A DNA stretch of 64,000 nucleotides from Desulfobacterales bacterium (lineage in GTDB: Bacteria > Desulfobacterota > Desulfobacteria > Desulfobacterales > JAAELO01), in the NCBI GenBank assembly GCA_024226555.1, contig JAAELO010000754.1:41222-105221 (forward strand), in the 5' to 3' direction. Both the position numbers and the translations under genes were made by a program. Under the pieces are notes generated by a model, which was not told where the DNA came from, did no database searches, and was given only the letters and a program-made list of their open reading frames with translations. Within the stretch, counting starts at the first letter, position 1; each line of letters opens with the position of its first letter. Positions 1-64,000 of the stretch are shown piece by piece.

Positions 1-423
1 TGTATCAAATTTGTCTGCCAGATTTATTTTAAGCTGTTCATTCTCTTCCCTCAATTTGTAATAATCTGTTGCCCTTTTCAAAATAAGTTTTAGTTTCTCA
101 AAATCCAAAGGTTTTGTTAAATAATCATAGGCTCCTTTTCTCATAGCATCAACGGCAGTTTCAACTGATGAGAATGCAGTCATAATAATTACAGGTATTG
201 AAGGATTATATTTTTTAATTTCATAAAGCGCTTCAATTCCGGATACTGTAATCATTCTTATATCCATCAGAACAATATCGAAAGAATCCTGTTTAATCAT
301 TTCGATGGCAACACTACCATCATTTGCTTCAAAAATATCATATCCCCAACCCTTAACAAGGGTCTTAAGCATAGTTCTATGCCCGTCATCATCATCTACT
401 ATAAGAACTGATTTTTGTTCCAT
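1..423 (-). CDS. sigma-54-dependent response regulator (NtrC/ZraR/AtoC class); only the N-terminal receiver domain lies in the window and the gene continues past position 1
   Basis: Minus-strand ATG at 421-423 translates to MEQKSVLIVDDDDGHRTMLKTLVKGWGYDIF...FDIVLMDIRM...AFSSVETAVDAMRKGAYDYLTKPLDFEKL. This is a CheY-like receiver followed by the linker typical of NtrC-class activators. There is no stop before the window edge. It is directly downstream of the ZraS-like kinase on the same strand. Confidence 0.7.
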   Translation of the reverse strand, partial: MEQKSVLIVDDDDGHRTMLKTLVKGWGYDIFEANDGSVAIEMIKQDSFDIVLMDIRMITVSGIEALYEIKKYNPSIPVIIMTAFSSVETAVDAMRKGAYDYLTKPLDFEKLKLILKRATDYYKLREENEQLKINLADKFDT

Positions 424-524
424 TATTTTCCTAATTTGTATAAGGGAATCTCCAATAATTGCCCTTTGACCGAAATTCTTAAATTGTTTTAAAAGAGAAA
501 AAACAAAACAACATAATATCTTCA

Positions 525-587
525 AAAAAAACTGTAAACTTTATAAACGCTGTATTTCAATCAACAATCTAATTATTAGAGGTTCCC
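525..587 (-). repeat. partial MITE-like repeat (right-hand module plus TIR AATTATTAGAGGTTCCC)
   Basis: aaactgtaaactttataaacgctgtatttcaatcaacaatctaattattagaggttccc is near-identical to segments at 7496-7596, 34081-34165 and 48541-48604. Confidence 0.7.
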
Positions 588-2351
588 ATAAGGTAGATAT
601 ATACTAACTGTAGTCCCTTCATTCTCATTACTAATATATGTAATCTCTCCATCATGGGATTCAATTATATTATGAACAATTGCAAGACCAATACCCGTAC
701 CAGATGATTTAGTAGTATAGTAAGGATCAAAAATGTGTGACAGGTCTTTCTCTTTTATACCACAACCAGTATCCCTTATTTTTATTACCACACCTTTTTT
801 TGAACTTTTCTCAATAAGATCAACAGAAAGTTGTCCGTTCTCTTCCATCGATTCAATAGAGTTAATAAAAATATTAAGGTATACCTGACTCATTCTGTCG
901 GTATCTATCATAACATTCTGCATCTCGGATTTAACATTAAATGAAATCCCAATATTTTTAGCAGCAGCCTGCATCTCAATCAGTTTTAGAGAATCCTCTG
1001 TAAAACCTTTAATATTAATGTTTTTTTTCTCTATGGAAACAGGTTTTGCAAATTCAAGAAGTTGACCAACAACTCTGTTTAATCTCTCAGTTTCCTGGAT
1101 CATAATTCTTGCCGTTTCTTTATCTTCAGGAATATCTTTATATTTTTCCATAAAGTATGTTGCAAAACCTTTTACGGAACTTAGAGGGTTTCTTATTTCA
1201 TGGGCTACACCGGCTGCAAGACTTCCAACCGAAGCAAGTCGTTTACTCAGTTCAATCTCTTTTCTTAATTTATCAATCTCTCTCAAATCTTTTATTAATA
1301 AAATGTATCCGTGATTTTTTTCATTTTCCTGCATTAAGCTTGCAACGCTTACTTCAAGGGGTATAATAATTTCGTTAATATTACAAACTATCTCAGAATC
1401 AAGGATTTTTTCACCTTCACTGTCCAGTCTTTTAATTAGTTGATTAATCTCTGTTGGTAAAATATTAACATCCTCATTCAAATCTTTTATATCACCGAGG
1501 GAAAATAGAGATTCAGCCATTTGGTTAGATGCTACTATGTTTTTTTCATCATCAATATATAAAAGACCTATGGGCATATTATTAACAATGGTATCTGAAT
1601 ATGCTTTCATTTTTGTAAGAGATGCTTTTGTATTTCGATAATTCTGCATAACAAACAGTAATAAAATACCTGAGATCCCAACCAATAGTAATATAATTCC
1701 AATTATTATAGCCTGCTTTGTGTTGGCAGATCCGGCTTCAGTCGCTGAGCTCATATTCAAACCAACAAAAATAGTATAATCATTTGAATTTAAATTTATA
1801 TTTTTACCGATGTTTTCACCAAAGCACTGATACATCATTCTTCTTCTCATTTGGCCTCTTCCCAGACCCATTCCCCTTCCCCTGCCATGACCTTTACCTT
1901 TAAAGTGGTGATTGGAAGGAAGAAATTTACGATACACTTCAAATATTTTCTTATTGTTTTCAGACTCAACTATACGGTAATTTACTATATTTGGATTCAA
2001 ACCGGAGTGATGGTCATGTGTCTCTCCAATTCTTTCCTTATTACTATGGGATAGTATTTTTCCATTAAAGTCAGAAACGAGTAGATATTCAATATCCGGT
2101 TGTTTAGCTGTTTCTGTTAAAAGCCTTTGGAGTTGGTGGTTATTCCAGAATGTTCCCATCATACCTGTTCTGGTTCCTGCTTCAAAAGACCTTATTAAAG
2201 CAGCTCCTTTTTCAAGTAAAAGTTTTTCACTATTCTGTTTCTGGACCCATATGTTTCCCACTGTAATAAACCCAAATATTGGTAACATAACGAGAAATGC
2301 ACCAATAAGTATCCATGTTGGAATTTTTATGATCGATTCTTTTTTCTTCAT
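576..2351 (-). CDS. sensor histidine kinase, ZraS/HydH-like (periplasmic sensor, PAS, HisKA, HATPase)
   Basis: 591-aa ORF with an N-terminal TM segment. A second TM segment flanks a periplasmic domain carrying His/Gly/Arg-rich stretches (HDHHSG; NHHFKGKGHGRGRGMGLGRG). It has a PAS-like segment, the H-box LAAGVAHEIRNPLSSVKG, and G-boxes DTGCGI and GTGIGLAIV. It is paired with a downstream NtrC-class regulator. Confidence 0.8.
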   Translation of the reverse strand: MKKKESIIKIPTWILIGAFLVMLPIFGFITVGNIWVQKQNSEKLLLEKGAALIRSFEAGTRTGMMGTFWNNHQLQRLLTETAKQPDIEYLLVSDFNGKILSHSNKERIGETHDHHSGLNPNIVNYRIVESENNKKIFEVYRKFLPSNHHFKGKGHGRGRGMGLGRGQMRRRMMYQCFGENIGKNINLNSNDYTIFVGLNMSSATEAGSANTKQAIIIGIILLLVGISGILLLFVMQNYRNTKASLTKMKAYSDTIVNNMPIGLLYIDDEKNIVASNQMAESLFSLGDIKDLNEDVNILPTEINQLIKRLDSEGEKILDSEIVCNINEIIIPLEVSVASLMQENEKNHGYILLIKDLREIDKLRKEIELSKRLASVGSLAAGVAHEIRNPLSSVKGFATYFMEKYKDIPEDKETARIMIQETERLNRVVGQLLEFAKPVSIEKKNINIKGFTEDSLKLIEMQAAAKNIGISFNVKSEMQNVMIDTDRMSQVYLNIFINSIESMEENGQLSVDLIEKSSKKGVVIKIRDTGCGIKEKDLSHIFDPYYTTKSSGTGIGLAIVHNIIESHDGEITYISNENEGTTVSIYLPYGNL

Positions 2352-2364
2352 ATTATTTGATAGA

Positions 2365-2379
2365 GCAAATAAAGTGCCA
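2365..2379 (-). promoter_or_regulatory. candidate sigma-54 (-24/-12) promoter for the kinase/regulator operon
   Basis: The plus-strand sequence gcaaataaagtgcca reverse-complements to TGGCAC-TTTAT-TTGC, the canonical GG-N10-GC spacing. The caveat is that the -12 element lies only about 14 nt from the ATG at 2351, which implies a near-leaderless transcript. Confidence 0.3.
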
Positions 2380-2601
2380 GTTCGTTAATTATTTATTAAG
2401 AAAGCTATTAGTCGTATGGTTAACATATATCCAAATATTTGAACTATTCCAATATGTATACTTTCTACCCATATGTAACCTATAAACCCATGACAACATG
2501 TGTAAAAAGTATACACATTAATTATTTTAAAGTCTATTTATAAAGTCATTAATTCTACTGAAGTGTTATTTTATAAAGGTTTAAGATGCTTTTTCTTATA
2601 T

Positions 2602-2617
2602 TGGCACGTGCATTGCT
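2602..2617 (+). promoter_or_regulatory. sigma-54 (-24/-12) promoter upstream of the zraP-like gene
   Basis: TGGCACGTGCATTGCT is an exact match to TGGCACG-N4-TTGCW. It lies about 200 bp upstream of the 2815 start codon and is divergent from the sigma-54 regulator operon, as in enterobacterial zraP-zraSR. Confidence 0.55.
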
Positions 2618-2667
2618 ATTATAAATATTCAAGTTTGAATACAATTTCAATTTTTATAATAACTAAA

Positions 2668-2796
2668 GGGAACCTCTAATAATTAGAATTTTTGATGAAA
2701 TACAAGGCATTACAAAAAATAACGGACTGATTTTACAACAGTTTTTTTTGGGTAATAACGAAATATTTCGCAAAAAGAGCAGTTATTAGGGTTCCC
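2668..2796 (+). repeat. complete MITE-like repeat, module A type, located inside the 5'UTR of the zraP-like gene
   Basis: The left TIR GGGAACCTCTAATAATTAG is at 2668 and the right end CAGTTATTAGGGTTCCC is at 2780-2796. The interior is near-identical to 5491-5618, 43305-43431 and 52433-52551. Confidence 0.85.
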
Positions 2797-2814
2797 TTAA
2801 AAAGGGAGTTAATA

Positions 2815-3288
2815 ATGAAAACAACACTAAGTAAAGTATTAATAGTAACAGCTATAGTTTTTGTTGGCGCATATGCATATGCAGGTTGGGGAAATGGTCA
2901 TCATAGAGGATGGGGAAATAGTAACGGCTACCATATGGGTGGAGGCGGAAATTATGAATGTCCTAATTTTGCAGGTGGAAATGGACGTTTAAGTGATGCA
3001 GAGTATAACAAACTAAAAACTTTGAAAGAGAATTTTTATAACGATACAAAAGATATCAGAGAAGATCTTAATGAAAAGTCAGCTGCTTTGAGCAAAGAAT
3101 TTAATGCAGAAAATCCTGATAAGGGAATAATAAAGTCTCTTCAAAAAGAGATCTCAGCACTAAGCGCAAAGTTTGATCAGAAAGCTATTGAATTTAAGCT
3201 TGAAGCCAAGAAAATTAACCCGACTATGGGAACTGGAAGAGGTCACAGAGGTAGAGGCCCAGGTAATGGAACCGGTTGTTGGAGATAA
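2815..3288 (+). CDS. periplasmic CpxP/Spy/ZraP-family (LTXXQ-type) stress protein with Gly/His-rich termini
   Basis: It has a signal-peptide-like N-terminus (MKTTLSKVLIVTAIVFVGAYAYA) and Gly/His-rich segments (GWGNGHHRGWGN, GRGHRGRGPGNG). The helical core carries LTXXQ-like motifs (LSDAEYNKLKTL, SLQKEISALSAKF). A consensus RBS, AAAAAGGGAG, is present upstream. Confidence 0.65.
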   Translation: MKTTLSKVLIVTAIVFVGAYAYAGWGNGHHRGWGNSNGYHMGGGGNYECPNFAGGNGRLSDAEYNKLKTLKENFYNDTKDIREDLNEKSAALSKEFNAENPDKGIIKSLQKEISALSAKFDQKAIEFKLEAKKINPTMGTGRGHRGRGPGNGTGCWR

Positions 3289-3387
3289 CAAATAAAGGTT
3301 GCCCCTGATATCTATGTGATTATTAGAAAATATTTTCAGGGGTAACCATAAGATATCCCTTGGATCTTGAAAAAGATCTCCCCCAAA

Positions 3388-3420
3388 GGCAGGATATATT
3401 TAATATCCTGCCTTTTCTTT
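3388..3420. terminator. bidirectional rho-independent terminator shared by zraP-like (+) and hxlR-like (-)
   Basis: Hairpin ggcaggatat-attta-atatcctgcc (10-bp perfect stem, 3388-3412) followed by TTTTCTTT. It sits between two convergent stop codons. Confidence 0.55.
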
Positions 3421-3814
3421 AATCATCTATCTGTTCATAATCCTCATTACCTTCATAATATCTGGACAGATCAAACTCTTTTTCATATGTAATTCCCCAT
3501 TCCCTTAATTTTAGAAGTGCAGGCATAATTGTTTGACCAAAAGGAGTCAGAGAATACTCAACTTTTGGTGGAACCTGATTATACATTTTTCTCAAAACCA
3601 TATTATCCTTTTGAAGATCCTTTAGCTGTTGAGTAAGCATTTTTTCTGTGATATTGGGCATCTCTTTTTTCAATTCTCCATATCTGAGTATACCAGCTTT
3701 ACCAAGATGATATAGGATTATAGATTTCCATTTTCCACCTATTATCAGGAGAGCCAATTCAAAGTAACAGTGATATTTTTTGTCATGCATCTCTTTAATT
3801 TTACATTTTTTCAT
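3419..3814 (-). CDS. HxlR-family (DUF24) winged-helix transcriptional regulator
   Basis: 131 aa. MPNITEKMLTQQLKDLQKDNMVLRKMYNQVPPKVEYSLTPFGQ matches the HxlR recognition helix and wing. Confidence 0.8.
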   Translation of the reverse strand: MKKCKIKEMHDKKYHCYFELALLIIGGKWKSIILYHLGKAGILRYGELKKEMPNITEKMLTQQLKDLQKDNMVLRKMYNQVPPKVEYSLTPFGQTIMPALLKLREWGITYEKEFDLSRYYEGNEDYEQIDD

Positions 3815-4025
3815 TTTTTTTTCACCTTTTTATAACACTGATTAACATCATTATATACCAATAGGTATGTACCAGACATATTAGTGGGTACTTGATCTTA
3901 TGTTCGTTAAGTTTATCTTTATCATATCTTTTCTGACAGATCAACGCGCGAGATTTTCTGAAAAGTTATTAAGCTTTTGAAAATAAAAACAAAAACAGGC
4001 AACTAATAAAAAAAAGGAAACAAAA

Positions 4026-4574
4026 ATGAATGATATTTTAGAAGTAATTAAAAGCAGAAGAACAATACGTAAATACGAATCAAAGGTATTGGAGGCAGAG
4101 ATACTTACAAAAGTTTTAGAAGCAGTTCAGTATTCTCAATCATGGGGTAATAGTCAGTGTTGGGAGGTTGTGGTTATGGAGAATCCAGAGATCAGAAAAA
4201 AGATACAGGAAACAGTTCCTTCCAAAAATCCAAGCTACAGAGCTATTGTCGAATCATCTGTGCTTATTGCAATATGTGGAAAAAGCAAAACATCTGGTTT
4301 TTTCGGCGATGAACAAGGCTCTGCTCTAGGTGACTGGATGATGTACGATCTTGGGATTGCAACTCAAAACCTTTGCAATGAAGCTCATTAGTTGGGGTTA
4401 GGAACTTCTGTCGTTGGATGGTTTGATCAAACAAAAGCAAAAAAGATTATTAATGTTCCTGAGGGTTACGAACTGGTATCATTAATTCCCCTCGGATTTC
4501 CAGGACATAAAGGGAGCTCACCTGAGAGAAAAGAATTAAATGAATTTGTACATAGAGATACTTTTAGACAATAA
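4026..4574 (+). pseudogene. nitroreductase-family protein interrupted by a single in-frame TAG (4389-4391)
   Basis: The two ORFs 4026-4391 and 4392-4574 are in the same frame. The joined translation ...DLGIATQNLCNEAH*LGLGTSVVGWFD... is continuous with the nitroreductase core motif (AAHxLGLGxCxIGWFD). The N-terminus has the RRTIRKY FMN-site motif. Confidence 0.5.
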
Positions 4575-4619
4575 AATTTCGAATAAAAAATCACTTTTTT
4601 TTATCAAAAAGGGAATAAA

Positions 4620-5402
4620 ATGATGAAAACAAAATATTTATATTTTTCAATAATTATGATCACTTTACTATCAGGTTTTTTTACAATCACACTTGCATCG
4701 GAACTTAAAGTTACGGAAAGTTTCAAAGCAAAACCCCTGGTTCCAATAATTAATACCGCTTATCTTTTAGATAACAATCCTTCACTTAAAGCTTTTCTAA
4801 TGGCAAAGGTTAAAAAGAGTGAAATGATAAAAGGAAAACGTATTGCAATTCTTGCAACAGATGGGGTTGAAGAACTTGAATTAACTTCTTTCCTGAATTA
4901 CCTAAAAGCAAGAGGCGGTATTGTTGAAGTTATATCTACTAAATATTCTCCCTGGCCTGATCAATATGGAGTACAATATCCTGTTAGTAGAAGAGAGTAC
5001 ATCCAAACTGTCAGATTTATGCATAATGCAGGTTTGATAAAAATTGATCGTTTTATAACTGATGTTAAAGCTTCTGATTATGATGCTGTTATTATCCCAG
5101 GTGGGGCCTGGAGTCCTGATTTTCTGAGGAATAATAAAAATGTACTTACTTTTGTACAAGAGATGAATGATACAAAGAAACCTATCGCTTCGATTTGTCA
5201 TGGTCCATGGGTATTAATTAATGCGAAAGTTGTTAAGGGGCGTAAAATGACAGCATCCTGGAATATTTTTGAAGATCTGAAAAATGCTGGAGCAATTGTT
5301 AAAAACAAGGCATTGGTAGTTGACGGCAATATTATGACCAGTCGTTACCCCACTGACCTTGCTCAAATAATCTCTGAAACAGTGCGCCAGATAAAAAAAT
5401 AA
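4620..5402 (+). CDS. DJ-1/PfpI-family (class I glutamine amidotransferase-like) protein with N-terminal signal/TM segment
   Basis: KRIAILATDGVEELEL...ASICHGPWVL (nucleophile-elbow Cys)...VVDGNIMTSRYPTDL. A hydrophobic N-terminus precedes the domain. Confidence 0.75.
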   Translation: MMKTKYLYFSIIMITLLSGFFTITLASELKVTESFKAKPLVPIINTAYLLDNNPSLKAFLMAKVKKSEMIKGKRIAILATDGVEELELTSFLNYLKARGGIVEVISTKYSPWPDQYGVQYPVSRREYIQTVRFMHNAGLIKIDRFITDVKASDYDAVIIPGGAWSPDFLRNNKNVLTFVQEMNDTKKPIASICHGPWVLINAKVVKGRKMTASWNIFEDLKNAGAIVKNKALVVDGNIMTSRYPTDLAQIISETVRQIKK

Positions 5403-5490
5403 AGTATTTAGGGAACCCATAAAAAAAAAAGGTGCGTTTACCATTGAGGTAACACACCTTTTGAGTTTAAATATGTAAGAACTAATAATA

Positions 5491-5618
5491 GGGAACCTCT
5501 AATAATTAAAATTTTGGATGAAATATAAGGCATTTCAAAAAATAACGAGCCGATTTTATTACAGTTTTTTTTGGAAATAACAAAGTATTTCGCCAAAAGA
5601 GAGGTTATTAGAGATTCT
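5491..5618 (+). repeat. complete MITE-like repeat, module A type
   Basis: GGGAACCTCTAATAATTAAAATTTTGGATGAAATATAAGGCATTTCAAAAAATAACGAGCCGATTTTATTACAG...GAGGTTATTAGAGATTC. Confidence 0.85.
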
Positions 5619-5627
5619 CAATAACTG

Positions 5628-6365
5628 TTATAGACCATAACTCTTAAATATTTTTTTAAGAGTTCCATTTGATTTGATTTTTTTCAATCCTTTATTAAAT
5701 GCCATAATAATTGATCTGTGACTTGGATTTTTTAGTCCGCACGTAACATGCAAGCCTTTACTGGAGATATATTTTTTCGTGAACTCAATTTTACTCAAAA
5801 GTTTAGGTTCTTTTTTTGAAATTTGATTTTTTGCTACTATTTCATCTTCCAAAGTGAGGTCAATTCTTTTAGCAACTAACTTCCTGATATTAAGTATAAG
5901 ATTATTCACAGGGAAACGTTTGAAGTGTTTAGAATTCATAAATTCATCTCCATAACCATAGCCTCTTATAATGCCAACTTTTTTTCCTTTAAGGCTCTTT
6001 AACCCATTATATTCAAAGCCAGCACCTTTTCTTTTGATAAACTTAATCTTATTATATGCATAAGGTTTACTATATAATAAGTAACTCTTACGCTTATCTG
6101 TTTTCCATGTATTTGGTAAAATATCAATTTTACCTCTTTTAACCATTTGCTCAGCCCGTGACCATGGAATTATTTTATGTTTTAAAATATATCCCTGTGT
6201 TTTGAAAGCTGCTGTAACAACTTCAATTGTAATACCCATTTTGGGATGATCCGGATCAACAAAAGGAGGCCATGGATCTGACGCGGAAGTTACTATTTTG
6301 GTTTGTGCTGAACTGATTGTTACTGAGATAAAAAGAATAATTAAAACCAATGTTATTTTTTTCAT
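5628..6365 (-). CDS. secreted substrate-binding-protein-like (family 3 SBP fold) protein
   Basis: 245 aa with a signal peptide. The segment IRGYGYGDEF...RIDLTLEDEIVAKNQI is paralogous to the proteins at 6475-7215 and 54575-55315. Confidence 0.55.
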   Translation of the reverse strand: MKKITLVLIILFISVTISSAQTKIVTSASDPWPPFVDPDHPKMGITIEVVTAAFKTQGYILKHKIIPWSRAEQMVKRGKIDILPNTWKTDKRKSYLLYSKPYAYNKIKFIKRKGAGFEYNGLKSLKGKKVGIIRGYGYGDEFMNSKHFKRFPVNNLILNIRKLVAKRIDLTLEDEIVAKNQISKKEPKLLSKIEFTKKYISSKGLHVTCGLKNPSHRSIIMAFNKGLKKIKSNGTLKKIFKSYGL

Positions 6366-6474
6366 TTTATATCCTCAACTTTATAGTAAAAAAAACAGAA
6401 ATCTAAAAAATTCTGGTAACAGCTAAATTTGTGACAGGGCTATTAAAAAAAATAAAGTAATGCTTACTAAGTAT

Positions 6475-7215
6475 TTAACTTATGTTATGATAGACTAATA
6501 TTCTTTTAAATGTACCATCTTTTATGATCTCTTTTAGACCTTTGTTAAAGGCCTTTAATTTTTTTTGAGCACTTGTTGTATTTTTTGAAATACAAATATA
6601 TAATTTCAGGTCCTTCAATGGTGGATTTAAAAAATTGATCTTCCCTTTCATTTTAGGATTTCTATTAATAATACTATATCCAACAAATTTATCTGCAATG
6701 GCCAAATCTATTCTTTTCATTAACAGTTTCCTGAAATTGGTTTCATCTCCAACGACTGCCTCTTTTCTAATATAGTCTGCATTGTCAAACTCTTTTGTAT
6801 TCACATAGCCTCGAACTATTCCAATTCTATATGGTTTTAAATCTTCTATCTTTTTATAGGTAATGTTTCTGTACTTTAATTTAAAAAAACCCATGGGACC
6901 ACTAATAATTTTATCAGTGAAATATGATTTCTCCATTCTCTCTTTTGAGAAATATGCAGGGAAATAACCATCAAAATCACCCTCCTCAGCTTTTACAACT
7001 GCTCTTTTCCAGGGTCTGTATAGAAATTCAATTTTATAACCAGCTCTTTTAAAAGCTTCTCTAGTTATATGGGCAAGAAAACCTTCCTCTTTAAGATCTT
7101 CTCCTACGTACGGTTCCCAGTTCAATGTTGCTATCCTTATAGTCCCGGATATTGAGATATTGCAACCAAGATAAAAAATAATAGTTAAAATCAATAATAA
7201 TGGTATTCTTCGCAT
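6475..7215 (-). CDS. secreted substrate-binding-protein-like (family 3 SBP fold) protein, paralogue of 5628-6365
   Basis: 246 aa with a signal peptide. The segment IVRGYVNTKEF...RIDLAIADKFVGYSII matches the same fold. Confidence 0.55.
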   Translation of the reverse strand: MRRIPLLLILTIIFYLGCNISISGTIRIATLNWEPYVGEDLKEEGFLAHITREAFKRAGYKIEFLYRPWKRAVVKAEEGDFDGYFPAYFSKERMEKSYFTDKIISGPMGFFKLKYRNITYKKIEDLKPYRIGIVRGYVNTKEFDNADYIRKEAVVGDETNFRKLLMKRIDLAIADKFVGYSIINRNPKMKGKINFLNPPLKDLKLYICISKNTTSAQKKLKAFNKGLKEIIKDGTFKRILVYHNIS

Positions 7216-7417
7216 ATTAACCTCTGCTATTGAAAAGGCTATTTGTTGAATATAAATCTGAAATGATATTATATATAATAAAGGATTTGAAATATAAGGT
7301 CAACTAATAAAGCAAAGTAATACAATGTATATAGCTGTATTTATTGTTTATTTATGGTCGTGTTACTTTTCATTAGTCAAACGGTCAAAAAATATAATTG
7401 TTAGTATTTAAAACATT

Positions 7418-7621
7418 AGGGAACCTCTTAGGCTTTCATTTATCACTGTATATTTAAGGATGAATGCTTCGCATAACACAGAGTTTTACGAAAAAAGAAC
7501 TGTAAACTTTATAAAATTAAAGCTTTTTATAAACGAATCCCGTTATTTTTTGTTATGCCTTGTTTTTCATCAAAAATTCTAATTATTAGAGATTCCCATA
7601 ATCTAATTATTTGAGATTCCC
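7418..7621 (-). repeat. composite/nested repeat copies in inverted orientation (two AATTATT-GAGATTCCC ends at 7580-7596 and 7604-7620)
   Basis: GGGAACCTCTTAGG at 7418, then ...gaaaaaagaactgtaaactttataaaattaaagctttttataaacg...cgttattttttgttatgccttgtttttcatcaaaaattctaattattagagattccc, plus an extra terminal fragment. Confidence 0.75.
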
Positions 7622-7706
7622 GTTTGTGACACTCTCGTAAAACAGGGACAGTGTAAAGTAAGCGTCTGTTATTCTTTGCCTGTTCTTTCCAGAAGGCTTT
7701 AAAAAA

Positions 7707-8231
7707 TTAAAAATCAGGTTTAAACACTTTCATGAAATAATTATGATCAATCATTCCTACTCCCTGGGCAAGAGCATCAAATATATCGCTGTCTTCCCAC
7801 CCTGATTCCTTTAACTGATTAATATCCTTTTCAGATATGGATTCAGGACTGTCCATAGCTTTTAAAACAAATTTCAACATAAACAAATCATTCTCTTCCA
7901 GTAACGATTTTTCAGGATCATTATCCATCTTTGTAAAATCATTTTCGCAAGCCCCCTGCATTATTAGAAGGTTTTTATTGTGTTTACAGCAAAATTCATA
8001 ATTCAGATTTTTTGATACAAAATACCTTATATGTGCAAGTAATTCGAATGATAGATTTGGATGGTTTGAAAAGTATTTGTTTCTCGTAACCAACATATCA
8101 AACATTTTCGGACTTACACTTAATAGTCTGAATGGATTTGGAACTTTAATCCCTCTTTCCAAAAAAAGATCATACCCTTTTTTGATTTCTCCCTCTGCAT
8201 TTTCAGGTGCTATTGTATTAATAAGTGTCAT
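7707..8231 (-). CDS. carboxymuconolactone decarboxylase / AhpD-like family protein
   Basis: 174 aa, all-helical, with the CxxH-like segment (NYEFCCKHN) typical of AhpD-fold proteins. It is divergent from a LysR regulator. Confidence 0.5.
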   Translation of the reverse strand: MTLINTIAPENAEGEIKKGYDLFLERGIKVPNPFRLLSVSPKMFDMLVTRNKYFSNHPNLSFELLAHIRYFVSKNLNYEFCCKHNKNLLIMQGACENDFTKMDNDPEKSLLEENDLFMLKFVLKAMDSPESISEKDINQLKESGWEDSDIFDALAQGVGMIDHNYFMKVFKPDF

Positions 8232-8260
8232 TGCATACCTCCTTATGTCTTTTGTTTATA

Positions 8261-8275
8261 GGGAACCTCAAATAA
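8261..8275 (+). repeat. solo TIR fragment (GGGAACCTCAAATAA)
   Basis: An isolated match to the left TIR between the divergent AhpD-like and LysR genes. Confidence 0.45.
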
Positions 8276-8335
8276 ATTTTATTAACAAAAATACATCTGA
8301 ATATGATATAAGTAAAATCAATTAAATGAATAATA

Positions 8336-9244
8336 ATGATAAGGGATACTTATGACATGATGCATCTTGAAATCAAACACCTAAGAATGATCCGTATGAT
8401 CGCATTGACAAATAACTTAACACGGGCAGCAGAAAAACTGTTTATCTCCCAACCTGCTCTTTCCCAACAACTGAAAGATATTGAGTCAAAGTTAGGTACT
8501 GTACTTTTCACAAGAACCGGTAAAAATATGATCCTGACGCGTGTTGGGAAAAAGCTTTTGAACTATTCTAAAATAATAATTGATCAAATTGAAGAAGCTG
8601 AACTTGAGGTCCAAAAGAGTGTTAATGGAGAGGAAGGTGAACTGAAAATAGGTGTACGATGCCTATATTGTTATAAATGGCTTCCTGGAGTTATTAAACT
8701 TTTTCAGGATAAATACCCAAATATAGATATATCTATCGGCAACTCTTTTGATCCTGAAAAGGATATTATCTCAAAACTATACGATATTGCTATTGCAACA
8801 TCTCCTGTTCTGAATAAAAAAATAGCTTCAACTCCCTTGTTTGAAGATGAATTCCTGTGCACCATGTCGGATGAACATCCCCTGAGCAAAAAGAAGTATT
8901 TGGATTATAAAGATTTTCATGGGGTTGATATGATCTCAATGGTGGATAAAGCAGGTCCCTCTTTTTACAACTTATTTTTAAAAAGCAAAGGGGTGAAACC
9001 AGGAAGGTATATGACGATTACCTATCCTGATGCTGTTGTGGATCTTGTTGAAGCAGGTCTGGGAATAGCAATTTTACCCAAATGGTTTATATCTCCATAT
9101 ACGAAAAAGAAGCAAATTAAAACATGTCACCTGACTTCAAAGAAAACGCTACTTACATGGAAAGCAAGTTTTCTAAATGAGAAATCAACTTCATACCAGA
9201 AAGAGTTTATAAAAATTATTACTTCCTATCCGATTATAAATTAA
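8336..9244 (+). CDS. LysR-family transcriptional regulator (start may be at an in-frame ATG at 8357 or 8360)
   Basis: The N-terminal HTH is LEIKHLRMIRMIALTNNLTRAAEKLFISQPALSQQLKDIE, followed by a LysR substrate-binding domain. Confidence 0.85.
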   Translation: MIRDTYDMMHLEIKHLRMIRMIALTNNLTRAAEKLFISQPALSQQLKDIESKLGTVLFTRTGKNMILTRVGKKLLNYSKIIIDQIEEAELEVQKSVNGEEGELKIGVRCLYCYKWLPGVIKLFQDKYPNIDISIGNSFDPEKDIISKLYDIAIATSPVLNKKIASTPLFEDEFLCTMSDEHPLSKKKYLDYKDFHGVDMISMVDKAGPSFYNLFLKSKGVKPGRYMTITYPDAVVDLVEAGLGIAILPKWFISPYTKKKQIKTCHLTSKKTLLTWKASFLNEKSTSYQKEFIKIITSYPIIN

Positions 9245-9270
9245 AGCACATCTATCTTTAAACTATCAAA

Positions 9271-9342
9271 AATTCTAATAATTAAGATTCCCATAAGGTA
9301 AATTTATAAAAAGATATCTACTGTAAATTATTAGAGGTTTCC
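9271..9342 (-). repeat. short repeat remnant with two TIR-like ends (AATTCTAATAATTAAGATTCCC; AATTATTAGAGGTTTCC)
   Basis: Both TIR-like motifs occur within 72 bp between LysR and the macro-domain gene. Confidence 0.6.
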
Positions 9343-9347
9343 TCAAA

Positions 9348-10526
9348 TTAACTGTATTCACCAATTACTTCTATCACGCCCACGATATTACTATTCAACC
9401 CATCAAGATCTTCTGCCGGAATCCACCATTCAATATGATTTTGACCACCAACTTGTTGAATCTTATAGTTATCCATAAACTCTTTCTTTACTTCAAATCT
9501 TGTTACATAGCCAACTTTACTGTCCCGGATATTCCACTTCACAGCAATTTCTTTGGCATACTCCTCATTGGTAACAGGGTAGAAAATGGGTTGCTCCTTT
9601 AAACGCTCAGGCCATTTTCTATATCCACTTTCTTCTACAAGTTTGAGCTCATTCGGTCCTGTAGGCCTGTATAATGTTATAGTTTTCATGTTCATTTCTT
9701 TTAATTTTAACCCGAACTTTTCCAAAAAAGCATTGTGAATGTTCTGATTATTAGTTTTTATAGCAAATACGATTTTCTTAAATCTGTTTTTAAAAGTCTC
9801 ATTTAGCATAATCTGTTCAAACCATGATTCAGCAATTTCAACAGGATTATTCTTAAATACTCCACAACCCCAGGCACCCAAAATAAGAACATCACTATCA
9901 TTGTGAGCTGCTACAGCAAGTACATTACCCATGCGATTCAACATTGTTGATTTAATGCTCTTAACTTTATTTCTCTCATTTTTTGCAACTGCTCCTGCAT
10001 TAACAGCAGGTGCGGTGATAAAAGAGGTCTGAAAATTTTCTATAAGATTATCATCTTCATCTCTGAAAACAGGTGATTCCGGTGTATATATTAAATAATC
10101 TGAATACAGTGAAGTTCTGCAATTCCTATTATATTCATAATATTCCATATTCTCTATAAGTGATAAATACAGCCCCGAAGATCTTGCTAAAACCTCCTCC
10201 TGTGCCTGGCTACCACCTATAAAGCCACCACCCGGATTTTTTGCTGATGCAAAGTTCAAACAGGTAACATTCTTATAATCTTTTGCAACTCTATGTGCGG
10301 CCTCAAGTGTAGACTCATTAGTGACTTCAATTTCAGTTTCATTTATTTCAGTTTTTAAGTCGTTTATTACATCTCTAAAATCATCTGGTTTATAAAGCAT
10401 TGTGTTCTCAACACTACTTTTCAATATTTCACTAATATCAATTTTCAATTCATTTTTATAATAGAAACCATCTTCAAGTATTTGTAAGGTTTTCTGTGCT
10501 ATATCTGCTCTTTGCTTTCTGTTCAT
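9348..10526 (-). CDS. macro-domain-like (TIGR02452/DUF2263, PARG-related) protein fused to an unrecognised ~130-aa C-terminal domain
   Basis: 392 aa. LNFASAKNPGGGFIGGSQAQEEVLARSSGLY and VLILGAWGCGVFKN match the DUF2263 macro-like signature. The C-terminal 130 residues (TITLYRPTGPNELKLVEESGYRKWP...IFYPV...HIEWWIPAEDL) match no family I can name. Confidence 0.55.
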   Translation of the reverse strand: MNRKQRADIAQKTLQILEDGFYYKNELKIDISEILKSSVENTMLYKPDDFRDVINDLKTEINETEIEVTNESTLEAAHRVAKDYKNVTCLNFASAKNPGGGFIGGSQAQEEVLARSSGLYLSLIENMEYYEYNRNCRTSLYSDYLIYTPESPVFRDEDDNLIENFQTSFITAPAVNAGAVAKNERNKVKSIKSTMLNRMGNVLAVAAHNDSDVLILGAWGCGVFKNNPVEIAESWFEQIMLNETFKNRFKKIVFAIKTNNQNIHNAFLEKFGLKLKEMNMKTITLYRPTGPNELKLVEESGYRKWPERLKEQPIFYPVTNEEYAKEIAVKWNIRDSKVGYVTRFEVKKEFMDNYKIQQVGGQNHIEWWIPAEDLDGLNSNIVGVIEVIGEYS

Positions 10527-10595
10527 TTTCTTTTCCTAAAATAATAGTGTTTAATCAACACTATCTATATAGTGTAGTCAATACACTTTGTCAAG

Positions 10596-11099
10596 TTGTT
10601 AAATATAATCATTGTTCATGAAACACTTTATAAATCAAAAAATCTCGCATACATTTCTGTATACAATTATGTTCATGAATTAACGAGCTACCTTGTACAA
10701 TCATATGAAGCACCAGCTACTGTCAACCTGAATATAGATATTAATCATATTGATCTACCAATCGATACTGCCATTCCATGCGGCCTGATTATTACCGAAA
10801 TTGTAACAAACTCACTAAAGTATGCATTTCCATCTGTTGCTGACGATTGTAGAGATAATGAGAATAACTTTGAAATTTCACTATCCATGCAGGAAAAAGA
10901 GGGGGTTATAATCCTTATAGTTTCAGATAACGGAACCGGACTGCCTGTTGAAATAAATCTGCAGGAACCGGCTTCCCTTGGTCTGAGACTTATAAAACTT
11001 ATTTCAGAACACCAGCTTCACGCCAATCTGGAAATAGATACAGACAGCGGCATTGCATATACTCTGAAATTCTTAAAAAATATACATAACGAGGACTGA
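10596..11099 (+). pseudogene. 5'-truncated HisKA_2/HWE-type sensor kinase remnant (ATPase half only)
   Basis: The ORF starts at the post-H-box HETLY motif and continues through the N-box (GLIITEIVTNSLKYAF) and G-boxes (DNGTGLP; GLGLRLI). No phospho-acceptor His region or sensor domain is present. Only 69 bp separate it from the neighbouring convergent gene. Confidence 0.45.
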
Positions 11100-11103
11100 A
11101 ACC

Positions 11104-13059
11104 ATGCCTGATGAACTTATAATGATTGTTGAAGACGAAGCAATAATTGCAGTAAACATCAAGAATATCATTGAAAAAGCAGGTTACCCTGTTCTTCCCC
11201 CCGTATCGACAGGTAAGGCGGCACTTGCTTTAGTCGATTCAAAGTGTCCGGATCTTGTGTTGATGGACATTAATCTTATCGGAAAAATGAATGGAATTGA
11301 AACTGCTGAGCAAATAAGAGAAAAAACCGAAATCCCAATCGTATACCTGACTGCTCATTCAGATGACGAACTGATAAAAACAGCCTGGCTAACAGAGCCA
11401 TATGGTTATTTGATAAAACCGGTCGATTCGAGAGAACTTCTGGTAACAATTAAAATGGCTTTGTACAAAAACAATGTCGACAAAAGACTGAGGGAAAACG
11501 AAAAGAAATTAGCTGTATCGAACAAACTTCTGTCAATAATTCTCGAACACACCCCTGTATTAACAGCATTTATGGATAACGAATTCAATTTTATCAAAGT
11601 AAATCGTGCGTATGCTGAGGCTGATCTCCATGATGTCGCATTCTTTTCCGGAAAAAACCATTTCGAACTCTACCCTGATGAAGAAAACAAGGCGATATTT
11701 AAGCGTGTTGTGGATACAGGTGAACCATTTTTTATAGTGGACAAACCTTTCGACTATCCTGATAACCCTGAGCGCGGAACAACATACTGGGACTGGAGCC
11801 TGGTACCTGTAAAGGATAATACAGGTAATATGAACGGACTCGTATTAACCCTTGCAGATGTGACCCAACGTAAACTGATGGAAGAGGAAAAGAAAAAGTT
11901 TGAAAAACAAAGCTGGCAGATCAAAAAGTCAGAAAGTCTGGGACGAATGGCCGGTGCTATAGCTCATAACTTTAATAATCAGCTTGGTGTTGTAATTGGT
12001 AATCTGGAAATGGTTATGGATGATTTACCATCTGAAATACCGGAACGTGAAAAAATAGGAGAAGCCTATTGTGCTGCAAATCTATCTGCTGACATCAGTC
12101 GTCTGATGCTGGCCTACTTAGGGCAAACTGCGGTGAGCAAAAAGCCGGTTAACCTTTCTGATATCTGCCGACTCAATTTACCTTTGATGCAGGAAATTAT
12201 TACCGAAAAGATATTACTTGAAACTGAATTAATGGATTTTGGCCCGACCATTTTTTCAACCTCCGACCAGATAAAACAGACCCTAACGCACATGGTCACC
12301 AATGCAGCAGAAGCCATTGGAGATAGAAGCGGCAATATTGCCATAAGAACAAAACTTTTATCGAAAACTGACATACCTGAAGATAATATTGTTCCTCCTG
12401 ACTGGCAACCGGGCAAAGACAAATACGCATGCCTTGAAGTAACAGATTCCGGGTGCGGTATAGATAACGAGAATTTAGAAAATATTTTTGATCCTTTTTT
12501 CACCACGAAATTTTCCGGGCGGGGACTTGGGCTTGCGGTGGTTTTTGGTATGGCGAGGCAAATAAACGGGGCCCTTAACGTAGAAAGCAGAATAGGAGCT
12601 GGAACCACCTTCAAGGTTTTTTTTCCTGTTGCGGAAAACACTGTTTCAGAAATTTCACAAAACACCCGTTCTTTCGGAAACATAAGAAAGGGAAATACAC
12701 TCCTGTTTATTGATGATGAAGCTATGATACGAAATATGGCCAGTAAAATGATTAGTCGGCTTGGATATTCAGTTCTTGAAGCAATGAACGGGGAAGAGGC
12801 AATAGAGCTTTTCATAAAGCACCAGAATGAAATTAACTGCGTCATTACAGATCTGACTATGCCCAATATGGATGGGTGGCAAATAATTAATGCCCTCTGT
12901 AGTATTGCCCCTGATATTCCAATTATTATGTCCAGCGGCTACGATGAAGCTGAGGTGATGAAAGATGCACAGTTATACGACCCAATAGCTTTTCTTCATA
13001 AACCGTATGTATTATCCGATCTGAAAGCGGCACTCGATTTGGCAATAAATAAATCTTAG
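11104..13059 (+). CDS. hybrid two-component protein: REC - PAS - HisKA - HATPase - REC
   Basis: N-terminal receiver (IMIVEDEAI...LVLMDINL...YLIKP), H-box AGAIAHNFNNQLGVVIG, G-boxes DSGCGI and GRGLGLAVV, and a C-terminal receiver (LLFIDDEAMIR...ITDLTMPNMDG...LHKP). Confidence 0.85.
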   Translation: MPDELIMIVEDEAIIAVNIKNIIEKAGYPVLPPVSTGKAALALVDSKCPDLVLMDINLIGKMNGIETAEQIREKTEIPIVYLTAHSDDELIKTAWLTEPYGYLIKPVDSRELLVTIKMALYKNNVDKRLRENEKKLAVSNKLLSIILEHTPVLTAFMDNEFNFIKVNRAYAEADLHDVAFFSGKNHFELYPDEENKAIFKRVVDTGEPFFIVDKPFDYPDNPERGTTYWDWSLVPVKDNTGNMNGLVLTLADVTQRKLMEEEKKKFEKQSWQIKKSESLGRMAGAIAHNFNNQLGVVIGNLEMVMDDLPSEIPEREKIGEAYCAANLSADISRLMLAYLGQTAVSKKPVNLSDICRLNLPLMQEIITEKILLETELMDFGPTIFSTSDQIKQTLTHMVTNAAEAIGDRSGNIAIRTKLLSKTDIPEDNIVPPDWQPGKDKYACLEVTDSGCGIDNENLENIFDPFFTTKFSGRGLGLAVVFGMARQINGALNVESRIGAGTTFKVFFPVAENTVSEISQNTRSFGNIRKGNTLLFIDDEAMIRNMASKMISRLGYSVLEAMNGEEAIELFIKHQNEINCVITDLTMPNMDGWQIINALCSIAPDIPIIMSSGYDEAEVMKDAQLYDPIAFLHKPYVLSDLKAALDLAINKS

Positions 13060-13204
13060 GCCAGTATAGAAAACATGACAAACTATATATGGGCTTGACA
13101 GACAACATACATCGGAACTGATTTGGGACGTCCGTGACATAGATTCTAATAGTCTTTTCATCCAAGCCAATGTTACTTACAAAATACCCTCGCGCCCAAA
13201 AGGG

Positions 13205-13270
13205 TTTTATTACAGTTTTTTTTGGAAAAAACGCAGTATTTCGTCAAAAGATCAGTTATTAGAGATTCCC
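13205..13270 (+). repeat. partial repeat (right half of module A, ending CAGTTATTAGAGATTCCC)
   Basis: ttttattacagttttttttggaaaaaacgcagtatttcgtcaaaagatcagttattagagattcccc. Confidence 0.7.
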
Positions 13271-13330
13271 CAATGAAAGACCTTCTTTTTACTGTTTTCT
13301 AAGTTTATGACCTGATTAAAGGCTAAAGAT

Positions 13331-14215
13331 TTATTCTTTTCCTGATTCTTCCTTTTTCTTTTTTACCTTATCAAGATACATATTTTCATCAGCCAACGAA
13401 ATCAATTTGTCAGGTTCAATAGTTTGGCTGTGATCAAATTGTGTAAATCCAAAACTAAAATCAACGGGAATTCCTTGAATTTTTGTACTCTTAAGCTCTT
13501 TATTTAGTCTTTTGACCAAATTATCTGCTTTTTCCATAGTAGTATTTAAAAAAAGGAGCATAAATTCATCTCCACCCATTCGAAACAGATAATCATACAC
13601 TCGAATATTGTTTTTCAGAGCTTCAACAACAGTCGTTATAAGCAGATCCCCTGACGAATGACCGAAAGTATCATTGATCTTTTTGAGATTATCAATATCA
13701 ATATAGCAGAGTATAAAATCCTGTTTTTCTCTTACTGCAATGTTTATTTGCTTTTCTAAAACCTGAAAAGCAAATCTTCGGTTATAAACACCAGTCATCT
13801 CATCTGTTATCGACATGTTTGCTAATTTATCCATTGTCCTTTTCAACCTTATATGCACTTTAACCCTGGCGACGACTTCCTCTTTAAAGATGGGTTTAGT
13901 AATATAATCAACTCCTCCGGCCTGAAATGCTTTAATAAGATAGTCTGTTTCTGTTAATGCGGTGATAAATATTATTGGAATTTCTCTATATATCTCAATC
14001 TCTTTTATTTTTTTGCAGGTTTGAATCCCATCCATTCCAGGCATCATAATATCAAGAAGGATTAAATCCGGTTTGTTATCATTCAAATATTTAAGAGTTT
14101 CTTCACCACTTCTTGAAAAAGCTGTTCTATAGTTCTCATTTTTTAAAAGAGATCCAACAACTTTGAGATTATGAGTGTTATCATCTACAATTAGAATTAA
14201 TGCATTTCTATCCAT
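13331..14215 (-). CDS. response regulator - GGDEF diguanylate cyclase (PleD/WspR-like)
   Basis: The receiver has LILIVDDNTHN...LILLDIMMPGMDG. The cyclase domain carries an intact GGDEF motif (RMGGDEFMLLF). Confidence 0.9.
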   Translation of the reverse strand: MDRNALILIVDDNTHNLKVVGSLLKNENYRTAFSRSGEETLKYLNDNKPDLILLDIMMPGMDGIQTCKKIKEIEIYREIPIIFITALTETDYLIKAFQAGGVDYITKPIFKEEVVARVKVHIRLKRTMDKLANMSITDEMTGVYNRRFAFQVLEKQINIAVREKQDFILCYIDIDNLKKINDTFGHSSGDLLITTVVEALKNNIRVYDYLFRMGGDEFMLLFLNTTMEKADNLVKRLNKELKSTKIQGIPVDFSFGFTQFDHSQTIEPDKLISLADENMYLDKVKKKKEESGKE

Positions 14216-14217
14216 TT

Positions 14218-15513
14218 TTAGTTACCTCTTAACTTTCGGGAAGAACCTTCAATTATGTGTTCTTTAGGGAAACCAATTTTAACAATTGCCCCCTTGTTTC
14301 GTCCAGGGCTGTTTATTTCAAAGACACCCTTTCTTTTTTCAACAAAATCTTTACAATAATACAACCCAAAACCGGAGGAATTACTATTTGACTCTCCAAA
14401 TTTAACAATTTTATTAATTTGTTCCGGTTCAATACCAATCCCATTATCTGCGATTGTAAAAAATAGAAAATCATTTTCCATGAATGAATTAATTTTTAAC
14501 CTTCTATTTTCAGCTAAATTTGAAACTGCTTCAAAACTGTTTTTAATTAGATTAATAATGACCTGCATTATTCTACCCTTGTCTATAATCAGCCTTGGTA
14601 ATTTATCATCCAGTTCAATATCTATAATTACTCCCTTTTTTTCTGCTGTAACAAGTTGCATATTAGCCGCATCTTTAATTATCAAATTAAGATCTTCATA
14701 GGTTTCATATCCTCTTGTTGAGTATTCTCCCTGAAAAGTTAATATTTCAGATATATGAGCAATTGTTTTGTTCATTTTTTTAAAAATTGTTTCTCTTTTT
14801 TTATGTTCTTCAGAAAGTGCATTTATAAGTTCACCAAGATATGAAAAAACCTCTACCCCTCTTTTATTATCATTAATATAGGAGGTGATGTCACCACGAT
14901 TCTTTTGGAGATCTTCATAACAGGAATTTATGTAATTAATAGTTTCTCCGGCTTCGTTATTAAGTATATTATCAATATCAATTTTAACTGGTGTTATGGC
15001 ATTTCCAATATTATGAAGAACCATAGCTGCAACCTGTGCACTTCCCGAATCAATAGCTCTGTTTATAAGTTCATTTCTGGTTCTTTCAATCTCCCTTGAT
15101 TTCTCTTCACTTATAAGAGCTTTTTTTAGTTTAAGATGAGTATTTACACGTGATTTAAATATAGCGGGTTTAAATGGTTTGCTTATATAATCTACTGCCC
15201 CGAGATCCAGTCCCTTGGATTCACTTTCATCATCATCAACTGCTGTAACAAAAATTATTGGTATTTCGCGTGTTTCAATCCGGTCTTTGAGCTTCCTACA
15301 AACTTCATAGCCATCAATGTTAGGCATCATGACATCAAGTAGAATAAGATCAACTAATTTTTTGTCCAGAAAAGCAAGTGCCTGTTCACCACTTTGAGCA
15401 AAAACAAACTTATAACCTATCTCTTTAATAATACTACCCATAATTTTAAGATTATTGGGATTATCATCCACAATTAATACTACTAAATCTTCATTTTTCA
15501 TTGTGGTCTCCAT
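14218..15513 (-). CDS. response regulator - histidine kinase fusion (REC-HK)
   Basis: The receiver has VVLIVDDNPNN...LILLDVMMPNIDG. An H-box-like segment AAMVLHNIGNAI and the C-terminal HATPase motifs DNGIGI and GFGLYYC are present. The start may be the internal Met at 15501. Confidence 0.8.
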   Translation of the reverse strand: METTMKNEDLVVLIVDDNPNNLKIMGSIIKEIGYKFVFAQSGEQALAFLDKKLVDLILLDVMMPNIDGYEVCRKLKDRIETREIPIIFVTAVDDDESESKGLDLGAVDYISKPFKPAIFKSRVNTHLKLKKALISEEKSREIERTRNELINRAIDSGSAQVAAMVLHNIGNAITPVKIDIDNILNNEAGETINYINSCYEDLQKNRGDITSYINDNKRGVEVFSYLGELINALSEEHKKRETIFKKMNKTIAHISEILTFQGEYSTRGYETYEDLNLIIKDAANMQLVTAEKKGVIIDIELDDKLPRLIIDKGRIMQVIINLIKNSFEAVSNLAENRRLKINSFMENDFLFFTIADNGIGIEPEQINKIVKFGESNSNSSGFGLYYCKDFVEKRKGVFEINSPGRNKGAIVKIGFPKEHIIEGSSRKLRGN

Positions 15514-18085
15514 TCATTTGCAGGATTGAACCGGATAACTCCTTAAAATAATATATTGATTCATATATCTTTTCTATATCAAGATTGTTAATATCCTTTA
15601 GTAAATTTTCAGAATACTCTTTTAAAAAAACAGATGAATGCAACTCAGAAAGGTCAAAGATTTTCTTAGCAAATTTATCTACTGTATCAATCTCTATTGC
15701 ACCTTTTAATTCCTCAGATTCAGGAATTAAATCATTTTTAAGAATTGAACATAATTCCGAAAGATTTTTGATATCAATATTTACCACGGATTCTATATTT
15801 TCCTGAGTTTTTGATCTGTTTTTATTCTTCTTTAAAGCAAGAAAATGAGATATTTCTTTTAAAAGGTCAATAATTATGACTGGTTTAAAAAGATACCCAT
15901 CACAACCAAACTCCTTACTATAATTGTTTTTAACATCAAGTGAAGCAGTAACTGCAATAACAGGTATTTCACAGGTATCCTTGTTTTTTTTAAGTCGTTT
16001 GGTTGCTTCATACCCATCCATTACCGGCATTCTGATATCCATTAAAATGAGATCCGGTTTATGTTCCTCTGTTAATGAAAGAACTTCTTTTCCATTCTTT
16101 GCTTCTATTATGATCAGGTTTGTTTTCTTAAGTGCCTCTTTTATAAGAAATCGGTTTGATTTATTATCATCAGCAACAATAACTTTAGCTGATTTAAATT
16201 TGTAACTATAATAATCAGATATTTCTCTGGGTTCAGTTTTAAAATCCCCGGTGGCCAAAGTTTTAACTGATCTCAATGTTATTTCAAATGTACTTCCTTT
16301 TCCTTCTTCACTCACTAAGCTTATTTTTCCATTCATTAATTCAGAAAGGCGTTTGCTTATTGTAAGTCCCAACCCTGTTCCACCATAAGCTCTGGTTATT
16401 TCACCATCCTGCTGTTGAAATGATTCAAAAATAAGCTTCTGCTTATCCTCAGGTACTCCAATCCCAGTGTCTTCCACATAAATAACAAGGTCAGCTTTGT
16501 CAGATGTTCTGTTTATTGTTTTGGCTGAAAGTTTAATATATCCACTATTTGTAAATTTTGTTGCATTGCCTACCAGATTAACAAGTATTTGCTTCACCCG
16601 GACTTCATCAAGCATCATGTTTTCAATTTCATTTTCAAAATCTATAAAGAAGTTAAGTTTCTTTTCCTCTATTTTTAATTTAAAAAGTTGTCTGACTTCT
16701 TTAAAAATAAAATTCAGATTTGAGGGATAATATTGTATTTCAAATCTTCCTGCTTCTATTTTTGAAAGGTCCAGAATATCATTAATCAAATTAAGAAGAC
16801 TTTTCCCTGCTGTTTGAACAGATTCAAGGTAACTCATTTTAATCTTATCTTTTTCCATGTTGTATAAAAGATCACTGAAACCTATGACTGAATTCAAGGG
16901 AGTTCGTATTTCATGACTCATATTTGCAAGAAATTCGCTTTTAGCACGATTTGCTGATTCAGCATCTTCCTTTGCGAGCTTCATATCTTCTTCAGCTTTT
17001 TTAAGATCAAGTATTTTACTTTTTAAATTTTTATTAACATAGGAGAGCTCATTTGTTCTTTCTCTTACCTGCTCTTCCAGATATTCCCGACTCTCTCTTA
17101 AAGATACTTCACGCTTATCCAGTTCATTTGCAAGTATTTCCAATTCATCTCCGGTTCCAACAGGACTATATATCTGATCTTTATTATCAGCCGACATAGA
17201 AATTTTTTGAACCATTTCCAGAATAGGATTAGCAAGACTATTACCTAATTTTACAGAGATAAAAAAAGCAATAGCAAGAAAAAAAATACCTACCAGTAGA
17301 AGTTTAAATACAATTATTATTACTAAATCTATATATTTTGTTTCAAGTGCACCAATCTCGATTTTCATTTTAAGGTGTTTTAGATTTATCAGTTTACTTT
17401 CCGGTAGATGGTTTATCTCAAAATAATCCTCTTTATCATAATAGTTATGGGAAACAAGAAGAGTTTTATCCGAATAAAGTTTGTAATAGTCTGTTTTCTC
17501 ATGGGTAAAATATTGCGATATAATGTCTTCTGTATCAATCTCGGCAATAATTGCACCAATCGGAGTTTGGTAATGCATTATCGGTTCAATGATCACAAAA
17601 TTATGTGTGTTTTTCTGTATTGTTATCATACTGTGACCCGTTTCAAGGGTTGGCCTTAAATACAATATTTTACGATAATCAGGAGGGTTTTTCAGATTTG
17701 AATATATGATTACTCCTGAATAATCAACAACTGTCAGTGAATGAATACTTTGCATTTTACTGAAATCGTCAACCATTCTTTTCAGATAAAGGTCTCTCTC
17801 CTTAGGATGAACAATACTATTTATTATGAAATGATTTTTACTGAAGTTATTAACAATTTCAACAAAATGAGTAACTCTTTGTTCCATAGCATTAAAGACA
17901 TGATCAGCTCTTAAATACAGGGAATTATTTAGTTCCATTTTTATTCCATTAATATTTAAAACTGCAACTATTAAAATTATCATAGCCAGCATTACCGTAG
18001 CGCCACTCAGAAAATATCCGACGATACGTCTTCTCAACTTTCTTCGTGGTAATAATATGCGCTGTTTATACGACTTTTGTACCAT
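15491..18085 (-). CDS. hybrid sensor histidine kinase (periplasmic sensor, HAMP, coiled coil, HisKA, HATPase, REC)
   Basis: 864 aa with two TM segments around a periplasmic domain of about 200 aa. The H-box is MSHEIRTPLNSVIG, G-boxes are DTGIGV and GGTGLGLTIS, and the receiver has KVIVADDNKSN...LILMDIRMPVMDG. Confidence 0.85.
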   Translation of the reverse strand: MVQKSYKQRILLPRRKLRRRIVGYFLSGATVMLAMIILIVAVLNINGIKMELNNSLYLRADHVFNAMEQRVTHFVEIVNNFSKNHFIINSIVHPKERDLYLKRMVDDFSKMQSIHSLTVVDYSGVIIYSNLKNPPDYRKILYLRPTLETGHSMITIQKNTHNFVIIEPIMHYQTPIGAIIAEIDTEDIISQYFTHEKTDYYKLYSDKTLLVSHNYYDKEDYFEINHLPESKLINLKHLKMKIEIGALETKYIDLVIIIVFKLLLVGIFFLAIAFFISVKLGNSLANPILEMVQKISMSADNKDQIYSPVGTGDELEILANELDKREVSLRESREYLEEQVRERTNELSYVNKNLKSKILDLKKAEEDMKLAKEDAESANRAKSEFLANMSHEIRTPLNSVIGFSDLLYNMEKDKIKMSYLESVQTAGKSLLNLINDILDLSKIEAGRFEIQYYPSNLNFIFKEVRQLFKLKIEEKKLNFFIDFENEIENMMLDEVRVKQILVNLVGNATKFTNSGYIKLSAKTINRTSDKADLVIYVEDTGIGVPEDKQKLIFESFQQQDGEITRAYGGTGLGLTISKRLSELMNGKISLVSEEGKGSTFEITLRSVKTLATGDFKTEPREISDYYSYKFKSAKVIVADDNKSNRFLIKEALKKTNLIIIEAKNGKEVLSLTEEHKPDLILMDIRMPVMDGYEATKRLKKNKDTCEIPVIAVTASLDVKNNYSKEFGCDGYLFKPVIIIDLLKEISHFLALKKNKNRSKTQENIESVVNIDIKNLSELCSILKNDLIPESEELKGAIEIDTVDKFAKKIFDLSELHSSVFLKEYSENLLKDINNLDIEKIYESIYYFKELSGSILQMNGDHNEK

Positions 18086-18086
18086 A

Positions 18087-20237
18087 CTACTCTCCTACAG
18101 GAATAATGTATCCTTTTTCATTAAACCTTGCCAGAAAGAATGAAGATACATCAAGTGCATCATGATTTGATTTGGTAAAAGGCGGAGCATAGGTTTTAAC
18201 AACTCCTTCATATTTTTTTATCTTTTCAAAAGAGTTTCTGATTAAAGTTCTATCCAGTTTTTTTGTTTTTTTTATAGCAATAGCCAATAGATGCACTAAA
18301 TCGTATGCATGTGCTGTTCCAACTGGTGCGACAATTTTTCCGGGATGATCAATATTATATTTTATATAATATTTCCTGATAAGCTCTTTTGTTTTCCTGT
18401 TCTTAGGATTCAGAAATGAAAATGATTGAAGAAATTTAAGAGAAACATGTTCTAATTCGTTTTGTACTTCTTTCCAGAAATTGCCCCCGGTAATCCCCCA
18501 GTGAGAGATTATCGGGATTTGTGTAGCACGTTTAGCCATTCCTTTGATAATTTTTATTCCTTCATAATTTCCAGCAACAATTATTATTACTTCAGCACCT
18601 GCTTTTTCAATCCTGTTTAACTTTTCTGTCATATTACTCTCACCCCAGTTAAACCATTCTATCGTAACTGGTTTTAGTTTTCTTTTTGCAAGAGATTCTG
18701 TAATTGCTTTATGATTACTTCTTCCCCAACCATCATTTACAAGTAATAATGCAATTTTTTTATGCTTTTTCAGAGCTTGTTTAACAAGAAAAGGTCCGGC
18801 ATATTCATCTCTAACAGAAACCCGAAATACATAATTGGGTTTATAACCATTTGATACAATACCTGTTGCTGCTGCCCAGGGATCTAAAAAAATAATTTTT
18901 TCTTTATGTATAATTGGTAGCTCTGCAAGTGCGACAGGGCTATAAATACCGCATACAACAGCTGCGAGATTCTTTTTTTTACTAAATAATTTCATGTTAT
19001 TTATACCACGAACATTAATTCCTGAATTATCCATGGCAATTAGTTTGAGTTTTTTTCCCAGAACGCCCCCACTTTTATTTATGTCTTCAATAGCTATTTC
19101 CATTCCGCGCTTAATCGAAAGCCCTGATAAAGATGATGATGATCTTAAATCAGCATTAAGACCCACGATGATTTGATTATCCCGCTCTTTTTCTTTCTCA
19201 GACAGAAATGTGTACGTTTTATCCAGAATATCACCCCCAACTTCCCTGAATTTTGTAAACGCACTTTTTGATATTTTTTTAAATTCTTTCTGTTCTCTTA
19301 AAGTTAGTTTATGTATATTTGTTCCATAATCAATAATTGTTTTCAGGTATTTTACTTCCCTTTCAGCAACCTCTTTCCTTTGAAAAGTTGCCAGCTCAAC
19401 AGCTGTGGAAAATAAAATCTCCCTGATATCAGAGGGTAATGATTCGAATACTTTCCTGCTGAAAACAAAAGCCTGGGCAAAATAAGCATGATTACTTATA
19501 ATAAGGTGCGACTGAATTTGATAGAACTTCAGATTTACAATAGAAGACAGAGGGGTTTCCTCTGCAACAACAATTCCGTCTTTAAGAGCCTGATATGTTT
19601 TATGCAGATCTATAGGTATAGGATTTGCACCAAAAGCTTTGAACTGATCCATGATAACTTTACTTTTCATAACTCTCACATTCAAACCCTGAAAGTCTGA
19701 AGGACTGTGTATTTCCTTATTTGCAGTGAACTGTTTAAAACCTGACTCCCAGAAACTGGCACCGATAAGCCCATGAGGTTTAAGCTTTTCTAATAAAATC
19801 TTTCCTATTTCACCATCAAGCAAATCGTATAACTCTTCTCTTGAGGAACAAAGGTATGGTAGATCCAGTAGCTGGAGTTCTGAAATAAGGGTAGTCATTT
19901 TAGCGGTGGGAGGGAGGAGGATATCAAGCTCACCTCTTCGCGCCATTTCTATCATCTCCTGATCTGTTCCAAGCTGTTGATCAGGAAATATTTTTACTTC
20001 AACCTTTCCTTTGGTCTTATATTTTACAACCTCTGCAAATCTAACTGCTGACTGATGTTGAGCACTATTTACAGGCATATTGTGCCCAAACCTTAATATA
20101 TAGGAATCACTTTTCGTGACTTTCTCTTCGTTATATTCTTCACTGTTCTTTTCAGAAAAGAAGAGAGTAGCGGATGTTATTAGAAAAAGTATTAAACAGA
20201 ATACAGCAATATTTTTTTTACTCATATTCTCCTCCAC
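18087..20237 (-). CDS. periplasmic protein with two solute-binding domains in tandem (TRAP DctP-like N-terminal half, LivK/type-1 PBP-like C-terminal half)
   Basis: 716 aa with a signal peptide. The N-terminal half (YILRFGHNMPVNSAQHQSAVRFAEVVKYKTKGKVEVKIFP) resembles TRAP DctP SBPs. The C-terminal half (IIVGLNADLRSSSSLSGLSIKRGMEIAIEDINKSGGVLGKKLKLIAMDN) resembles branched-chain amino-acid PBPs. Its stop lies 2 bp from the start of the hybrid kinase. Confidence 0.6.
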   Translation of the reverse strand: MEENMSKKNIAVFCLILFLITSATLFFSEKNSEEYNEEKVTKSDSYILRFGHNMPVNSAQHQSAVRFAEVVKYKTKGKVEVKIFPDQQLGTDQEMIEMARRGELDILLPPTAKMTTLISELQLLDLPYLCSSREELYDLLDGEIGKILLEKLKPHGLIGASFWESGFKQFTANKEIHSPSDFQGLNVRVMKSKVIMDQFKAFGANPIPIDLHKTYQALKDGIVVAEETPLSSIVNLKFYQIQSHLIISNHAYFAQAFVFSRKVFESLPSDIREILFSTAVELATFQRKEVAEREVKYLKTIIDYGTNIHKLTLREQKEFKKISKSAFTKFREVGGDILDKTYTFLSEKEKERDNQIIVGLNADLRSSSSLSGLSIKRGMEIAIEDINKSGGVLGKKLKLIAMDNSGINVRGINNMKLFSKKKNLAAVVCGIYSPVALAELPIIHKEKIIFLDPWAAATGIVSNGYKPNYVFRVSVRDEYAGPFLVKQALKKHKKIALLLVNDGWGRSNHKAITESLAKRKLKPVTIEWFNWGESNMTEKLNRIEKAGAEVIIIVAGNYEGIKIIKGMAKRATQIPIISHWGITGGNFWKEVQNELEHVSLKFLQSFSFLNPKNRKTKELIRKYYIKYNIDHPGKIVAPVGTAHAYDLVHLLAIAIKKTKKLDRTLIRNSFEKIKKYEGVVKTYAPPFTKSNHDALDVSSFFLARFNEKGYIIPVGE

Positions 20238-20284
20238 GGGAAATATTTTTGCAGAAAAAAGTAATAAAGAATCTTTTAATTAAT

Positions 20285-20446
20285 GGGAACCTCTAATAAT
20301 TAGAATTTTTGATGAAAAATAGCGTTTATAAAAGCTTTTAGTTTTATAAAATCTCTGTATAACAAAAAACAACGGGTTGATTTTACTACAGTTTTATTTT
20401 TGTTATAACGCTGTGTTTCGTAAAAAGAGCAGTTATTAGAGATTCC
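20285..20446 (+). repeat. complete MITE-like repeat, module B+A type (162 bp)
   Basis: GGGAACCTCTAATAATTAGAATTTTTGATGAAAAATAGCGTTTATAAAAGCTTTTAGTTTTATAAAATCTCTG...AGCAGTTATTAGAGATTCCC, lying between the signalling operon and the EPS locus. Confidence 0.85.
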
Positions 20447-20608
20447 CTAATAATAATTAGGATGTGCAATTAACATGCCGTATTTATTATATGTATTTTA
20501 TTTTATAACTGCAAATATAATATTTTGTATTTTAATACAGATTGGCCCCGCAATTGCAAAATAAACATAATCAAAGTCATAAGATTATCGCAAAATAAGG
20601 AGTTAATA

Positions 20609-21310
20609 ATGATTACAAAAAAATTGATTAGTTTATCACCACTATCACAATTTCTATTAAAAATCAGATTCATAAGAATTAAATATACATGGTTTATTAC
20701 AAATAACAGTTACCGTATATTAAAGAGAATACTTGATATAACGGTATCCTTTATAATGTTAATTATTTTGATTCCTCTTTTTATAATAGTTTCATTATGC
20801 ATTATTAAAATTGATAAAGGTCCTGTTTTGTTCTGGCAGAAAAGGGTTGGAAAGTGGGGAAAGCCCTTTATGTTACCTAAGTTCAGATCAATGTATGTTG
20901 GAGCAGATGATAAGAAGAAATCAATTCTAAAGAAAAACAATCATAACGATAGTATTACTTTCAAAATGAGAAATGATCCAAGAATCACACCTGTTGGAAA
21001 ATTAATCAGAAAGCTAAGTATTGATGAACTTCCTCAATTATGGAACGTGTTAAAAGGTGAGATGTCTCTGGTAGGTCCCAGACCAGCAACAATAGAAGAG
21101 GTAAGTCAATATAGTTTAAACGATAGAAGAAGACTTGATATTACCCCAGGTATTACATGTATATGGCAGGTCTCAGGAAGGGGAGATATTCCGTTTAAAA
21201 AACAACTTAAACTTGATGTTAATTATATAGAAACCTGCAATTTCTTAATAGATTTAAAAATACTTTTTCTAACAATTCCAGCAGTAATTTCAGGTAAAGG
21301 GGCATATTAG
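20609..21310 (+). CDS. undecaprenyl-phosphate sugar phosphotransferase (bacterial sugar transferase family, WbaP/WcaJ C-terminal-domain type)
   Basis: The AAGGAG RBS at 20597-20602 supports the 20609 start. The protein has one TM segment, then GPRP...PGITCIWQVSGRGD...KLDVNYI, the catalytic core of initiating phosphoglycosyl transferases. Confidence 0.85.
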   Translation: MITKKLISLSPLSQFLLKIRFIRIKYTWFITNNSYRILKRILDITVSFIMLIILIPLFIIVSLCIIKIDKGPVLFWQKRVGKWGKPFMLPKFRSMYVGADDKKKSILKKNNHNDSITFKMRNDPRITPVGKLIRKLSIDELPQLWNVLKGEMSLVGPRPATIEEVSQYSLNDRRRLDITPGITCIWQVSGRGDIPFKKQLKLDVNYIETCNFLIDLKILFLTIPAVISGKGAY

Positions 21311-21311
21311 T

Positions 21312-22229
21312 ATGAACACTATTATAATTATTAATCAAAACTCCAATTGTTTAAAAAATTTCTTTGGCAGACCATTTCTTGAACATGTCATTGAAGCGCT
21401 TATCGAAAGATATATTAATGAAATACATCTCTTTTACTATGAACATCCTGATAAAGTATTGACTATAGCAGGTAATGGAGAAAAATGGGGGAGTACAATC
21501 AATCACCATCATATTGAAAATCAGAATTTATCAGAGTTTATTAAATTGAACATTAACACTAAAGAGATGACTCTGATGGTTAACCCTGATTACATTGTTA
21601 AGCCGGATTATAAGCATGTTAATTTCCAGAAAGGTTTTAATACTCTTTTCTTTTATAAAAATTATGATTGGTTGAGCAAAAGCTATACCGGGTGGGGTTT
21701 GTTCACACCTGATCTGTTCCAAAAACTTATTTTTAATGATCTGGATGATTTAAATAACAAACTTTGTTACAGGGATAACATAACAGAAGTAGTAACTGAC
21801 TTGTTATCGATAGTTTCTTATAAAGACTGGCTGGACTCAGCTAATAAAATTTTAAGAAATAAGTCCGGTATAATTTTGAAATGCAGGGAAACTGAAAACG
21901 GTATTTTTAAAGGTAGAAATGTATCAATAGGAAAAAAATCCATAATTAATGCCCCTGTTTATTTAGGTGACAACACCGTAATAGGAAGCGGTACTGTGAT
22001 CGGACCTTTTGCCTCTATTGGAAAAAATTGCAGAATAGATGATAACACCATCATTAAAAATTCTTTGATCGAAAGTAATTCGTACATCGGCAGGTCTTTA
22101 AATATTCAGGATTCAGTGATTGATGACAACAGAATTGTGAACACAGAATTAGCAAGTGAAGTTGAAATTAAGGACGAGTTTTACATCTCTAACTTTCTTT
22201 ATGAATCAGATGAGTACCAGAAAGAGTAA
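21312..22229 (+). CDS. nucleotidyltransferase-like N-domain fused to a left-handed beta-helix (hexapeptide-repeat) domain
   Basis: The C-terminal half shows regular hexapeptide repeats (VSIGKKSIINAPVYLGDNTVIGSGTVIGPFASIGKNCRID). The N-terminal half aligns with sugar-nucleotidyltransferases but lacks the G-x-G-T-R-L loop (IIINQNSNCLKNFFGRPFLEHVIE). Confidence 0.5.
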   Translation: MNTIIIINQNSNCLKNFFGRPFLEHVIEALIERYINEIHLFYYEHPDKVLTIAGNGEKWGSTINHHHIENQNLSEFIKLNINTKEMTLMVNPDYIVKPDYKHVNFQKGFNTLFFYKNYDWLSKSYTGWGLFTPDLFQKLIFNDLDDLNNKLCYRDNITEVVTDLLSIVSYKDWLDSANKILRNKSGIILKCRETENGIFKGRNVSIGKKSIINAPVYLGDNTVIGSGTVIGPFASIGKNCRIDDNTIIKNSLIESNSYIGRSLNIQDSVIDDNRIVNTELASEVEIKDEFYISNFLYESDEYQKE

Positions 22230-22232
22230 AAA

Positions 22233-23582
22233 ATGGATAAAATAATTTTGTTACCTTTTATAATATCAACTATATCGCTTTTAAACAGATCAGGGAGTCA
22301 AACCTTTATTCTTGTTTTCATCCCGACTCTTACTTTTCTACCTGTGTATTTTGATACTGAAATTATAAGTGGAACCCCTGAAATTTTTTTCTGGTCATCA
22401 GCTCTTATTCCTATCCTTATTTCATGGGCTATAAGTAATTTTAAAGGTTACACATACAATCATATGGATTTAATTATTTTTTTGTATATTTTAGTTATTT
22501 TTTTCGGACAATGGGATAACAGCAATTACAAGAAAGCTCAGAAACTCATGTTCAACAATCTATTAGCGGTTCTCTTCCCATACCTTCTTACAAGAATATA
22601 CTGTAGAGACAGGATGATGTTAATTAAAATGATAAAAATAATAACTTATTCAGGTGCAATTATAGCAATTTTCAATTTGATTGAGTTTCGTATGTTTACA
22701 AATTATTTTGACAGGATTCTTCGCAATATCTGGCCGTCGTATGTTATGTGGGATCTTGGAATGGTTATGAGCAGGTGGGGATTTAAAAGAGCCTTTGGTC
22801 CATTCTCACACCCTATTGTTTCAGGATATATATACGCATTTATTACTCCTCTTGCCATCTGGTGTTATAGTCAGAATTTTTTTAAAAATCTCAGATTAGG
22901 TAAAATTGTCCTTTTTCTTAATTTTTCAGGTATAATTACTTCTCTGTCCAGAGCACCAATGATAGGCTTTTTTATTGGTTTGATTATAATTTACTATGGA
23001 TGGTCAAAAAATAAAGCAGCCATATCTGCTATTTTAGTTATTATTATTACAATAGCTCTTATCATCAGTACTCCTGTTGCCATAAAGTATGCTTCGGTAA
23101 CAAGAGCCACAGCGATAGATACTGAACAACGAAATGTAGCGTACAGAAAAGAGATGTGGCAGGCTTATACTGAAGTCGTTCTTGAAAAACCCTTCCTTGG
23201 CTGGGGCCGGTTTTCAGTCCCTTCTGTAAGAGGTATCAAATCGATAGATTCTGAATATCTTGGAATAGCACTTTCATCAGGAGTTTTAGCTCTCGCATTG
23301 TACCTTCTTTTTCTTTCAGGAACATTAAAAACTCTTTTCAATTCAATTCATAAAAAAGACCATGATGACAAATGGGCCAGGCTGTCATGGTGCATAGCTG
23401 CTGGATGGATCAGTGCAATATTCTCCCAGGCAACTGTATATTCAGGTGCTCAATCGGTTCAATATCTTTTTATAATCGGAGGAATGTGTCAGGCTCTGGA
23501 TTTTAACAAAAATAAAATAGAAAAATCAAATAAAAATTCAATTTCTGACAGATGTGTCCTCGAATTTGCAAGGGTATTATAA
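22233..23582 (+). CDS. O-antigen ligase / Wzy-like polysaccharide polymerase (polytopic membrane protein)
   Basis: 449 aa with at least 10 predicted TM helices. The extracytoplasmic loop SRAPMIGFFIGLIIIYYGW is typical of Wzy_C/O-antigen ligase proteins. Confidence 0.6.
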   Translation: MDKIILLPFIISTISLLNRSGSQTFILVFIPTLTFLPVYFDTEIISGTPEIFFWSSALIPILISWAISNFKGYTYNHMDLIIFLYILVIFFGQWDNSNYKKAQKLMFNNLLAVLFPYLLTRIYCRDRMMLIKMIKIITYSGAIIAIFNLIEFRMFTNYFDRILRNIWPSYVMWDLGMVMSRWGFKRAFGPFSHPIVSGYIYAFITPLAIWCYSQNFFKNLRLGKIVLFLNFSGIITSLSRAPMIGFFIGLIIIYYGWSKNKAAISAILVIIITIALIISTPVAIKYASVTRATAIDTEQRNVAYRKEMWQAYTEVVLEKPFLGWGRFSVPSVRGIKSIDSEYLGIALSSGVLALALYLLFLSGTLKTLFNSIHKKDHDDKWARLSWCIAAGWISAIFSQATVYSGAQSVQYLFIIGGMCQALDFNKNKIEKSNKNSISDRCVLEFARVL

Positions 23583-23596
23583 AAAGGAGTAAAATA

Positions 23597-24610
23597 ATGA
23601 AACTATTACTAAAATATTCAATTATATCCCTCATTATAATATGCACTGCCTGCACCCCTGATATTAAGGACTATGGTAAAAGTGACAAGTTCAATATAGA
23701 TTCATCAGCAACAAAAATACCATTTGCAACACCGGAAGTAATAAGATTGCATGAATCAAATCTTAAAAGAGAATATAAAATTGGCCCTGGTGACAGAATT
23801 AATATCCAGGTGTGGAACAGAAGTAAACTATCAGGAGAACATACTGTTGGTCCCTTTGGTGTCATTACGCTTCCAATGTTGGGTGAATTTAAAATTGGAG
23901 GCATGAACAGAAGTTATAGTGCGAATCTTATAAGTAAGGATTTTGGAAAATATTATAATGATCCGGTTGTAACTGTTAAAATTCTGAAATATCTTAACAA
24001 TAAAGTATATGTCTTAGGCAGAGTTTCAAATCCCGGAGTAATACACTTTAGTGGGGGAGGAACACTTCTTGAAGCTCTTTCGATGGCTGGAGGACTTCCA
24101 ACCCGTGACAAAACCATATTCCTGTCTAAGTGTTATATTGTTCGGGGTAACAATCAGATTATATGGATAAATCTTTTACAACTTCTTCAAAAAGCAAACA
24201 TTAAGCTTAATATCAGACTTGCAAATAATGACATTATATATATCCCTGCTTCTATGGATGCAGCAGTATTTGTTATGGGAGATGTAAAAAATCCAGGATC
24301 TTACCAGATTCAAACCTCTGGTTTGTCAGTTCTTGATGCAATTAACCTTGCAGGGGGTCCAACAGAAGATGCAAATGTTAACGAAATAAGACTTGTAAGA
24401 GATATGAAAGAGAAAGATGGAGTAAGGGTTATTAATCTTGAAAATATGACCGCAAAAGGAGATTTCTCCAAAAATTATCGCCTGAAAGATAATGATATTA
24501 TATTTATTCCCAAAAGAGGTGCTGCTAAATTTAATTACTTCTTAAGACAGATAGATCCATTTTTAAGAACTTTTATAACAGGTTTACTCATTAATGATGC
24601 TGTAAAATAA
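23597..24610 (+). CDS. polysaccharide export protein Wza-like (Poly_export + SLBB), lipoprotein
   Basis: AAGGAG RBS sits 8 nt upstream of the ATG at 23597. The lipobox is IICTAC. The Poly_export motif is GPGDRINIQVWN...GVITLPMLGEFKIGG, followed by SLBB-like repeats. Confidence 0.8.
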   Translation: MKLLLKYSIISLIIICTACTPDIKDYGKSDKFNIDSSATKIPFATPEVIRLHESNLKREYKIGPGDRINIQVWNRSKLSGEHTVGPFGVITLPMLGEFKIGGMNRSYSANLISKDFGKYYNDPVVTVKILKYLNNKVYVLGRVSNPGVIHFSGGGTLLEALSMAGGLPTRDKTIFLSKCYIVRGNNQIIWINLLQLLQKANIKLNIRLANNDIIYIPASMDAAVFVMGDVKNPGSYQIQTSGLSVLDAINLAGGPTEDANVNEIRLVRDMKEKDGVRVINLENMTAKGDFSKNYRLKDNDIIFIPKRGAAKFNYFLRQIDPFLRTFITGLLINDAVK

Positions 24611-24622
24611 ACAGGAAAGACT

Positions 24623-26794
24623 ATGGCTACTGAATCAGATAAAAACATAAGGCGGAATATACCACCTAAAAAGATTGATCCTTTAAACAGCTTGCGGAAC
24701 CATATCAAAATAGTTGTAGTAATAGTGTTTATAATTAATTTTGCTGGTGGGATTAGTGTTTTTTTTAAAGTTAAGCCTCTCTATACTTCAAATGCTGTAA
24801 TTAAGATAGAGCCTGTTGTACCTAAAATTTTGTATGGAAAAGAAGATGCCTCAATTACGCCTTATTATGATGATTATGTTCGAACACAGATAAATATTGT
24901 TAAAAGTTATAAAGTACTTAATAAAGCAATTCAAAACTACAAAAAAAAGGGATATTTATTTAATCTGCCAAACGAAAATCCGGATCAGGCAGTTGAGCGC
25001 CTTGCAGTTCGACTTAATATTTCACAAATAAGAGATACACAGCTTTTCTCTTTAAAGATGATAAGCAGAAGAAAAGAGGGTTTATCTGAAATTATCAACT
25101 CTGTAGCCGATTCATATCTTGATCAAATTCGTAATGATCAATTAAACAAAGACTCTTCAAGGCTTAATTTTTTAAGGAAAAGAAAAAAGGAACTTGAAGA
25201 TAAACTCTCTAAAAATTACAGTATTCTTAAAAATATCTCTTCAGAAAACGCTATTGGATTAACAGATAAAAAAAATATATATGTATATCTACAGGCAATT
25301 GTTGACTTAACCCAACAGGTTGTAAAGGCAACAAGCAGAAGAATTGAAGCTGAAACAACTCTGGGTGAATTAAAAAAACAGCTAAATCTCCTGAAAAAAC
25401 TGGATATTTCTGCAGATGTCGATGATTGGGTGGAAAAAGACTGGTCAATACGTGACAACAGAATCCAGCTTTCAAGAAAACTTCAGGATTTAAGGCTCAT
25501 TTTATCAGGTGTGAAAACTAATCATCCTGACAGGAAAGAGTATGAAGAAAATCTTAAAAAGCTATATGAAGTTCAGAACAGTCAAATTGAAAGGGCTGAA
25601 AAAGTTGCTGAAAGAGTAATTCGTGGAAAGCTTATTTCAGATCAGAGAAAAAAAATACTTAACCTGAAAACTGAATATGAAGCAGCATTAAGCACTGAAA
25701 AAGAGTTAAAGAAAGAGCTGAAAAATGCAGAGATAAAAGCTTCCATGGTTAATACTAAAATGATGGAGGCGTCTACTCTTCTGAAAGATATACAGAGACT
25801 CCAGGACTCTTTAATCAGAATAGATGGAAGAATTGATCAGATTGAGGTTGAATCCAGATCTTCCGGTAGAATAACTTTACTAACTAAAGCAAGAGTCCCG
25901 GATACGCCATCAACTGGTAAAAGAGCTAAGATGCTGGTAATTGTTATACTTGCAAGTTTGGTTTCCGGACTTTCCTTTGCAATCTATAAAGATAAAACAG
26001 ATATAAAAATCCACACACCCCATGATATTTACAGGGTTTTAGGTTTTCCTGCAACAGGCTATGTTATGGATGCAAATGAAGATAAAGAATCATTTGAAGA
26101 TTTGACAAAAGCTGTAATAAAGCAATCTGCTTCACAATATTCCGAACAGATCAGAGAAATTTCCTTTAATTATGCACTGGAGCATGAGGACAACAATTCT
26201 CAAATATTTACCTGTATTTCTATGGGTGAAAAACAAGGCACTACTACTTTTGTAACAAATACACTGTCTGCTCTTGATGTTGAAAAACACAAAAGAATTC
26301 TTGTGGACATGAATATCTATAATCCATTCAAAGTTCCAGATATAAATATTGAAGGAAAGGGCATTTGTGGTGTTCTTAAAGGTGAGATATCACTTAATGA
26401 AGCAATTATCAAAGATAGTGACTATCCTTTTCATATACTTCCGTATGGAGTTACTGAAAACAGTCAAAATCATTTTATGGGGAAAGGAATCACTGGCTTA
26501 ATTGATAAGTTAAAGAAAGATTATGATTATATTGTAATTGATTCTCCCCCGCTTATTCTTGGTTCCGAGGTAAAATTCCTTTCCAAAATCTCTGATGTTG
26601 CGGTTCTTTTAGTAAATGCCGGTATTGTTAATGAACACGAGCTTTCAAGAGTGGTAAATACAATTGACAGATTAAAAACCAAAGTAATTTCAGTGGTTCT
26701 TAACAGGGTAAGATTTAAGAGAGGCAGATATTTTAAGGATAATATGAACAAATATTACGACCTTGTAAACAAAAGAAAAGAGGTTATTGAATGA
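24623..26794 (+). CDS. polysaccharide co-polymerase (Wzz/GumC domain) fused to a BY-kinase-like domain with a degenerate Walker A
   Basis: It has two TM segments around a long coiled-coil periplasmic domain. The C-terminal domain keeps Walker A' (ILVDMNIYNP) and Walker B (IVIDSPPL), but Walker A reads SMGEKQGTTT instead of GxGKS/T. A short Tyr-containing tail (NKYYD) follows. Confidence 0.7.
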   Translation: MATESDKNIRRNIPPKKIDPLNSLRNHIKIVVVIVFIINFAGGISVFFKVKPLYTSNAVIKIEPVVPKILYGKEDASITPYYDDYVRTQINIVKSYKVLNKAIQNYKKKGYLFNLPNENPDQAVERLAVRLNISQIRDTQLFSLKMISRRKEGLSEIINSVADSYLDQIRNDQLNKDSSRLNFLRKRKKELEDKLSKNYSILKNISSENAIGLTDKKNIYVYLQAIVDLTQQVVKATSRRIEAETTLGELKKQLNLLKKLDISADVDDWVEKDWSIRDNRIQLSRKLQDLRLILSGVKTNHPDRKEYEENLKKLYEVQNSQIERAEKVAERVIRGKLISDQRKKILNLKTEYEAALSTEKELKKELKNAEIKASMVNTKMMEASTLLKDIQRLQDSLIRIDGRIDQIEVESRSSGRITLLTKARVPDTPSTGKRAKMLVIVILASLVSGLSFAIYKDKTDIKIHTPHDIYRVLGFPATGYVMDANEDKESFEDLTKAVIKQSASQYSEQIREISFNYALEHEDNNSQIFTCISMGEKQGTTTFVTNTLSALDVEKHKRILVDMNIYNPFKVPDINIEGKGICGVLKGEISLNEAIIKDSDYPFHILPYGVTENSQNHFMGKGITGLIDKLKKDYDYIVIDSPPLILGSEVKFLSKISDVAVLLVNAGIVNEHELSRVVNTIDRLKTKVISVVLNRVRFKRGRYFKDNMNKYYDLVNKRKEVIE

Positions 26795-27363
26795 ATTTTA
26801 TAAAAAAAATCCATAAAAAATATTTTATAAAAAGTGGTTTTGAATATGCTGCTTATCTCAAAAAAAAAATGATCTTAAAAAAGCAGGGGGAAAACTGCTT
26901 CATATCAAAAGGAGCAGACATTTCAGATCCATACCTCACATCTATTGGCGATAATGTATGGATAACAGATGGATGCAAACTCCTGTGCCATGATGCATCT
27001 GTAATAATGCTTAATATGAGAGATGGCTCCCATTTTGATAAAGTTAATATCATTTCAATAGGAAATAACTCATTTTTGGGAAATAACACAATCGTTCTAC
27101 CCGGTGTATCCATAGGAAATTCTACAATAATCGGAGCTGGTTCGGTAATCAATAAAAATATCGGGAACAATAGCATTTGGGCCGGAAATCCTGCAAAGTT
27201 TATTTGCACTCTTGACGAATACATTGAAAAGACAGAACAGATAAATAAATCATATCCATGGAAAGAAATTTTAACGAAAAGATCTCATAAGTTTGATCCT
27301 AAGCACAATATTTCCATTGAAAAAAAATTAAGAACAGAAAGGGATAGGTATTTTTACAAATGA
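26791..27363 (+). CDS. hexapeptide-repeat sugar O-acetyltransferase
   Basis: Left-handed beta-helix repeats (IGNNSFLGNNTIVLPGVSIGNSTIIGAGSVI), WcaF/LacA-like. Confidence 0.7.
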   Translation: MNFIKKIHKKYFIKSGFEYAAYLKKKMILKKQGENCFISKGADISDPYLTSIGDNVWITDGCKLLCHDASVIMLNMRDGSHFDKVNIISIGNNSFLGNNTIVLPGVSIGNSTIIGAGSVINKNIGNNSIWAGNPAKFICTLDEYIEKTEQINKSYPWKEILTKRSHKFDPKHNISIEKKLRTERDRYFYK

Positions 27364-28517
27364 AAAAATCATACAAAATAGCATTTATCACATCATTTGA
27401 CCCTGAAGATAGAAGAGCCTGGTCTGGTTCTATTCACTATATTGCTGAGTCTTTAAAAAAACATGTGGGAGAGATCGAAAATCTTGGACCTGTTCCGATT
27501 CCATTCGAAAGAATCAAAATGATGGTTTCTAAAAATATAAGAAGAATAACAGGAAAAATATCATATCCGGATAGATCTGTCGCAGCCTCTATGCATTATG
27601 CCAGAATTTTTGAAAGAAAACTTGAAAGAAAAAAATATGACTTTATTGTTGCTCCGGCTGCCAGTGTTGAGATAGCAAATATTGAGACCAGAGTTCCAAT
27701 TGTCTATATCTCAGATGCAACCTTTAATATTGTTAAAAATGATTATTCAATTTTTTCAACTCTATCAGAAAAAACACTTGAAGATCAGGAACGGCTTGAA
27801 AGACAATCGATAGAAAAATCTTCATTATGTGTTTACCCCTCTAAATGGGCTGCAAATTCTGCAATAGAAGACTATAAAGCTGATAAAAATAAAGTTAAGG
27901 TAATTCAATTCGGTGCTAATCTGGATTCAGTACCTGAAAAAGAGTTGGTAACAAATAAAAAGATTGATGATAAAATCAGAATGCTTTTTCTTGCTAAAGA
28001 GTGGGATAGAAAAGGAGGGCAAACTGCATTTGACACATTATTAGCACTCGAATCCATTGGTATAGAAGCAGAGCTGACAATTTTAGGTGTAACGCCACCA
28101 AAACATATAAAACACAGAAATTTAAAAGTGATTCACTATCTTAATAAAAACATTCAAAATGAGAGAACTAAATTTAATGAGATACTTCTTAAATCTCATT
28201 TACTTCTTTTACCAACAAAAACAGAGTGTTTTGGACTTGTTTTTTGTGAAGCCAATGCTTACGGTTTACCCGTGTTTACAAGGGGTGTGGGAGGTATTTC
28301 ATCAATTGTAAAAAATGGAATTAATGGTTTTTTGCATGGAAAAAATGAAAGTGGAACAGAATTTGCAAAATCTATATTTAACGCAACCAGAGATAAGCTT
28401 ATCTATTCAAATTTGAATAAAAATTCAAGGAAGCGTTTTGAAGAGAAATTAAACTGGGATTTTTTTGGAAAAGAACTTAAAAGAAATCTTGATAAATTAA
28501 CATATGGAGAGACATAA
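27360..28517 (+). CDS. glycosyltransferase family 4 (GT-B, retaining)
   Basis: The C-terminal domain carries the EX7E-type motif region (ECFGLVFCEANAYGLPVF). Confidence 0.75.
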   Translation: MKKSYKIAFITSFDPEDRRAWSGSIHYIAESLKKHVGEIENLGPVPIPFERIKMMVSKNIRRITGKISYPDRSVAASMHYARIFERKLERKKYDFIVAPAASVEIANIETRVPIVYISDATFNIVKNDYSIFSTLSEKTLEDQERLERQSIEKSSLCVYPSKWAANSAIEDYKADKNKVKVIQFGANLDSVPEKELVTNKKIDDKIRMLFLAKEWDRKGGQTAFDTLLALESIGIEAELTILGVTPPKHIKHRNLKVIHYLNKNIQNERTKFNEILLKSHLLLLPTKTECFGLVFCEANAYGLPVFTRGVGGISSIVKNGINGFLHGKNESGTEFAKSIFNATRDKLIYSNLNKNSRKRFEEKLNWDFFGKELKRNLDKLTYGET

Positions 28518-29370
28518 AATGAAATATAAAATAGGAATAGTAGGAGTTGGCTTTGTTGGTAGTGCAATTGCACATGGATTTGCACAGTTTGCTGATATCA
28601 AAATGTATGATAAATACAATGATTCTTATAACTCTCTTTATGAAGTAGTAAATGAGTCGGATATCATTTTTGTTTCAGTTCCAACCCCTATGCAGGAAGA
28701 TGGAACCCAGGACTTGTCTAATCTGGATGATGCAATTGAAAACATTGTTATAACGGCATATAAACCTAAAATTATTATTATAAAATCAACGGTGCTACCC
28801 GGAACAACAAAAAACTATGCATACAAATACGCAGATCACGACTTTGTCTTCAGTCCTGAATTTCTAACTGAAAGAACAGCAAAAATCGATTTTATAAATC
28901 CAACAAGTATTATTCTGGGAGGAATTCACAAGCATTCAGATTCCTTAAAGCTTGTCAGGAATCTTTTCCAGGAAAGATTCTCCGGTGCTAATGTTTTTGT
29001 AACCTGCAGTGATGCAGCAGAATTGGTTAAATATATTCTGAACTCATTTTTTGCAGTTAAAATCTCTTTCTTCAATGAAATTTATGATATGGCGAAATTT
29101 ATGGGTGTTGATTACGATGAAGTTAAAGCTATGGTACTCGCTGATTCCAGAATCGCAGACAGTCATTGTGATGTTCCCGGACACGATGGGGATAGAGGAT
29201 TTGGAGGAAAGTGTTTTCCAAAGGATGTTAATGCCCTCGTAACCTGGGCCGAGGATCAGGGACTTCATGCTGATATAGTTAAAATTACAGGTTTTGTTAA
29301 TGAAAGAATAAGGAAGTCAAAAGACTGGTTAAAAATTAAAGGTGCAACTTCTGTTAATAACTACCATTAG
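28504..29370 (+). CDS. nucleotide-sugar dehydrogenase family (UDP-glucose 6-dehydrogenase-like), apparently lacking the C-terminal UDP-binding domain
   Basis: The NAD-binding GxGxxG motif is IGIVGVGFVGS and the catalytic-Cys motif is GFGGKCFPKD. The ORF ends about 45 aa after the catalytic Cys. Confidence 0.6.
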   Translation: MERHKMKYKIGIVGVGFVGSAIAHGFAQFADIKMYDKYNDSYNSLYEVVNESDIIFVSVPTPMQEDGTQDLSNLDDAIENIVITAYKPKIIIIKSTVLPGTTKNYAYKYADHDFVFSPEFLTERTAKIDFINPTSIILGGIHKHSDSLKLVRNLFQERFSGANVFVTCSDAAELVKYILNSFFAVKISFFNEIYDMAKFMGVDYDEVKAMVLADSRIADSHCDVPGHDGDRGFGGKCFPKDVNALVTWAEDQGLHADIVKITGFVNERIRKSKDWLKIKGATSVNNYH

Positions 29371-29477
29371 GAATGGTTCTAAATTAAGCGTCTTATAAAA
29401 CATATTTACTATTAATCTATTTTCCTCTATACCGCTGAATCTGAAGACGCAATCAAATTTTATAACGAAAGAAAAAA

Positions 29478-30662
29478 ATGATTTTTTTAAATACTATAAA
29501 AATGATCACTATATCTGTATTAATCTTAATATTTCATGTTATATCCAACGCAACTCCCTTGCTTCAAAGGGGAACAGGAAATATTGAGATAACTGTTTTT
29601 TTTGAAACAGGCCATTCAAAACTTGGTGAAAACTCTTTTCAATATAAAAGATTAATCACTTTTCTGGATTCAATTTCGATCATAAGAAATGACAGGCAAA
29701 CATTTTTTTCTATAACAGGAAACGCTTCATTTACAGGCTCTATGAAATACAATGATAGATTATCATTAAAAAGAGCATTTTCAGTACAGAAAATGATTAA
29801 GAAATACCTTTTTTACTCCTCACCTGCTTTTAAAAAAATTGAAGGAAGAGGATATAAGGATAACTTAAATACAAGAAACCTTTCTGATCTATCTAAATTT
29901 CAAAACACTAGAATTATAGTATCTTTTGAAAGAGGTAAAACTGAACCAGATGAAATACTATCTTCATTCGATACAATTAAAAGATATGGAAAAAATTCAA
30001 TTGATATGACTTTTGTTTACATCAAATCAGGTGAATTTAGAATGGGAAGCTCCTTAAAAGATAGAGATGAAGATGAAGAGATTAAGAATATTAATATAAA
30101 AAACGATTTTTTCATTCAAAATACAGAGGTCACCCAAAAGCAATGGTCAAGAGTTATGGGGAAGAACCCTTCGTCATTTAGCAGGTGTGGCGAAAATTGT
30201 CCTGTTGAAAATATTACATGGGATGATGCCCATATTTTCATCAGAAAACTTAATGGATTAGAAAAAACAACAATATACTCTCTTCCATCGGAAGAACAAT
30301 GGGAATTCGCAATTAAGAGAAACAGTAAGAAAGACACAATCCAAATATTTGATAATCCGTACGATTTTGCATGGATCAATCTTAATTCGAAGGGAAAAAC
30401 TCATAGGGTTGCAACAAAGAAGCCTGAAGATAACGGACTCTATGATATGAGGGGCAATGTATGGGAGTGGTGTACAAATCAGTATTTGTTTGAAAGCCTG
30501 AATAGTGATTTTAACTACTACAAAGGAAAAAAATACAGAGTAATTCGTGGTGGAAACTGGAACAGTGATATTCCGGATATTCGTTCCTCAAACAGGTTGT
30601 TCGCTGATCAACGTAGAAGTAATGCAGGAATAGGCTTTAGAGTGGTTGCTCTTAAGAAATAG
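29478..30662 (+). CDS. OmpA-like domain fused to a formylglycine-generating-enzyme (FGE/SUMF1-type) domain
   Basis: It has a signal peptide. The OmpA_C-like region is FSITGNASFTGSMKYNDRLSLKRAFSVQKMI. The FGE-sulfatase signature follows: EFRMGSS...TWDDAHIFIRKLN...GLYDMRGNVWEWC...RVIRGGNWNS. Confidence 0.6.
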   Translation: MIFLNTIKMITISVLILIFHVISNATPLLQRGTGNIEITVFFETGHSKLGENSFQYKRLITFLDSISIIRNDRQTFFSITGNASFTGSMKYNDRLSLKRAFSVQKMIKKYLFYSSPAFKKIEGRGYKDNLNTRNLSDLSKFQNTRIIVSFERGKTEPDEILSSFDTIKRYGKNSIDMTFVYIKSGEFRMGSSLKDRDEDEEIKNINIKNDFFIQNTEVTQKQWSRVMGKNPSSFSRCGENCPVENITWDDAHIFIRKLNGLEKTTIYSLPSEEQWEFAIKRNSKKDTIQIFDNPYDFAWINLNSKGKTHRVATKKPEDNGLYDMRGNVWEWCTNQYLFESLNSDFNYYKGKKYRVIRGGNWNSDIPDIRSSNRLFADQRRSNAGIGFRVVALKK

Positions 30663-30665
30663 GAA

Positions 30666-32243
30666 GTGAGGTGTATGATGAATAAAAATAAATTGTTATC
30701 AGTAATTTCGAAAAATTCAACATATACAATTCTTTTCAATATCTGGTACTTAGGTTCAAAAGTTGCTATCGCTCCGTTTGTCCTTTCCTATGTTTCATTA
30801 AATGAGTATGGATTGTGGACATACTGTTTCATTATTTTAAGTTATCTTTCATTTACTGCTTTTGGTGTAAATACCACATACATTCGATATGCTGCCCTTT
30901 ACAGGGCAAAGAATGAGAATGACAAACTTAATCAGTTATTATCTACCGGTGTTTTTTCAATGATTATTATTTCATCCATAATTCTTATTATTCTCTACTT
31001 TGTTACTCCAGGATTGATTAACTTACTGGGGCTTGATGAAAAACTCAGGAAAACGTCTGAGATGATGGTTATGGGCACAGCTGTTATATTTGTTTTAAAT
31101 CTAAGTCTGGATGGTTTTAAATGTATACTTGAAGGAGAGCAAAGAATTGATATTGTGAAGAAGATTCAATTTTTAGCTTCTTTGGTTGAAATAATACTTA
31201 TTATAGTTTTTTTTAAAAATGGTTTTGGTATATTTTCACTCCTGTATGCATATGGAATCAGGTATATTTTAATAATATTGTCATGCGCTGTTATTTCATA
31301 TTATATCTTTCCTGAATTAAAAGTAAGCCTCTTTCAATATAGAATTTGTCAGCTTAAAAAATTTACATCTTATGGAAATAAAATGTCAGTTTTAAGTGTT
31401 ATTTCCATGATCATTAACTCTATGGATAGAATTATAATAACTAAATTTCTAAACCTTGAACTTACAGCTATTTATGAACTTGGAAGAAAATTTCCAAATA
31501 TTGGACTTATGCTTCCATCATCAATAGCTGGAACTCTCATACCATGTGTTTCTCATTTGGAGGGAAGTTCTCAAAAGGATCGAATTCGGGAAGTTTATCT
31601 CAAAGGAACGAGATATCTTATGATGTTTTCGGTTTTTCTTTACGGGTATCTTATTTTCTTTGGTGATGTGGTTATGAAGATATGGTTAGGTGAAGGCTTT
31701 GAAACACCTGCAACTGTAATGCAGATACTTGCCATAGCTGGTCTTGTAAATCTTTTAACAGGAGCAGGAACATCGTGTTTAAGAGGTATGGGAAAACCAT
31801 CCCTTGAAATAAAAAGCATGGTTATAAATCTGATATTAATATTGCTGACAGCTCCTTTCTTAATTTCATGGGGTTTAACAGGAATCGCAATATCTTATAT
31901 AACTGGTGAAATAATAAGTTCTCTGTATTTTATATATGTAATAAATAAAAAGTTTGAGATTAATATGGTAATATTTTTTGAAAATGTTTTAAAACCTTTG
32001 ATTCCGGTTCTCATATCTTTTATACCAATTAAGATAATAATCAGCTATATACTTGCCAACTGCATAGTTGGACAATTCTGGCTTTTTATTATTCTGGCAA
32101 TTACTTCTGTTTTCCATGTTGCTTCAGTTCTTGCATTATTTTATTTTTATAGAGAAATATTTTTTACAGAAGAAGAGAATGAAAAAATCCGGGAAATTGC
32201 CGTACATCTACTTCCTAACCATAAAACAGCAGAGTTTAAATAA
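30666..32243 (+). CDS. Wzx-type oligosaccharide flippase (MOP superfamily)
   Basis: 525 aa with about 12-14 TM helices. The position and topology match polysaccharide_biosynthesis (Wzx) proteins. Confidence 0.7.
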   Translation: MRCMMNKNKLLSVISKNSTYTILFNIWYLGSKVAIAPFVLSYVSLNEYGLWTYCFIILSYLSFTAFGVNTTYIRYAALYRAKNENDKLNQLLSTGVFSMIIISSIILIILYFVTPGLINLLGLDEKLRKTSEMMVMGTAVIFVLNLSLDGFKCILEGEQRIDIVKKIQFLASLVEIILIIVFFKNGFGIFSLLYAYGIRYILIILSCAVISYYIFPELKVSLFQYRICQLKKFTSYGNKMSVLSVISMIINSMDRIIITKFLNLELTAIYELGRKFPNIGLMLPSSIAGTLIPCVSHLEGSSQKDRIREVYLKGTRYLMMFSVFLYGYLIFFGDVVMKIWLGEGFETPATVMQILAIAGLVNLLTGAGTSCLRGMGKPSLEIKSMVINLILILLTAPFLISWGLTGIAISYITGEIISSLYFIYVINKKFEINMVIFFENVLKPLIPVLISFIPIKIIISYILANCIVGQFWLFIILAITSVFHVASVLALFYFYREIFFTEEENEKIREIAVHLLPNHKTAEFK

Positions 32244-32254
32244 AGGGTATTAAT

Positions 32255-32833
32255 ATGAGAATATTAATAAGAAATACAACAGGGATCTTTTTCCATTTTT
32301 TAGTAAAAACCATAGTGCCTGTTTATGAAAAAATAGCAAAAAATATACACAGAGCAGCCCTCATATCGAAGATTCAGGGATTCGATTTTTCTGTTCAGGC
32401 AGATGGAAAGGCTTATGTGAAAGGTAACATCAGTATCGGCAGTAAATCAAGAATAGGTAGAGATGTTGAACTTCAGACAGAGGATAGAGGGTCTATCAAT
32501 ATTGGTCAGGATGTAAGAATTAATACAGGTTGTACAATAGTTTCCTACAGAAAAATTCACATTGGAGATCATACTCTGATCGGTGAATATGTTTCCATAC
32601 GGGATGCGAATCATGGAACAGCGTGTGGTAATATTATTAAAACGCAACTACACACTTCAAAACCTGTAAATATCGGTAAAGATGTATGGATCGGCCGGGG
32701 AAGTTGCATTCTTCCCGGAGTTACAATTGGAGATGGTGCCGTGATTGGGGCAAACTCAGTGGTTACAAAAGATATTACAAGTTACTCTGTATCTGTTGGA
32801 AATCCAGCAGTAAAGATTCGTGAAAGGATATAA
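32255..32833 (+). CDS. hexapeptide-repeat acetyltransferase
   Basis: VNIGKDVWIGRGSCILPGVTIGDGAVIGANSVV matches the left-handed beta-helix acetyltransferase fold. Confidence 0.75.
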   Translation: MRILIRNTTGIFFHFLVKTIVPVYEKIAKNIHRAALISKIQGFDFSVQADGKAYVKGNISIGSKSRIGRDVELQTEDRGSINIGQDVRINTGCTIVSYRKIHIGDHTLIGEYVSIRDANHGTACGNIIKTQLHTSKPVNIGKDVWIGRGSCILPGVTIGDGAVIGANSVVTKDITSYSVSVGNPAVKIRERI

Positions 32834-32835
32834 AA

Positions 32836-34062
32836 ATGAGTAAGAATAAACGAAACATAGCATATATAGCACCAGAAATCCCGGCTCTTTCAGCAACATT
32901 TGTATATAATGAAATTGCATCAATGGAGGAACTTGGACATAAGGTTACCCCTCTGTCGGTTCATAAACCACAGGTAAAAGCATCCGATCCTGTTTCAAAG
33001 GAACTTGAAAAAAAGATGATCCGGATCTATGGAAGAGGTTTTCTCTTTTACCTTTTTTTTAACCTTACAGCCTTTATCAGAAACCCTTATCTATATCTTA
33101 AGGCTTTGCTTTACATGTTAAAAGATATTTCAAAATTAAAGATATCCAGGCTTTCAGCTGGTATCTTATACAGATTCATTGTTGCTTCATGGGTTTCAAC
33201 GATTCTGAGAAGGAAAAAGACAGACCATATCCATATACATTTTGCTCATGTCCCTTGTGATATTGGAATGTATGCATCTCTTCTTTCAGGGATACCTTTT
33301 AGTTTTACTTCTCACGCAAATGATATCTTTGAAAGAGGATGGCTGCTTAAACAAAAAGTAGACCGCTCAAAATTTGCAGTTACAATATCTGATCACAACA
33401 GAAAATATATTGAAAGAGTTTACTCCCCCACAAAAGAGATAGAGGTTCTGCATTGTGGTGTGAATACAGTGGAGATTAAAACAAAACCAAAAAACCCAAT
33501 TGGTAAGGTGTTGAAAATTGGTTCACTGGGACGATTTGTTGAAAAAAAAGGGTTTGATACTCTTGTTAAAACAGCACTTGAACTTAAAAAAAACGGGGTT
33601 GAATTCACAATGGAAATTGCTGGTGATGGCCCATATTATAAAGAAATATACATACTGATATCGAAACTTAAACTAACCTCCAACGTTTTTCTAACAGGAA
33701 AAATCTCACATAACAAAGTTGCAGATTTTCTAAGCAACCTTGATATTTTTATTCTTCCCTGCAAAAAAGATTCAAGAGGTGACATGGATGGAATTCCCGT
33801 TGTTTTAATGGAAGCTATGCTATGTGGTACACCAGTTATTTCAACCAATATTTCAGGGATCCCGGAGCTTATCAAAAATGGTAAAACAGGTATATGTATT
33901 TCCCCGGATTCCCCAGATGAAGCAGCGCAGGCAATATTAAAAATATCTTCAGACAATAAATTCAGAAATAACATTGTCAGGAACAGCCTTAAAAAAATAA
34001 AAAGCGATTTTAATCAAATGGCTAATACAAAAAGATTATCAAAACTTATAAACGACTTTTAA
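32836..34062 (+). CDS. glycosyltransferase family 4
   Basis: The GT-B C-terminal domain carries MEAMLCGTPVISTNISGIPELI. Confidence 0.8.
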   Translation: MSKNKRNIAYIAPEIPALSATFVYNEIASMEELGHKVTPLSVHKPQVKASDPVSKELEKKMIRIYGRGFLFYLFFNLTAFIRNPYLYLKALLYMLKDISKLKISRLSAGILYRFIVASWVSTILRRKKTDHIHIHFAHVPCDIGMYASLLSGIPFSFTSHANDIFERGWLLKQKVDRSKFAVTISDHNRKYIERVYSPTKEIEVLHCGVNTVEIKTKPKNPIGKVLKIGSLGRFVEKKGFDTLVKTALELKKNGVEFTMEIAGDGPYYKEIYILISKLKLTSNVFLTGKISHNKVADFLSNLDIFILPCKKDSRGDMDGIPVVLMEAMLCGTPVISTNISGIPELIKNGKTGICISPDSPDEAAQAILKISSDNKFRNNIVRNSLKKIKSDFNQMANTKRLSKLINDF

Positions 34063-34080
34063 CTGAACTACTTCGTTATT

Positions 34081-34165
34081 ACGAAAAAAGAACTGTTGTA
34101 AAATCACCCGTTATTTTTTCTAATGCCTTGTATTTCAATCAAAATTCAATTTATTAGAGGTTCCT
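34081..34165 (-). repeat. partial repeat in inverted orientation inside the EPS locus
   Basis: acgaaaaaagaactgttgtaaaatcacccgttattttttctaatgccttgtatttcaatcaaaattcaatttattagaggttcc. Confidence 0.7.
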
Positions 34166-34181
34166 TAGGAGTGTAAGCAAA

Positions 34182-35060
34182 ATGAAGAATAAATATATAA
34201 TAATATCCCCTGTGAGAAATGAAGAGAAATATATTGAGGCAACTATACAGAGTGTTTTGAATCAAACAATACTACCTGATTTATACATTATTGTTGATGA
34301 CGGTTCCACAGACAGAACGAGAGAGATTGTTGAAAAATACTCAAAAAATTTCAGTTTTATTAAATATGTGCATAAAAAAAACAGAGGGTTTCGAAAAGTA
34401 GGTGGTGGTGTTGTTGAATCCTTTTACCACGGCTTCAATACACTTGCTACAGACTATGATTATATCTGCAAAATGGATGGTGACCTGACTATTGGACCAA
34501 AGTATTTTCAAACACTTCTAGAAAAATTTGACAAGGACCCAAAGCTTGGATCTGCAAGTGGAAAACTGTTTTTAGATGTGGATGGAAAACTCGTTGAAGA
34601 AAGAATTACAGATGAAAGTGTTTTAGGTGGAGTTCTTTGTTTAAGAAAAGAATGCTTTCTAAAAATTAAAGGCTTTGTCAATGAAGTTATGTGGGATGGA
34701 ATTGCTTTTCACAGGTGCAGAATGGAAGGTTATCGCACCAGAAGTTTCAGGGATAAAGAGATGATAATAACAGATCACAGAATCATGGGGTCATCAGATA
34801 AAAGCATATATCATGGAAGAATCAGATGGGGTTGGGGACAATATTTTATGGGAACCCATCCACTTTATATTATAGCTCTTGGCATATACAGAATGTTTGA
34901 AAGGCCTTTTCTTACAGGCGGACTTTTAATTATCACTGGATATTTAAAAGGATTTTTAAAATTAGATACAAGATACAACTATCCCGGTTTTAGGAAATCT
35001 CTTCACTCATGGCAGTTAGAGAGGTTAAAATTAGGTAGAAGAGTGGAAATTATTAACTGA
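34182..35060 (+). CDS. glycosyltransferase family 2
   Basis: The N-terminal GT-A domain has IISPVRNEEKYIEATIQSVLNQT and DDGSTD (DxD). Confidence 0.8.
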   Translation: MKNKYIIISPVRNEEKYIEATIQSVLNQTILPDLYIIVDDGSTDRTREIVEKYSKNFSFIKYVHKKNRGFRKVGGGVVESFYHGFNTLATDYDYICKMDGDLTIGPKYFQTLLEKFDKDPKLGSASGKLFLDVDGKLVEERITDESVLGGVLCLRKECFLKIKGFVNEVMWDGIAFHRCRMEGYRTRSFRDKEMIITDHRIMGSSDKSIYHGRIRWGWGQYFMGTHPLYIIALGIYRMFERPFLTGGLLIITGYLKGFLKLDTRYNYPGFRKSLHSWQLERLKLGRRVEIIN

Positions 35061-35074
35061 GATAAGGGTTCATA

Positions 35075-35362
35075 ATGAGAAATATAACTACCAGAAATAC
35101 AGTTATGAGGAAAAGTAAATACATATCTGTTTTTGATTTTGCTCTTCCTTTATCCGTCGTAAAAGAGAAGTATACTGTAAAACTAATAATTGAGAAGCGT
35201 ATCAAAAATGATGGTAATGACAGACTTAATTTTTTTGATAAAATCATACTATCTATTATTGTGATTGCAACAGGAACTCTCTTAACATCGGGTTTTCTCT
35301 TTCTTTTTTATATAATCAAAAGCCTTCTTGGATTTGATTTTTTTGATTCACATATCTTGTAG
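35075..35362 (+). CDS. small hypothetical membrane protein
   Basis: 95 aa with one C-terminal hydrophobic helix. It lies in an operon gap between two GT2 genes, and its coding status is uncertain. Confidence 0.3.
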   Translation: MRNITTRNTVMRKSKYISVFDFALPLSVVKEKYTVKLIIEKRIKNDGNDRLNFFDKIILSIIVIATGTLLTSGFLFLFYIIKSLLGFDFFDSHIL

Positions 35363-35376
35363 AACAGGAGTATATC

Positions 35377-36357
35377 ATGACTGATATATCAATAGTAATT
35401 GTTTCATATAACACAAGAGACACCACAAGAGAATGTCTCAAACGGGTAAATAATTGCCTTACTGAAATGAAAACAGAAGTAATAGTTGTTGATAACTATT
35501 CTACTGATGGGTCGGTTGAGATGATTAAAAATCAGTTTAAATTTGTAAACCTGATAGAACTCAAAGAAAACAAGGGTTTTGCGGCTGGAAACAGTCCGGG
35601 AATGAAGATCGCAAAAGGAAGGTATATACTACTTTTAAATCCAGATGTTTACATTGATAAAGGAATTTTAACAAAAACTGTAGATTATATGGATTCTAAC
35701 CAGAATACAGGTATTCTTGGATGCAAATTAACTGATATGTACGGTAAAATGCAACCATCTGCAAGAATGCAACCGGGAATTTTTAATAAAATACTTCACA
35801 TAACAGGACTTTCTGCAAAATTTCCAGAATCCAGATTCTTCGGCAGACTGGATTATACATGGTGGGACCATAACTCCCCTAAAAATGTTGGATGGGTCGT
35901 GGGAGCTTTTTTTATGATCCGAAGGGAAACGATGATCGACCTTGGATATCTGGATCACAGATATTTCCTCTATTATGAAGAGATAGATTATTGTTTAAGT
36001 GCCCATAAAAAAGGATGGAATGTAATCTTTTTTCCAAATGCCAGTGTTATACATCTCGGTGGAATCAGTAGTAAAAAAAGTGGTGCCAGAGTTTCCCAAA
36101 AAGGGAATCAAATGGTTAAAGTGAAGATTAAAAGTGAATTAAGATTTTATCGTAAATGGCACAATGCTTTATATGTCCTTTTGATATCCGGTGTTGAAAT
36201 ACTTTGGAATGTTGCTGTTTATTTTAAAAATTCAATAAAAAAATCTGAAACAGGAAGGCTTAAACAGGAAAATGCCAGTTATATGATAAGGTCGCTGATT
36301 GGGACACTATTGCAGGATAATTTTGGTAGAGGGACTAAACCATGTTTAAAAATATAA
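35377..36357 (+). CDS. glycosyltransferase family 2
   Basis: ISIVIVSYNTRD...VVDNYSTDGS is a GT-A DXD-type domain. Confidence 0.8.
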   Translation: MTDISIVIVSYNTRDTTRECLKRVNNCLTEMKTEVIVVDNYSTDGSVEMIKNQFKFVNLIELKENKGFAAGNSPGMKIAKGRYILLLNPDVYIDKGILTKTVDYMDSNQNTGILGCKLTDMYGKMQPSARMQPGIFNKILHITGLSAKFPESRFFGRLDYTWWDHNSPKNVGWVVGAFFMIRRETMIDLGYLDHRYFLYYEEIDYCLSAHKKGWNVIFFPNASVIHLGGISSKKSGARVSQKGNQMVKVKIKSELRFYRKWHNALYVLLISGVEILWNVAVYFKNSIKKSETGRLKQENASYMIRSLIGTLLQDNFGRGTKPCLKI

Positions 36358-36854
36358 GAGAAGATCTTAAAACATATAACGGAAATTACGGAGCCCAGGG
36401 ATTTTGGGCTATGATTGTATTCCGGTTTGGTAAATGGAGATACAGTATAAAGAATACAATCATAAGAAAAATATTTTCACTGCTTTATAAAATTATGTAC
36501 AAGTTCGTTCAGATTCTAACTGGAATTGAACTCCCCTGTGAGGTGAATATCGGTGACAACTTCAGGATAGATCATTTTGGTTCTGTGATTATAAGTGGAT
36601 TTGCTTCATTTGGAGATAACTGTACATTAAGAAATAATGTAACAATTGGATTGAAAAACCTGAATGACCCAGGGGCACCAGATATTGGAAACAATGTGGA
36701 TGTGGGCTCTGGTGCAATGATTCTTGGAAACATAACAATTGGAAATAATGTTAATATTGGTGCGAATGCTGTAGTGATGAAAGATATTCCTGATAATTGC
36801 ATAGCTGTTGGTATACCCGCTGAAATAAAAAGAATAGAGGAGAAGTTGAGATGA
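36342..36854 (+). CDS. serine-acetyltransferase-like hexapeptide acyltransferase
   Basis: CEVNIGDNFRIDHFGSVIIS...IGNNVDVGSGAMILGNITIGNNVNIGANAVV is CysE/NodL-like. Confidence 0.7.
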   Translation: MFKNIREDLKTYNGNYGAQGFWAMIVFRFGKWRYSIKNTIIRKIFSLLYKIMYKFVQILTGIELPCEVNIGDNFRIDHFGSVIISGFASFGDNCTLRNNVTIGLKNLNDPGAPDIGNNVDVGSGAMILGNITIGNNVNIGANAVVMKDIPDNCIAVGIPAEIKRIEEKLR

Positions 36855-37834
36855 AAAATCAACCTGAAATTGGAGTAGTAATCATTGGAATTAATGTGGA
36901 AAAATATATTAAAGACTGTATAAACTCAGTTCTGGCTTCAAACTATGACAACTCTCTTTTAAAAATAGTATATGTTGATGGAGGCTCTAAGGACAAGAGT
37001 GTTGAGATAGCAAAAAGCTTCAAAAAAGTTCATGCAATAGAGTTAAACGATAAACATCCAACCCCGGGAAAAGGTAGAAATCACGGATGGAAACATCTTG
37101 TAACCCCTTATGTCCAGTTCCTTGATGCCGATACTATATTAAACAGAAACTGGTTCAAAAAAGCACTGTCACACTTTGATGAAAATATATCTGCTGTGTG
37201 CGGAAACAGAAGTGAAATATTTCCTGAAAAAAACATTTATCACGTTTTTACTGATTTGGAATGGGATTATGAAAAAGGTTTTTGCAGATACTTTGGAGGA
37301 GATGTTCTTTTGAAAAGAGAAGTTCTGGAAGAAACAGGCGGGTTTGATGATGATCTTGTTGCAGGGGAAGATCCTGAATTAAGTTACAGAATACGTATGA
37401 ATGGCTGGAAAATACTAAGGATCGATGAAGATATGACCTTGCATGACATCAATATGAAAACTATTGGAAGCTATTTTAAACGTTCATACAGGAGCGGATA
37501 CGCCTACGCTGAAATTGGAACCAGATTTATGTTCAGGGAGGATAAAATGTGGCTTAAAGAACTTCTGAGAATTTCACTCAGATCTTTGATTCCTCTTTTG
37601 TTAATTACTCTGGGGATAGCTGCAGGAAATATCTTATCAGGAGCTCTGGCAGCTTCTCTTGTTTTGTTTAGACCATTTCTTGGAATAAAAACATTTAATG
37701 GGAAATCTCTGAAAAACAGTTATAGAAATTTATATATGTTTCATTCATCAATGGTTATATTTCCACAATTCACAGGAATTTTAAGATATCTCTTTGGAGT
37801 TATTACAGGTAAACCCTTGAGAAATAATGCATAA
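36851..37834 (+). CDS. glycosyltransferase family 2 with C-terminal TM region
   Basis: IGVVIIGINVEKYIKDC...YVDGGSKD...FLDADT has a DXD motif, followed by C-terminal hydrophobic helices. Confidence 0.75.
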   Translation: MKNQPEIGVVIIGINVEKYIKDCINSVLASNYDNSLLKIVYVDGGSKDKSVEIAKSFKKVHAIELNDKHPTPGKGRNHGWKHLVTPYVQFLDADTILNRNWFKKALSHFDENISAVCGNRSEIFPEKNIYHVFTDLEWDYEKGFCRYFGGDVLLKREVLEETGGFDDDLVAGEDPELSYRIRMNGWKILRIDEDMTLHDINMKTIGSYFKRSYRSGYAYAEIGTRFMFREDKMWLKELLRISLRSLIPLLLITLGIAAGNILSGALAASLVLFRPFLGIKTFNGKSLKNSYRNLYMFHSSMVIFPQFTGILRYLFGVITGKPLRNNA

Positions 37835-38018
37835 ATTGAAAAGATAAAGATCTATTGTAAATAGGCCATGTTTCCATGGCCTTTGTTCTTCCCATAAACT
37901 ATATTGTAAATTTTCCTACCATCTCATTTATGTTTTTGGCAATCACAAGCAGGTCCCCTGCACTTGAATTTACCTGAACACAAATAGATATACTACGTAT
38001 GGTCTTTATCATTATTAT

Positions 38019-39014
38019 CTAAATCACTGCTTCAATAAGCGACACACCTTCCATAGTTTCAAAAACTTCCGATATTTTGTACCCGGTTTTATTAAGTAAA
38101 AATTCGTATTCATTAAGGGTTCTCTCTCTTCCACCTGTCATCACCAACATCTCTAAATCGAGTAGTGTAGTTATATCTGAAGTATTAGGTTCAGTAATTA
38201 TCATTTCGCAGATCAATAGTTTTGAGTTATCACCAATAACTTTTCTTAAGTTTTTAAGAATTAATTCACACTGCTCGTCGTTCCAATCATGGAGAATGTG
38301 AGACAGTAAATAAGCTTCACTTCCTTTTGGAACTTCTTTGAAGAAATCACAGGTAGCAGTTTTCATTCTTTCATTAAATTTAAATTTTTCTATAAAAAAC
38401 TCTGATTCCAATATAACATCAGGCTGCTCAGCCAATATTCCTTGTAGTTCTGGATTTTCAAATAGTATTTCTGATAAAAGAGCTCCTGTTCCACCTCCAA
38501 CATCTGTTAAAGTTTTAAATTGTGAGAAGTCATAACAATCAACTATAGCCCTGTGAGTTCTTGAAGATTTTATTGCATTTGCTTCATTGTGGATTTTAAA
38601 TGCATATTTGTCCTCCTTTAAATATTTCATAATATTCTTTCCATGGGCTTTTTCAAAAGGAATTTCACCTGTTTTTACGCAATCAAAAAGTTCTAACCAT
38701 GCTTTGTCGTTCCATTCGCCATTAAAAAGAATTGCGAATGTTCCCATTACATTTTTTTGTAGAAATGATGACATATCTGTTTGCTCAAATTGCCTTTCTC
38801 TATTTTCTTTGAATATTCCAAAGGATGAAAGAGCTCGCATTATCCTATATAGATAATCCTCATTAGAAGAAGTTTTTTGAGCTATTTCTGTAATACTCAT
38901 GGCTCCTTTCGATAAAAGATCTGCAATTCCAAGTTTTGATACAATATAAATTGGTTTAGATATCCATTTTGCCGTAATTAATTTCATTAATTGTTCAGGT
39001 GTGTTGTTATCCAT
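38019..39014 (-). CDS. class I SAM-dependent O-methyltransferase (dimerisation domain + MTase)
   Basis: The SAM motif I is LTDVGGGTGALLSEI and the C-terminal HILHDW motif is typical of O-MT family 2. It is convergent with the end of the EPS operon. Confidence 0.75.
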   Translation of the reverse strand: MDNNTPEQLMKLITAKWISKPIYIVSKLGIADLLSKGAMSITEIAQKTSSNEDYLYRIMRALSSFGIFKENRERQFEQTDMSSFLQKNVMGTFAILFNGEWNDKAWLELFDCVKTGEIPFEKAHGKNIMKYLKEDKYAFKIHNEANAIKSSRTHRAIVDCYDFSQFKTLTDVGGGTGALLSEILFENPELQGILAEQPDVILESEFFIEKFKFNERMKTATCDFFKEVPKGSEAYLLSHILHDWNDEQCELILKNLRKVIGDNSKLLICEMIITEPNTSDITTLLDLEMLVMTGGRERTLNEYEFLLNKTGYKISEVFETMEGVSLIEAVI

Positions 39015-39262
39015 GTAAATTCTCCTTTTATTTATAATAAATAATTAAAAATGAAAGTTCAGACAACAAGGGGATTATTATTATAAGATTTGAATATACA
39101 GTTAGAGAATTTGGCTGGTTTTTTAAAAAGTTTTATGTGGTTTGTTTTTTGATGTGATGTCTTTAAACTACCAAAACTCTATAAAATGTCAAGAATTAAT
39201 GCAATGTGTCTATATAAATATAAACACATTGCAAAGGTTGTATAAAACAACCCGGGGATGAT

Positions 39263-39541
39263 CTATCTAAAATGGTTGTAATATCTAATTGACATAATTT
39301 TATGATAGTCATAAAGTTCAGAATGCTTATCAATTCCAGGTTTATGAGGTGGATGATGATACTTTGTTTTTCGTTTTTTTTTCTTTCTGATAATAATGAT
39401 ACGTATCAATCCTGCAATCAAAAATGTTATAAAAAAACCAATTGAGATTTCACCCGCCCCCCAGGCAGATAAAGAAACAATTAGCAAGATTCCCCAAATC
39501 CCTATAAAACTGTTTGTCATAATACCTATTGTTTTTTTCAT
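39263..39541 (-). CDS. small hypothetical membrane protein with Lys-rich and His/Pro cytoplasmic tail
   Basis: 92 aa with two hydrophobic helices, then RKKKKRKTKYHHPPHKPG. Confidence 0.35.
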   Translation of the reverse strand: MKKTIGIMTNSFIGIWGILLIVSLSAWGAGEISIGFFITFLIAGLIRIIIIRKKKKRKTKYHHPPHKPGIDKHSELYDYHKIMSIRYYNHFR

Positions 39542-39726
39542 ATTTTCACCCCGTGTTTATTGTGCATCCCTTTGACAACATTAATACGGTATTAATATGT
39601 ATATGTCAATATGGAATTTATTTTATTTTGATTTTCCTTGTGAAAACTGTTATGTAGGGTTTATAAATAATTGATATATATATATATTCATTATTTTCAA
39701 CCAAAGATTGGTTGCATATTAATTAT

Positions 39727-39855
39727 TGGGAGCCTCTAATTATTGGATTTTTGACTGAAATACAACGTTTATAAAAGCTTTTAGTTTTATAAAATCTCTG
39801 CATGAGAAAAAAACAACGCAGTATTTCGGTCAAAAGGCAGTTAGCAGAGATTCCC
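39727..39855 (+). repeat. complete repeat, module B type, diverged TIRs (GGGAGCCTCTAATTATTGG ... CAGTTAGCAGAGATTCCC)
   Basis: The interior is ...cgtttataaaagcttttagttttataaaatctctgcatgagaaaaaaacaacgcagtatttcggtcaaaaggcag... Confidence 0.75.
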
Positions 39856-39872
39856 TTAAAATGGATTATTAA

Positions 39873-41351
39873 ATGATCGATATAAAGATAGACAGAGACG
39901 GTGGAATCCCTCTCTATGTGCAGATTAGAGATGAAATAATAAATGCTGTGGAAAATGGGGATTTAAAGGGAGGCGACAGGCTTCCTGCTGTTACATCCTT
40001 TGCTAAAACTTTGGGCGTTACAGCATGTACAGTAAGACGTGCTTTTGAAGATCTAACAAAAGATGGACTTGCTCACTGTCATGTGGGGAGAGGCACTTTC
40101 ATCAATGAAACAGATAAAGTTCAACCTGAAAAAACTGTTAAAATACCTAAATCTGTCGATAGATCAAAATCATATAGTTTTAATTCGTTAATAAAACTCA
40201 TAGAAAAAGATGGTCTTATAAGGTTTACAAGTGGTGGCTTAAGCCATAACCTTACTAAAAAAGGCGTCTTTGATAAAGTTGTAACAGAAACCCTTAAAGC
40301 TAACGATCAAAGCAAGTTCCAGATAGGAGTCCCCCAGGGTAAGATTGAACTAAGAGAAACAATTTCAGATAGATTTAAAAGCAGGGGACACAACATTGAT
40401 CCGGATCAAATTTTGATAACCGGAGGAACTCAGCAAGCTGTTTTTTTAATGGCCCATAGGGCTTTTTTACGAGACCACAAGGTTCTTTTTGAAACGCCAT
40501 GGTTCTCTGGAATGGCTAATGCATTTAAGGCTTTTAACCACTTAATACATACTGTACCCAGAGATCTTAAAGGTCCTGTCCCTGAAAATTACACAGGATT
40601 CCCAATCGAACCAACTACATTTTATGTGTGTCCCATTTATAATAATCCAATGGGTACAAATATGCATCCTGATAGAAGCAAAGCTCTCATTGACTGGACA
40701 AGAAAAAATGGTGGAAAGATTTTATCCGATGAAGTTTATTATGAACTTTATTTCGATAAACCAGCCGATAGTTTTTTGTCAGAGGTAAATGGAGGTAATG
40801 TTGCGGTATCAGGTTCAATGTCAAAATCTTTTATGTTTGGCATGCGACTTGGGTGGATAGTTGGCAGCAAAGATCTTATTGATGAACTTCTTCCTTTAAA
40901 AAGAACAATTGATATGGGAGTTCCAACTCTAATTCAAAATGTTGCAAATACCTTAATAAAATCTGGTGAATACGATTCTAATCTCGAAATCTTAAGGGGA
41001 CACTACAAAAACGTCAGAGACGCAACCCTTGATGCATTAACAAGATTTATGCCCGATGAAGTGAAGTGGACTAAACCGGAAGGTGGTTTTCACATTTGGG
41101 TTGAACTTCCTGAAAACTACTCATCAGTAGATACTTTTTTAACAGCGATAGATAATGGCGTTGCCATGGTTCCAGGCCCTCTTCTTGATCCTGACAATGG
41201 TTATGATAATGCATTTAAATTAAGCTATGGTTCCATAGATCTTAAAGATGTTGACAAGGGTATTAAAGCACTTGCAAACGCTGTTAAAAAAACACTTCTA
41301 TCAAAACCATGCGCCGCAGGAATCTGTTCAGATAATACAGATTTCAGGTAG
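39873..41351 (+). CDS. MocR-type regulator (GntR HTH fused to PLP-dependent aminotransferase-fold domain)
   Basis: The GntR HTH is GDRLPAVTSFAKTLGVTACTVRRAFEDL. An aminotransferase class I/II-like domain follows, with a candidate PLP-Lys region SGSMSKSF. Confidence 0.85.
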   Translation: MIDIKIDRDGGIPLYVQIRDEIINAVENGDLKGGDRLPAVTSFAKTLGVTACTVRRAFEDLTKDGLAHCHVGRGTFINETDKVQPEKTVKIPKSVDRSKSYSFNSLIKLIEKDGLIRFTSGGLSHNLTKKGVFDKVVTETLKANDQSKFQIGVPQGKIELRETISDRFKSRGHNIDPDQILITGGTQQAVFLMAHRAFLRDHKVLFETPWFSGMANAFKAFNHLIHTVPRDLKGPVPENYTGFPIEPTTFYVCPIYNNPMGTNMHPDRSKALIDWTRKNGGKILSDEVYYELYFDKPADSFLSEVNGGNVAVSGSMSKSFMFGMRLGWIVGSKDLIDELLPLKRTIDMGVPTLIQNVANTLIKSGEYDSNLEILRGHYKNVRDATLDALTRFMPDEVKWTKPEGGFHIWVELPENYSSVDTFLTAIDNGVAMVPGPLLDPDNGYDNAFKLSYGSIDLKDVDKGIKALANAVKKTLLSKPCAAGICSDNTDFR

Positions 41352-41616
41352 CCATATCTGAAGAGTTAGCACAACTCAATAAAACAGGCTCATAAAAAGT
41401 GAAGAGCTTTTTTAATATTATACCGGGTAAGTACTAATTACTGCGTAAGTAATATCTAAAAAATAATTTTATTTTAATGATACTTAACTCCTGAAACAAT
41501 CCACATGCTTTACAATAAAGACATAAAGTGTTATTATTAAAAAATAATGCATTTTGTATTAAGTATTTGTAAAGAATTACTCCCTTAATACTGCTTAAAC
41601 CCATTGAGGAAAGATC

Positions 41617-43296
41617 ATGTTAACTAATCCTTCATTTATTACCCTTATTTCCAATGAAAAAGGTGTGATAAAAAAATGTGGGGGAAAAATATCTGAAATT
41701 TTCCAGGGACAGACCAATGAGACCGTTGAAGGGAGTAATATTGTTTCTCTTTTTGGTAATGATATTATTGAACCATTCAGAAAAGCTCTTGCCGGAAAAA
41801 CTACCTATTTTAAAGGTGAACTAACCCTTATTTCAGACAAGAAGAAAGACGCGTCTGTTTTCTTAACATCCTCAGAAAATAATTGCATAATGATTGTTCA
41901 GGATTCAATTGAAAGCTTAAGTTCAAAATCTTTATCAGAGCTTGCTGGTGGAATTGCCCACAGTTTTAATAATGGATTAAATACTATTAATGCGAACATG
42001 GAACTTTTGACAATGGAAATGCCTGATTGCTCAAAAGTCAAAAGATGCTCAAAAGAGGTGTTTGATTCTATTACAAAGATGACAGTTTTGACAGATAAAA
42101 TATTAGCTTATGCTCAGGAGGGAAAATTTCATCAGGAGAGAATTGAGATTGACCAGTACCTACCATCTTTAATTAATGATTTGAATATCCCACCTGAAAT
42201 AAGCCTAAAATCAGTTTTGGAAAGTGAAGGACTATCTATAGTGTATGAACCCAAACAGTTAAAACTTCTTCTTTCTTCATTAATTGATAATGCAGTGGAG
42301 TCAATTTCAAAATATGGTGATATCATAATTTCAACAACACAAGAGAGTATATATAAAAAAGATATAGGTAATAATAACTACATTTGCCTTTCAGTAAAAG
42401 ACAACGGCTGTGGAATGGAAAATGATGTAAAAAGAAATATGTTTAACCCTTTTTACTCAACCAAAAGAAAGGGTAGAGGTCTTGAACTTGCAGCTGTAGA
42501 GGGCATTGTAAATAATCATAAGGGCTGGATAGATGTAAAGTCGAATAAAAACATTGGAACAGCAATTAATGTTTATATACCTGTTTGCCAAAAAGATTCT
42601 AACTTTATAAAAGAGAAAGAAAAAAGCATTGGCAATGGTACTATCTTAATTGTTGAAGATGAGCTTGCTATACTTGAGATGACTGCTCAGATACTTGAGA
42701 GAAAAGGGTACAAGGTATTAAAGTCAGCAACGGGTGAAGACGCTGTTAATATTTTAGAAAATGATGATGAGATAGACCTGGTTCTTCTTGATATAAATCT
42801 ACCTGGAATCAGTGGTTTTGAGGTTTTGGAAAAAGTATATTACAAAAAATCTTTAAAGTTTATAATATGTAGTGGTTACCATGAAAAAAATATAATCCAC
42901 GATTATGCCGGGGAAGATATTTCATTCATTGCAAAACCATACAGTTTTAATACTCTTTTAAACGAAATTAGAAATTTTTTAGACAGACGGATTCATAAAA
43001 GATATGAGCTAACTGAAGACACTTTTGTTCATATGGAAGACGAGACAGAAAACAAAAGAAAAATAGTTGATATTAGTCTAAGTGGTATAGCTTTTCATTA
43101 TAAAAACAAGATATTTAATACCAATGGCCACCTTAATATATCTTTAAGTAATAAAAAATCTCAACCAATTGACTCTATACCTTTTATTTTACTATATGAG
43201 GAAGATTGTGTTTTAAGGGGCAAATTTGGTGAATTAAGTAAATCTCAAAAATATTATCTTAACTCTTTTATTACACAGAACTCTTACCTGCCATAA
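41617..43296 (+). CDS. cytoplasmic hybrid histidine kinase with C-terminal receiver and PilZ domains (PAS-HisKA-HATPase-REC-PilZ)
   Basis: The H-box is LAGGIAHSFNNGLNTI and the HATPase motifs are DNGCGM and GRGLELAAV. The receiver has ILIVEDELAIL...LVLLDINLPGISG. The PilZ domain has RRIHKRYEL (RxxxR) and DISLSGIAF (D-x-S-x-x-G). Confidence 0.8.
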   Translation: MLTNPSFITLISNEKGVIKKCGGKISEIFQGQTNETVEGSNIVSLFGNDIIEPFRKALAGKTTYFKGELTLISDKKKDASVFLTSSENNCIMIVQDSIESLSSKSLSELAGGIAHSFNNGLNTINANMELLTMEMPDCSKVKRCSKEVFDSITKMTVLTDKILAYAQEGKFHQERIEIDQYLPSLINDLNIPPEISLKSVLESEGLSIVYEPKQLKLLLSSLIDNAVESISKYGDIIISTTQESIYKKDIGNNNYICLSVKDNGCGMENDVKRNMFNPFYSTKRKGRGLELAAVEGIVNNHKGWIDVKSNKNIGTAINVYIPVCQKDSNFIKEKEKSIGNGTILIVEDELAILEMTAQILERKGYKVLKSATGEDAVNILENDDEIDLVLLDINLPGISGFEVLEKVYYKKSLKFIICSGYHEKNIIHDYAGEDISFIAKPYSFNTLLNEIRNFLDRRIHKRYELTEDTFVHMEDETENKRKIVDISLSGIAFHYKNKIFNTNGHLNISLSNKKSQPIDSIPFILLYEEDCVLRGKFGELSKSQKYYLNSFITQNSYLP

Positions 43297-43304
43297 ATAC
43301 CTTT

Positions 43305-43431
43305 GGGAACCTCTAATAATTAAAATTTTGGATGAAATACAAGGCATTTCCAAAAATAACGAGCCGATTTTATTACAGTTTTTTTTGGAAATAACAAAGG
43401 ATTTCGCCAAAAGAGGTTATTAGAGATTCCC
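43305..43431 (+). repeat. complete repeat, module A type; first of a tandem trio
   Basis: GGGAACCTCTAATAATTAAAATTTTGGATGAAATACAAGGCATTTCCAAAAATAACGAGCCG...GAGGTTATTAGAGATTCCC. Confidence 0.85.
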
Positions 43432-43472
43432 TAGATCCTTTTATTTTCATAATGATTTTATTTGCGTATTAA

Positions 43473-43586
43473 AATACAGCGTTTATAAAAGCTTGAGATT
43501 TATAAAGTCTCTGTTTGAGAAAAAAATAACGAACCAATTTGTTTATAAAAAGCCTTTTGTTTTATAGGCAGTTATTAGAGATTCCC
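43473..43586 (+). repeat. partial repeat, module B type (no left TIR), second of trio
   Basis: aaaatacagcgtttataaaagcttgagatttataaagtctctgtttgagaaaaaaataacgaaccaatttgtttataaaaagccttttgttttataggcagttattagagattcccc. Confidence 0.75.
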
Positions 43587-43692
43587 CAATATATTTCTTT
43601 ACAGAGCAAGCTAATCTATATATTATTATGAGTTAAAAATATAATAGATGTTTTATCGATATTCGCATTCCGTTATATTCCAGTAACATATG

Positions 43693-43818
43693 ATAACCTC
43701 TAATAATTAGAGTTTTGATTGAAATACGTGACATGACGTTTATAAAAAGCTTTCAATTTTATAAAATCTTCAAGGAAATGACATACATTTTTATAGGTCA
43801 TTTTTTTTGATAACCAGT
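43693..43818 (+). repeat. degenerate repeat copy, third of trio (ATAACCTCTAATAATTAGAGTTTTGATTGAAATACG ... TTGATAACCAGTGC)
   Basis: The left TIR is nearly intact, and the right end has decayed. Confidence 0.55.
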
Positions 43819-43944
43819 GCAATGCAAGAATTCTCAGCATAACATTGATTAATCATGGTCACAGTAGTCAGGTCAAAAAGCAATTAGAAGTTCTATTATA
43901 TTAAAGATCATAATAATGAAGAAACAAATAAAAAAGGAGATGTA

Positions 43945-44811
43945 ATGGGTAAAAAAATAGGTATAATTTTAAGTATAGTTGTTGTTGCTCTGGTTGTAGT
44001 ATATTTTGTAGCGACATCTATTGTGGAAAATAAAATAGCAGATGTGGTTGATGCAAAAATTAACAATTCAAAACTAAAAATTACTTACGACAAAATCAGC
44101 ACAAGTCTTATCAGTTCTAAAACAACTATTTATGGTATTAAATATGATGAAATTAAAATTAATGAGATTGTTGTTAAAGATATCTATTCCTACGATCAAA
44201 AAAGCGCCATCCCTTCAAATTTGAATATTGAGGTTAATGGCATACTGTTTAGCCCAAAGAAAATTAATCCTATGTACGCAAAAACTCTTAATGACATTGG
44301 ATATGGCGAAAATATGGTTCTTGATTATGGCCTGAACTATAGTTACGATAAAGAGAAAAAGTCTTTAAACATTAAAGATTTTAAAGTTGATTTCCATGAT
44401 GCTTTTAAAACCAACCTAAAACTTAATATCGAAAATCTTAATCTTAATTTGAATGATCCTGGTTCAATGGTACAACTTGTATTTCTTTATCCAACCCTAA
44501 AAATCAAAAATGCAGCATTAAGTTACACTGAAGATTCTTTCTTAAAGAGAGTGATAGAAGTGGATTCTAAAAAAAGAGGAAAGACTGTTGAAGATATTAA
44601 AGCTGAAGTTGTAAAAGCTATGGATATGAAAATTAAACTGGCTAAAAATGAAACACAAAAGAAATTCTTTGAAGGATTTAAAAATTTCCTTATGGACCCA
44701 CAATCTTTCAATGTTACAATCTCTCCTGATAAACCTGTTGCTATTAAAGATATAATGAAAGAAAGAAATCCTGATAATATCATTACAAAGCTAAATATGA
44801 AATTCGAATAA
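43945..44811 (+). CDS. hypothetical membrane-anchored (N-terminal TM) protein
   Basis: 288 aa with the single TM segment IGIILSIVVVALVVVYFV. The remainder is hydrophilic and Lys/Asn-rich. I recognise no family. Confidence 0.4.
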   Translation: MGKKIGIILSIVVVALVVVYFVATSIVENKIADVVDAKINNSKLKITYDKISTSLISSKTTIYGIKYDEIKINEIVVKDIYSYDQKSAIPSNLNIEVNGILFSPKKINPMYAKTLNDIGYGENMVLDYGLNYSYDKEKKSLNIKDFKVDFHDAFKTNLKLNIENLNLNLNDPGSMVQLVFLYPTLKIKNAALSYTEDSFLKRVIEVDSKKRGKTVEDIKAEVVKAMDMKIKLAKNETQKKFFEGFKNFLMDPQSFNVTISPDKPVAIKDIMKERNPDNIITKLNMKFE

Positions 44812-44951
44812 AAACTACTGGTAAGCACCTCTCTTGAGGTGCTTACTATAGGATCAATATAATCCCAGAAAAACAAATCCCTTTACAGATTAATCATATC
44901 TTTCTATTATAAATCACCCATATGACCAATAAACTGTTGAGCTAAATAATT

Positions 44952-46160
44952 ATGAAAATTTTACATTTACTGAGCCAGAGACCAGAGCAAACAGGTTCCG
45001 GGGTTTTTGTTCGTGAAATAATAAAAGAAGCCTATAAAAAAGGGCATGACAATTGTCTTTTATGTGGTATTCCCAGTCACAAGGGAACTGATTTGAAAGA
45101 GTTGAATTTATCATCTGTGGTATTCGTTAAATTTGAAAGTGAGAAACTTCCTTTTCCTGTTCCTGGTATGAGCGACGTAATGCCTTATAAAAATACTGTT
45201 TTTGGTACGATGGATGAAGGAAAATTAAGTAGCTATTATAAAGCATTTGAGGAAAAAATAACCACTGCTGTAGAGTCATTTAAACCTGATGTAATTTTGT
45301 CGCACCACCTTTTTATTATGACAGCTATAGCAAAAAAACTATATCCTGAAATACCTCTTGGTGTTATTAGTCATGGAACAGATATAAGACAATACAAAAA
45401 TTGTGATATGGTTAGAGACTTTGTAAAAAAATATTGTAGTAAAGTGGATGCGGCTCTTGCATTAACAAAATCACATGGAGATGAGATTAAAGATCTTTTT
45501 GGAATGACTGAAAATAAGATATTCATATGCGGAAGTGGGATTAATAGTAATATTTTTAACTACTCACAAAAAGAAAATCCTTCTCCTGTTAAAATTCTTT
45601 ATGCTGGAAAGATTGCAAGAGCAAAAGGTGTTCCATGGCTTCTTAAATCACTTTCAAATGTTGAAAATGATTTTGAGTTAGATCTTGTGGGAAGTGGAAC
45701 AGAAGATGAAGAAAATGTTTGCTTTGAGTTAGCGAAGCAATTAGAAAACAAGGTTACTATCCATGGGAAGGTAGAACAGAAAGTTTTATCTGTTTTAATG
45801 AAAAAAGCCCACATTTTTGTTTTCCCATCTTTTTTTGAAGGGCTTCCACTGGTACTTTTAGAAGCACTTGCAAGTGGAACCAGAGTTGTTACTACCTCCT
45901 TAAAAGGAACAAGAGAACTGTTCAAGAAGCCTTCAAAGTATGTTGATGTTATTGATATCCCAACTTTGGAAACGATTGATTCTCCTTTTAAGAAAGATGA
46001 AATTTTACTTGAGAAGTGTTTAACAAACTCAATTTCCAGTCAGATAAAGAAGGCCATGAAAGAAAAAGATGTTCCCATTTCAGAGATTGATCCAATAACT
46101 TCAAATTATACCTGGGAAAAGGTTTTTAAAAGGATTGAGATAGCTTTGGGGAACCTCTGA
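44952..46160 (+). CDS. glycosyltransferase family 4-like (GT-B)
   Basis: The C-terminal domain has FVFPSFFEGLPLVLLEALASGTRVVTT (E-x7-E region). The stop codon lies inside a repeat element. Confidence 0.7.
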   Translation: MKILHLLSQRPEQTGSGVFVREIIKEAYKKGHDNCLLCGIPSHKGTDLKELNLSSVVFVKFESEKLPFPVPGMSDVMPYKNTVFGTMDEGKLSSYYKAFEEKITTAVESFKPDVILSHHLFIMTAIAKKLYPEIPLGVISHGTDIRQYKNCDMVRDFVKKYCSKVDAALALTKSHGDEIKDLFGMTENKIFICGSGINSNIFNYSQKENPSPVKILYAGKIARAKGVPWLLKSLSNVENDFELDLVGSGTEDEENVCFELAKQLENKVTIHGKVEQKVLSVLMKKAHIFVFPSFFEGLPLVLLEALASGTRVVTTSLKGTRELFKKPSKYVDVIDIPTLETIDSPFKKDEILLEKCLTNSISSQIKKAMKEKDVPISEIDPITSNYTWEKVFKRIEIALGNL

Positions 46161-46390
46161 TTGAATTTTGATTGAAATGCAGATTATAAAAGCTTTCAGT
46201 TTTATAAAATCTCTGCATTAGAAAAAATAATGAACCGGTTCGTTTATAAAAAGCTTTTATTTTATAGACATTACAACAGTTTTTTTTTGTAATAATTCTG
46301 TTGTTCTGTTTTTTTGAACAACTTAAGTTGTTCGATTAAAACAAACAAAACTAAAGCCTTTTGTTTTATAGGCGGTTGTTAGAGGTTCCC
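46148..46390 (+). repeat. long complete repeat (243 bp, multiple B-type modules); left TIR overlaps the stop codon of the upstream glycosyltransferase
   Basis: GGGAACCTCTGATTGAATTTTGATTGAAATGCAGATTATAAAAGCTTTCAGTTTTATAAAATCTCTGCAT...AACGAACCGGTTCGTT...GGCGGTTGTTAGAGGTTCCC. The TGA at 46158-46160 lies within the TIR. Confidence 0.8.
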
Positions 46391-46414
46391 TAAAATAAAG
46401 AAAGAGGCATTAGT

Positions 46415-47089
46415 ATGTATAAAATATTAATTGTTGAAGATGAGCCTGCGATTGCTGAAAATATTAGTTATGTACTTAACTCTGAAGGATTCGAAACAAA
46501 ATGGTTTGCCACAGGAATTGATGCTTTCAATGAGTTTCTGGCAAACGGTTCTGATCTGATTATTTTGGATGTTGGCTTACCAGATATTAATGGGTTTGAA
46601 CTTTGTAAAAAAATAAGGAAAGAATCAAATGTTCCGGTTCTTTTTCTTACTGCGAGAAGTGATGAAATTGATAAGATTGTAGGTCTTGAAATTGGAGGCG
46701 ATGATTATGTTGTAAAACCATTTAGCCCGAGAGAACTATCAGCAAGAATAAAGGCCATTTTAAGAAGAGTAGATCAAAAAGGTGAAGTTGAACCAAACTT
46801 ACTTTTTCAGATATTTGAGGATAAAAACAGAATAAAATATAAGGATAAAACATTAGATCTATCCAGGTATGAGTTTAAGATTTTAAGCATATTGGTTAAA
46901 AGACCAGGGAGTGTATATTCCCGTGATAAGTTAATGGATCTTGTTTGGGATGACCCGCTTATGAGTATGGATAGAACAATTGATACCCATATCAAAAATA
47001 TCAGAAAAAAATTAAAAGAGATCGAACCGTCCCTTGATATGATCAAAACTCACAGAGGGGTTGGTTATTCACTTAAGGAGTATAAATGA
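46415..47089 (+). CDS. OmpR-family response regulator (CreB-like)
   Basis: The receiver has ILIVEDEPAIAE...LIILDVGLPDINGF, and a winged-helix trans_reg_C domain follows. Confidence 0.9.
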   Translation: MYKILIVEDEPAIAENISYVLNSEGFETKWFATGIDAFNEFLANGSDLIILDVGLPDINGFELCKKIRKESNVPVLFLTARSDEIDKIVGLEIGGDDYVVKPFSPRELSARIKAILRRVDQKGEVEPNLLFQIFEDKNRIKYKDKTLDLSRYEFKILSILVKRPGSVYSRDKLMDLVWDDPLMSMDRTIDTHIKNIRKKLKEIEPSLDMIKTHRGVGYSLKEYK

Positions 47090-48510
47090 AGATAGGTAGT
47101 AAAATATTTCTTAGCTATCTTATAATTATTGGAGTTGGATTTTTTTATCTTACAAATATTGTAATCAAAAACATCGCTACCAGATATCTTGAAGGTGTTG
47201 AAGAATCTTTAGTTGATGAAGCAAGGATACTTGCTTCTTTTGCTTCTTTTGAGTTTGAAAAAAAAAGATTTACTATAGATAATTTCCATAAAGTTTTTGA
47301 TAATGTATATAAACAAAAATTCTCCGCCCGCATCTATAAATTATCAAAAAAAGATGTGGATGTTAGAGTTTATATAACTGATAAAAATGGAATACTTCTA
47401 TTTGATTCTAAAAGATTGTCAAAACCAGGAGCAAACTATTCTCAATGGCTCGATGTACACAAAACACTTTTAGGAAACTATGGTGCCAGATCCACTGCAT
47501 CAATTCCTGGAAATTCCGAATCAAGAGTTCTATACGTTGCATCACCTATAATTGTTAAATCTGAAGTAATAGGTGTTTTAACTGTTGCAAAACCTTCAAC
47601 CAATATTAATATTTTTATACATGACACCGCTGCAAAGGTTTTAAGATTTTCCTATTTAGCAGCCTTTGCCTTTGTTGTTCTAAGTTTTGTAATAGTGTTT
47701 CTAATAACCAAACCCATAAAAAAACTTACTGATTTTGCCAATGATATCCGTGAGGGTAAAAGAGTAAATCTTCCTAAACTCGGAAATGATGAGATAGGCC
47801 AAATGGGAAAGGCTTTTGAAGGAATGCTCGAAGAAATCGAGGGTAAAAAATATGTGGAGAAATATGTACACACTCTGACCCATGAGATTAAAAGCCCGGT
47901 TTCTGCAATAAAAGGTGCAGCTGAACTATTGAACGATGAGATGCCAAAAAAGCAAATGATGAAGTTCCTGAATAATATCAATACAGAATCACAGAGAATT
48001 CAGGATATTGTGGATAGGATGCTTGAACTGTCTTCCCTTGAAAACAGAAAGGAACTATCAGTAATTGAAGAGGTAAATTTAACTGAATTGCTAAAAGATG
48101 TTATTGAAAGTTTTGAACCTTTATTTAAAATGAAAGCTATAGATCTTAAACTGTTTTTAGATGATGAGTTAAAAAAACAAGGTGACCAGTTTGTTTTAAG
48201 GCAGGTTTTCGCAAATCTAATAAAAAATGCAATCGAATTTAGTTCTTTTAATGACACTTTAATTATATCATTAAAAAAAGAGAAGAATAACGAAATCGTT
48301 TTTGAGGTTATTGATTCAGGTCCGGGAATTCCTGAATATGCAATTGAAAAGTTGTTCGATAAATTCTACTCTCTTCCAAGACCTGAAACAGGTAAAAAGA
48401 GCACGGGTTTAGGACTCTCTTTTGTAAAAGAAGCAGTTTCACTTCATGGAGGAGTGGTAACAGTAAAAAACAGAAGTAAAGGTGGTGTTGTTTCTGCGAT
48501 TCATTTTTAA
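47086..48510 (+). CDS. sensor histidine kinase (CreC-like; periplasmic domain, HAMP, HisKA, HATPase)
   Basis: It has two TM segments and the H-box LTHEIKSPVSAIKG. It is translationally coupled to the regulator by an ATGA overlap. Confidence 0.85.
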   Translation: MKIGSKIFLSYLIIIGVGFFYLTNIVIKNIATRYLEGVEESLVDEARILASFASFEFEKKRFTIDNFHKVFDNVYKQKFSARIYKLSKKDVDVRVYITDKNGILLFDSKRLSKPGANYSQWLDVHKTLLGNYGARSTASIPGNSESRVLYVASPIIVKSEVIGVLTVAKPSTNINIFIHDTAAKVLRFSYLAAFAFVVLSFVIVFLITKPIKKLTDFANDIREGKRVNLPKLGNDEIGQMGKAFEGMLEEIEGKKYVEKYVHTLTHEIKSPVSAIKGAAELLNDEMPKKQMMKFLNNINTESQRIQDIVDRMLELSSLENRKELSVIEEVNLTELLKDVIESFEPLFKMKAIDLKLFLDDELKKQGDQFVLRQVFANLIKNAIEFSSFNDTLIISLKKEKNNEIVFEVIDSGPGIPEYAIEKLFDKFYSLPRPETGKKSTGLGLSFVKEAVSLHGGVVTVKNRSKGGVVSAIHF

Positions 48511-48527
48511 TGGTAATTTTTTTCCCA

Positions 48528-48604
48528 TGCAGAGATTTTATAAAACTAAAAGCTTTTATAAACGCTGTATTTCAATAATAATACTAATTATTAGAGGTTT
48601 CCCT
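48528..48604 (-). repeat. partial repeat in inverted orientation (ends AATTATTAGAGGTTTCCC)
   Basis: tgcagagattttataaaactaaaagcttttataaacgctgtatttcaataataatactaattattagaggtttccc. Confidence 0.75.
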
Positions 48605-48675
48605 ATATAGATACTTCTTTTCATGATAAAATCTCAAGTAATTGTTTAATTCATTTAAATTCTAAAAGGAATATT

Positions 48676-49059
48676 ATGGGAATTAAATATATAATTGATA
48701 AAGAGAAAAAAATCATTTTTGTGAAAAGGTTTGGAGCTATTAGCCCGGAAGAATTCATAAATGGTATGTTGGAAATAACTGCTCATAAAGATTTTAGCAA
48801 AGCAAATAAATTATATAGTGATATGTCTGTCTCCAACCTTTCTACTCTTTCACTTGAAGAATTAAATCAATATGCACGATTTTGTGGTGAAAAATTAAAT
48901 CAATTACTAATTATTGTAGTTGTCCCTCAAAATTTGAATTTTGGTGTCTCCCGTTTATTTGAGACATTACTTAATCAAGGAAATATTAAATTTGTAAAAG
49001 AGAAAACAGACGCATTAAGGTGGCTCGATATTAATTGTCTACCTGATGATTTTCAATAG
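48676..49059 (+). CDS. hypothetical protein
   Basis: 127 aa with no recognisable motifs, flanked by repeat elements. Confidence 0.35.
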   Translation: MGIKYIIDKEKKIIFVKRFGAISPEEFINGMLEITAHKDFSKANKLYSDMSVSNLSTLSLEELNQYARFCGEKLNQLLIIVVVPQNLNFGVSRLFETLLNQGNIKFVKEKTDALRWLDINCLPDDFQ

Positions 49060-49123
49060 AAATCTATTTAATTCAAATATTATAACGTAATAACGTCAGG
49101 ATTTCAGTTAAAAAGCTGTTATT

Positions 49124-49143
49124 AAAGATTCCCTATTGTCTAA
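49124..49143 (+). repeat. solo right-TIR fragment (AGCTGTTATTAAAGATTCCC)
   Basis: An isolated TIR match upstream of the acyltransferase gene. Confidence 0.5.
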
Positions 49144-49214
49144 ATTCTGAACTTTGTGTATGTATCATGCAATCTTGTTGGATAAATTATTAACAGTATT
49201 ATAAGGACTGTAGC

Positions 49215-50102
49215 ATGTTGCATTTTCTACCAGGTCGTCTTAAAGGAATATTGGCTTTTTTTCTAATTGTAATTAATACAATTATAATCTTTATTCCAAT
49301 AATGATTATTGCTGTCTTCAAACTGATCCTTCCCATAAATATTATTAGAAATTTGTTTAGTAGAATATTGATTGTGATTGCAAACCAATGGGTTCGTACA
49401 AACTCATATATTTTCAAATTCCTTCATCGTATAAACTGGGATGTTAAGGGAATTGACGCGCTCAAAAAAAATGAATGGTGTCTTGTAATCTCCAATCATC
49501 AAACCTGGGTAGATATTTTTGTATTACAGACAAACCTTCTAAACAGAGTTCCTTACATTAAATTTTTTTTAAAAAAAGAATTAATATGGGTCCCTCTAAT
49601 GGGCCTTGCATGGTGGGCTCTTGATTTTCCTTTCATGGAAAGATACTCCAGATCCTTTCTGGAAAAAAACCCTCATTTGAGAGGTAAGGATGTTGAAAAA
49701 ACAAGAAAGGCATGTGATAAGTTTAAAAACAGTCCTGTTTCCATAATGAACTTTGTTGAAGGAACCAGATTCACCACTGAAAAACATAAAAAACAGCAAT
49801 CACCTTTTAAAAATTTATTAAAGCCTAAAGCTGGAGGTGTTGCTTTTGTTTTAGGCGCTATGGGCGAGCATCTCGATTGTATCGTTGATTTCACAATTTC
49901 GTATCCTGAAAAAGTTCCGGGATTCTGGGATTTTCTATGCGGTCGTACAACTCATATTAAAATAGATGTAAAAAAAATAGCAGTAACTCCAGAAATATTA
50001 GGTAATTATGATAATGATCCCGAATTTAAACAAAAGTTCCAAATTTGGGTTAATGACCTATGGGAAGAGAAAGACAAAAAACTTGAAAATATTTTTGAAT
50101 AG
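49215..50102 (+). CDS. lysophospholipid/glycerol-phosphate acyltransferase family (PlsC-like) membrane protein
   Basis: It has an N-terminal TM segment, the HX4D motif NHQTWVDIF and the FVEGTR motif (block III). Confidence 0.75.
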   Translation: MLHFLPGRLKGILAFFLIVINTIIIFIPIMIIAVFKLILPINIIRNLFSRILIVIANQWVRTNSYIFKFLHRINWDVKGIDALKKNEWCLVISNHQTWVDIFVLQTNLLNRVPYIKFFLKKELIWVPLMGLAWWALDFPFMERYSRSFLEKNPHLRGKDVEKTRKACDKFKNSPVSIMNFVEGTRFTTEKHKKQQSPFKNLLKPKAGGVAFVLGAMGEHLDCIVDFTISYPEKVPGFWDFLCGRTTHIKIDVKKIAVTPEILGNYDNDPEFKQKFQIWVNDLWEEKDKKLENIFE

Positions 50103-50166
50103 TTTTTTAAAGGAAAATCTGATAACTGCCTCTTGAACTAACTAACGAATTAATTCGGTCAAAAGA

Positions 50167-50356
50167 CAGTTATTTGAGATTCACTTTAACAGCACATTTA
50201 TTGAACTACAAAAAATAGTGTTATCAGAGGGAATCTCTAATAATCCTTTTAATCGAACTACTGCATTTTCAACAAAAACAACTGCAGTAAAATCAACCCA
50301 TTGTTTTTTTCTTAGTCTTGTATTTCAATCAAAATTCTAATTATTAGAGGTTCCCT
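50167..50356 (-). repeat. repeat copy in inverted orientation with an extra degenerate TIR (CAGTTATTTGAGATTCAC at 50167; GGGAATCTCTAATAAT at 50229; AATTCTAATTATTAGAGGTTCCC at 50334-50356)
   Basis: ...cattgtttttttcttagtcttgtatttcaatcaaaattctaattattagaggttccc matches the copies at 7540-7596 and 34100-34165. Confidence 0.75.
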
Positions 50357-50414
50357 GAAATTATAAAGCTTAAAATATTTTAAAAAGGGCCTTTTTACAT
50401 GCCCCTTTTAAAAA

Positions 50415-52145
50415 CTAACCTTCTGTTTCTTTTGGGTCTCCGTTGTTAACAGAAATCCCAAGATTTTCAGCTAAGGCCATTGCTTTATGAGCAAATGTTG
50501 ACAAAAAATCAAAAGTTGAATCATTATTGCCGGTTTGCAATACTTTTAGTTCATTTATCTCAGGCATCTCTTTAGCGATATCAGGCAATTGCTCAAAAAA
50601 TGTTTTTAATAGCAGGTTATTATTTATAATATTATTTATCTCTTGCCTTGCCCTTTTTACTTCTGTTTCGTTTTTAATTTGTGTCATTTTTACTTCATTG
50701 CTTTTCTTCTGAAGTTCAAGAGTGCTAATATGTGCTGCTTTTTCCCGATCTAACTGAGATTTTTGAACCATTCCATCATAATCATCATACAATTTTTGAA
50801 GTGCTATCTTTAAGTTGGTTTCGATCTCCTGAACTTTAGTTTCCAACTCAATTCTTTTTTGATCAGATTTTGATTTTGCTGTGTTAAGACGTAACCCCTC
50901 AGCTATGAAATGTTCTTCTCGATTTACTTCCATGGTTTTGCTTTGAATTTCAGCATCAGCATTTAATCTTGCTTTTTCACGATCCTTTTCACTCTCCATC
51001 TCATAGGTTTTAATTTCATTCTCCTGTATTATTTTATTTTCCTGTATTTTAATTCGTTGTTCAGATTCCAGATGAATTACTTTTGTCTGTTCTTCAAGGG
51101 AGATTTTTTCACGAACAGACTCCTGTTGTTTATTAAATCGAATTGCCTCTTCTGAGAGTTTAAGATTAACAGCTTCTGTTTCTTTATTTTGTTTTGTACG
51201 TTCTATCTCAACCATTGTTTCTGCTTCATTTATCTCTTTTTGCTGCCTTGAGTCCAACTCTTTTTTACGAATATCATTTTGTATTGATAACTGACTAAGT
51301 CTGGCATTTTTATCCTGTTGATGCCGAAATGGTGCCTGGAGATCTTCCCAAAGCCTTGTAGAACTCACCAAAGCTTCTCTTAATTGAACGGTAACAATTT
51401 TAATTCCAAGCCCATGATCACCCTCATCATTTTTACTACTCTCCTCAGCAACCTCACTCAATCTGTTGGTTAACTCTTCAATGATAGGAGCTTTATCAGT
51501 CAAAACCTCTTCAACACTCATGGTTGAAATTTTGTCTTTTATGGCTGCTTCTGCCTGTTCTCTTAGCTGTGCATTTACAATGCCTAATGGATCATTAATA
51601 TTTGAAAAATCAAGTTTCTTATATGCAATTGAAAAATCATCTATTTGCCACTGTACATAAGCCAGAACATTAATACCTTGTTTTTCCATGCTTATACAGT
51701 TTGCAACTACTCCAATTGTTTGCATGGCAGCCGGTACTATAATATAAGAATCTTTATAAGGGTTAAATCCAAATGACAATCCAAGTCCTAATGTTACTGG
51801 TTTTTTGCGTTTCATTCTTGTGTGAACAACATATGCATTTGGAGGTACTATTATTCGTTTCCAAAATCCAAAACCTGTTTCCCTTATTGGTACAATATCT
51901 TTTTCTAATTGCAGTTCTTCAGAGGTTTTCATCATTTTAACTGGTCCTTTCCTGAAAGATGAAGATCTTCTTGAAAGCTTAGGTGGAGATGATGGTGCCG
52001 GCATCACCATTTGTTGTTCATATTCAGGCATTAATTCTTGCTGTTCAGAAGAACTCCCAGCCCCTAATAACTCATCGACAGCCTCTTCAGACATGACATT
52101 TTGTTCATAAAAACTTTCAGTTGCAGCCTTCTGTTTTTGCTTCAT
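50415..52145 (-). CDS. flotillin-like SPFH/band-7 protein with long C-terminal coiled coil
   Basis: The SPFH core is NAYVVHTRMKRKKPV...LAYVQWQIDD...LGIVNAQLREQAEAAIKD. About 300 aa of heptad-rich E/K/Q sequence follow. The N-terminal 70 aa are acidic/Ser-Pro-rich with no obvious TM helix. Confidence 0.75.
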   Translation of the reverse strand: MKQKQKAATESFYEQNVMSEEAVDELLGAGSSSEQQELMPEYEQQMVMPAPSSPPKLSRRSSSFRKGPVKMMKTSEELQLEKDIVPIRETGFGFWKRIIVPPNAYVVHTRMKRKKPVTLGLGLSFGFNPYKDSYIIVPAAMQTIGVVANCISMEKQGINVLAYVQWQIDDFSIAYKKLDFSNINDPLGIVNAQLREQAEAAIKDKISTMSVEEVLTDKAPIIEELTNRLSEVAEESSKNDEGDHGLGIKIVTVQLREALVSSTRLWEDLQAPFRHQQDKNARLSQLSIQNDIRKKELDSRQQKEINEAETMVEIERTKQNKETEAVNLKLSEEAIRFNKQQESVREKISLEEQTKVIHLESEQRIKIQENKIIQENEIKTYEMESEKDREKARLNADAEIQSKTMEVNREEHFIAEGLRLNTAKSKSDQKRIELETKVQEIETNLKIALQKLYDDYDGMVQKSQLDREKAAHISTLELQKKSNEVKMTQIKNETEVKRARQEINNIINNNLLLKTFFEQLPDIAKEMPEINELKVLQTGNNDSTFDFLSTFAHKAMALAENLGISVNNGDPKETEG

Positions 52146-52432
52146 GTTATTTATCCTTTTTAATTTCCTGTTTTAGGCTATATCTGTTGTCAATTATAGA
52201 GATTTAAGGAATTTATTTCTATTTTTTTGTTAATAATATCATGGAACCTCTAAAGTGGACAAATATTTGATTTCAAAATAGAAATAACAATTTATGCCTA
52301 CCTTCTGAAGTAATAATCAAAAATCAGAAGAATAGAAAGAATAGCCTGTACAGAGTAGTTCAATTTCAACATGCGATAGTTCATATAATAAGAAATAGCT
52401 TTCTTTCAGTCAAGTCATTTAAGGGAACCTCT

Positions 52433-52604
52433 AATAATTAGAATTTTGGATGAAATACAAGGCATTTCAAAAAATAACGAGCCGATTTTATTACAGTTTT
52501 TTTTGGAAATAACAATGTATTTCGTCAAAAGAGAGGTTATTAGAGATTCCCTACAGTTTTATTTTTGTTATATCTGTGTTTCGCAAAAAGATCAGTTATT
52601 ACCC
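52433..52604 (+). repeat. complete module A repeat (52433-52551) followed directly by a partial second copy (52552-52604, ending CAGTTATTACCC)
   Basis: GGGAACCTCTAATAATTAGAATTTTGGATGAAATACAAGGCATTTCAAAAAATAACGAGCCGATTTTATTACAG...GAGGTTATTAGAGATTCCC, then acagttttatttttgttatatctgtgtttcgcaaaaagatcagttattaccc. Confidence 0.85.
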
Positions 52605-52748
52605 TTGATATATTTGATTTTAAAGTAATTAATACTTTTCTTCTGTTTTTTTGATATTGAATATTTATAATATTTTATATAAAATAAAGCATTGAGCATG
52701 AAATGAAACCTGATTCATTATTTAATACTGAAATTACAAATCCAAATT

Positions 52749-53220
52749 AGTTACTAAAGATTCCCTAAAGTGTTGTTTTAGAGATATTTTTATAATCATG
52801 TATAACTCTTTTAAATGGAGGATTATATGAAACAGGAAGTTCTGGATTACAACTTTGTACGTCACTGCCCCAATGAAGATCAAATTAAAAGGTATGATTC
52901 CATAAGGAGTCAAATTAAAAAAGCTGCAGAACTTATCAATAAAATTTGCCCTGAAGGGCGGGAAAAAGAGCAGGCAATTGTAAACATCGAACAGGCGATG
53001 TTCTGGGCAAATGCATCTATTGCCCGTGAAGATTCCTGTTAGTTATTTTATTTAGAGGTTCCTTAGTATTTTTTTTGGAACAGGCGAAATTCATTTTTGT
53101 TGTACATCAGAAATATTCTGATTTCGCATTTCTCTGAATCTTTACCAAACATTATAAATGATAATAGATGTAAAATACCTACTGCCATAAAATATAACAA
53201 ATTTTAAAATAGAGATTCCC
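52749..53220. repeat. three solo TIR fragments (52749-52765 AGTTACTAAAGATTCCC; 53051-53063 TTTAGAGGTTCC; 53211-53220 AGAGATTCCC) scattered in an AT-rich gap
   Basis: Short matches to the TIR core, with no interior modules. Confidence 0.4.
52815..53042 (+). CDS. small hypothetical protein
   Basis: 75 aa ORF with a plausible GGAGGA RBS (52807-52812) in an AT-rich, repeat-littered gap. Confidence 0.3.
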   Translation: MEDYMKQEVLDYNFVRHCPNEDQIKRYDSIRSQIKKAAELINKICPEGREKEQAIVNIEQAMFWANASIAREDSC

Positions 53221-53559
53221 AAAAACATTTCTGATTCATATCTGTCTCGCTAAATTATCTATAAATAGTATATGTTGAATGATTAATTATTTGAAAACTG
53301 TAATAATAAACTACTAAATTTCTAACATTCATATTTTTATTCATGGTATAAAATTATGACAGTTTATTGTTTTTTTGAGAAAATATGATATACTGACATA
53401 GTATTTTTGCCAGTCAAATTCTAAGGCATGCATTAAGGTCTTCACCAATAAAATTTTATTTTTAATTTTTAAAAACAGTAAATCTATTGATGCTTTTAAA
53501 ATTTAAACCTGCATCTGGTGTATTATGTTCCGATTCAGGGTTATTAAAGGAAATTAAAT

Positions 53560-54564
53560 ATGAAAAAAAAGGCGCTGATACTTGGAGCAGGAGGACCTCT
53601 TGGCGGACTTGAAGCCGGAGCTTTGTTAGCACTTGATGAAAAAGGGGTTAAATTTGATATTATTTCAGGGGCATGTATTGGTTCAATAATCGGTCTTGCT
53701 TATTCAAGCCCGGCAAATGGTATGACAGGTCCCGAAGCAGTGGAAAAATGGTGTAATGCATCTGGTTTATCGGATCAGATTTACTACAATTTCTGTGAAT
53801 CAAATTATAAGGTTTTCCAAAAGAATGCAGGTCCTTTAAATGAGATTTCAGATAATTTCCTTAAAAACATGACTGAAGCAAATCCTTTCTATACTATAGA
53901 TCCAAAAAATGAAATCAGTAGATATTACAACGATATGTATCTATACTGGTTAACGTTATGTACACCTTCTTTGGAGTGGCCAACCAAGACATCAATAAGC
54001 AGAATAGCTCCATTTCTCGATAATTTCATAGATTTTGAAAATATAAAAAATATCGAGAAAGATGTATACATCAATGCACTTAACATAACTGACAAAAAAA
54101 TAGAGATATTTGGTAAAGATAAGATAACTATGTCACATATTATCGCAGGTTCATCTCTGTTTTTCATTTGTCCCCAGCAAAAAATTGATGGAAAATTGTA
54201 TGGAGAAGGGTCATATCTTGACTGTCTAAATTATGAAGGGCTTATAGGAAAAGATGAAGATATCGATACAATTGTTGTAATGAACATTATGAATAAAGAA
54301 GCATTAATAAGAGAACCACGAAATACTTATGATGCTTATAATCTTTCTATAATGCTACCATTTGTAACAATTGCTGCAGATGATACTAAATTATTTGAAG
54401 CAAAACATCTCAAACACAGAACATTACTTAAGGTTCCATTCCACATTCCGGATGAGATAGCTCCAAATGTAATGGACTGGAGTGCTTCAAACTTTAAGAA
54501 ACTCCGTGATATAGGCTATGAAGAGGGCTTAAAATTTTATCAGCAAAATAAAAGTAAACTATAG
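53560..54564 (+). CDS. patatin-like phospholipase-fold protein with Cys at the nucleophile position (G-x-C-x-G)
   Basis: ALILGAGGPLGGLEAGALLALDE...DIISGACIGSIIGLAYSS aligns to the patatin oxyanion loop plus nucleophile elbow. GACIG replaces G-x-S-x-G, Leu replaces the oxyanion-hole Arg, and the later IDGKLYGEG stands in place of the DGG/A Asp motif. Confidence 0.65.
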   Translation: MKKKALILGAGGPLGGLEAGALLALDEKGVKFDIISGACIGSIIGLAYSSPANGMTGPEAVEKWCNASGLSDQIYYNFCESNYKVFQKNAGPLNEISDNFLKNMTEANPFYTIDPKNEISRYYNDMYLYWLTLCTPSLEWPTKTSISRIAPFLDNFIDFENIKNIEKDVYINALNITDKKIEIFGKDKITMSHIIAGSSLFFICPQQKIDGKLYGEGSYLDCLNYEGLIGKDEDIDTIVVMNIMNKEALIREPRNTYDAYNLSIMLPFVTIAADDTKLFEAKHLKHRTLLKVPFHIPDEIAPNVMDWSASNFKKLRDIGYEEGLKFYQQNKSKL

Positions 54565-54574
54565 GGAAAAAGAT

Positions 54575-55315
54575 ATGATGAAAAGATATTGTTTATACAC
54601 CATTTTAACAGTTCTGGTTGCTCATCTTTTTTTATTCCTGAACTATGCAAACGCTACAACAAGCAGTCTAAAGTATGCATACATCGAATTTCCACCATTT
54701 ACTTATACAGATACCAATAAACAACCAAGTGGTTTTCTTGTGGACTGGGCATCTAAAATTTTTCCAAAAGCAGGGTATAAGTTCACCTCAGAATCTCTAC
54801 CGGTTTTGCGGCTTGCAGGATACATAGTTGATGGAAAGGTTGATATATGGATGGGCCTTAAAACTCTACCACAGTTTAAAAATACCACTTATAAAGGAAC
54901 TGTAAAAATTACAGATCTTATTTTAAGGGCATATACAACGAAAAAAAATAAAAAAATTATTAAAAAGGAGGATTTAAAAGGTACATCTGTAATTATTTTG
55001 AGAGGATATAGCTATGGTGGATGGATTAATTACATCAAAAACCCCAAAAATAGTGTGGACTATCTGAAGGCTAATAAGCATACCTCTGCCCTGAAAATGT
55101 TACGTGCTGGAAGAGGTGATTATCTTTTAGACTACAAGGCCCCTTGTAATATTGCACAGAAAAAAGTTACTATAAAAAATTTAAAGCATAATGACATCTC
55201 ATCTTTACCAATTTATTTCATAGTTTCAGGAAAACTAAAAAATGGTGGAGATGTATTAAAAAACCTGGAAAGAGAATTTGAGAAACTTAAAAATTCTGGA
55301 AAACTAAAGTATTAG
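54575..55315 (+). CDS. secreted substrate-binding-protein-like protein (paralogue of 5628-6365 and 6475-7215), immediately upstream of a hybrid kinase
   Basis: It has a signal peptide. IILRGYSYGGW...RAGRGDYLLDYKAPCNIAQ matches the same SBP family-3-like fold. Confidence 0.55.
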   Translation: MMKRYCLYTILTVLVAHLFLFLNYANATTSSLKYAYIEFPPFTYTDTNKQPSGFLVDWASKIFPKAGYKFTSESLPVLRLAGYIVDGKVDIWMGLKTLPQFKNTTYKGTVKITDLILRAYTTKKNKKIIKKEDLKGTSVIILRGYSYGGWINYIKNPKNSVDYLKANKHTSALKMLRAGRGDYLLDYKAPCNIAQKKVTIKNLKHNDISSLPIYFIVSGKLKNGGDVLKNLEREFEKLKNSGKLKY

Positions 55316-55319
55316 ATGA

Positions 55320-57881
55320 ATGAGAAAAGTAAAAACTGATAGAAAATATAGTATAGCTTTTATGCTTACATCAAGCATTTTGGCTACAATCGTTCTGGTT
55401 TCATCCATTGCAATTTCTATTAGTTATATAAAAGCAACTGAAAATGCAAAAAATAGTCTTGAGAGGGACATAACAAAGAATCTTACTGAAATTACAGATA
55501 TACTTGAAATGCCCCTTTGGGCATACGATAGTGAAACTATAGAAGATATTGGTAAACTCTACTCAAGAAATGAAAGCATCGTAAAACTTAAAATCATCGA
55601 TTCACTCGGTATAACCCTATTTGAAACAGATAAAAAAGATAAAGGTAATACTTTAGGGAAAAGAGCTAGTGTTTTTCACAACAATAAAATAGCTGGAACT
55701 GTTGAAGTCGTACTTTCTGCAAGTAAATATGAAGAAGCCATTGAACAAATACTATCCTCGGGATCTGTTACTCTTTTGATTAACCTTACAGTTCTTTTGA
55801 TTTTAACAGGTTTTTTTCTTAGACGTTTTTTAAACAAACCTCTTAACAGATTAAGCGATATTGTTAACTCATACTCACTTGAAAAGTATTCCAGTGAAGA
55901 TTTTAAGATGCCATACAAAGAGTTTGTACCGGTTGTGAATGTTATTCAATCTATGAGTTTAAAAATTACAGAACAAATTGAAGATCTTAAAGCTGCTAAG
56001 AAAAAATACAGTGATATTTTTGAAAATGCTGTGGAAGGTATTTTTCAATTTGGTACTGATAACAAATTTATAGATGTAAATCCGGCCATGGCTAAAATCT
56101 TCGGCTACAAAAACCCAAAAGATCTTATAGACAATCAAAAAGCTGCTCCTTTTTTGAAATCAAAAGGTGTTTTAGGTTTAATAAAAAAGGAACTTGATCA
56201 GAATAATATTATTGAGACTTACGAGTTTGAGGGGCTAAACAAAGAAGGAGTTACCATATGGCTTTCAATGTCTGCAAAAACTGTTAAAGATGCAAATGGA
56301 AAAATAATATATTACGAAGGATCTCTTAAAAATATATCAGATTTAAAAGAGAAAAAACGTGCGGAAAGAAAACAAAAGGAAGCAGATGCAGCCAATAGAG
56401 CTAAAACTAATTTTCTCGCTAAAATGAGCCATGAGATTAGGACTCCTCTTAACTCGATACTTGGAATGGCTGAACTATTAGAACATACTAAGTGCAACAA
56501 AGATCAAACTGAGTATATAAATGTTTTACAATCTTCGGGAGAATTTCTTCAGGTTATAATAAATGATATACTCGATTTTTCAAAAATTGAAGCGGATCAA
56601 CTTGACCTTGAAGTTATTCCATTTAATATCATAAATATAGTAGAGGATGTTATTAATATCTTTTCAACAGGAAATAGGAATGTAACAGTATCTTTTAAAT
56701 TTATAAATAATATTGAACATATTCTTTTAGGAGATCCTGTTAGAATCCGTCAGGTACTTATTAACCTTGTTGGAAATGCTGTAAAATTCACAAAAAAAGG
56801 TAGTATTAAAATTGAGATAGACCCGAAGGAAATCTCTGAAAATAAAATAAAAACAGAGTTTAAAATTATTGATACAGGGATAGGTATTGATAAATCAAAA
56901 CTTGAAATGATTTTTCAAAGTTTCTCCCAGGCAGACTCTTTTACAAACAGACAATACGGAGGTACTGGTTTAGGTCTTGCTATATCAAGAAGACTTGTAG
57001 AAGCAATGGGTGGGACATTAAATGTTAAAAGTAAGATTAATGAGGGGTCTGTATTTTTTTTCACCCTTGAATTTTCAATATCTGATTTAATTAAAAAAGT
57101 TTCATTCAGTGAAACAGAAGAGATTAAAACTATTCCTGAATTAAAAATATTATTAGCCGACGATATTGAACCAAACAGAACTGTTATACATAAATATTTA
57201 CAGGATTTTCCTGTTAAAATAATTGATGCAGATAATGGTGAAATAGCCTTTGATCTTTTCAAAAAAGAGAAATTTGATCTTATTTTAATGGATGTCGAGA
57301 TGCCGGTTATGAATGGTCTAACTGCTACAAAAGCAATCAGAAAGCTTGAAAAAGAAAACTCAGCACCAGCTGTTCCATTAATAATTATTTCAGCCCATGC
57401 ATTTGGAGAACAGAAACTAAAATGCTTTGAAGCTGGATGTGACAGATTGATTGTTAAACCTGTTAGAAGAGCTGAGCTGATCAACAATATTTCAGATATT
57501 TTCCAAATTAGTGACAGAATAGAGAGAATAGCAGATACTAAAAAAGTAGAAGATATCCCGAAGAATAATAATGAAGAAGCAAATATTATATACATAGATA
57601 ATATCTTTGAAGATCTTATACCAGATTTTTTCATATATTTTAAGGAAACCCTTGAAGTTATGGATAAAGCACTTTTGGCAAGAAACTTTGATGATCTTTA
57701 CAGATTAGGTCATGGTTTAAAAGGTTCCTCAAGGAATTATGAATTATACGACCTTGGAGAAATTTTTATGAGTATTGAGCATGCATCTGAGAAAAAATCT
57801 ATAACTGATATTACACTTAAAATGAATGAAGCCAGGAAATACATAAACAAGATTAACGTTGAGTTTATACAAAAGGATTAA
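55320..57881 (+). CDS. hybrid sensor histidine kinase (TM sensor, HAMP, PAS, HisKA, HATPase, REC, HPt)
   Basis: The H-box is MSHEIRTPLNSILG and G-boxes are DTGIGI and GGTGLGLAIS. The receiver has ILLADDIEPNR...LILMDVEMPVMNG. The C-terminal HPt has LYRLGHGLKGSS. Confidence 0.85.
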   Translation: MRKVKTDRKYSIAFMLTSSILATIVLVSSIAISISYIKATENAKNSLERDITKNLTEITDILEMPLWAYDSETIEDIGKLYSRNESIVKLKIIDSLGITLFETDKKDKGNTLGKRASVFHNNKIAGTVEVVLSASKYEEAIEQILSSGSVTLLINLTVLLILTGFFLRRFLNKPLNRLSDIVNSYSLEKYSSEDFKMPYKEFVPVVNVIQSMSLKITEQIEDLKAAKKKYSDIFENAVEGIFQFGTDNKFIDVNPAMAKIFGYKNPKDLIDNQKAAPFLKSKGVLGLIKKELDQNNIIETYEFEGLNKEGVTIWLSMSAKTVKDANGKIIYYEGSLKNISDLKEKKRAERKQKEADAANRAKTNFLAKMSHEIRTPLNSILGMAELLEHTKCNKDQTEYINVLQSSGEFLQVIINDILDFSKIEADQLDLEVIPFNIINIVEDVINIFSTGNRNVTVSFKFINNIEHILLGDPVRIRQVLINLVGNAVKFTKKGSIKIEIDPKEISENKIKTEFKIIDTGIGIDKSKLEMIFQSFSQADSFTNRQYGGTGLGLAISRRLVEAMGGTLNVKSKINEGSVFFFTLEFSISDLIKKVSFSETEEIKTIPELKILLADDIEPNRTVIHKYLQDFPVKIIDADNGEIAFDLFKKEKFDLILMDVEMPVMNGLTATKAIRKLEKENSAPAVPLIIISAHAFGEQKLKCFEAGCDRLIVKPVRRAELINNISDIFQISDRIERIADTKKVEDIPKNNNEEANIIYIDNIFEDLIPDFFIYFKETLEVMDKALLARNFDDLYRLGHGLKGSSRNYELYDLGEIFMSIEHASEKKSITDITLKMNEARKYINKINVEFIQKD

Positions 57882-57886
57882 ATCCA

Positions 57887-59347
57887 ATGAATAAAAACTT
57901 AGAACGAATAATTATAATTGATGATATCAGAACTGATCTTCATCTTATAGGTAAACTTATAACAAGTTTTGGTTATGAATCTGTTCTTTCAGACTCTGCA
58001 GTTTCAGCCTATGAAATATTGGATGACTCCTTTGATCTTATAATTGTTGATGCCCTGATGCCCGAAATGACAGGTTTTGAGTTAGTTACAAGAATTCGTG
58101 AAAACAAAAATTTATCCCATATTCCTGTTATAATGGTGACATCACTTTCAGGAAGAGCTGATAGAATCAGAGCTGTTGAATCAGGCATCAATGATTACAT
58201 TACAAAACCTGTTGATAAAGTTGAACTAAAAGTTCGTGTAAACTCAATGCTTAAAATGAAAGCTGCACAGGATGAGGTGAGAACCTATCAGGCACAACTT
58301 GTGAAACTTGTAAAACAAAAAACAAGCGATCTTAGTAAAACTCTTTTTAAACTTCAAGCTGTGTTAGATGGGATTAACGATGCAATGATTGCTATTGATA
58401 AAAATGGCGTAATTACTGAATCAAACTTTGCATTTCAGAAATTAACAGGTAAATCAGATAAAACCCTTAAGAATAGCTTAGTTTTCGATTTTATAGGAGA
58501 AGATCAAGTCGATGTTTTTAATAAACTTATATCTACAGATATTGAAACTGAGTTGGACATGGAATTCAAAAACTGGGGTAATAAAACTTTCTCAATTCTT
58601 GTAACCCCAATGGAAAAAGCAAATATTTTTATGATGAGGGATATTACAGAAAAAACCAGGGTTGATTCACAAAGAAGCCGTTTTTTATCTATTCTCTCAC
58701 ATGAATTGAGAACTCCTCTTAATGGTATTGTGGGAATATCTGAATTGATTTTAGATAATGAAAATCTTGATGATGAAATAAGAGAAGATGTTAATATAAT
58801 ACTGGATAGTGGTAGGGACCTGGATACCATAGTTAATGAAATACTTAAATTTGTTCAAATCAATGAAAGAGATGAAACAAGAGAAGATAAAATTAATATA
58901 AATGATACTATACTGAATGTGTTTCAGATGTTTGAAGATGAAAGAAATAAAAAGAACATTGATCTTTCACTAACACTTGATTCTGATTGTAAAAATGCTG
59001 TCATATCAGCAATCCCTGATCATATAACCGAGATTGTGAAACAGATTATTGAAAACTCAATTAAATTCGGTAGAAATGATGGTTATACTAAAATCAAACT
59101 ATCAAAAGAGAATGATTTTTTTATAATAAATGTTTCAGATAATGGTCTTGGAATTCCAACTGAAAAAATACCAAGAATTTATGAATCTTTTTATCAGGCT
59201 GAGGATTACACAATAAGAAAAAACAGTGGATTAGGTTTAGGGCTGACAATTACAAAAAAACTACTTGAGATATATAATGGTTCCATTCATATTAAAAGTA
59301 AAGTTGATGCTGGAACAGAAGTAATTGTAATGATTCCATCGAACTAA
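57887..59347 (+). CDS. response regulator - PAS - histidine kinase
   Basis: The receiver has IIIIDDIRTD...LIIVDALMPEMTGF. A PAS segment follows, then the H-box LSHELRTPLNGIVG and HATPase motifs DNGLGI and GLGLGLTI. Confidence 0.85.
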   Translation: MNKNLERIIIIDDIRTDLHLIGKLITSFGYESVLSDSAVSAYEILDDSFDLIIVDALMPEMTGFELVTRIRENKNLSHIPVIMVTSLSGRADRIRAVESGINDYITKPVDKVELKVRVNSMLKMKAAQDEVRTYQAQLVKLVKQKTSDLSKTLFKLQAVLDGINDAMIAIDKNGVITESNFAFQKLTGKSDKTLKNSLVFDFIGEDQVDVFNKLISTDIETELDMEFKNWGNKTFSILVTPMEKANIFMMRDITEKTRVDSQRSRFLSILSHELRTPLNGIVGISELILDNENLDDEIREDVNIILDSGRDLDTIVNEILKFVQINERDETREDKININDTILNVFQMFEDERNKKNIDLSLTLDSDCKNAVISAIPDHITEIVKQIIENSIKFGRNDGYTKIKLSKENDFFIINVSDNGLGIPTEKIPRIYESFYQAEDYTIRKNSGLGLGLTITKKLLEIYNGSIHIKSKVDAGTEVIVMIPSN

Positions 59348-61650
59348 TTTTTATTAATAATCTCTCCAAAAACATTAAAAATTTCCTCAAAAGAATATGG
59401 TTTTGGAATAACACCACTAAAACCATAATCACTGTAATTAGCCATTACAGGGTCATTTGAATATCCACTTGAAACAACAGACTTCACCTTAGGATCTATT
59501 TTCAGCAACTCCGTTATGGCTTCCTTTCCTCCCATTCCACCAGGAACTGTCAGGTCCATCATTACCAGATCAAAAGGATCTCCATCTTCAATTGACTCTT
59601 TATACATTTCAACGGCCTCTCTTCCATCCATCGCAAAATATGGCTCGTATCCAATTCTAACAAGTATTCGTTCGAGCATTTTAAGAAGAATTTCCTCATC
59701 ATCCATTATTAGAACCTTACCTTTCTTCATATTAACATCCTGGACAGATTTTTTTAAAATTAAAGGAATCTCTTTATCTGTTGCTTTCAGATAAATTATA
59801 AAAGTTGCACCATAATTTTTCTTTGAAATAACTTCTATTTTACCATGATGCTTTTCAACTATTGAATATGCGGTTGCAAGGCCTAACCCACTACCTTTTT
59901 TCTTTGTTGAATAATAAGGCTCAAATATTTTTTGATGATCATTTTCATTTATACCTGTTCCATGATCTGTTATCGATATCTTTATATAATCGCCTTTTTT
60001 AAGAAATTCTTTTTTAAAAGCGGCTAAATTTTCTATTCGGATATTTATATCACCACCCTTAGGCATAGCCTGGATAGAATTAATAACAAGATTACAAATA
60101 ACCTGATGGAGCTGACCTTCGTCTACTTCAGATCTCCACAAATTCTCCTGTATATCATAATGACAAAGCGTTTTTGATCCTCTGGTAACAAATTTTGATG
60201 CCTCAGTAACGATCTTGTCAACAGCACATACTGTTTTAACTGGGGTTCCCCCCTTTGAAAATGTAAGGAGTTGTTGTGTTAGACTTTGAGCTTGTATTGT
60301 TCCTTCCATCATATCTTTCAATATTGAGTGAATTTCATTTTCATGGTCAAATTTATTAAACAGATAAGAGATATTTCCCGTAATAACTCCCAGAATATTA
60401 TTAAAATCATGGGCAATTCCACCAGCAAGTGTCCCAATTGCATCCATCTTTTCAGAATGTTGCAGTTGAACTTCAAACTTCTTTCTATCAGTTATATCGC
60501 GGAGAATTGCTATGACCTCATTGTTACTAAACCTGTTAATACTTCCTTCATAGTATCTTTTGCCACATCCAGATAAATCAAGATCATATTCAAGATGCTC
60601 TACTTTATTACTTTCCAAGGCATCACAAACACACTTTATAATTTTATCAGCAATATCATCGGGCAAAATATCTTTAATATTTTTATCATTCAAGTTCTTA
60701 TCAAACTGACCTGAATTATCTGCTTTAAAATCCAGTATCAAACCTTCTCTTGTCATTATAAGCATAAGGTCAGGAATAGCGTTTAGAAGGGCTCTCGATT
60801 TTGCTTCACTTCTTTTTAATTTAACATCCCCACTTCTCTTCTTATTAAGATTTATGGAATAGCTTATAATTTGTCCACCAGTACCTGTAATCCCACCAAC
60901 AAGAACAGGTATTTTCGATCCATCTTTTCTGGTATACTCCTTTTCAAATGAAGTACAAAACCCCTTTTCTTTAACCTCTTTGATTTTCTTAAGTATTAAA
61001 TCATAATATTCCGTAGTCGTGATTTTTTCCCAACTTAATTTACCTTCTCTAAGATCTTCTCTGCTATAGCCAACTATTTCAAGAAATTTATCATTAGCAG
61101 ATACGACAGCACCTTTTGTTTCCCAGATTGCCATACCAAACATATTTGATTCAACTACTCTTCGAAATCTCTCCTCACTCTCTTTTAAACTTCTCTCCTT
61201 TTTTTTCTCCTCAGATAGATCCATCAGTATAGTTACCCTAACATTTTTTCCCATGTACTCAACACTATTAGGTCTTACCTCTACCTCAAATCTTTCCCCA
61301 CCTTTTCTCAATCCAATGACTTCATAATTTTCTATATTCCCATCAATGATTTTATTTTTTGCCTTTTTTATGGAGGTTTTATCAATTGTCAGTGCTAATG
61401 CATCTTCTCCTGATAACTCTTCTGGTGTGTATCCAAACATTTCATAATATTTATTATTTGCATATAAAATTCTGCCATCTTTGTGTAAAACAATAGCTTC
61501 ATAAAACATATTTAATAAAAAATGAAAATCCATATCAATTTTATTAATTTTTCTATATAACTCTTTTCTTTCTGGAGTTAAATCTCCATTTACTAATTCC
61601 CGAAGTAATAGAACCTCTTTTTCTAAATCTTCATAAGTTGGTTTATTCAT
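59344..61650 (-). CDS. multi-PAS hybrid histidine kinase with C-terminal receiver
   Basis: It has three PAS/PAC-like modules, the H-box LAGGIAHDFNNILGVITG, HATPase motifs DHGTGI and GSGLGLA, and a receiver with VLIMDDEEIL...LVMMDLTVPGGMGG. Confidence 0.85.
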   Translation of the reverse strand: MNKPTYEDLEKEVLLLRELVNGDLTPERKELYRKINKIDMDFHFLLNMFYEAIVLHKDGRILYANNKYYEMFGYTPEELSGEDALALTIDKTSIKKAKNKIIDGNIENYEVIGLRKGGERFEVEVRPNSVEYMGKNVRVTILMDLSEEKKKERSLKESEERFRRVVESNMFGMAIWETKGAVVSANDKFLEIVGYSREDLREGKLSWEKITTTEYYDLILKKIKEVKEKGFCTSFEKEYTRKDGSKIPVLVGGITGTGGQIISYSINLNKKRSGDVKLKRSEAKSRALLNAIPDLMLIMTREGLILDFKADNSGQFDKNLNDKNIKDILPDDIADKIIKCVCDALESNKVEHLEYDLDLSGCGKRYYEGSINRFSNNEVIAILRDITDRKKFEVQLQHSEKMDAIGTLAGGIAHDFNNILGVITGNISYLFNKFDHENEIHSILKDMMEGTIQAQSLTQQLLTFSKGGTPVKTVCAVDKIVTEASKFVTRGSKTLCHYDIQENLWRSEVDEGQLHQVICNLVINSIQAMPKGGDINIRIENLAAFKKEFLKKGDYIKISITDHGTGINENDHQKIFEPYYSTKKKGSGLGLATAYSIVEKHHGKIEVISKKNYGATFIIYLKATDKEIPLILKKSVQDVNMKKGKVLIMDDEEILLKMLERILVRIGYEPYFAMDGREAVEMYKESIEDGDPFDLVMMDLTVPGGMGGKEAITELLKIDPKVKSVVSSGYSNDPVMANYSDYGFSGVIPKPYSFEEIFNVFGEIINKN

Positions 61651-61787
61651 TTTATAGTCCTGATAAGGAAGTTTTTTTAGTATAATCTAATGATTTCATA
61701 AGCGAATTAGTTTCAGGTTGTGAACGATTAATTATGATATAATTATAACATTATTATTTCAAGGATTAAAAACATAATATTACCTAT

Positions 61788-61976
61788 AGGGAACCTATAA
61801 TAATAGATATTTTTGATACAATACAGATTATAAAAGCTTTTAGTTTTATAAAATCTCTATCTAACAAAAAATAACGAACTGGTTCGTTTATAAAAAACTT
61901 TAATTTATAAACATTACAGCAGTTTATTTTTGATATAACGAAGTATTTCAGATAAAGATCAGTTTTAAGAGATTCC
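61788..61976 (+). repeat. complete repeat, module B type (189 bp)
   Basis: GGGAACCTATAATAATAGATATTTTTGATACAATACAGATTATAAAAGCTTTTAGTTTTATAAAATCTCTATC...AACGAACTGGTTCGTT...GATCAGTTTTAAGAGATTCCC. Confidence 0.8.
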
Positions 61977-62205
61977 CTGTATTAATAATCTGTTTTTTTA
62001 TCAAACCCACTTAAATAGACATTCTAAAACAGATTCGTTGACTCAACCTTAATTTTACAATATAATAATTAAACAAGTTCTCATCTAAATCTCATTTCAA
62101 TTTTTTGTTAAGCATTTTGGATCTGAAGTTTTATTACTGCTCAAATGGTTATGGTGTTTCTATTTGAAATTAGAAAGTTTTATTAACCAATATAAGGGGG
62201 TAATT

Positions 62206-62802
62206 ATGCAAAAACATTCGATGCATTACGATGTATTAATTAAAGTAACCGAATCTATTTCACAGTGTAAAGATCCTGAAGAGGTTGCTTTATTAACTGC
62301 ACAGGCCGTTAAAACAGCTTTTAAGGCCAAAGGTTGTTCTGTTTTTATGGTTAACAGAAAAACCAAAGAACTTAGCCTTTCCGGATCATATGGGCTTAGT
62401 GAGGAATATCTGAATAAAGGACCGATACACTTTATGCAGGAGATTAAAGAAGTTAAAGATGCTATACCTGTTGCAATATATGATGTACTGGATGACCCAA
62501 GAATCGAATACCCCCTGGAGGCAAAAAAAGAAGGTATCGCATCCATTCTTGGAGTACCAATTGTGTCACAAAATACAATTATTGGTGCCCTTAGAGTGTA
62601 TACGTCTGAAAGATGGGAATTTTCTATTCAGGATGTGACAATGGTTCAGGCGGTTGCCCAGATTTGTGGTATGGCTATGGATATGTGCAGATTATACAAA
62701 GGATATAAGACGAGTATCGAAATATTAAAGAGTATGAGGGAAAGAGGTTCAATTGCTACAAAATGGACACCTTATGAAGGAGTTCCCAGAAGTAACGTAT
62801 AG
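62206..62802 (+). CDS. stand-alone GAF-domain protein
   Basis: AAGGGGG RBS before the ATG at 62206. The GAF-like core (PVAIYDVLDDPRIEY...ASILGVPIVSQNTIIGALRVYT) is followed by a strong terminator. Confidence 0.6.
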   Translation: MQKHSMHYDVLIKVTESISQCKDPEEVALLTAQAVKTAFKAKGCSVFMVNRKTKELSLSGSYGLSEEYLNKGPIHFMQEIKEVKDAIPVAIYDVLDDPRIEYPLEAKKEGIASILGVPIVSQNTIIGALRVYTSERWEFSIQDVTMVQAVAQICGMAMDMCRLYKGYKTSIEILKSMRERGSIATKWTPYEGVPRSNV

Positions 62803-62824
62803 AATTTTTTATATTTTTAAAAAA

Positions 62825-62852
62825 AGCCTGATTTTTATCAGGCTTTTTTTGT
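62825..62852. terminator. rho-independent terminator
   Basis: agcctgat-tttt-atcaggct is a perfect 8-bp stem, flanked by an A-run upstream and a T-run downstream, so it is bidirectionally competent. Confidence 0.7.
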
Positions 62853-63083
62853 TTTTAATATTAAAACAATGTTTTTTAATAGTTAACCATTTATACTTTT
62901 ACCAAACACTCAAATGATGTTTTAAGAAATTTTTCGATCAATAAAAGTGTTAAAAATCAATTTCTCTGTTTATTGTAATCATTGTTACTACTTAATTTTA
63001 AAAGATTTACTTGATTTATAACCTGTATTTAGGTAGTTTAATTTCAAAAAATTCAATATTCAAAACTTTCTGGAGATTATTAA

Positions 63084-64000
63084 ATGGAACTAAAGATTAC
63101 TGAAGCTGAGAGCCCTAAAACATTGCCAGATGAGTCAAGCCTGGGTTTTGGAACAATTTTTACTGACCATATGATGTTGATGGATTTTGATCAGGAAAAA
63201 GGATGGCATAACGCAAGAGTTGAACCATACCAAAAACTTATTATGGATCCGGCTGCTATGGTTCTGCATTATTCCCAGACAATTTTTGAAGGACTAAAAG
63301 CATATAGAACTGAAAATGGTAAAATCCAGCTTTTCAGACCAAAAGATAATATCAAAAGATTAAATACATCAGCAAGAAAGATGTGTATACCTGAAATGGA
63401 TGAAGATTTTCTCTTTGAATCCCTTAAAAAACTAATAAACCTTGAAGAAAGATGGGTTCCAAGAGAACCTGGAACATCATTATATATAAGACCTACAGTT
63501 ATTGCTGTTGATCCATATGTGGGACTTAGATCTTCCAATACATATCTTTTTTATATTATCTTATCTCCAGTTGGAGCATATTATGCTGAAGGTTTTAATC
63601 CCGTTAAAATATGGGTTTCAAAGGATTATGTAAGAGCTATCAGAGGTGGAGTTGGTGATGCAAAAACTGGTGGAAACTATGCCGCAAGCTTAAAAGCTAC
63701 TGAAGACGCTAACAAAAATGGTTATACTCAGGTACTTTGGCTTGATGGGGTTGAGCAAAAATATATTGAAGAAGTTGGGGCTATGAACATCTTCTTTATT
63801 ATAGATGATGAAATAATAACTCCTATGCTAAGTGGAAGTATTCTTCCTGGTATTACAAGAGATTCTGTAATATCGCTTGCAAAGAAATGGGGGCTGAAAA
63901 TTAGTGAACGCAGAATCAGTATTGATGAAATAGTTGAAGCCCATGAAAACGGAAAACTTAAAGAGGTTTTTGGTTCAGGCACAGCTGCTGTTATTTCTCC
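63084..64000 (+). CDS. ilvE: branched-chain amino acid aminotransferase (class IV PLP enzyme), 5' portion; ORF runs off the window end
   Basis: GGAG RBS sits 8 nt before the ATG at 63084. The translation MELKITEAESPKTLPDESSLGFGTIFTDHMM...YSQTIFEGLKAYR...LYIRP...GGVGDAKTGGNYAASL...GSGTAAVIS matches conserved IlvE blocks. It is absent from the supplied ORF track only because no stop occurs before position 64000. Confidence 0.85.
   Translation, partial: MELKITEAESPKTLPDESSLGFGTIFTDHMMLMDFDQEKGWHNARVEPYQKLIMDPAAMVLHYSQTIFEGLKAYRTENGKIQLFRPKDNIKRLNTSARKMCIPEMDEDFLFESLKKLINLEERWVPREPGTSLYIRPTVIAVDPYVGLRSSNTYLFYIILSPVGAYYAEGFNPVKIWVSKDYVRAIRGGVGDAKTGGNYAASLKATEDANKNGYTQVLWLDGVEQKYIEEVGAMNIFFIIDDEIITPMLSGSILPGITRDSVISLAKKWGLKISERRISIDEIVEAHENGKLKEVFGSGTAAVIS

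What the first reader, a model, noticed from the sequence alone, without database searches (positions are those of the whole stretch)
525..61976. Very dense, modular MITE-like repeat family with 17-bp terminal inverted repeats occupying nearly every intergenic gap
At least 20 full, partial or solo copies occur in 64 kb, in both orientations. Each is bounded by GGGAACCTCTAATAATT on the left and AATTATTAGAG(A/G)TTCCC on the right, a near-perfect inverted repeat, so a transcript would form a long panhandle stem. Interiors are built from reusable modules. Module A (...GAAATACAAGGCATTTCAAAAAATAACG...CAGTTTTTTTTGG...TATTTCG...) has A-run/T-run internal pairing. Module B (...CGTTTATAAAAGCTTTTAGTTTTATAAAATCTCTG...) carries two perfect palindromes, TAAAAGCTTTTA and AACGAACCGGTTCGTT. 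Copies range from solo TIRs (about 15-20 bp) through 128-bp units to a 243-bp multi-module copy, and tandem arrays occur at 43305-43818 and 52433-52604. No transposase or IS with matching ends is in the window, so the elements look non-autonomous (Correia/ERIC/RUP-like in architecture). I do not recognise the sequence as a named family. The density (about one per 3 kb) and the conserved palindromic sub-sites suggest the elements may have been co-opted, for example as protein-binding sites, RNA processing sites or UTR structures, rather than being inert.
Basis: seen in the sequence. Interest (0 to 1): 0.75.

Follow-up and report, generated by a model that had tools for sequence, protein, structure and literature searches.

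The report
Dense new bacterial MITE family
The repeats are real: a previously unnamed family of small, hairpin-forming, transposase-less "jumping" DNA elements (MITEs) fills about a quarter of the intergenic DNA of an uncultured sulfate-reducer-type bacterium. This is a known kind of selfish element, present here at unusually high density.

Summary
The 17-nt terminus occurs 21 times against 0.01 expected. Nineteen element loci cover 3.9% of the window and 24% of its intergenic DNA.

The elements are 127-247 nt long. Their inverted ends are about 40 nt and imperfect, not 17 nt. Their interiors carry variable hairpin modules.

I could show that they are mobile DNA. Twelve of 28 complete copies are flanked by a perfect 4-bp duplication, against 1.2 expected (P = 5e-10). 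A sister species with about 91% nucleotide identity has empty or filled sites at exactly the element ends. One empty site lies in the window itself: AATA at 53163-53166 carries a 130-nt copy in the relative.

The same family occurs in unrelated gene contexts on 15 contigs of another metagenome. It is absent from 316 kb of other taxa.

I found no transposase in the roughly 87 kb of this genome that I read, so the autonomous partner is unknown. No Rfam family, plasmid sequence or paper matches the elements.

Orthologous copies diverge like ordinary intergenic DNA, so nothing supports co-option. Two genes do borrow their last codons and stop codon from the element end.

Verdict: a new member of a known kind (MITE), notable mainly for its density.

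The parts
444..587 (-). Complete 144-nt copy flanked by ATAA/ATAA. Its left end supplies the last codons (G-N-L) and the stop of the histidine-kinase gene 576-2351(-).
2668..2797 (+). Complete 130-nt copy. It ends 18 nt upstream of the ATG at 2815.
5491..5619 (+). Complete 129-nt copy flanked by AATA/AATA, 97% identical to the copy at 52423.
7475..7597 (-). Copy lacking its right end, followed by a solo left end at 7605-7621(-).
8261..8277 (+). Solo terminus-like sequence (2 mismatches).
9265..9342 (-). Two left-end fragments (9265-9292 and 9326-9342).
13203..13270 (+). Right half only.
20285..20447 (+). Complete 163-nt copy with hairpin module B, flanked by TAAT/TAAT.
34058..34165 (-). Copy filling the whole gap between two glycosyltransferase genes. 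Its right terminus is missing at the upstream stop codon, and its left end lies 17 nt from the ATG at 34182.
39728..39855 (+). Complete 128-nt copy with module B. It is absent at the orthologous site of the sister species (L042).
43305..43431 (+). Complete 127-nt copy, the first unit of an array.
43473..43586 (+). Copy lacking its left terminus, the second unit of the array.
43692..43769 (+). Left arm plus module B with the right part missing, the third unit of the array.
46149..46395 (+). 247-nt multi-module copy. The same site in the sister species holds a 128-nt copy (L040 321-448). Its left end supplies G-N-L-stop of the gene 44952-46160.
48518..48602 (-). Left arm plus module B. The sister species has the complete 186-nt copy (L040 2832-3017, TATA/TATA) plus 361 nt that are deleted here.
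49084..49133 (+). Right-arm fragment, conserved in the sister species.
50135..50189 (+). Degenerate right-arm fragment.
50229..50355 (-). Complete 127-nt copy. The window stretch 50103-50355 that contains it has no counterpart in the sister species' short gap (L041).
52423..52606 (+). Complete 129-nt copy plus a partial right half. The whole block is absent in the sister species: empty CAT-TTAA-TATATTTG, filled TTAA[...]TTGA.
52733..52767 (+). Right-end-like fragment.
53163..53166 (.). Empty target site AATA. The sister species carries a 130-nt copy exactly here, flanked by AATA/AATA (L041 2828-2957).
61789..61977 (+). Complete 189-nt copy with two hairpin modules, flanked by TATA/TGTA.

Best explanation
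[quoted passage not shown] They are non-coding DNA transposons of 127-247 bp with imperfect terminal inverted repeats of about 40 bp (left GGGAACCTCTAATAATTAGAATTTTGATTGAAATAC; right ...GTAGTTCGATCAAAAGGCAGTTATTAGAGATTCCC). The interior consists of an A-run/T-run stem plus zero to several copies of a ~30-nt AT-rich hairpin unit (GTTTATAAAAAGCTTTTAnTTTTATA). Shown here: they insert into AT-rich intergenic DNA and duplicate exactly 4 bp of target, and insertions differ between sister species. Inferred: they are moved in trans by a DDE-type transposase that makes 4-bp staggered cuts and is encoded elsewhere in the genome or now lost. From my memory of the ISfinder family tables, a 4-bp duplication with ends starting GG fits the IS5 group, IS701 or ISAzo13. 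It does not fit IS630 (TA), Tn3 (5 bp), or IS1/IS6/IS256/ISL3/IS1595 (8-9 bp). After insertion, copies decay by truncation and by deletions that end inside elements. Module content can also differ between orthologous copies. Effects on the host look incidental. Copies sit within 6-20 nt of start or stop codons, so they would put long hairpins into untranslated or intercistronic RNA, and two genes use the element end as their last three codons and stop.
For: **Copies and structure**
- The terminus occurs 21 times against 0.01 expected.
- There are 19 loci on both strands, intergenic apart from three copies that overlap a gene's last 12-18 nt.
- An alignment of 16 full copies gives the consensus and the ~40-nt inverted ends.
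- The consensus fold is one long hairpin of 36 pairs. Single copies fold with z-scores of -3.5 to -8.4, apart from one strand of the 61789 copy at -1.7.

**Evidence of transposition**
- 12 of 28 complete copies have a perfect 4-bp flanking duplication, against 1.2 expected (P = 5e-10). There is no signal at 2, 3, 5 or 6 bp, or when the boundaries are shifted.
- The sister species GCA_024449855.1 (about 91% identity) differs at exactly the element ends. Window 52423-52606 and 39728-39855 are absent there. Window 53163-53166 (AATA) is empty where the relative has a 130-nt copy flanked by AATA/AATA.

**Distribution**
- The same family lies in unrelated gene contexts on 15 contigs of metagenome JQIA01.
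- Seven more copies lie in 23 kb of additional sequence from the second MAG.
- The hairpin unit occurs only inside elements.
- The profile is typical of MITEs as reviewed in PMC10969869: under 500 bp, AT-rich, intergenic, with decaying direct repeats and many truncated copies.
Against: - No autonomous element or transposase was found in the window, in the 23 kb of extra sequence from the second MAG, or in about 50 kb of metagenome contigs.
- Two strains at 99.8% identity show no insertion difference over the ~55 kb compared, so current activity may be low.
- 16 of 28 copies lack a perfect duplication. Six of those match 3 of 4 bases.
- The orthologous copy at 46149 differs from its counterpart by four module-sized indels. 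Simple transposition does not explain that.
Confidence: 0.88

Rival explanations
1. The elements arose by transposition but have been domesticated. On this view their hairpins act as RNA-level regulators (processing sites, stabilisers, attenuators, translation modulators) or as protein-binding sites, and this explains their density and retention.
For: Several copies lie 17-20 nt upstream of start codons or fill gaps between genes that are probably co-transcribed (2668, 34058, 39728, 46149). Some copies persist at orthologous sites across about 9% divergence. The left-to-right strand folds more stably in 8 of 9 copies because of conserved G-U pairs. Two genes take their C-terminus and stop codon from the element.
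Against: Orthologous element columns evolve like other intergenic DNA, 88.9% against 88.5% identity, though only 288 columns were available. Copies occur in both orientations relative to neighbouring genes. Insertions are gained or lost between sister species without other visible change. There is no Rfam match, no conserved IHF-type site, and promoter-like sites in the scanned stretch are no more frequent than in shuffles. The strand asymmetry could equally be inherited from a master copy.
Confidence: 0.1
2. They are REP/REPIN-like palindromic elements spread by a RAYT (IS200/IS605-type, single-strand) transposase rather than classical TIR transposons.
For: The density is very high, the copies are intergenic, each element forms a hairpin, and solo ends occur that resemble REP singlets.
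Against: RAYT/IS200-type transposition makes no target duplication, whereas these copies have an exact 4-bp duplication and clean empty sites. The elements are 127-247 nt with 40-nt ends, not 20-40-nt GC-rich REPs. No Y1-transposase gene was seen in the DNA examined.
Confidence: 0.02

Closest known systems
Correia elements (NEMIS/CREE) of Neisseria
   Same: Both are short (100-200 bp), non-coding, TIR-bounded and hairpin-forming. Both are dense in intergenic DNA, often co-transcribed with neighbours, and have no transposase partner in the genome. Correia was the first prokaryotic MITE, with more than 120 copies per genome (PMC10969869).
   Different: From my own knowledge, Correia has 26-bp TIRs of unrelated sequence, a TA duplication and an IHF site. 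Here the duplication is 4 bp, the consensus has no IHF-type site, and the host is a Desulfobacterales lineage.
BOX elements of Streptococcus pneumoniae
   Same: Both have a modular build, with conserved end modules that pair and a variable number of internal modules. Copies cluster and abut one another (for the clustering; the boxA-boxB(n)-boxC structure is from my own knowledge).
   Different: No sequence comparison with BOX was made here. The modules in this family are AT-rich hairpins nested inside a classical TIR/TSD transposon.
Chunjie (Geobacter uraniireducens) and QMITE2 (Coxiella burnetii)
   Same: These are MITE families with size variants (178-235 bp; about 190 bp), a minority of full-length copies and many truncated copies that have lost TIRs or direct repeats. 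Chunjie is the nearest described host lineage, a former deltaproteobacterium.
   Different: Their copy numbers are tens per genome (38 + 57; 78). Here there are about 26 loci in 87 kb. I did not compare their sequences with this family.
ERIC/IRU of enterobacteria
   Same: Both are ~127-nt imperfect palindromes, intergenic, and able to reach high copy number (711 in Photorhabdus luminescens).
   Different: Even that record is about one per 8 kb. The local density here is about one per 3.3 kb. The hosts are unrelated, and I did not compare sequences.
REP/BIME/REPIN with RAYT transposases
   Same: Both show very high intergenic density, mosaic or modular arrays and hairpins.
   Different: REPs are shorter, carry no TIR/TSD signature and depend on Y1 transposases. 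Here the 4-bp duplication is exact.

Membership tests
MITE (non-autonomous TIR DNA transposon) | Terminal inverted repeats | tested here: met
   A 15-17-nt near-perfect core extends imperfectly to about 40 nt. Columns 1-17 pair with the last 17 in 16 of 16 copies.
MITE (non-autonomous TIR DNA transposon) | Target-site duplication of fixed length | tested here: met
   Exactly 4 bp: 12 of 28 perfect against 1.2 expected, P = 5e-10, with none at 5 or 6 bp or at shifted boundaries.
MITE (non-autonomous TIR DNA transposon) | Small size and no coding capacity | tested here: met
   127-247 nt. The left end contains stop codons on both strands by direct reading of its sequence; the ORF lists were not checked for reading frames within elements.
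MITE (non-autonomous TIR DNA transposon) | Many dispersed copies in unrelated contexts | tested here: met
   19 loci in the window, 7 more in 23 kb of the second MAG, and 15 metagenome contigs.
MITE (non-autonomous TIR DNA transposon) | Presence/absence polymorphism with intact empty sites | tested here: met
   Three sites differ between the window and sister species GCA_024449855.1, including the AATA site at 53163-53166.
MITE (non-autonomous TIR DNA transposon) | An autonomous IS with the same ends that supplies the transposase | tested here: inconclusive
   None was found in about 87 kb of this genome or about 50 kb of metagenome contigs. Whole genomes could not be scanned.
IS5-group-derived MITE | 4-bp duplication and ends beginning GG/GA (ISfinder table, from memory) | tested here: met
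   4-bp TSD and GGGAAC termini. These features are not exclusive to the IS5 group.
IS5-group-derived MITE | YTAR target and a DDE_Tnp_1 transposase with matching TIRs | tested here: not met
   The observed duplications (TAAT, TATG, TCAA, TCTT, TATA, AATA, TGTA, ATAA) are mostly not YTAR. No transposase is available to test.
REP/REPIN-RAYT | No target duplication; short GC-rich palindromes; RAYT gene | tested here: not met
   An exact 4-bp duplication and clean empty sites are present. The elements are AT-rich and 127-247 nt. No Y1 transposase was seen.
Correia element | TA duplication, 26-bp Correia TIR, IHF site | tested here: not met
   The duplication is 4 bp. The IHF consensus is absent from the family consensus and present in only 2 of 16 copies. 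The Correia TIR sequence itself was not compared here.
Any curated RNA family (Rfam 15) | Match at the gathering score | tested here: not met
   No hit in the whole window. At E <= 1 over 43250-46450 there was one hit well below threshold (25.7 bits against a gathering score of 43), which starts at the 3' edge of the truncated copy at 43692-43769.

The most novel reading that the evidence does not exclude
If the local density (3.9% of all DNA, 24% of intergenic DNA, about one locus per 3.3 kb) holds genome-wide, this would be among the densest single MITE families reported in any prokaryote. It might also be more than junk in two ways. Copies next to start codons and between co-transcribed genes could act as RNA hairpin regulators. 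The module-level differences between orthologous copies (128 against 247 nt at one site) could reflect an active process of hairpin gain or loss. The mobilising enzyme could also belong to an undescribed transposase group, since none lies nearby.
Probability: 0.12. Interest if true: 0.55.

Novelty: new member of a known kind. Interest (0 to 1): 0.3.

Why it matters
The finding adds a well-defined MITE family from an uncultured Desulfobacterales lineage, with consensus sequence, ends, 4-bp target duplication and proof of mobility. Its local density is at or above the top of what a 2024 review lists for prokaryotes. Practically, such repeats break metagenome assemblies: several JQIA01 contigs start or end in a copy. 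They also create gene-end variants (proteins ending G-N-L) and sit at ends of deletions, such as the 361-nt deletion at 48511-48515. Annotators should mask them. The family would become biologically important only if genome-wide counts confirm the density, or if transcript data show that the hairpins affect neighbouring genes.

Tried and rejected
- **Reference genomes, protein anchor.** I used the flotillin-like gene 50415-52145 as an anchor. The best relative is only 59% identical (Chloroflexota, Spirochaetota, Desulfonema magnum). None of those 21 loci (316 kb) has the repeat. This lineage therefore has no close representative in that collection.
- **Viral contigs.** No match.
- **Plasmid collection, blastn.** No match.
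- **Literature.** Full-text searches for the terminus sequence and for the assembly accessions found nothing.
- **Possible source.** A foraminifera-associated Desulfobacteraceae study (PMC9231491) looked like a candidate, but its supplements are not held, so the link is unverified.
- **Strain-level polymorphism.** The second MAG (99.8% identity) has the same copies over the ~55 kb compared.
- **Hunt for a transposase.** I checked the window ORFs, about 23 kb of additional flanking sequence from the second MAG, and unannotated ORFs lying between element copies. None was found.
- **Hairpin modules as independent mobile units.** Rejected, because the unit occurs only inside elements.
- **Promoter, IHF and Rfam readings.** No support.


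Full report

Yes. The proposed terminus GGGAACCTCTAATAATT, allowing two mismatches, occurs 21 times on both strands. Dinucleotide-preserving shuffles give 0.01.

Repeat finding and a profile search recover several classes of copy:
- four near-identical ~128-nt copies (2668, 5491, 43305, 52423);
- longer copies (20285, 163 nt; 61789, 189 nt; 46149, 247 nt);
- half copies and solo ends.

A BLAST of 26 complete copies against the window merges into 19 genuine loci. They cover about 2.3 kb, which is 24% of intergenic bases and 3.9% of the window. About 17 of the 27 gaps of 100 nt or more hold a copy, so 'nearly every gap' is too strong.

- The real right end is (C/G)AGTTATTAGAGATTCCC.
- The inverted repeat continues imperfectly to about 40 nt.
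- One of the two 'perfect palindromes' is not present exactly.

**2. Context**

The window is 32% G+C, with no tRNA and no Rfam hit. Its genes encode histidine kinases, response regulators and a polysaccharide-synthesis cluster. None is a transposase.

Exact protein look-ups place the window on a 105-kb contig of an NCBI MAG labelled 'Desulfobacterales bacterium' (locus tags GY714_). A second MAG, GCA_024224625.1, is 99.8% identical. A third assembly, GCA_024449855.1, holds a sister species with about 91% nucleotide identity.

**3. Anatomy**

Sixteen full copies align to this consensus:

GGGAACCTCTAATAATTAGAATTTTGATTGAAATACAAGGCAT...AAAAAATAACG...CGATTTTAC.ACAGTTTTTTTT...AATAACGAAGTAGTTCGATCAAAAGGCAGTTATTAGAGATTCCC

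The two ends are imperfect inverted repeats of about 40 nt. The interior has an A-run/T-run stem. The whole unit folds into one long hairpin of 36 consensus pairs, with few compensatory changes because the arms are conserved. Single copies fold with z-scores of -3.5 to -8.4, apart from one strand of the 61789 copy at -1.7.

Longer copies carry one to several copies of a ~30-nt AT-rich hairpin unit, GTTTATAAAAAGCTTTTAnTTTTATA. The unit occurs only inside elements.

**4. Proof of mobility**

I collected 28 complete copies from the window, the second MAG, the sister species and the metagenome contigs. Twelve are flanked by a perfect 4-bp direct repeat: TAAT, TATG, TCAA, TCTT, TATA, AATA, TGTA, ATAA. 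Mismatched flank pairs give 1.2 expected (binomial P = 5e-10). There is no signal at 2, 3, 5 or 6 bp, or if the boundaries are moved by 1-2 nt.

Orthologous comparison with the sister species gives direct empty/filled pairs:
- Window 52423-52606 is missing there. The empty site reads CAT-TTAA-TATATTTG and the filled site reads TTAA[element]TTGA.
- Window 39728-39855 is missing there.
- The window carries an empty AATA at 53163-53166. At exactly that site the relative has a 130-nt copy flanked by AATA on both sides.

Other orthologous sites show decay or remodelling:
- The 247-nt copy at 46149 is a 128-nt copy in the relative. It shares the same diagnostic arm variants but differs by four module-sized indels.
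- The half copy at 48518-48602 is a complete 186-nt copy in the relative, and a 361-nt deletion in the window ends inside the element.

The two 99.8%-identical strains show no insertion differences over the ~55 kb compared.

**5. Distribution**

An exact 25-mer of the left end hits 15 contigs of one metagenome (JQIA01). Their gene contexts are unrelated to the window, and their G+C is 33-39%. Seven more copies lie in 23 kb of additional sequence from the second MAG, giving roughly one locus per 3.3 kb overall.

The family is absent from 316 kb around homologues of a window gene in Chloroflexota, Spirochaetota and Desulfonema magnum. It is also absent from viral contigs and from the plasmid collection. 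The DNA scan of reference genomes was cut short, so the wider distribution remains open.

**6. Mechanism**

Shown:
- TIR-bounded, non-coding units that insert with an exact 4-bp duplication;
- insertion into AT-rich intergenic DNA or into the last codons of genes.

Inferred:
- mobilisation in trans by a DDE-type transposase encoded elsewhere.

From my memory of the ISfinder family tables, 4-bp duplications with GG-starting ends fit the IS5 group, IS701 or ISAzo13. They exclude IS630 (TA), Tn3 (5 bp) and the 8-9-bp families. The duplicated 4-mers are mostly not IS5's YTAR target. No partner was found in any sequence I could reach.

**7. Was it co-opted?**

I found no support for this.
- Orthologous element columns are 88.9% identical and other intergenic columns 88.5%. 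Third codon positions are 83.5% and first/second positions 96-97%.
- Copies lie in both orientations relative to genes.
- The 39000-53600 stretch has no more promoter-like sites than its shuffles.
- An IHF-type site is not a family feature.
- No Rfam family matches even at E <= 1.

Incidental effects are visible. Copies end 17-20 nt before four start codons. The genes 576-2351(-) and 44952-46160(+) both end ...G-N-L-stop, encoded by GGG AAC CTC TAA/TGA of the left end.

**8. Comparison and novelty**

The profile matches the general description of prokaryotic MITEs: under 500 bp, AT-rich, intergenic, with decaying direct repeats and many truncated copies (PMC10969869).
- It resembles Correia in lifestyle, but not in duplication length or in having a conserved IHF-type site.
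- It resembles BOX in modularity.
- It resembles Chunjie and QMITE2 in size heterogeneity.
- It differs from REP/REPIN in having an exact target duplication.

I found no named family with this sequence. I therefore rate it a new member of a known kind. The density stands out. The review's highest cited count is 711 ERIC copies in Photorhabdus luminescens, about one per 8 kb. That comparison needs a whole-genome count before it means much.

Noticed in passing
window 52827-53042 (+): A stand-alone 71-aa gene matches the Pfam Acb2/Tad1 hairpin domain (E = 2e-17). That domain is known from phage anti-CBASS/anti-Thoeris nucleotide sponges. Here the gene is chromosomal, sits upstream of a patatin-like phospholipase gene (53560-54564), and is conserved in all three assemblies.
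   Followed up: partly
window 10611/10612: The window joins sequences that lie on two different contigs of the 99.8%-identical MAG (contig 456 matches up to 10611 and contig 464 from 10612). This leaves a histidine-kinase gene truncated to its C-terminal 167 aa (10596-11099). It is either a real rearrangement or an assembly chimera. No repeat copy lies at the junction.
   Followed up: partly
window 3471-5164: The second MAG lacks these 1,694 bp (part of the HxlR gene, a truncated nitroreductase ORF and most of the DJ-1/PfpI gene). The junction shows a short microhomology (AGA). The deletion is not bounded by elements.
   Followed up: partly
window 12072-12305: A 234-nt in-frame segment of the response-regulator/kinase gene 11104-13059 is absent from the second MAG, with about 14 nt of overlap at the junction. 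It is not a tandem duplication within the window.
   Followed up: partly
window 4026-4391 (+): This nitroreductase-family ORF matches only positions 1-64 of the 167-position Pfam model. It is probably a truncated gene.
   Followed up: no
window 571-602 and 9276-9307: Two copies share the flank outside the left end as well as the left end itself (…ACCTTAT|GGGAA…, that is, the codons L-P-Y-G). This suggests that a kinase 3' end plus element was duplicated, or that some copies carry an extra outer module.
   Followed up: no
L042 1636-1740 (sister species), corresponding to window 41367-41373: A degenerate, terminus-less copy of the element is present in the sister species where the window has only 7 nt. 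This is another presence/absence difference, but its boundaries are unclear.
   Followed up: partly
window 9348-10526 (-): A 392-aa protein has a microbial-type poly(ADP-ribose) glycohydrolase domain in its first 156 residues and an uncharacterised C-terminal half.
   Followed up: no

What the first reader, a model, noticed from the sequence alone, without database searches (positions are those of the whole stretch)
2602..2815. Repeat element embedded in the 5'UTR between a consensus sigma-54 promoter and the zraP-like start codon
TGGCACGTGCATTGCT (2602-2617) is an exact sigma-54 -24/-12 match. The predicted start site near 2628 lies upstream of the complete repeat copy at 2668-2796, and the ORF begins at 2815. 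The mRNA leader would therefore contain the full panhandle-forming element about 19 nt before the RBS. This could act as an RNase III target, a stabilising or attenuating hairpin, or a translational control element for a stress-induced periplasmic chaperone.
Basis: partly seen in the sequence, partly recalled or inferred. Interest (0 to 1): 0.6.

Follow-up and report, generated by a model that had tools for sequence, protein, structure and literature searches.

The report
Mobile repeat inside zraP mRNA leader
A 129-base "jumping" repeat (a miniature derivative of an IS5-type insertion sequence) has landed in the untranslated leader of a stress-chaperone gene, between its conserved sigma-54 promoter and its ribosome-binding site; this looks like an ordinary, tolerated mobile-element insertion, not a purpose-built regulator.

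Summary
TGGCACGTGCATTGCT (2602-2617) is one of only two exact sigma-54 matches in the 64 kb. The other (2379-2364, minus strand) faces the divergent zraS-like kinase. Both promoters and a palindromic upstream block (2453-2516) are conserved in three orthologous loci. A sigma-54 activator (zraR-like) is encoded next to zraS.

The repeat at 2668-2796 is a complete copy of a family with about 22 copies or fragments in the window. It lies 40 nt after the predicted start site (2628), 7 nt before the Shine-Dalgarno and 18 nt before the ATG.

It is a MITE. It has terminal inverted repeats (GGGAACCTCTAATAA). Relatives in metagenomes carry 4-bp TTAA-like target duplications (39 of 57 complete copies). 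An IS5-family insertion sequence has the same end.

The orthologues lack it: the closest (ZraP 88% identical) has a clean empty TTAA site and a 52-nt leader, against 187 nt here. The insertion is therefore lineage-specific.

Folding predicts a self-contained hairpin that leaves the ribosome-binding site about as accessible as without the element. No sigma-70-like promoter was found inside or after it.

RNase III cleavage, stabilisation or attenuation remain untested analogies with Correia elements. A 99%-identical assembly has lost 18 nt at the element/SD junction.

The parts
1..423 (-). 5' part of the zraR-like response regulator / sigma-54 activator gene (runs off the window)
   Evidence: The translation starts MEQKSVLIVDDD..., a receiver domain. 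The full 452-aa gene in the 99%-identical contig L001 carries PF00072, PF00158 (Sigma54_activat) and HTH_8.
444..587 (-). Older copy of the same MITE family between zraS and zraR. Its left inverted repeat supplies the last three codons and the stop codon of zraS, and its other end lies 20 nt before the zraR ATG.
   Evidence: An orthologous copy occupies the same site in L005.
576..2351 (-). zraS-like sensor histidine kinase (591 aa)
   Evidence: HisKA and HATPase_c, with weak PAS and sCache hits. It is divergent from zraP, as in the enterobacterial zraP-zraSR locus (PMC4987338).
2364..2379 (-). Second exact sigma-54 -24/-12 match (TGGCACTTTATTTGCT), facing zraS
   Evidence: It is conserved in L004, L005 and L006.
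2453..2516 (.). Conserved upstream block with inverted repeat GTATACTTT (2456-2464) / AAAGTATAC (2506-2514). Presumed ZraR-type enhancer, about 132 and 143 bp from the two predicted start sites.
   Evidence: It is almost invariant across the window, L004, L005 and L006, while the flanking sequence has diverged. Binding is inferred, not tested.
2602..2617 (+). Sigma-54 promoter of the zraP-like gene (TGGCACGTGCATTGCT); predicted start site about 2628
   Evidence: It is conserved as TGGCATGTGCTTTGCA, TGGCACAGAGTTTGCT and TGGCACAGACCTTGCT in L004, L005 and L006.
2664..2667 (+). Left flank TAAA, a degenerate copy of the TTAA target
   Evidence: The empty site in L004 reads ...ataacTTAAaaggag.
2668..2796 (+). 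The repeat element: a 129-nt IS5-derived MITE. Left inverted repeat 2668-2682, right inverted repeat 2783-2796.
   Evidence: It folds as a long hairpin. It is absent from the orthologous leaders.
2797..2800 (+). Right flank TTAA (target-site duplication)
   Evidence: TTAA is the commonest 4-bp duplication in the family.
2792..2809 (+). 18-nt segment TTCCCTTAAAAAGGGAGT (tip of the right inverted repeat, TTAA and the Shine-Dalgarno). It can form a 7-bp hairpin and is deleted in the 99%-identical assembly L001.
   Evidence: In the deletion variant the remaining AGGG is predicted to be buried in the element stem.
2804..2808 (+). Shine-Dalgarno GGGAG, 6 nt before the ATG
   Evidence: Read from the sequence. 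L004 has AAGGAG at the same place.
2815..3288 (+). zraP-like gene (157 aa; signal-peptide-like N terminus; Gly/His/Arg-rich ends)
   Evidence: PF13801, 38.4 bits. Sources name homologues 'periplasmic heavy metal sensor' and 'zinc resistance-associated protein'.
3385..3415 (+). Terminator-like hairpin plus T-run between zraP and the convergent HxlR-type gene

Best explanation
The zraP-like gene is transcribed from a ZraR-type, enhancer-dependent sigma-54 promoter at 2602-2617, with a predicted start near 2628. In related genomes its leader is 42-53 nt long.

In this lineage a 129-nt non-autonomous derivative of an IS5-family insertion sequence (a MITE) transposed into a TTAA in that leader. The site is 40 nt after the start site and 7 nt before the Shine-Dalgarno, and the leader is now 187 nt.

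The element is a passenger. It is co-transcribed and folds on itself into an imperfect hairpin of about 50 base pairs. That hairpin sits in the loop of a small native stem and leaves the ribosome-binding site about as exposed as before. The insertion is tolerated because it separates neither enhancer from promoter nor Shine-Dalgarno from AUG.

Any effect on mRNA half-life, for example double-strand cleavage by RNase III, would be a by-product and not an evolved function.

Shown here: the promoter motif and its conservation, the adjacent activator gene, the element's anatomy and family, the empty orthologous sites, the IS5 relative, and the predicted folds.

Inferred: the start site, co-transcription, and neutrality.
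For: Promoter:
- There are two exact matches in 64 kb against 0.02 expected, arranged divergently.
- Both are conserved, together with a palindromic block, in L004, L005 and L006.
- The adjacent zraR-like gene carries PF00158.
- This is the architecture described for zraP/zraSR (PMC4987338).

The element is a MITE:
- Its end motif occurs 20 times against 0.06 expected, and there are about 20 profile hits, all intergenic.
- The left inverted-repeat 18-mer is found on more than 120 metagenome contigs of 28-61% GC, in elements of 110, 133 or 155 nt with different interiors.
- 39 of 57 complete copies have identical 4-bp flanks, most often TTAA.
- L090 holds a 1273-bp element with the same end and a 339-aa DUF772 + DDE_Tnp_1 transposase.

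Insertion polymorphism:
- L004 (ZraP 88% identical) reads ...ataacTTAAaaggagttaataATG, where the window reads ...ataacTAAA[element]TTAAaaagggagttaataATG.
- The profile finds no copy in the leaders of L005 or L006.

Tolerance inside transcripts: a sense-oriented copy sits between zraS and zraR here and at the same site in the distant L005.

Folding: mean unpaired probability over -15..+3 is 0.56 with the element, 0.54 after in-silico excision and 0.44 in L004.

No sigma-70-like promoter on the + strand between 2630 and 2815. No Rfam family matches.
Against: - No transcript data exist, so the start site and co-transcription are predictions.
- The target duplication at this copy is imperfect (TAAA against TTAA).
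- The copy differs by about 13-15% from its closest relatives in the window, so it is not a very young insertion.
- The autonomous IS5 relative was found on a metagenome contig, not in this genome.
- Thermodynamic folding ignores kinetics, RNases and proteins.
- The consensus promoter scan is crude in a 32% GC genome.
- Four copies, including this one, end 17-24 nt before a start codon. The hairpin shows some compensatory changes, 7 of 37 pairs. Either could hint at selection instead of neutrality.
- The 18-nt deletion of the junction in the sister assembly could mean the junction is under pressure.
Confidence: 0.72

Rival explanations
1. The insertion has been co-opted as a post-transcriptional control module. 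The long hairpin in the leader is cut or bound by RNase III, as shown for Correia elements. Alternatively it acts as a 5' stabiliser. Alternatively it competes with the small hairpin UUCCCUU-AAA-AAGGGAG that can sequester the Shine-Dalgarno. In each case ZraP output depends on RNA processing as well as on ZraR.
For: - The leader forms a hairpin of about 50 bp, with two 9-bp helices at its base separated by one bulged base.
- The right inverted repeat is complementary to the Shine-Dalgarno 3 nt away.
- The hairpin is kept across copies, with 7 of 37 pairs showing double changes.
- There is precedent: a Correia element between the native promoter and mtrCDE is in the mRNA and is cleaved by RNase III (PMC2649163, PMC10969869).
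- The sister assembly deleted exactly the small hairpin.
Against: - The element is absent from all three orthologous leaders, so any role is new and lineage-specific.
- The predicted ensemble keeps the Shine-Dalgarno open.
- The same element sits in many unrelated contexts, including convergent gene ends.
- Hairpin conservation is expected for any palindromic MITE.
- Orientation relative to transcription is not significantly biased, 9 sense against 4 antisense.
Confidence: 0.15
2. The insertion damages zraP expression, through polarity, premature termination at the internal U8 tract, or a weakened ribosome-binding site. On this view the gene is drifting toward loss in this lineage.
For: - The leader is 187 nt and untranslated, with a U8 run in the middle of the element.
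- The sister assembly L001 has lost the Shine-Dalgarno, and the surviving AGGG is predicted to be paired.
- L001 also carries a 1.7-kb deletion just downstream.
Against: - The ZraP ORF is intact and 100% identical in both assemblies.
- The U8 tract is not preceded by a stable GC-rich stem, and the scan called no terminator in the element.
- A sense copy has persisted between zraS and zraR since before the split from L005. This argues that the element does not stop transcription.
Confidence: 0.08
3. The element brings or creates its own promoter, as Correia elements can. zraP would then be driven from inside or at the edge of the repeat and be uncoupled from sigma-54 and ZraR.
For: Correia elements generate sigma-70 promoters at their ends (PMC2649163). 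AT-rich sequence offers many -10-like hexamers.
Against: - No sigma-70-like site on the + strand between 2630 and 2815. The whole region has 4 sites against 5.7 expected.
- There is no second GG-N10-GC motif there.
- The sigma-54 promoter and enhancer remain intact and identical in the sister assembly.
Confidence: 0.05

Closest known systems
Correia repeat-enclosed elements (CREE/NEMIS) of Neisseria, especially the copy between the native promoter and mtrCDE in N. meningitidis
   Same: Both are short non-coding elements with inverted-repeat ends and many intergenic copies. Both are often found 5' of genes and are present or absent between relatives. In both, a copy lies downstream of a native promoter and so becomes part of the mRNA as a long hairpin (PMC2649163, PMC10969869).
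   Different: There is no sequence relationship. The duplication here is 4 bp and TTAA-like, where Correia uses TA. The parent here is an IS5-family transposase. No outward sigma-70 promoter was detected. RNase III cleavage and IHF binding are untested. The promoter upstream is sigma-54-dependent.
IS5-family insertion sequences (IS5 group: DDE_Tnp_1 transposase with a DUF772 N-terminal domain). From my own knowledge of ISfinder, this group has 4-bp duplications and ends that begin with GG.
   Same: The element's inverted repeat is identical over 20 nt to the right end of a 1273-bp IS on L090 that encodes such a transposase. The family makes 4-bp duplications.
   Different: The window element has no coding capacity. 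Its interior is unrelated to the IS. No autonomous copy was seen in the 64-kb window.
Enterobacterial zraP-zraSR locus (ZraR/HydG-dependent divergent sigma-54 promoters)
   Same: Both have a PF13801 periplasmic protein divergent from a kinase plus sigma-54 activator operon. Both have two divergent -24/-12 promoters and a central palindromic block (PMC4987338).
   Different: The host here is a distant Desulfobacterales MAG. The enhancer sequence is different. The metal or stress signal is unknown. Two MITE copies are embedded, one in the zraP leader and one between zraS and zraR.
Chunjie MITE of Geobacter uraniireducens
   Same: Both are MITEs in Desulfobacterota/Deltaproteobacteria that can sit inside an operon without breaking it, as the zraS-zraR copy does here. 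Both are AT-rich and form a stable hairpin (PMC3184786, PMC10969869).
   Different: Chunjie is 178-235 bp with 21-bp inverted repeats and 9-bp direct repeats (PMC3184786). The element here is 110-240 nt with 4-bp duplications and a different inverted-repeat sequence.

Membership tests
MITE (non-autonomous IS derivative) | Short, with no transposase gene | tested here: met
   The element is 129 nt. Its only ORF has 11 codons and no Shine-Dalgarno.
MITE (non-autonomous IS derivative) | Terminal inverted repeats | tested here: met
   GGGAACC-T-CTAATAA (2668-2682) pairs with TTATTAG-GGTTCCC (2783-2796), with one bulged base.
MITE (non-autonomous IS derivative) | Target-site duplication at this copy | tested here: inconclusive
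   The flanks are TAAA and TTAA, one mismatch apart. The empty orthologous site in L004 has a single TTAA.
MITE (non-autonomous IS derivative) | Target-site duplication in the family | tested here: met
   39 of 57 complete metagenome copies have identical 4-bp flanks, and TTAA is the commonest. In the window, copy e1 has TTAT/TTAT and copy e8 has TAAT/TAAT.
MITE (non-autonomous IS derivative) | Many dispersed copies | tested here: met
   About 22 copies or fragments in 64 kb.
MITE (non-autonomous IS derivative) | Filled and empty orthologous sites | tested here: met
   The site is filled in the window and L001 and empty in L004, L005 and L006.
MITE (non-autonomous IS derivative) | Autonomous element with the same ends | tested here: met
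   L090 8646-9918 encodes an IS5-family transposase (PF05598 + PF01609), and its end matches over 20 nt. It was found in a metagenome, not in this genome.
MITE (non-autonomous IS derivative) | Mobilisation by that transposase | not testable with these tools
   This needs a transposition assay.
Sigma-54-dependent promoter of a ZraSR/ZraP-type module | -24 GG and -12 GC with consensus TGGCAC-N5-TTGC | tested here: met
   Exact match at 2602-2617. Two hits in the window against 0.02 expected.
Sigma-54-dependent promoter of a ZraSR/ZraP-type module | Cognate enhancer-binding activator encoded at the locus | tested here: met
   The zraR-like gene carries Response_reg, Sigma54_activat and HTH_8.
Sigma-54-dependent promoter of a ZraSR/ZraP-type module | Promoter and upstream site conserved in orthologues | tested here: met
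   Both promoters and the 2453-2516 block are kept in L004, L005 and L006.
Sigma-54-dependent promoter of a ZraSR/ZraP-type module | Mapped start site; dependence on RpoN, ZraR and zinc | not testable with these tools
   No transcript or genetic data exist for this uncultured organism.
Sigma-54-dependent promoter of a ZraSR/ZraP-type module | Target gene belongs to the ZraP/CpxP-type family | tested here: met
   PF13801, 38.4 bits against a cut-off of 29.2.
Correia/CREE elements | Sequence homology, 26-bp Correia repeats, TA duplication | tested here: not met
   The ends are different and the duplications are 4 bp. This is an analogue, not a member.
Correia/CREE elements | Element-borne outward sigma-70 promoter | tested here: not met
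   No such site on the + strand between 2630 and 2815.
Correia/CREE elements | RNase III cleavage of the transcribed hairpin | not testable with these tools
   Only the predicted duplex is available.
Rfam RNA families | Match to any curated covariance model | tested here: not met
   No hit at gathering score in the window. The only hits in 2300-3450 are chance miRNA-hairpin matches with E values of 0.3 or more.

The most novel reading that the evidence does not exclude
The most novel reading not excluded is that this IS5-derived repeat family is not just tolerated but used. At roughly one copy per 3 kb, it could serve as a transcribed intergenic RNA module. Several copies are parked 17-24 nt upstream of start codons, and one has been fixed between zraS and zraR since before a deep split. 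In the zraP leader the copy would make chaperone output depend on double-strand RNA processing, or on a switch between the long hairpin and a small Shine-Dalgarno-sequestering hairpin. The 18-nt junction deletion in the sister strain would then be a natural regulatory variant.
Probability: 0.1. Interest if true: 0.55.

Novelty: new member of a known kind. Interest (0 to 1): 0.3.

Why it matters
The practical value is mostly for annotation. It explains an odd 187-nt structured leader as a mobile-element insertion, and it warns against reading the hairpin as a riboswitch or attenuator.

It also gives a clean comparative case. There are filled, empty and partly deleted alleles of one sigma-54-driven leader, and these could be used to measure what a MITE hairpin does to an mRNA outside Neisseria.

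Separately, the work defines a MITE group that I did not find in the held literature. It has IS5-type ends, prefers a TTAA target, is very dense in this Desulfobacterales MAG, and shares its ends with elements on sediment and wetland metagenome contigs of 28-61% GC.

Tried and rejected
- Rfam at gathering score and at E values up to 1: nothing relevant.
- tRNA/tmRNA scan: none.
- BLAST of the element against plasmids: no match.
A search for paired ends then found L090.
- Orientation bias of copies relative to transcription: 9 sense against 4 antisense, not significant, so dropped.
- Chunjie of Geobacter as a possible identity: rejected because it has 9-bp direct repeats and 21-bp inverted repeats.
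- Intrinsic terminator inside the element at the U8 run: no stable preceding stem, and the scan called none.
- Literature searches for MITEs in Desulfobacterales and for bacterial MITEs that target TTAA: nothing found.
- The hairpin after the zraP stop (3297-3347) as another repeat family: it is unique in the window.

Full report
**What is there**

The window has 32% G+C. One source names the exact ZraP-like protein as coming from a Desulfobacterales MAG.

At the left end lies a two-component module on the minus strand:
- a zraR-like response regulator, whose first 141 codons run from 423 to 1;
- a 591-aa sensor kinase at 576-2351, with HisKA and HATPase_c.

In the 99%-identical contig L001, the full 452-aa zraR-like gene carries Response_reg, Sigma54_activat and HTH_8.

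Divergent from this module, at 2815-3288, is a 157-aa protein. It has a signal-peptide-like N terminus and Gly/His/Arg-rich ends. It scores 38.4 bits on PF13801 (Metal_resist, the ZraP family) against a cut-off of 29.2. This is the gene order described for zraP and zraSR, where ZraR drives two divergent sigma-54 promoters (PMC4987338, read).

**The promoter**

TGGCAC-N5-TTGCW occurs exactly twice in the 64 kb, against 0.02 expected from shuffles. One match is at 2602-2617 on the + strand, facing zraP. The other is at 2379-2364 on the - strand, facing zraS.

I retrieved three orthologous loci through ZraP homologues:
- L004, with ZraP 88% identical;
- L005, 62% identical;
- L006, 58% identical.

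All three keep the divergent kinase/ZraP arrangement. All three keep both -24/-12 motifs. They also keep an almost invariant block corresponding to window 2453-2516. That block carries the inverted repeat GTATACTTT / AAAGTATAC. The rest of the spacer has diverged or carries indels.

The block lies about 143 bp from the predicted zraP start site and about 132 bp from the predicted zraS start site. That spacing is where an enhancer for a sigma-54 activator would be expected. This last point is my inference; binding was not tested.

I therefore accept the promoter as real with high confidence. The start site near 2628 is a rule-of-thumb prediction, taken as 12 nt after the -12 GC.

**The repeat**

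The element runs from 2668 to 2796 (129 nt). Its ends are GGGAACCTCTAATAA and TTATTAGGGTTCCC.

The end motif occurs 20 times in the window with up to 2 mismatches, against 0.06 expected. Repeat finding, an nhmmer profile and a fuzzy end search give about 22 copies or fragments of 127-242 nt. All are intergenic or overlap gene ends. No Rfam family matches.

In 39 of 57 complete copies the four bases on either side are identical. TTAA is the commonest, followed by TAAA, TTTA, TATA, ATAA and TTAT. That is a target-site duplication.

A search for paired ends found two larger elements:
- L090 8646-9918 is a 1273-bp element. Its right end equals the repeat's end over 20 nt. It encodes a 339-aa transposase with DUF772 and DDE_Tnp_1, the IS5-family architecture.
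- L114 762-2677 is a 1916-bp segment bounded by perfect ends and by TTAA on both sides. It carries two toxin-antitoxin pairs and no transposase.

The repeat is therefore a MITE derived from an IS5-family element.

**Is the insertion ancestral?**

No. L004 reads ...ttataataacTTAAaaggagttaataATG. The window reads ...ttataataacTAAA[129 nt]TTAAaaagggagttaataATG. L004 is thus an empty site with a single TTAA.

L005 and L006 also lack the element in the leader. L005 does carry the family elsewhere, so the family is older than this insertion.

Predicted leader lengths are:

| Locus | Leader (nt) |
|---|---|
| L004 | 52 |
| L005 | 53 |
| L006 | 42 |
| Window | 187 |
| Window minus element and one TTAA | 54 |

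Parsimony puts the insertion after the split from the L004 lineage and before the split of the window from L001, which also has it.

In contrast, the copy at 444-587 is old. It sits between zraS and zraR and is oriented sense to transcription. Its left end supplies the last three codons and the stop codon of zraS (..Y-G-N-L-stop). Its other end lies 20 nt before the zraR ATG. An orthologous copy occupies the same site in L005. This indicates that a sense-oriented copy can be carried inside a transcript for a long time, unless zraR has its own promoter, which I did not see.

**What the element does to the leader, by prediction only**

The 203-nt leader folds at -44.9 kcal/mol, z = -5.4 against shuffles. 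Nearly all of the element pairs with itself, about 50 pairs in total. Two 9-bp helices at the base are separated by one bulged base.

The element sits in the loop of a small native stem (AACU/AGUU). That stem also forms in the excised sequence and in L004.

Mean unpaired probability over -15..+3:

| Leader | Unpaired probability |
|---|---|
| Window, with element | 0.56 |
| Window, element excised in silico | 0.54 |
| L004 | 0.44 |

The right end (UUCCCUU) could also pair with the Shine-Dalgarno (AAGGGAG) across a 3-nt loop. The ensemble prefers the long hairpin.

The consensus scan finds no sigma-70-like promoter on the + strand between 2630 and 2815, and no terminator in the element.

Across 11 copies the hairpin is kept. 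Seven of 37 pairs show double changes. That is expected for a palindromic transposon relic, and I do not read it as proof of an RNA function.

Orientation relative to transcription is 9 sense against 4 antisense, which is not significant.

**A natural variant**

L001 comes from assembly GCA_024224625.1 and is 99.2-99.7% identical to the window. It lacks 18 nt, TTCCCTTAAAAAGGGAGT, corresponding to window 2792-2809. That segment is exactly the small hairpin made of the element tip, the TTAA and the Shine-Dalgarno.

In L001 the ATG is preceded by ...UUAGGGUAAUA. The remaining AGGG is predicted to be buried in the element stem, with unpaired probability near 0. The ZraP ORF is unchanged.

I cannot tell whether this is a real allele or a consensus error. 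If real, it is a hairpin-slippage deletion that should weaken translation.

**Verdict**

The comparison it proposed has now been done, and the outcome is that the element is a lineage-specific insertion of a mobile repeat into a conserved sigma-54-driven leader.

The closest precedent is the Correia element between the native promoter and mtrCDE in N. meningitidis. That element is transcribed and cut by RNase III (PMC2649163; PMC10969869). The element here works like that at most by analogy. It is not a member of that family, because its ends, its duplication and its parent IS all differ. Chunjie of Geobacter is also different, with 9-bp repeats.

My best explanation, at about 0.7, is a tolerated passenger with little effect on initiation. 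The alternatives are:
- co-option as a processing or stability element, about 0.15;
- damage to expression, about 0.08;
- an element-borne promoter, about 0.05.

This is a new member of a known kind and of modest interest. The MITE family, which I did not find described in the held literature, and the three-allele series at this leader are the most useful by-products.

Noticed in passing
window 2364-2379 (-) and 2349-2351: The second exact sigma-54 site faces the zraS-like gene. Its -12 GC is only 13 nt from the annotated ATG, so the zraS mRNA would be leaderless or nearly so, with no Shine-Dalgarno. L004 and L006 have the same geometry. L005 would have a leader of about 10 nt.
   Followed up: partly
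window 444-587 (-); L005 1767-1965: A MITE copy lies inside the zraS-zraR operon. Its inverted repeat encodes the last three residues and the stop codon of ZraS (GNL-stop here, GNH-stop in L005). Its other end is 20 nt before the zraR ATG. The insertion is orthologous in a relative whose ZraP is only 62% identical, so it is old and fixed.
   Followed up: yes
window 2792-2809 against L001 2995/2996: The 99%-identical assembly lacks 18 nt (TTCCCTTAAAAAGGGAGT), which comprise the tip of the element, the TTAA and the Shine-Dalgarno. The deleted segment is itself a 7-bp hairpin. It may be a real allele or an assembly artefact.
   Followed up: partly
window 3470-5165 against L001: A 1.7-kb segment is absent from the sister assembly. 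It holds the HxlR-type regulator, a nitroreductase and the 5' part of a DJ-1/PfpI gene. L001 is left with a 78-aa DJ-1 remnant.
   Followed up: no
window 4026-4574, stop at 4389-4391: The nitroreductase reading frame is interrupted by an in-frame TAG and continues in the same frame. It is a probable pseudogene or a sequencing error.
   Followed up: no
L090 8646-9918: A 1273-bp IS5-family insertion sequence on a metagenome contig. It encodes a 339-aa DUF772 + DDE_Tnp_1 transposase, and its right end is identical over 20 nt to the window MITE's inverted repeat. It is a likely autonomous relative of the family.
   Followed up: yes
L114 762-2677: A 1916-bp segment with perfect 20-bp ends of the same kind and TTAA on both sides. 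It carries a PemK/MazF-type and a PIN-type toxin-antitoxin pair but no transposase. It looks like a non-autonomous cargo transposon mobilised by the same IS5-type enzyme.
   Followed up: partly
whole window (for example 5491-5619, 20285-20447, 39728-39855, 43305-43431, 46149-46390, 50229-50355, 52423-52551, 61789-61977): The family is extremely dense, with about 22 copies or fragments in 64 kb. Interiors are modular and sizes range from 127 to 242 nt. Most copies have asymmetric ends (ACC on the left, ATC on the right). Four copies end 17-24 nt before a start codon: zraR, zraP, a MocR/GntR-type regulator at 39873, and an OmpR-type regulator at 46415.
   Followed up: partly
window 3297-3347: A hairpin with a 12-bp stem (GGTTGCCCCTGA...TCAGGGGTAACC) sits directly after the zraP stop codon. 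It is unique in the window and has no T-run. A separate terminator-like hairpin lies at 3385-3415.
   Followed up: partly
window 576-2351 (-), residues about 150-175 of the kinase: The periplasmic part of the kinase contains a Gly/Arg/His-rich stretch (GKGHGRGRGMGLGRGQMRRRMM). It resembles the Gly/His/Arg-rich termini of the ZraP-like protein.
   Followed up: no
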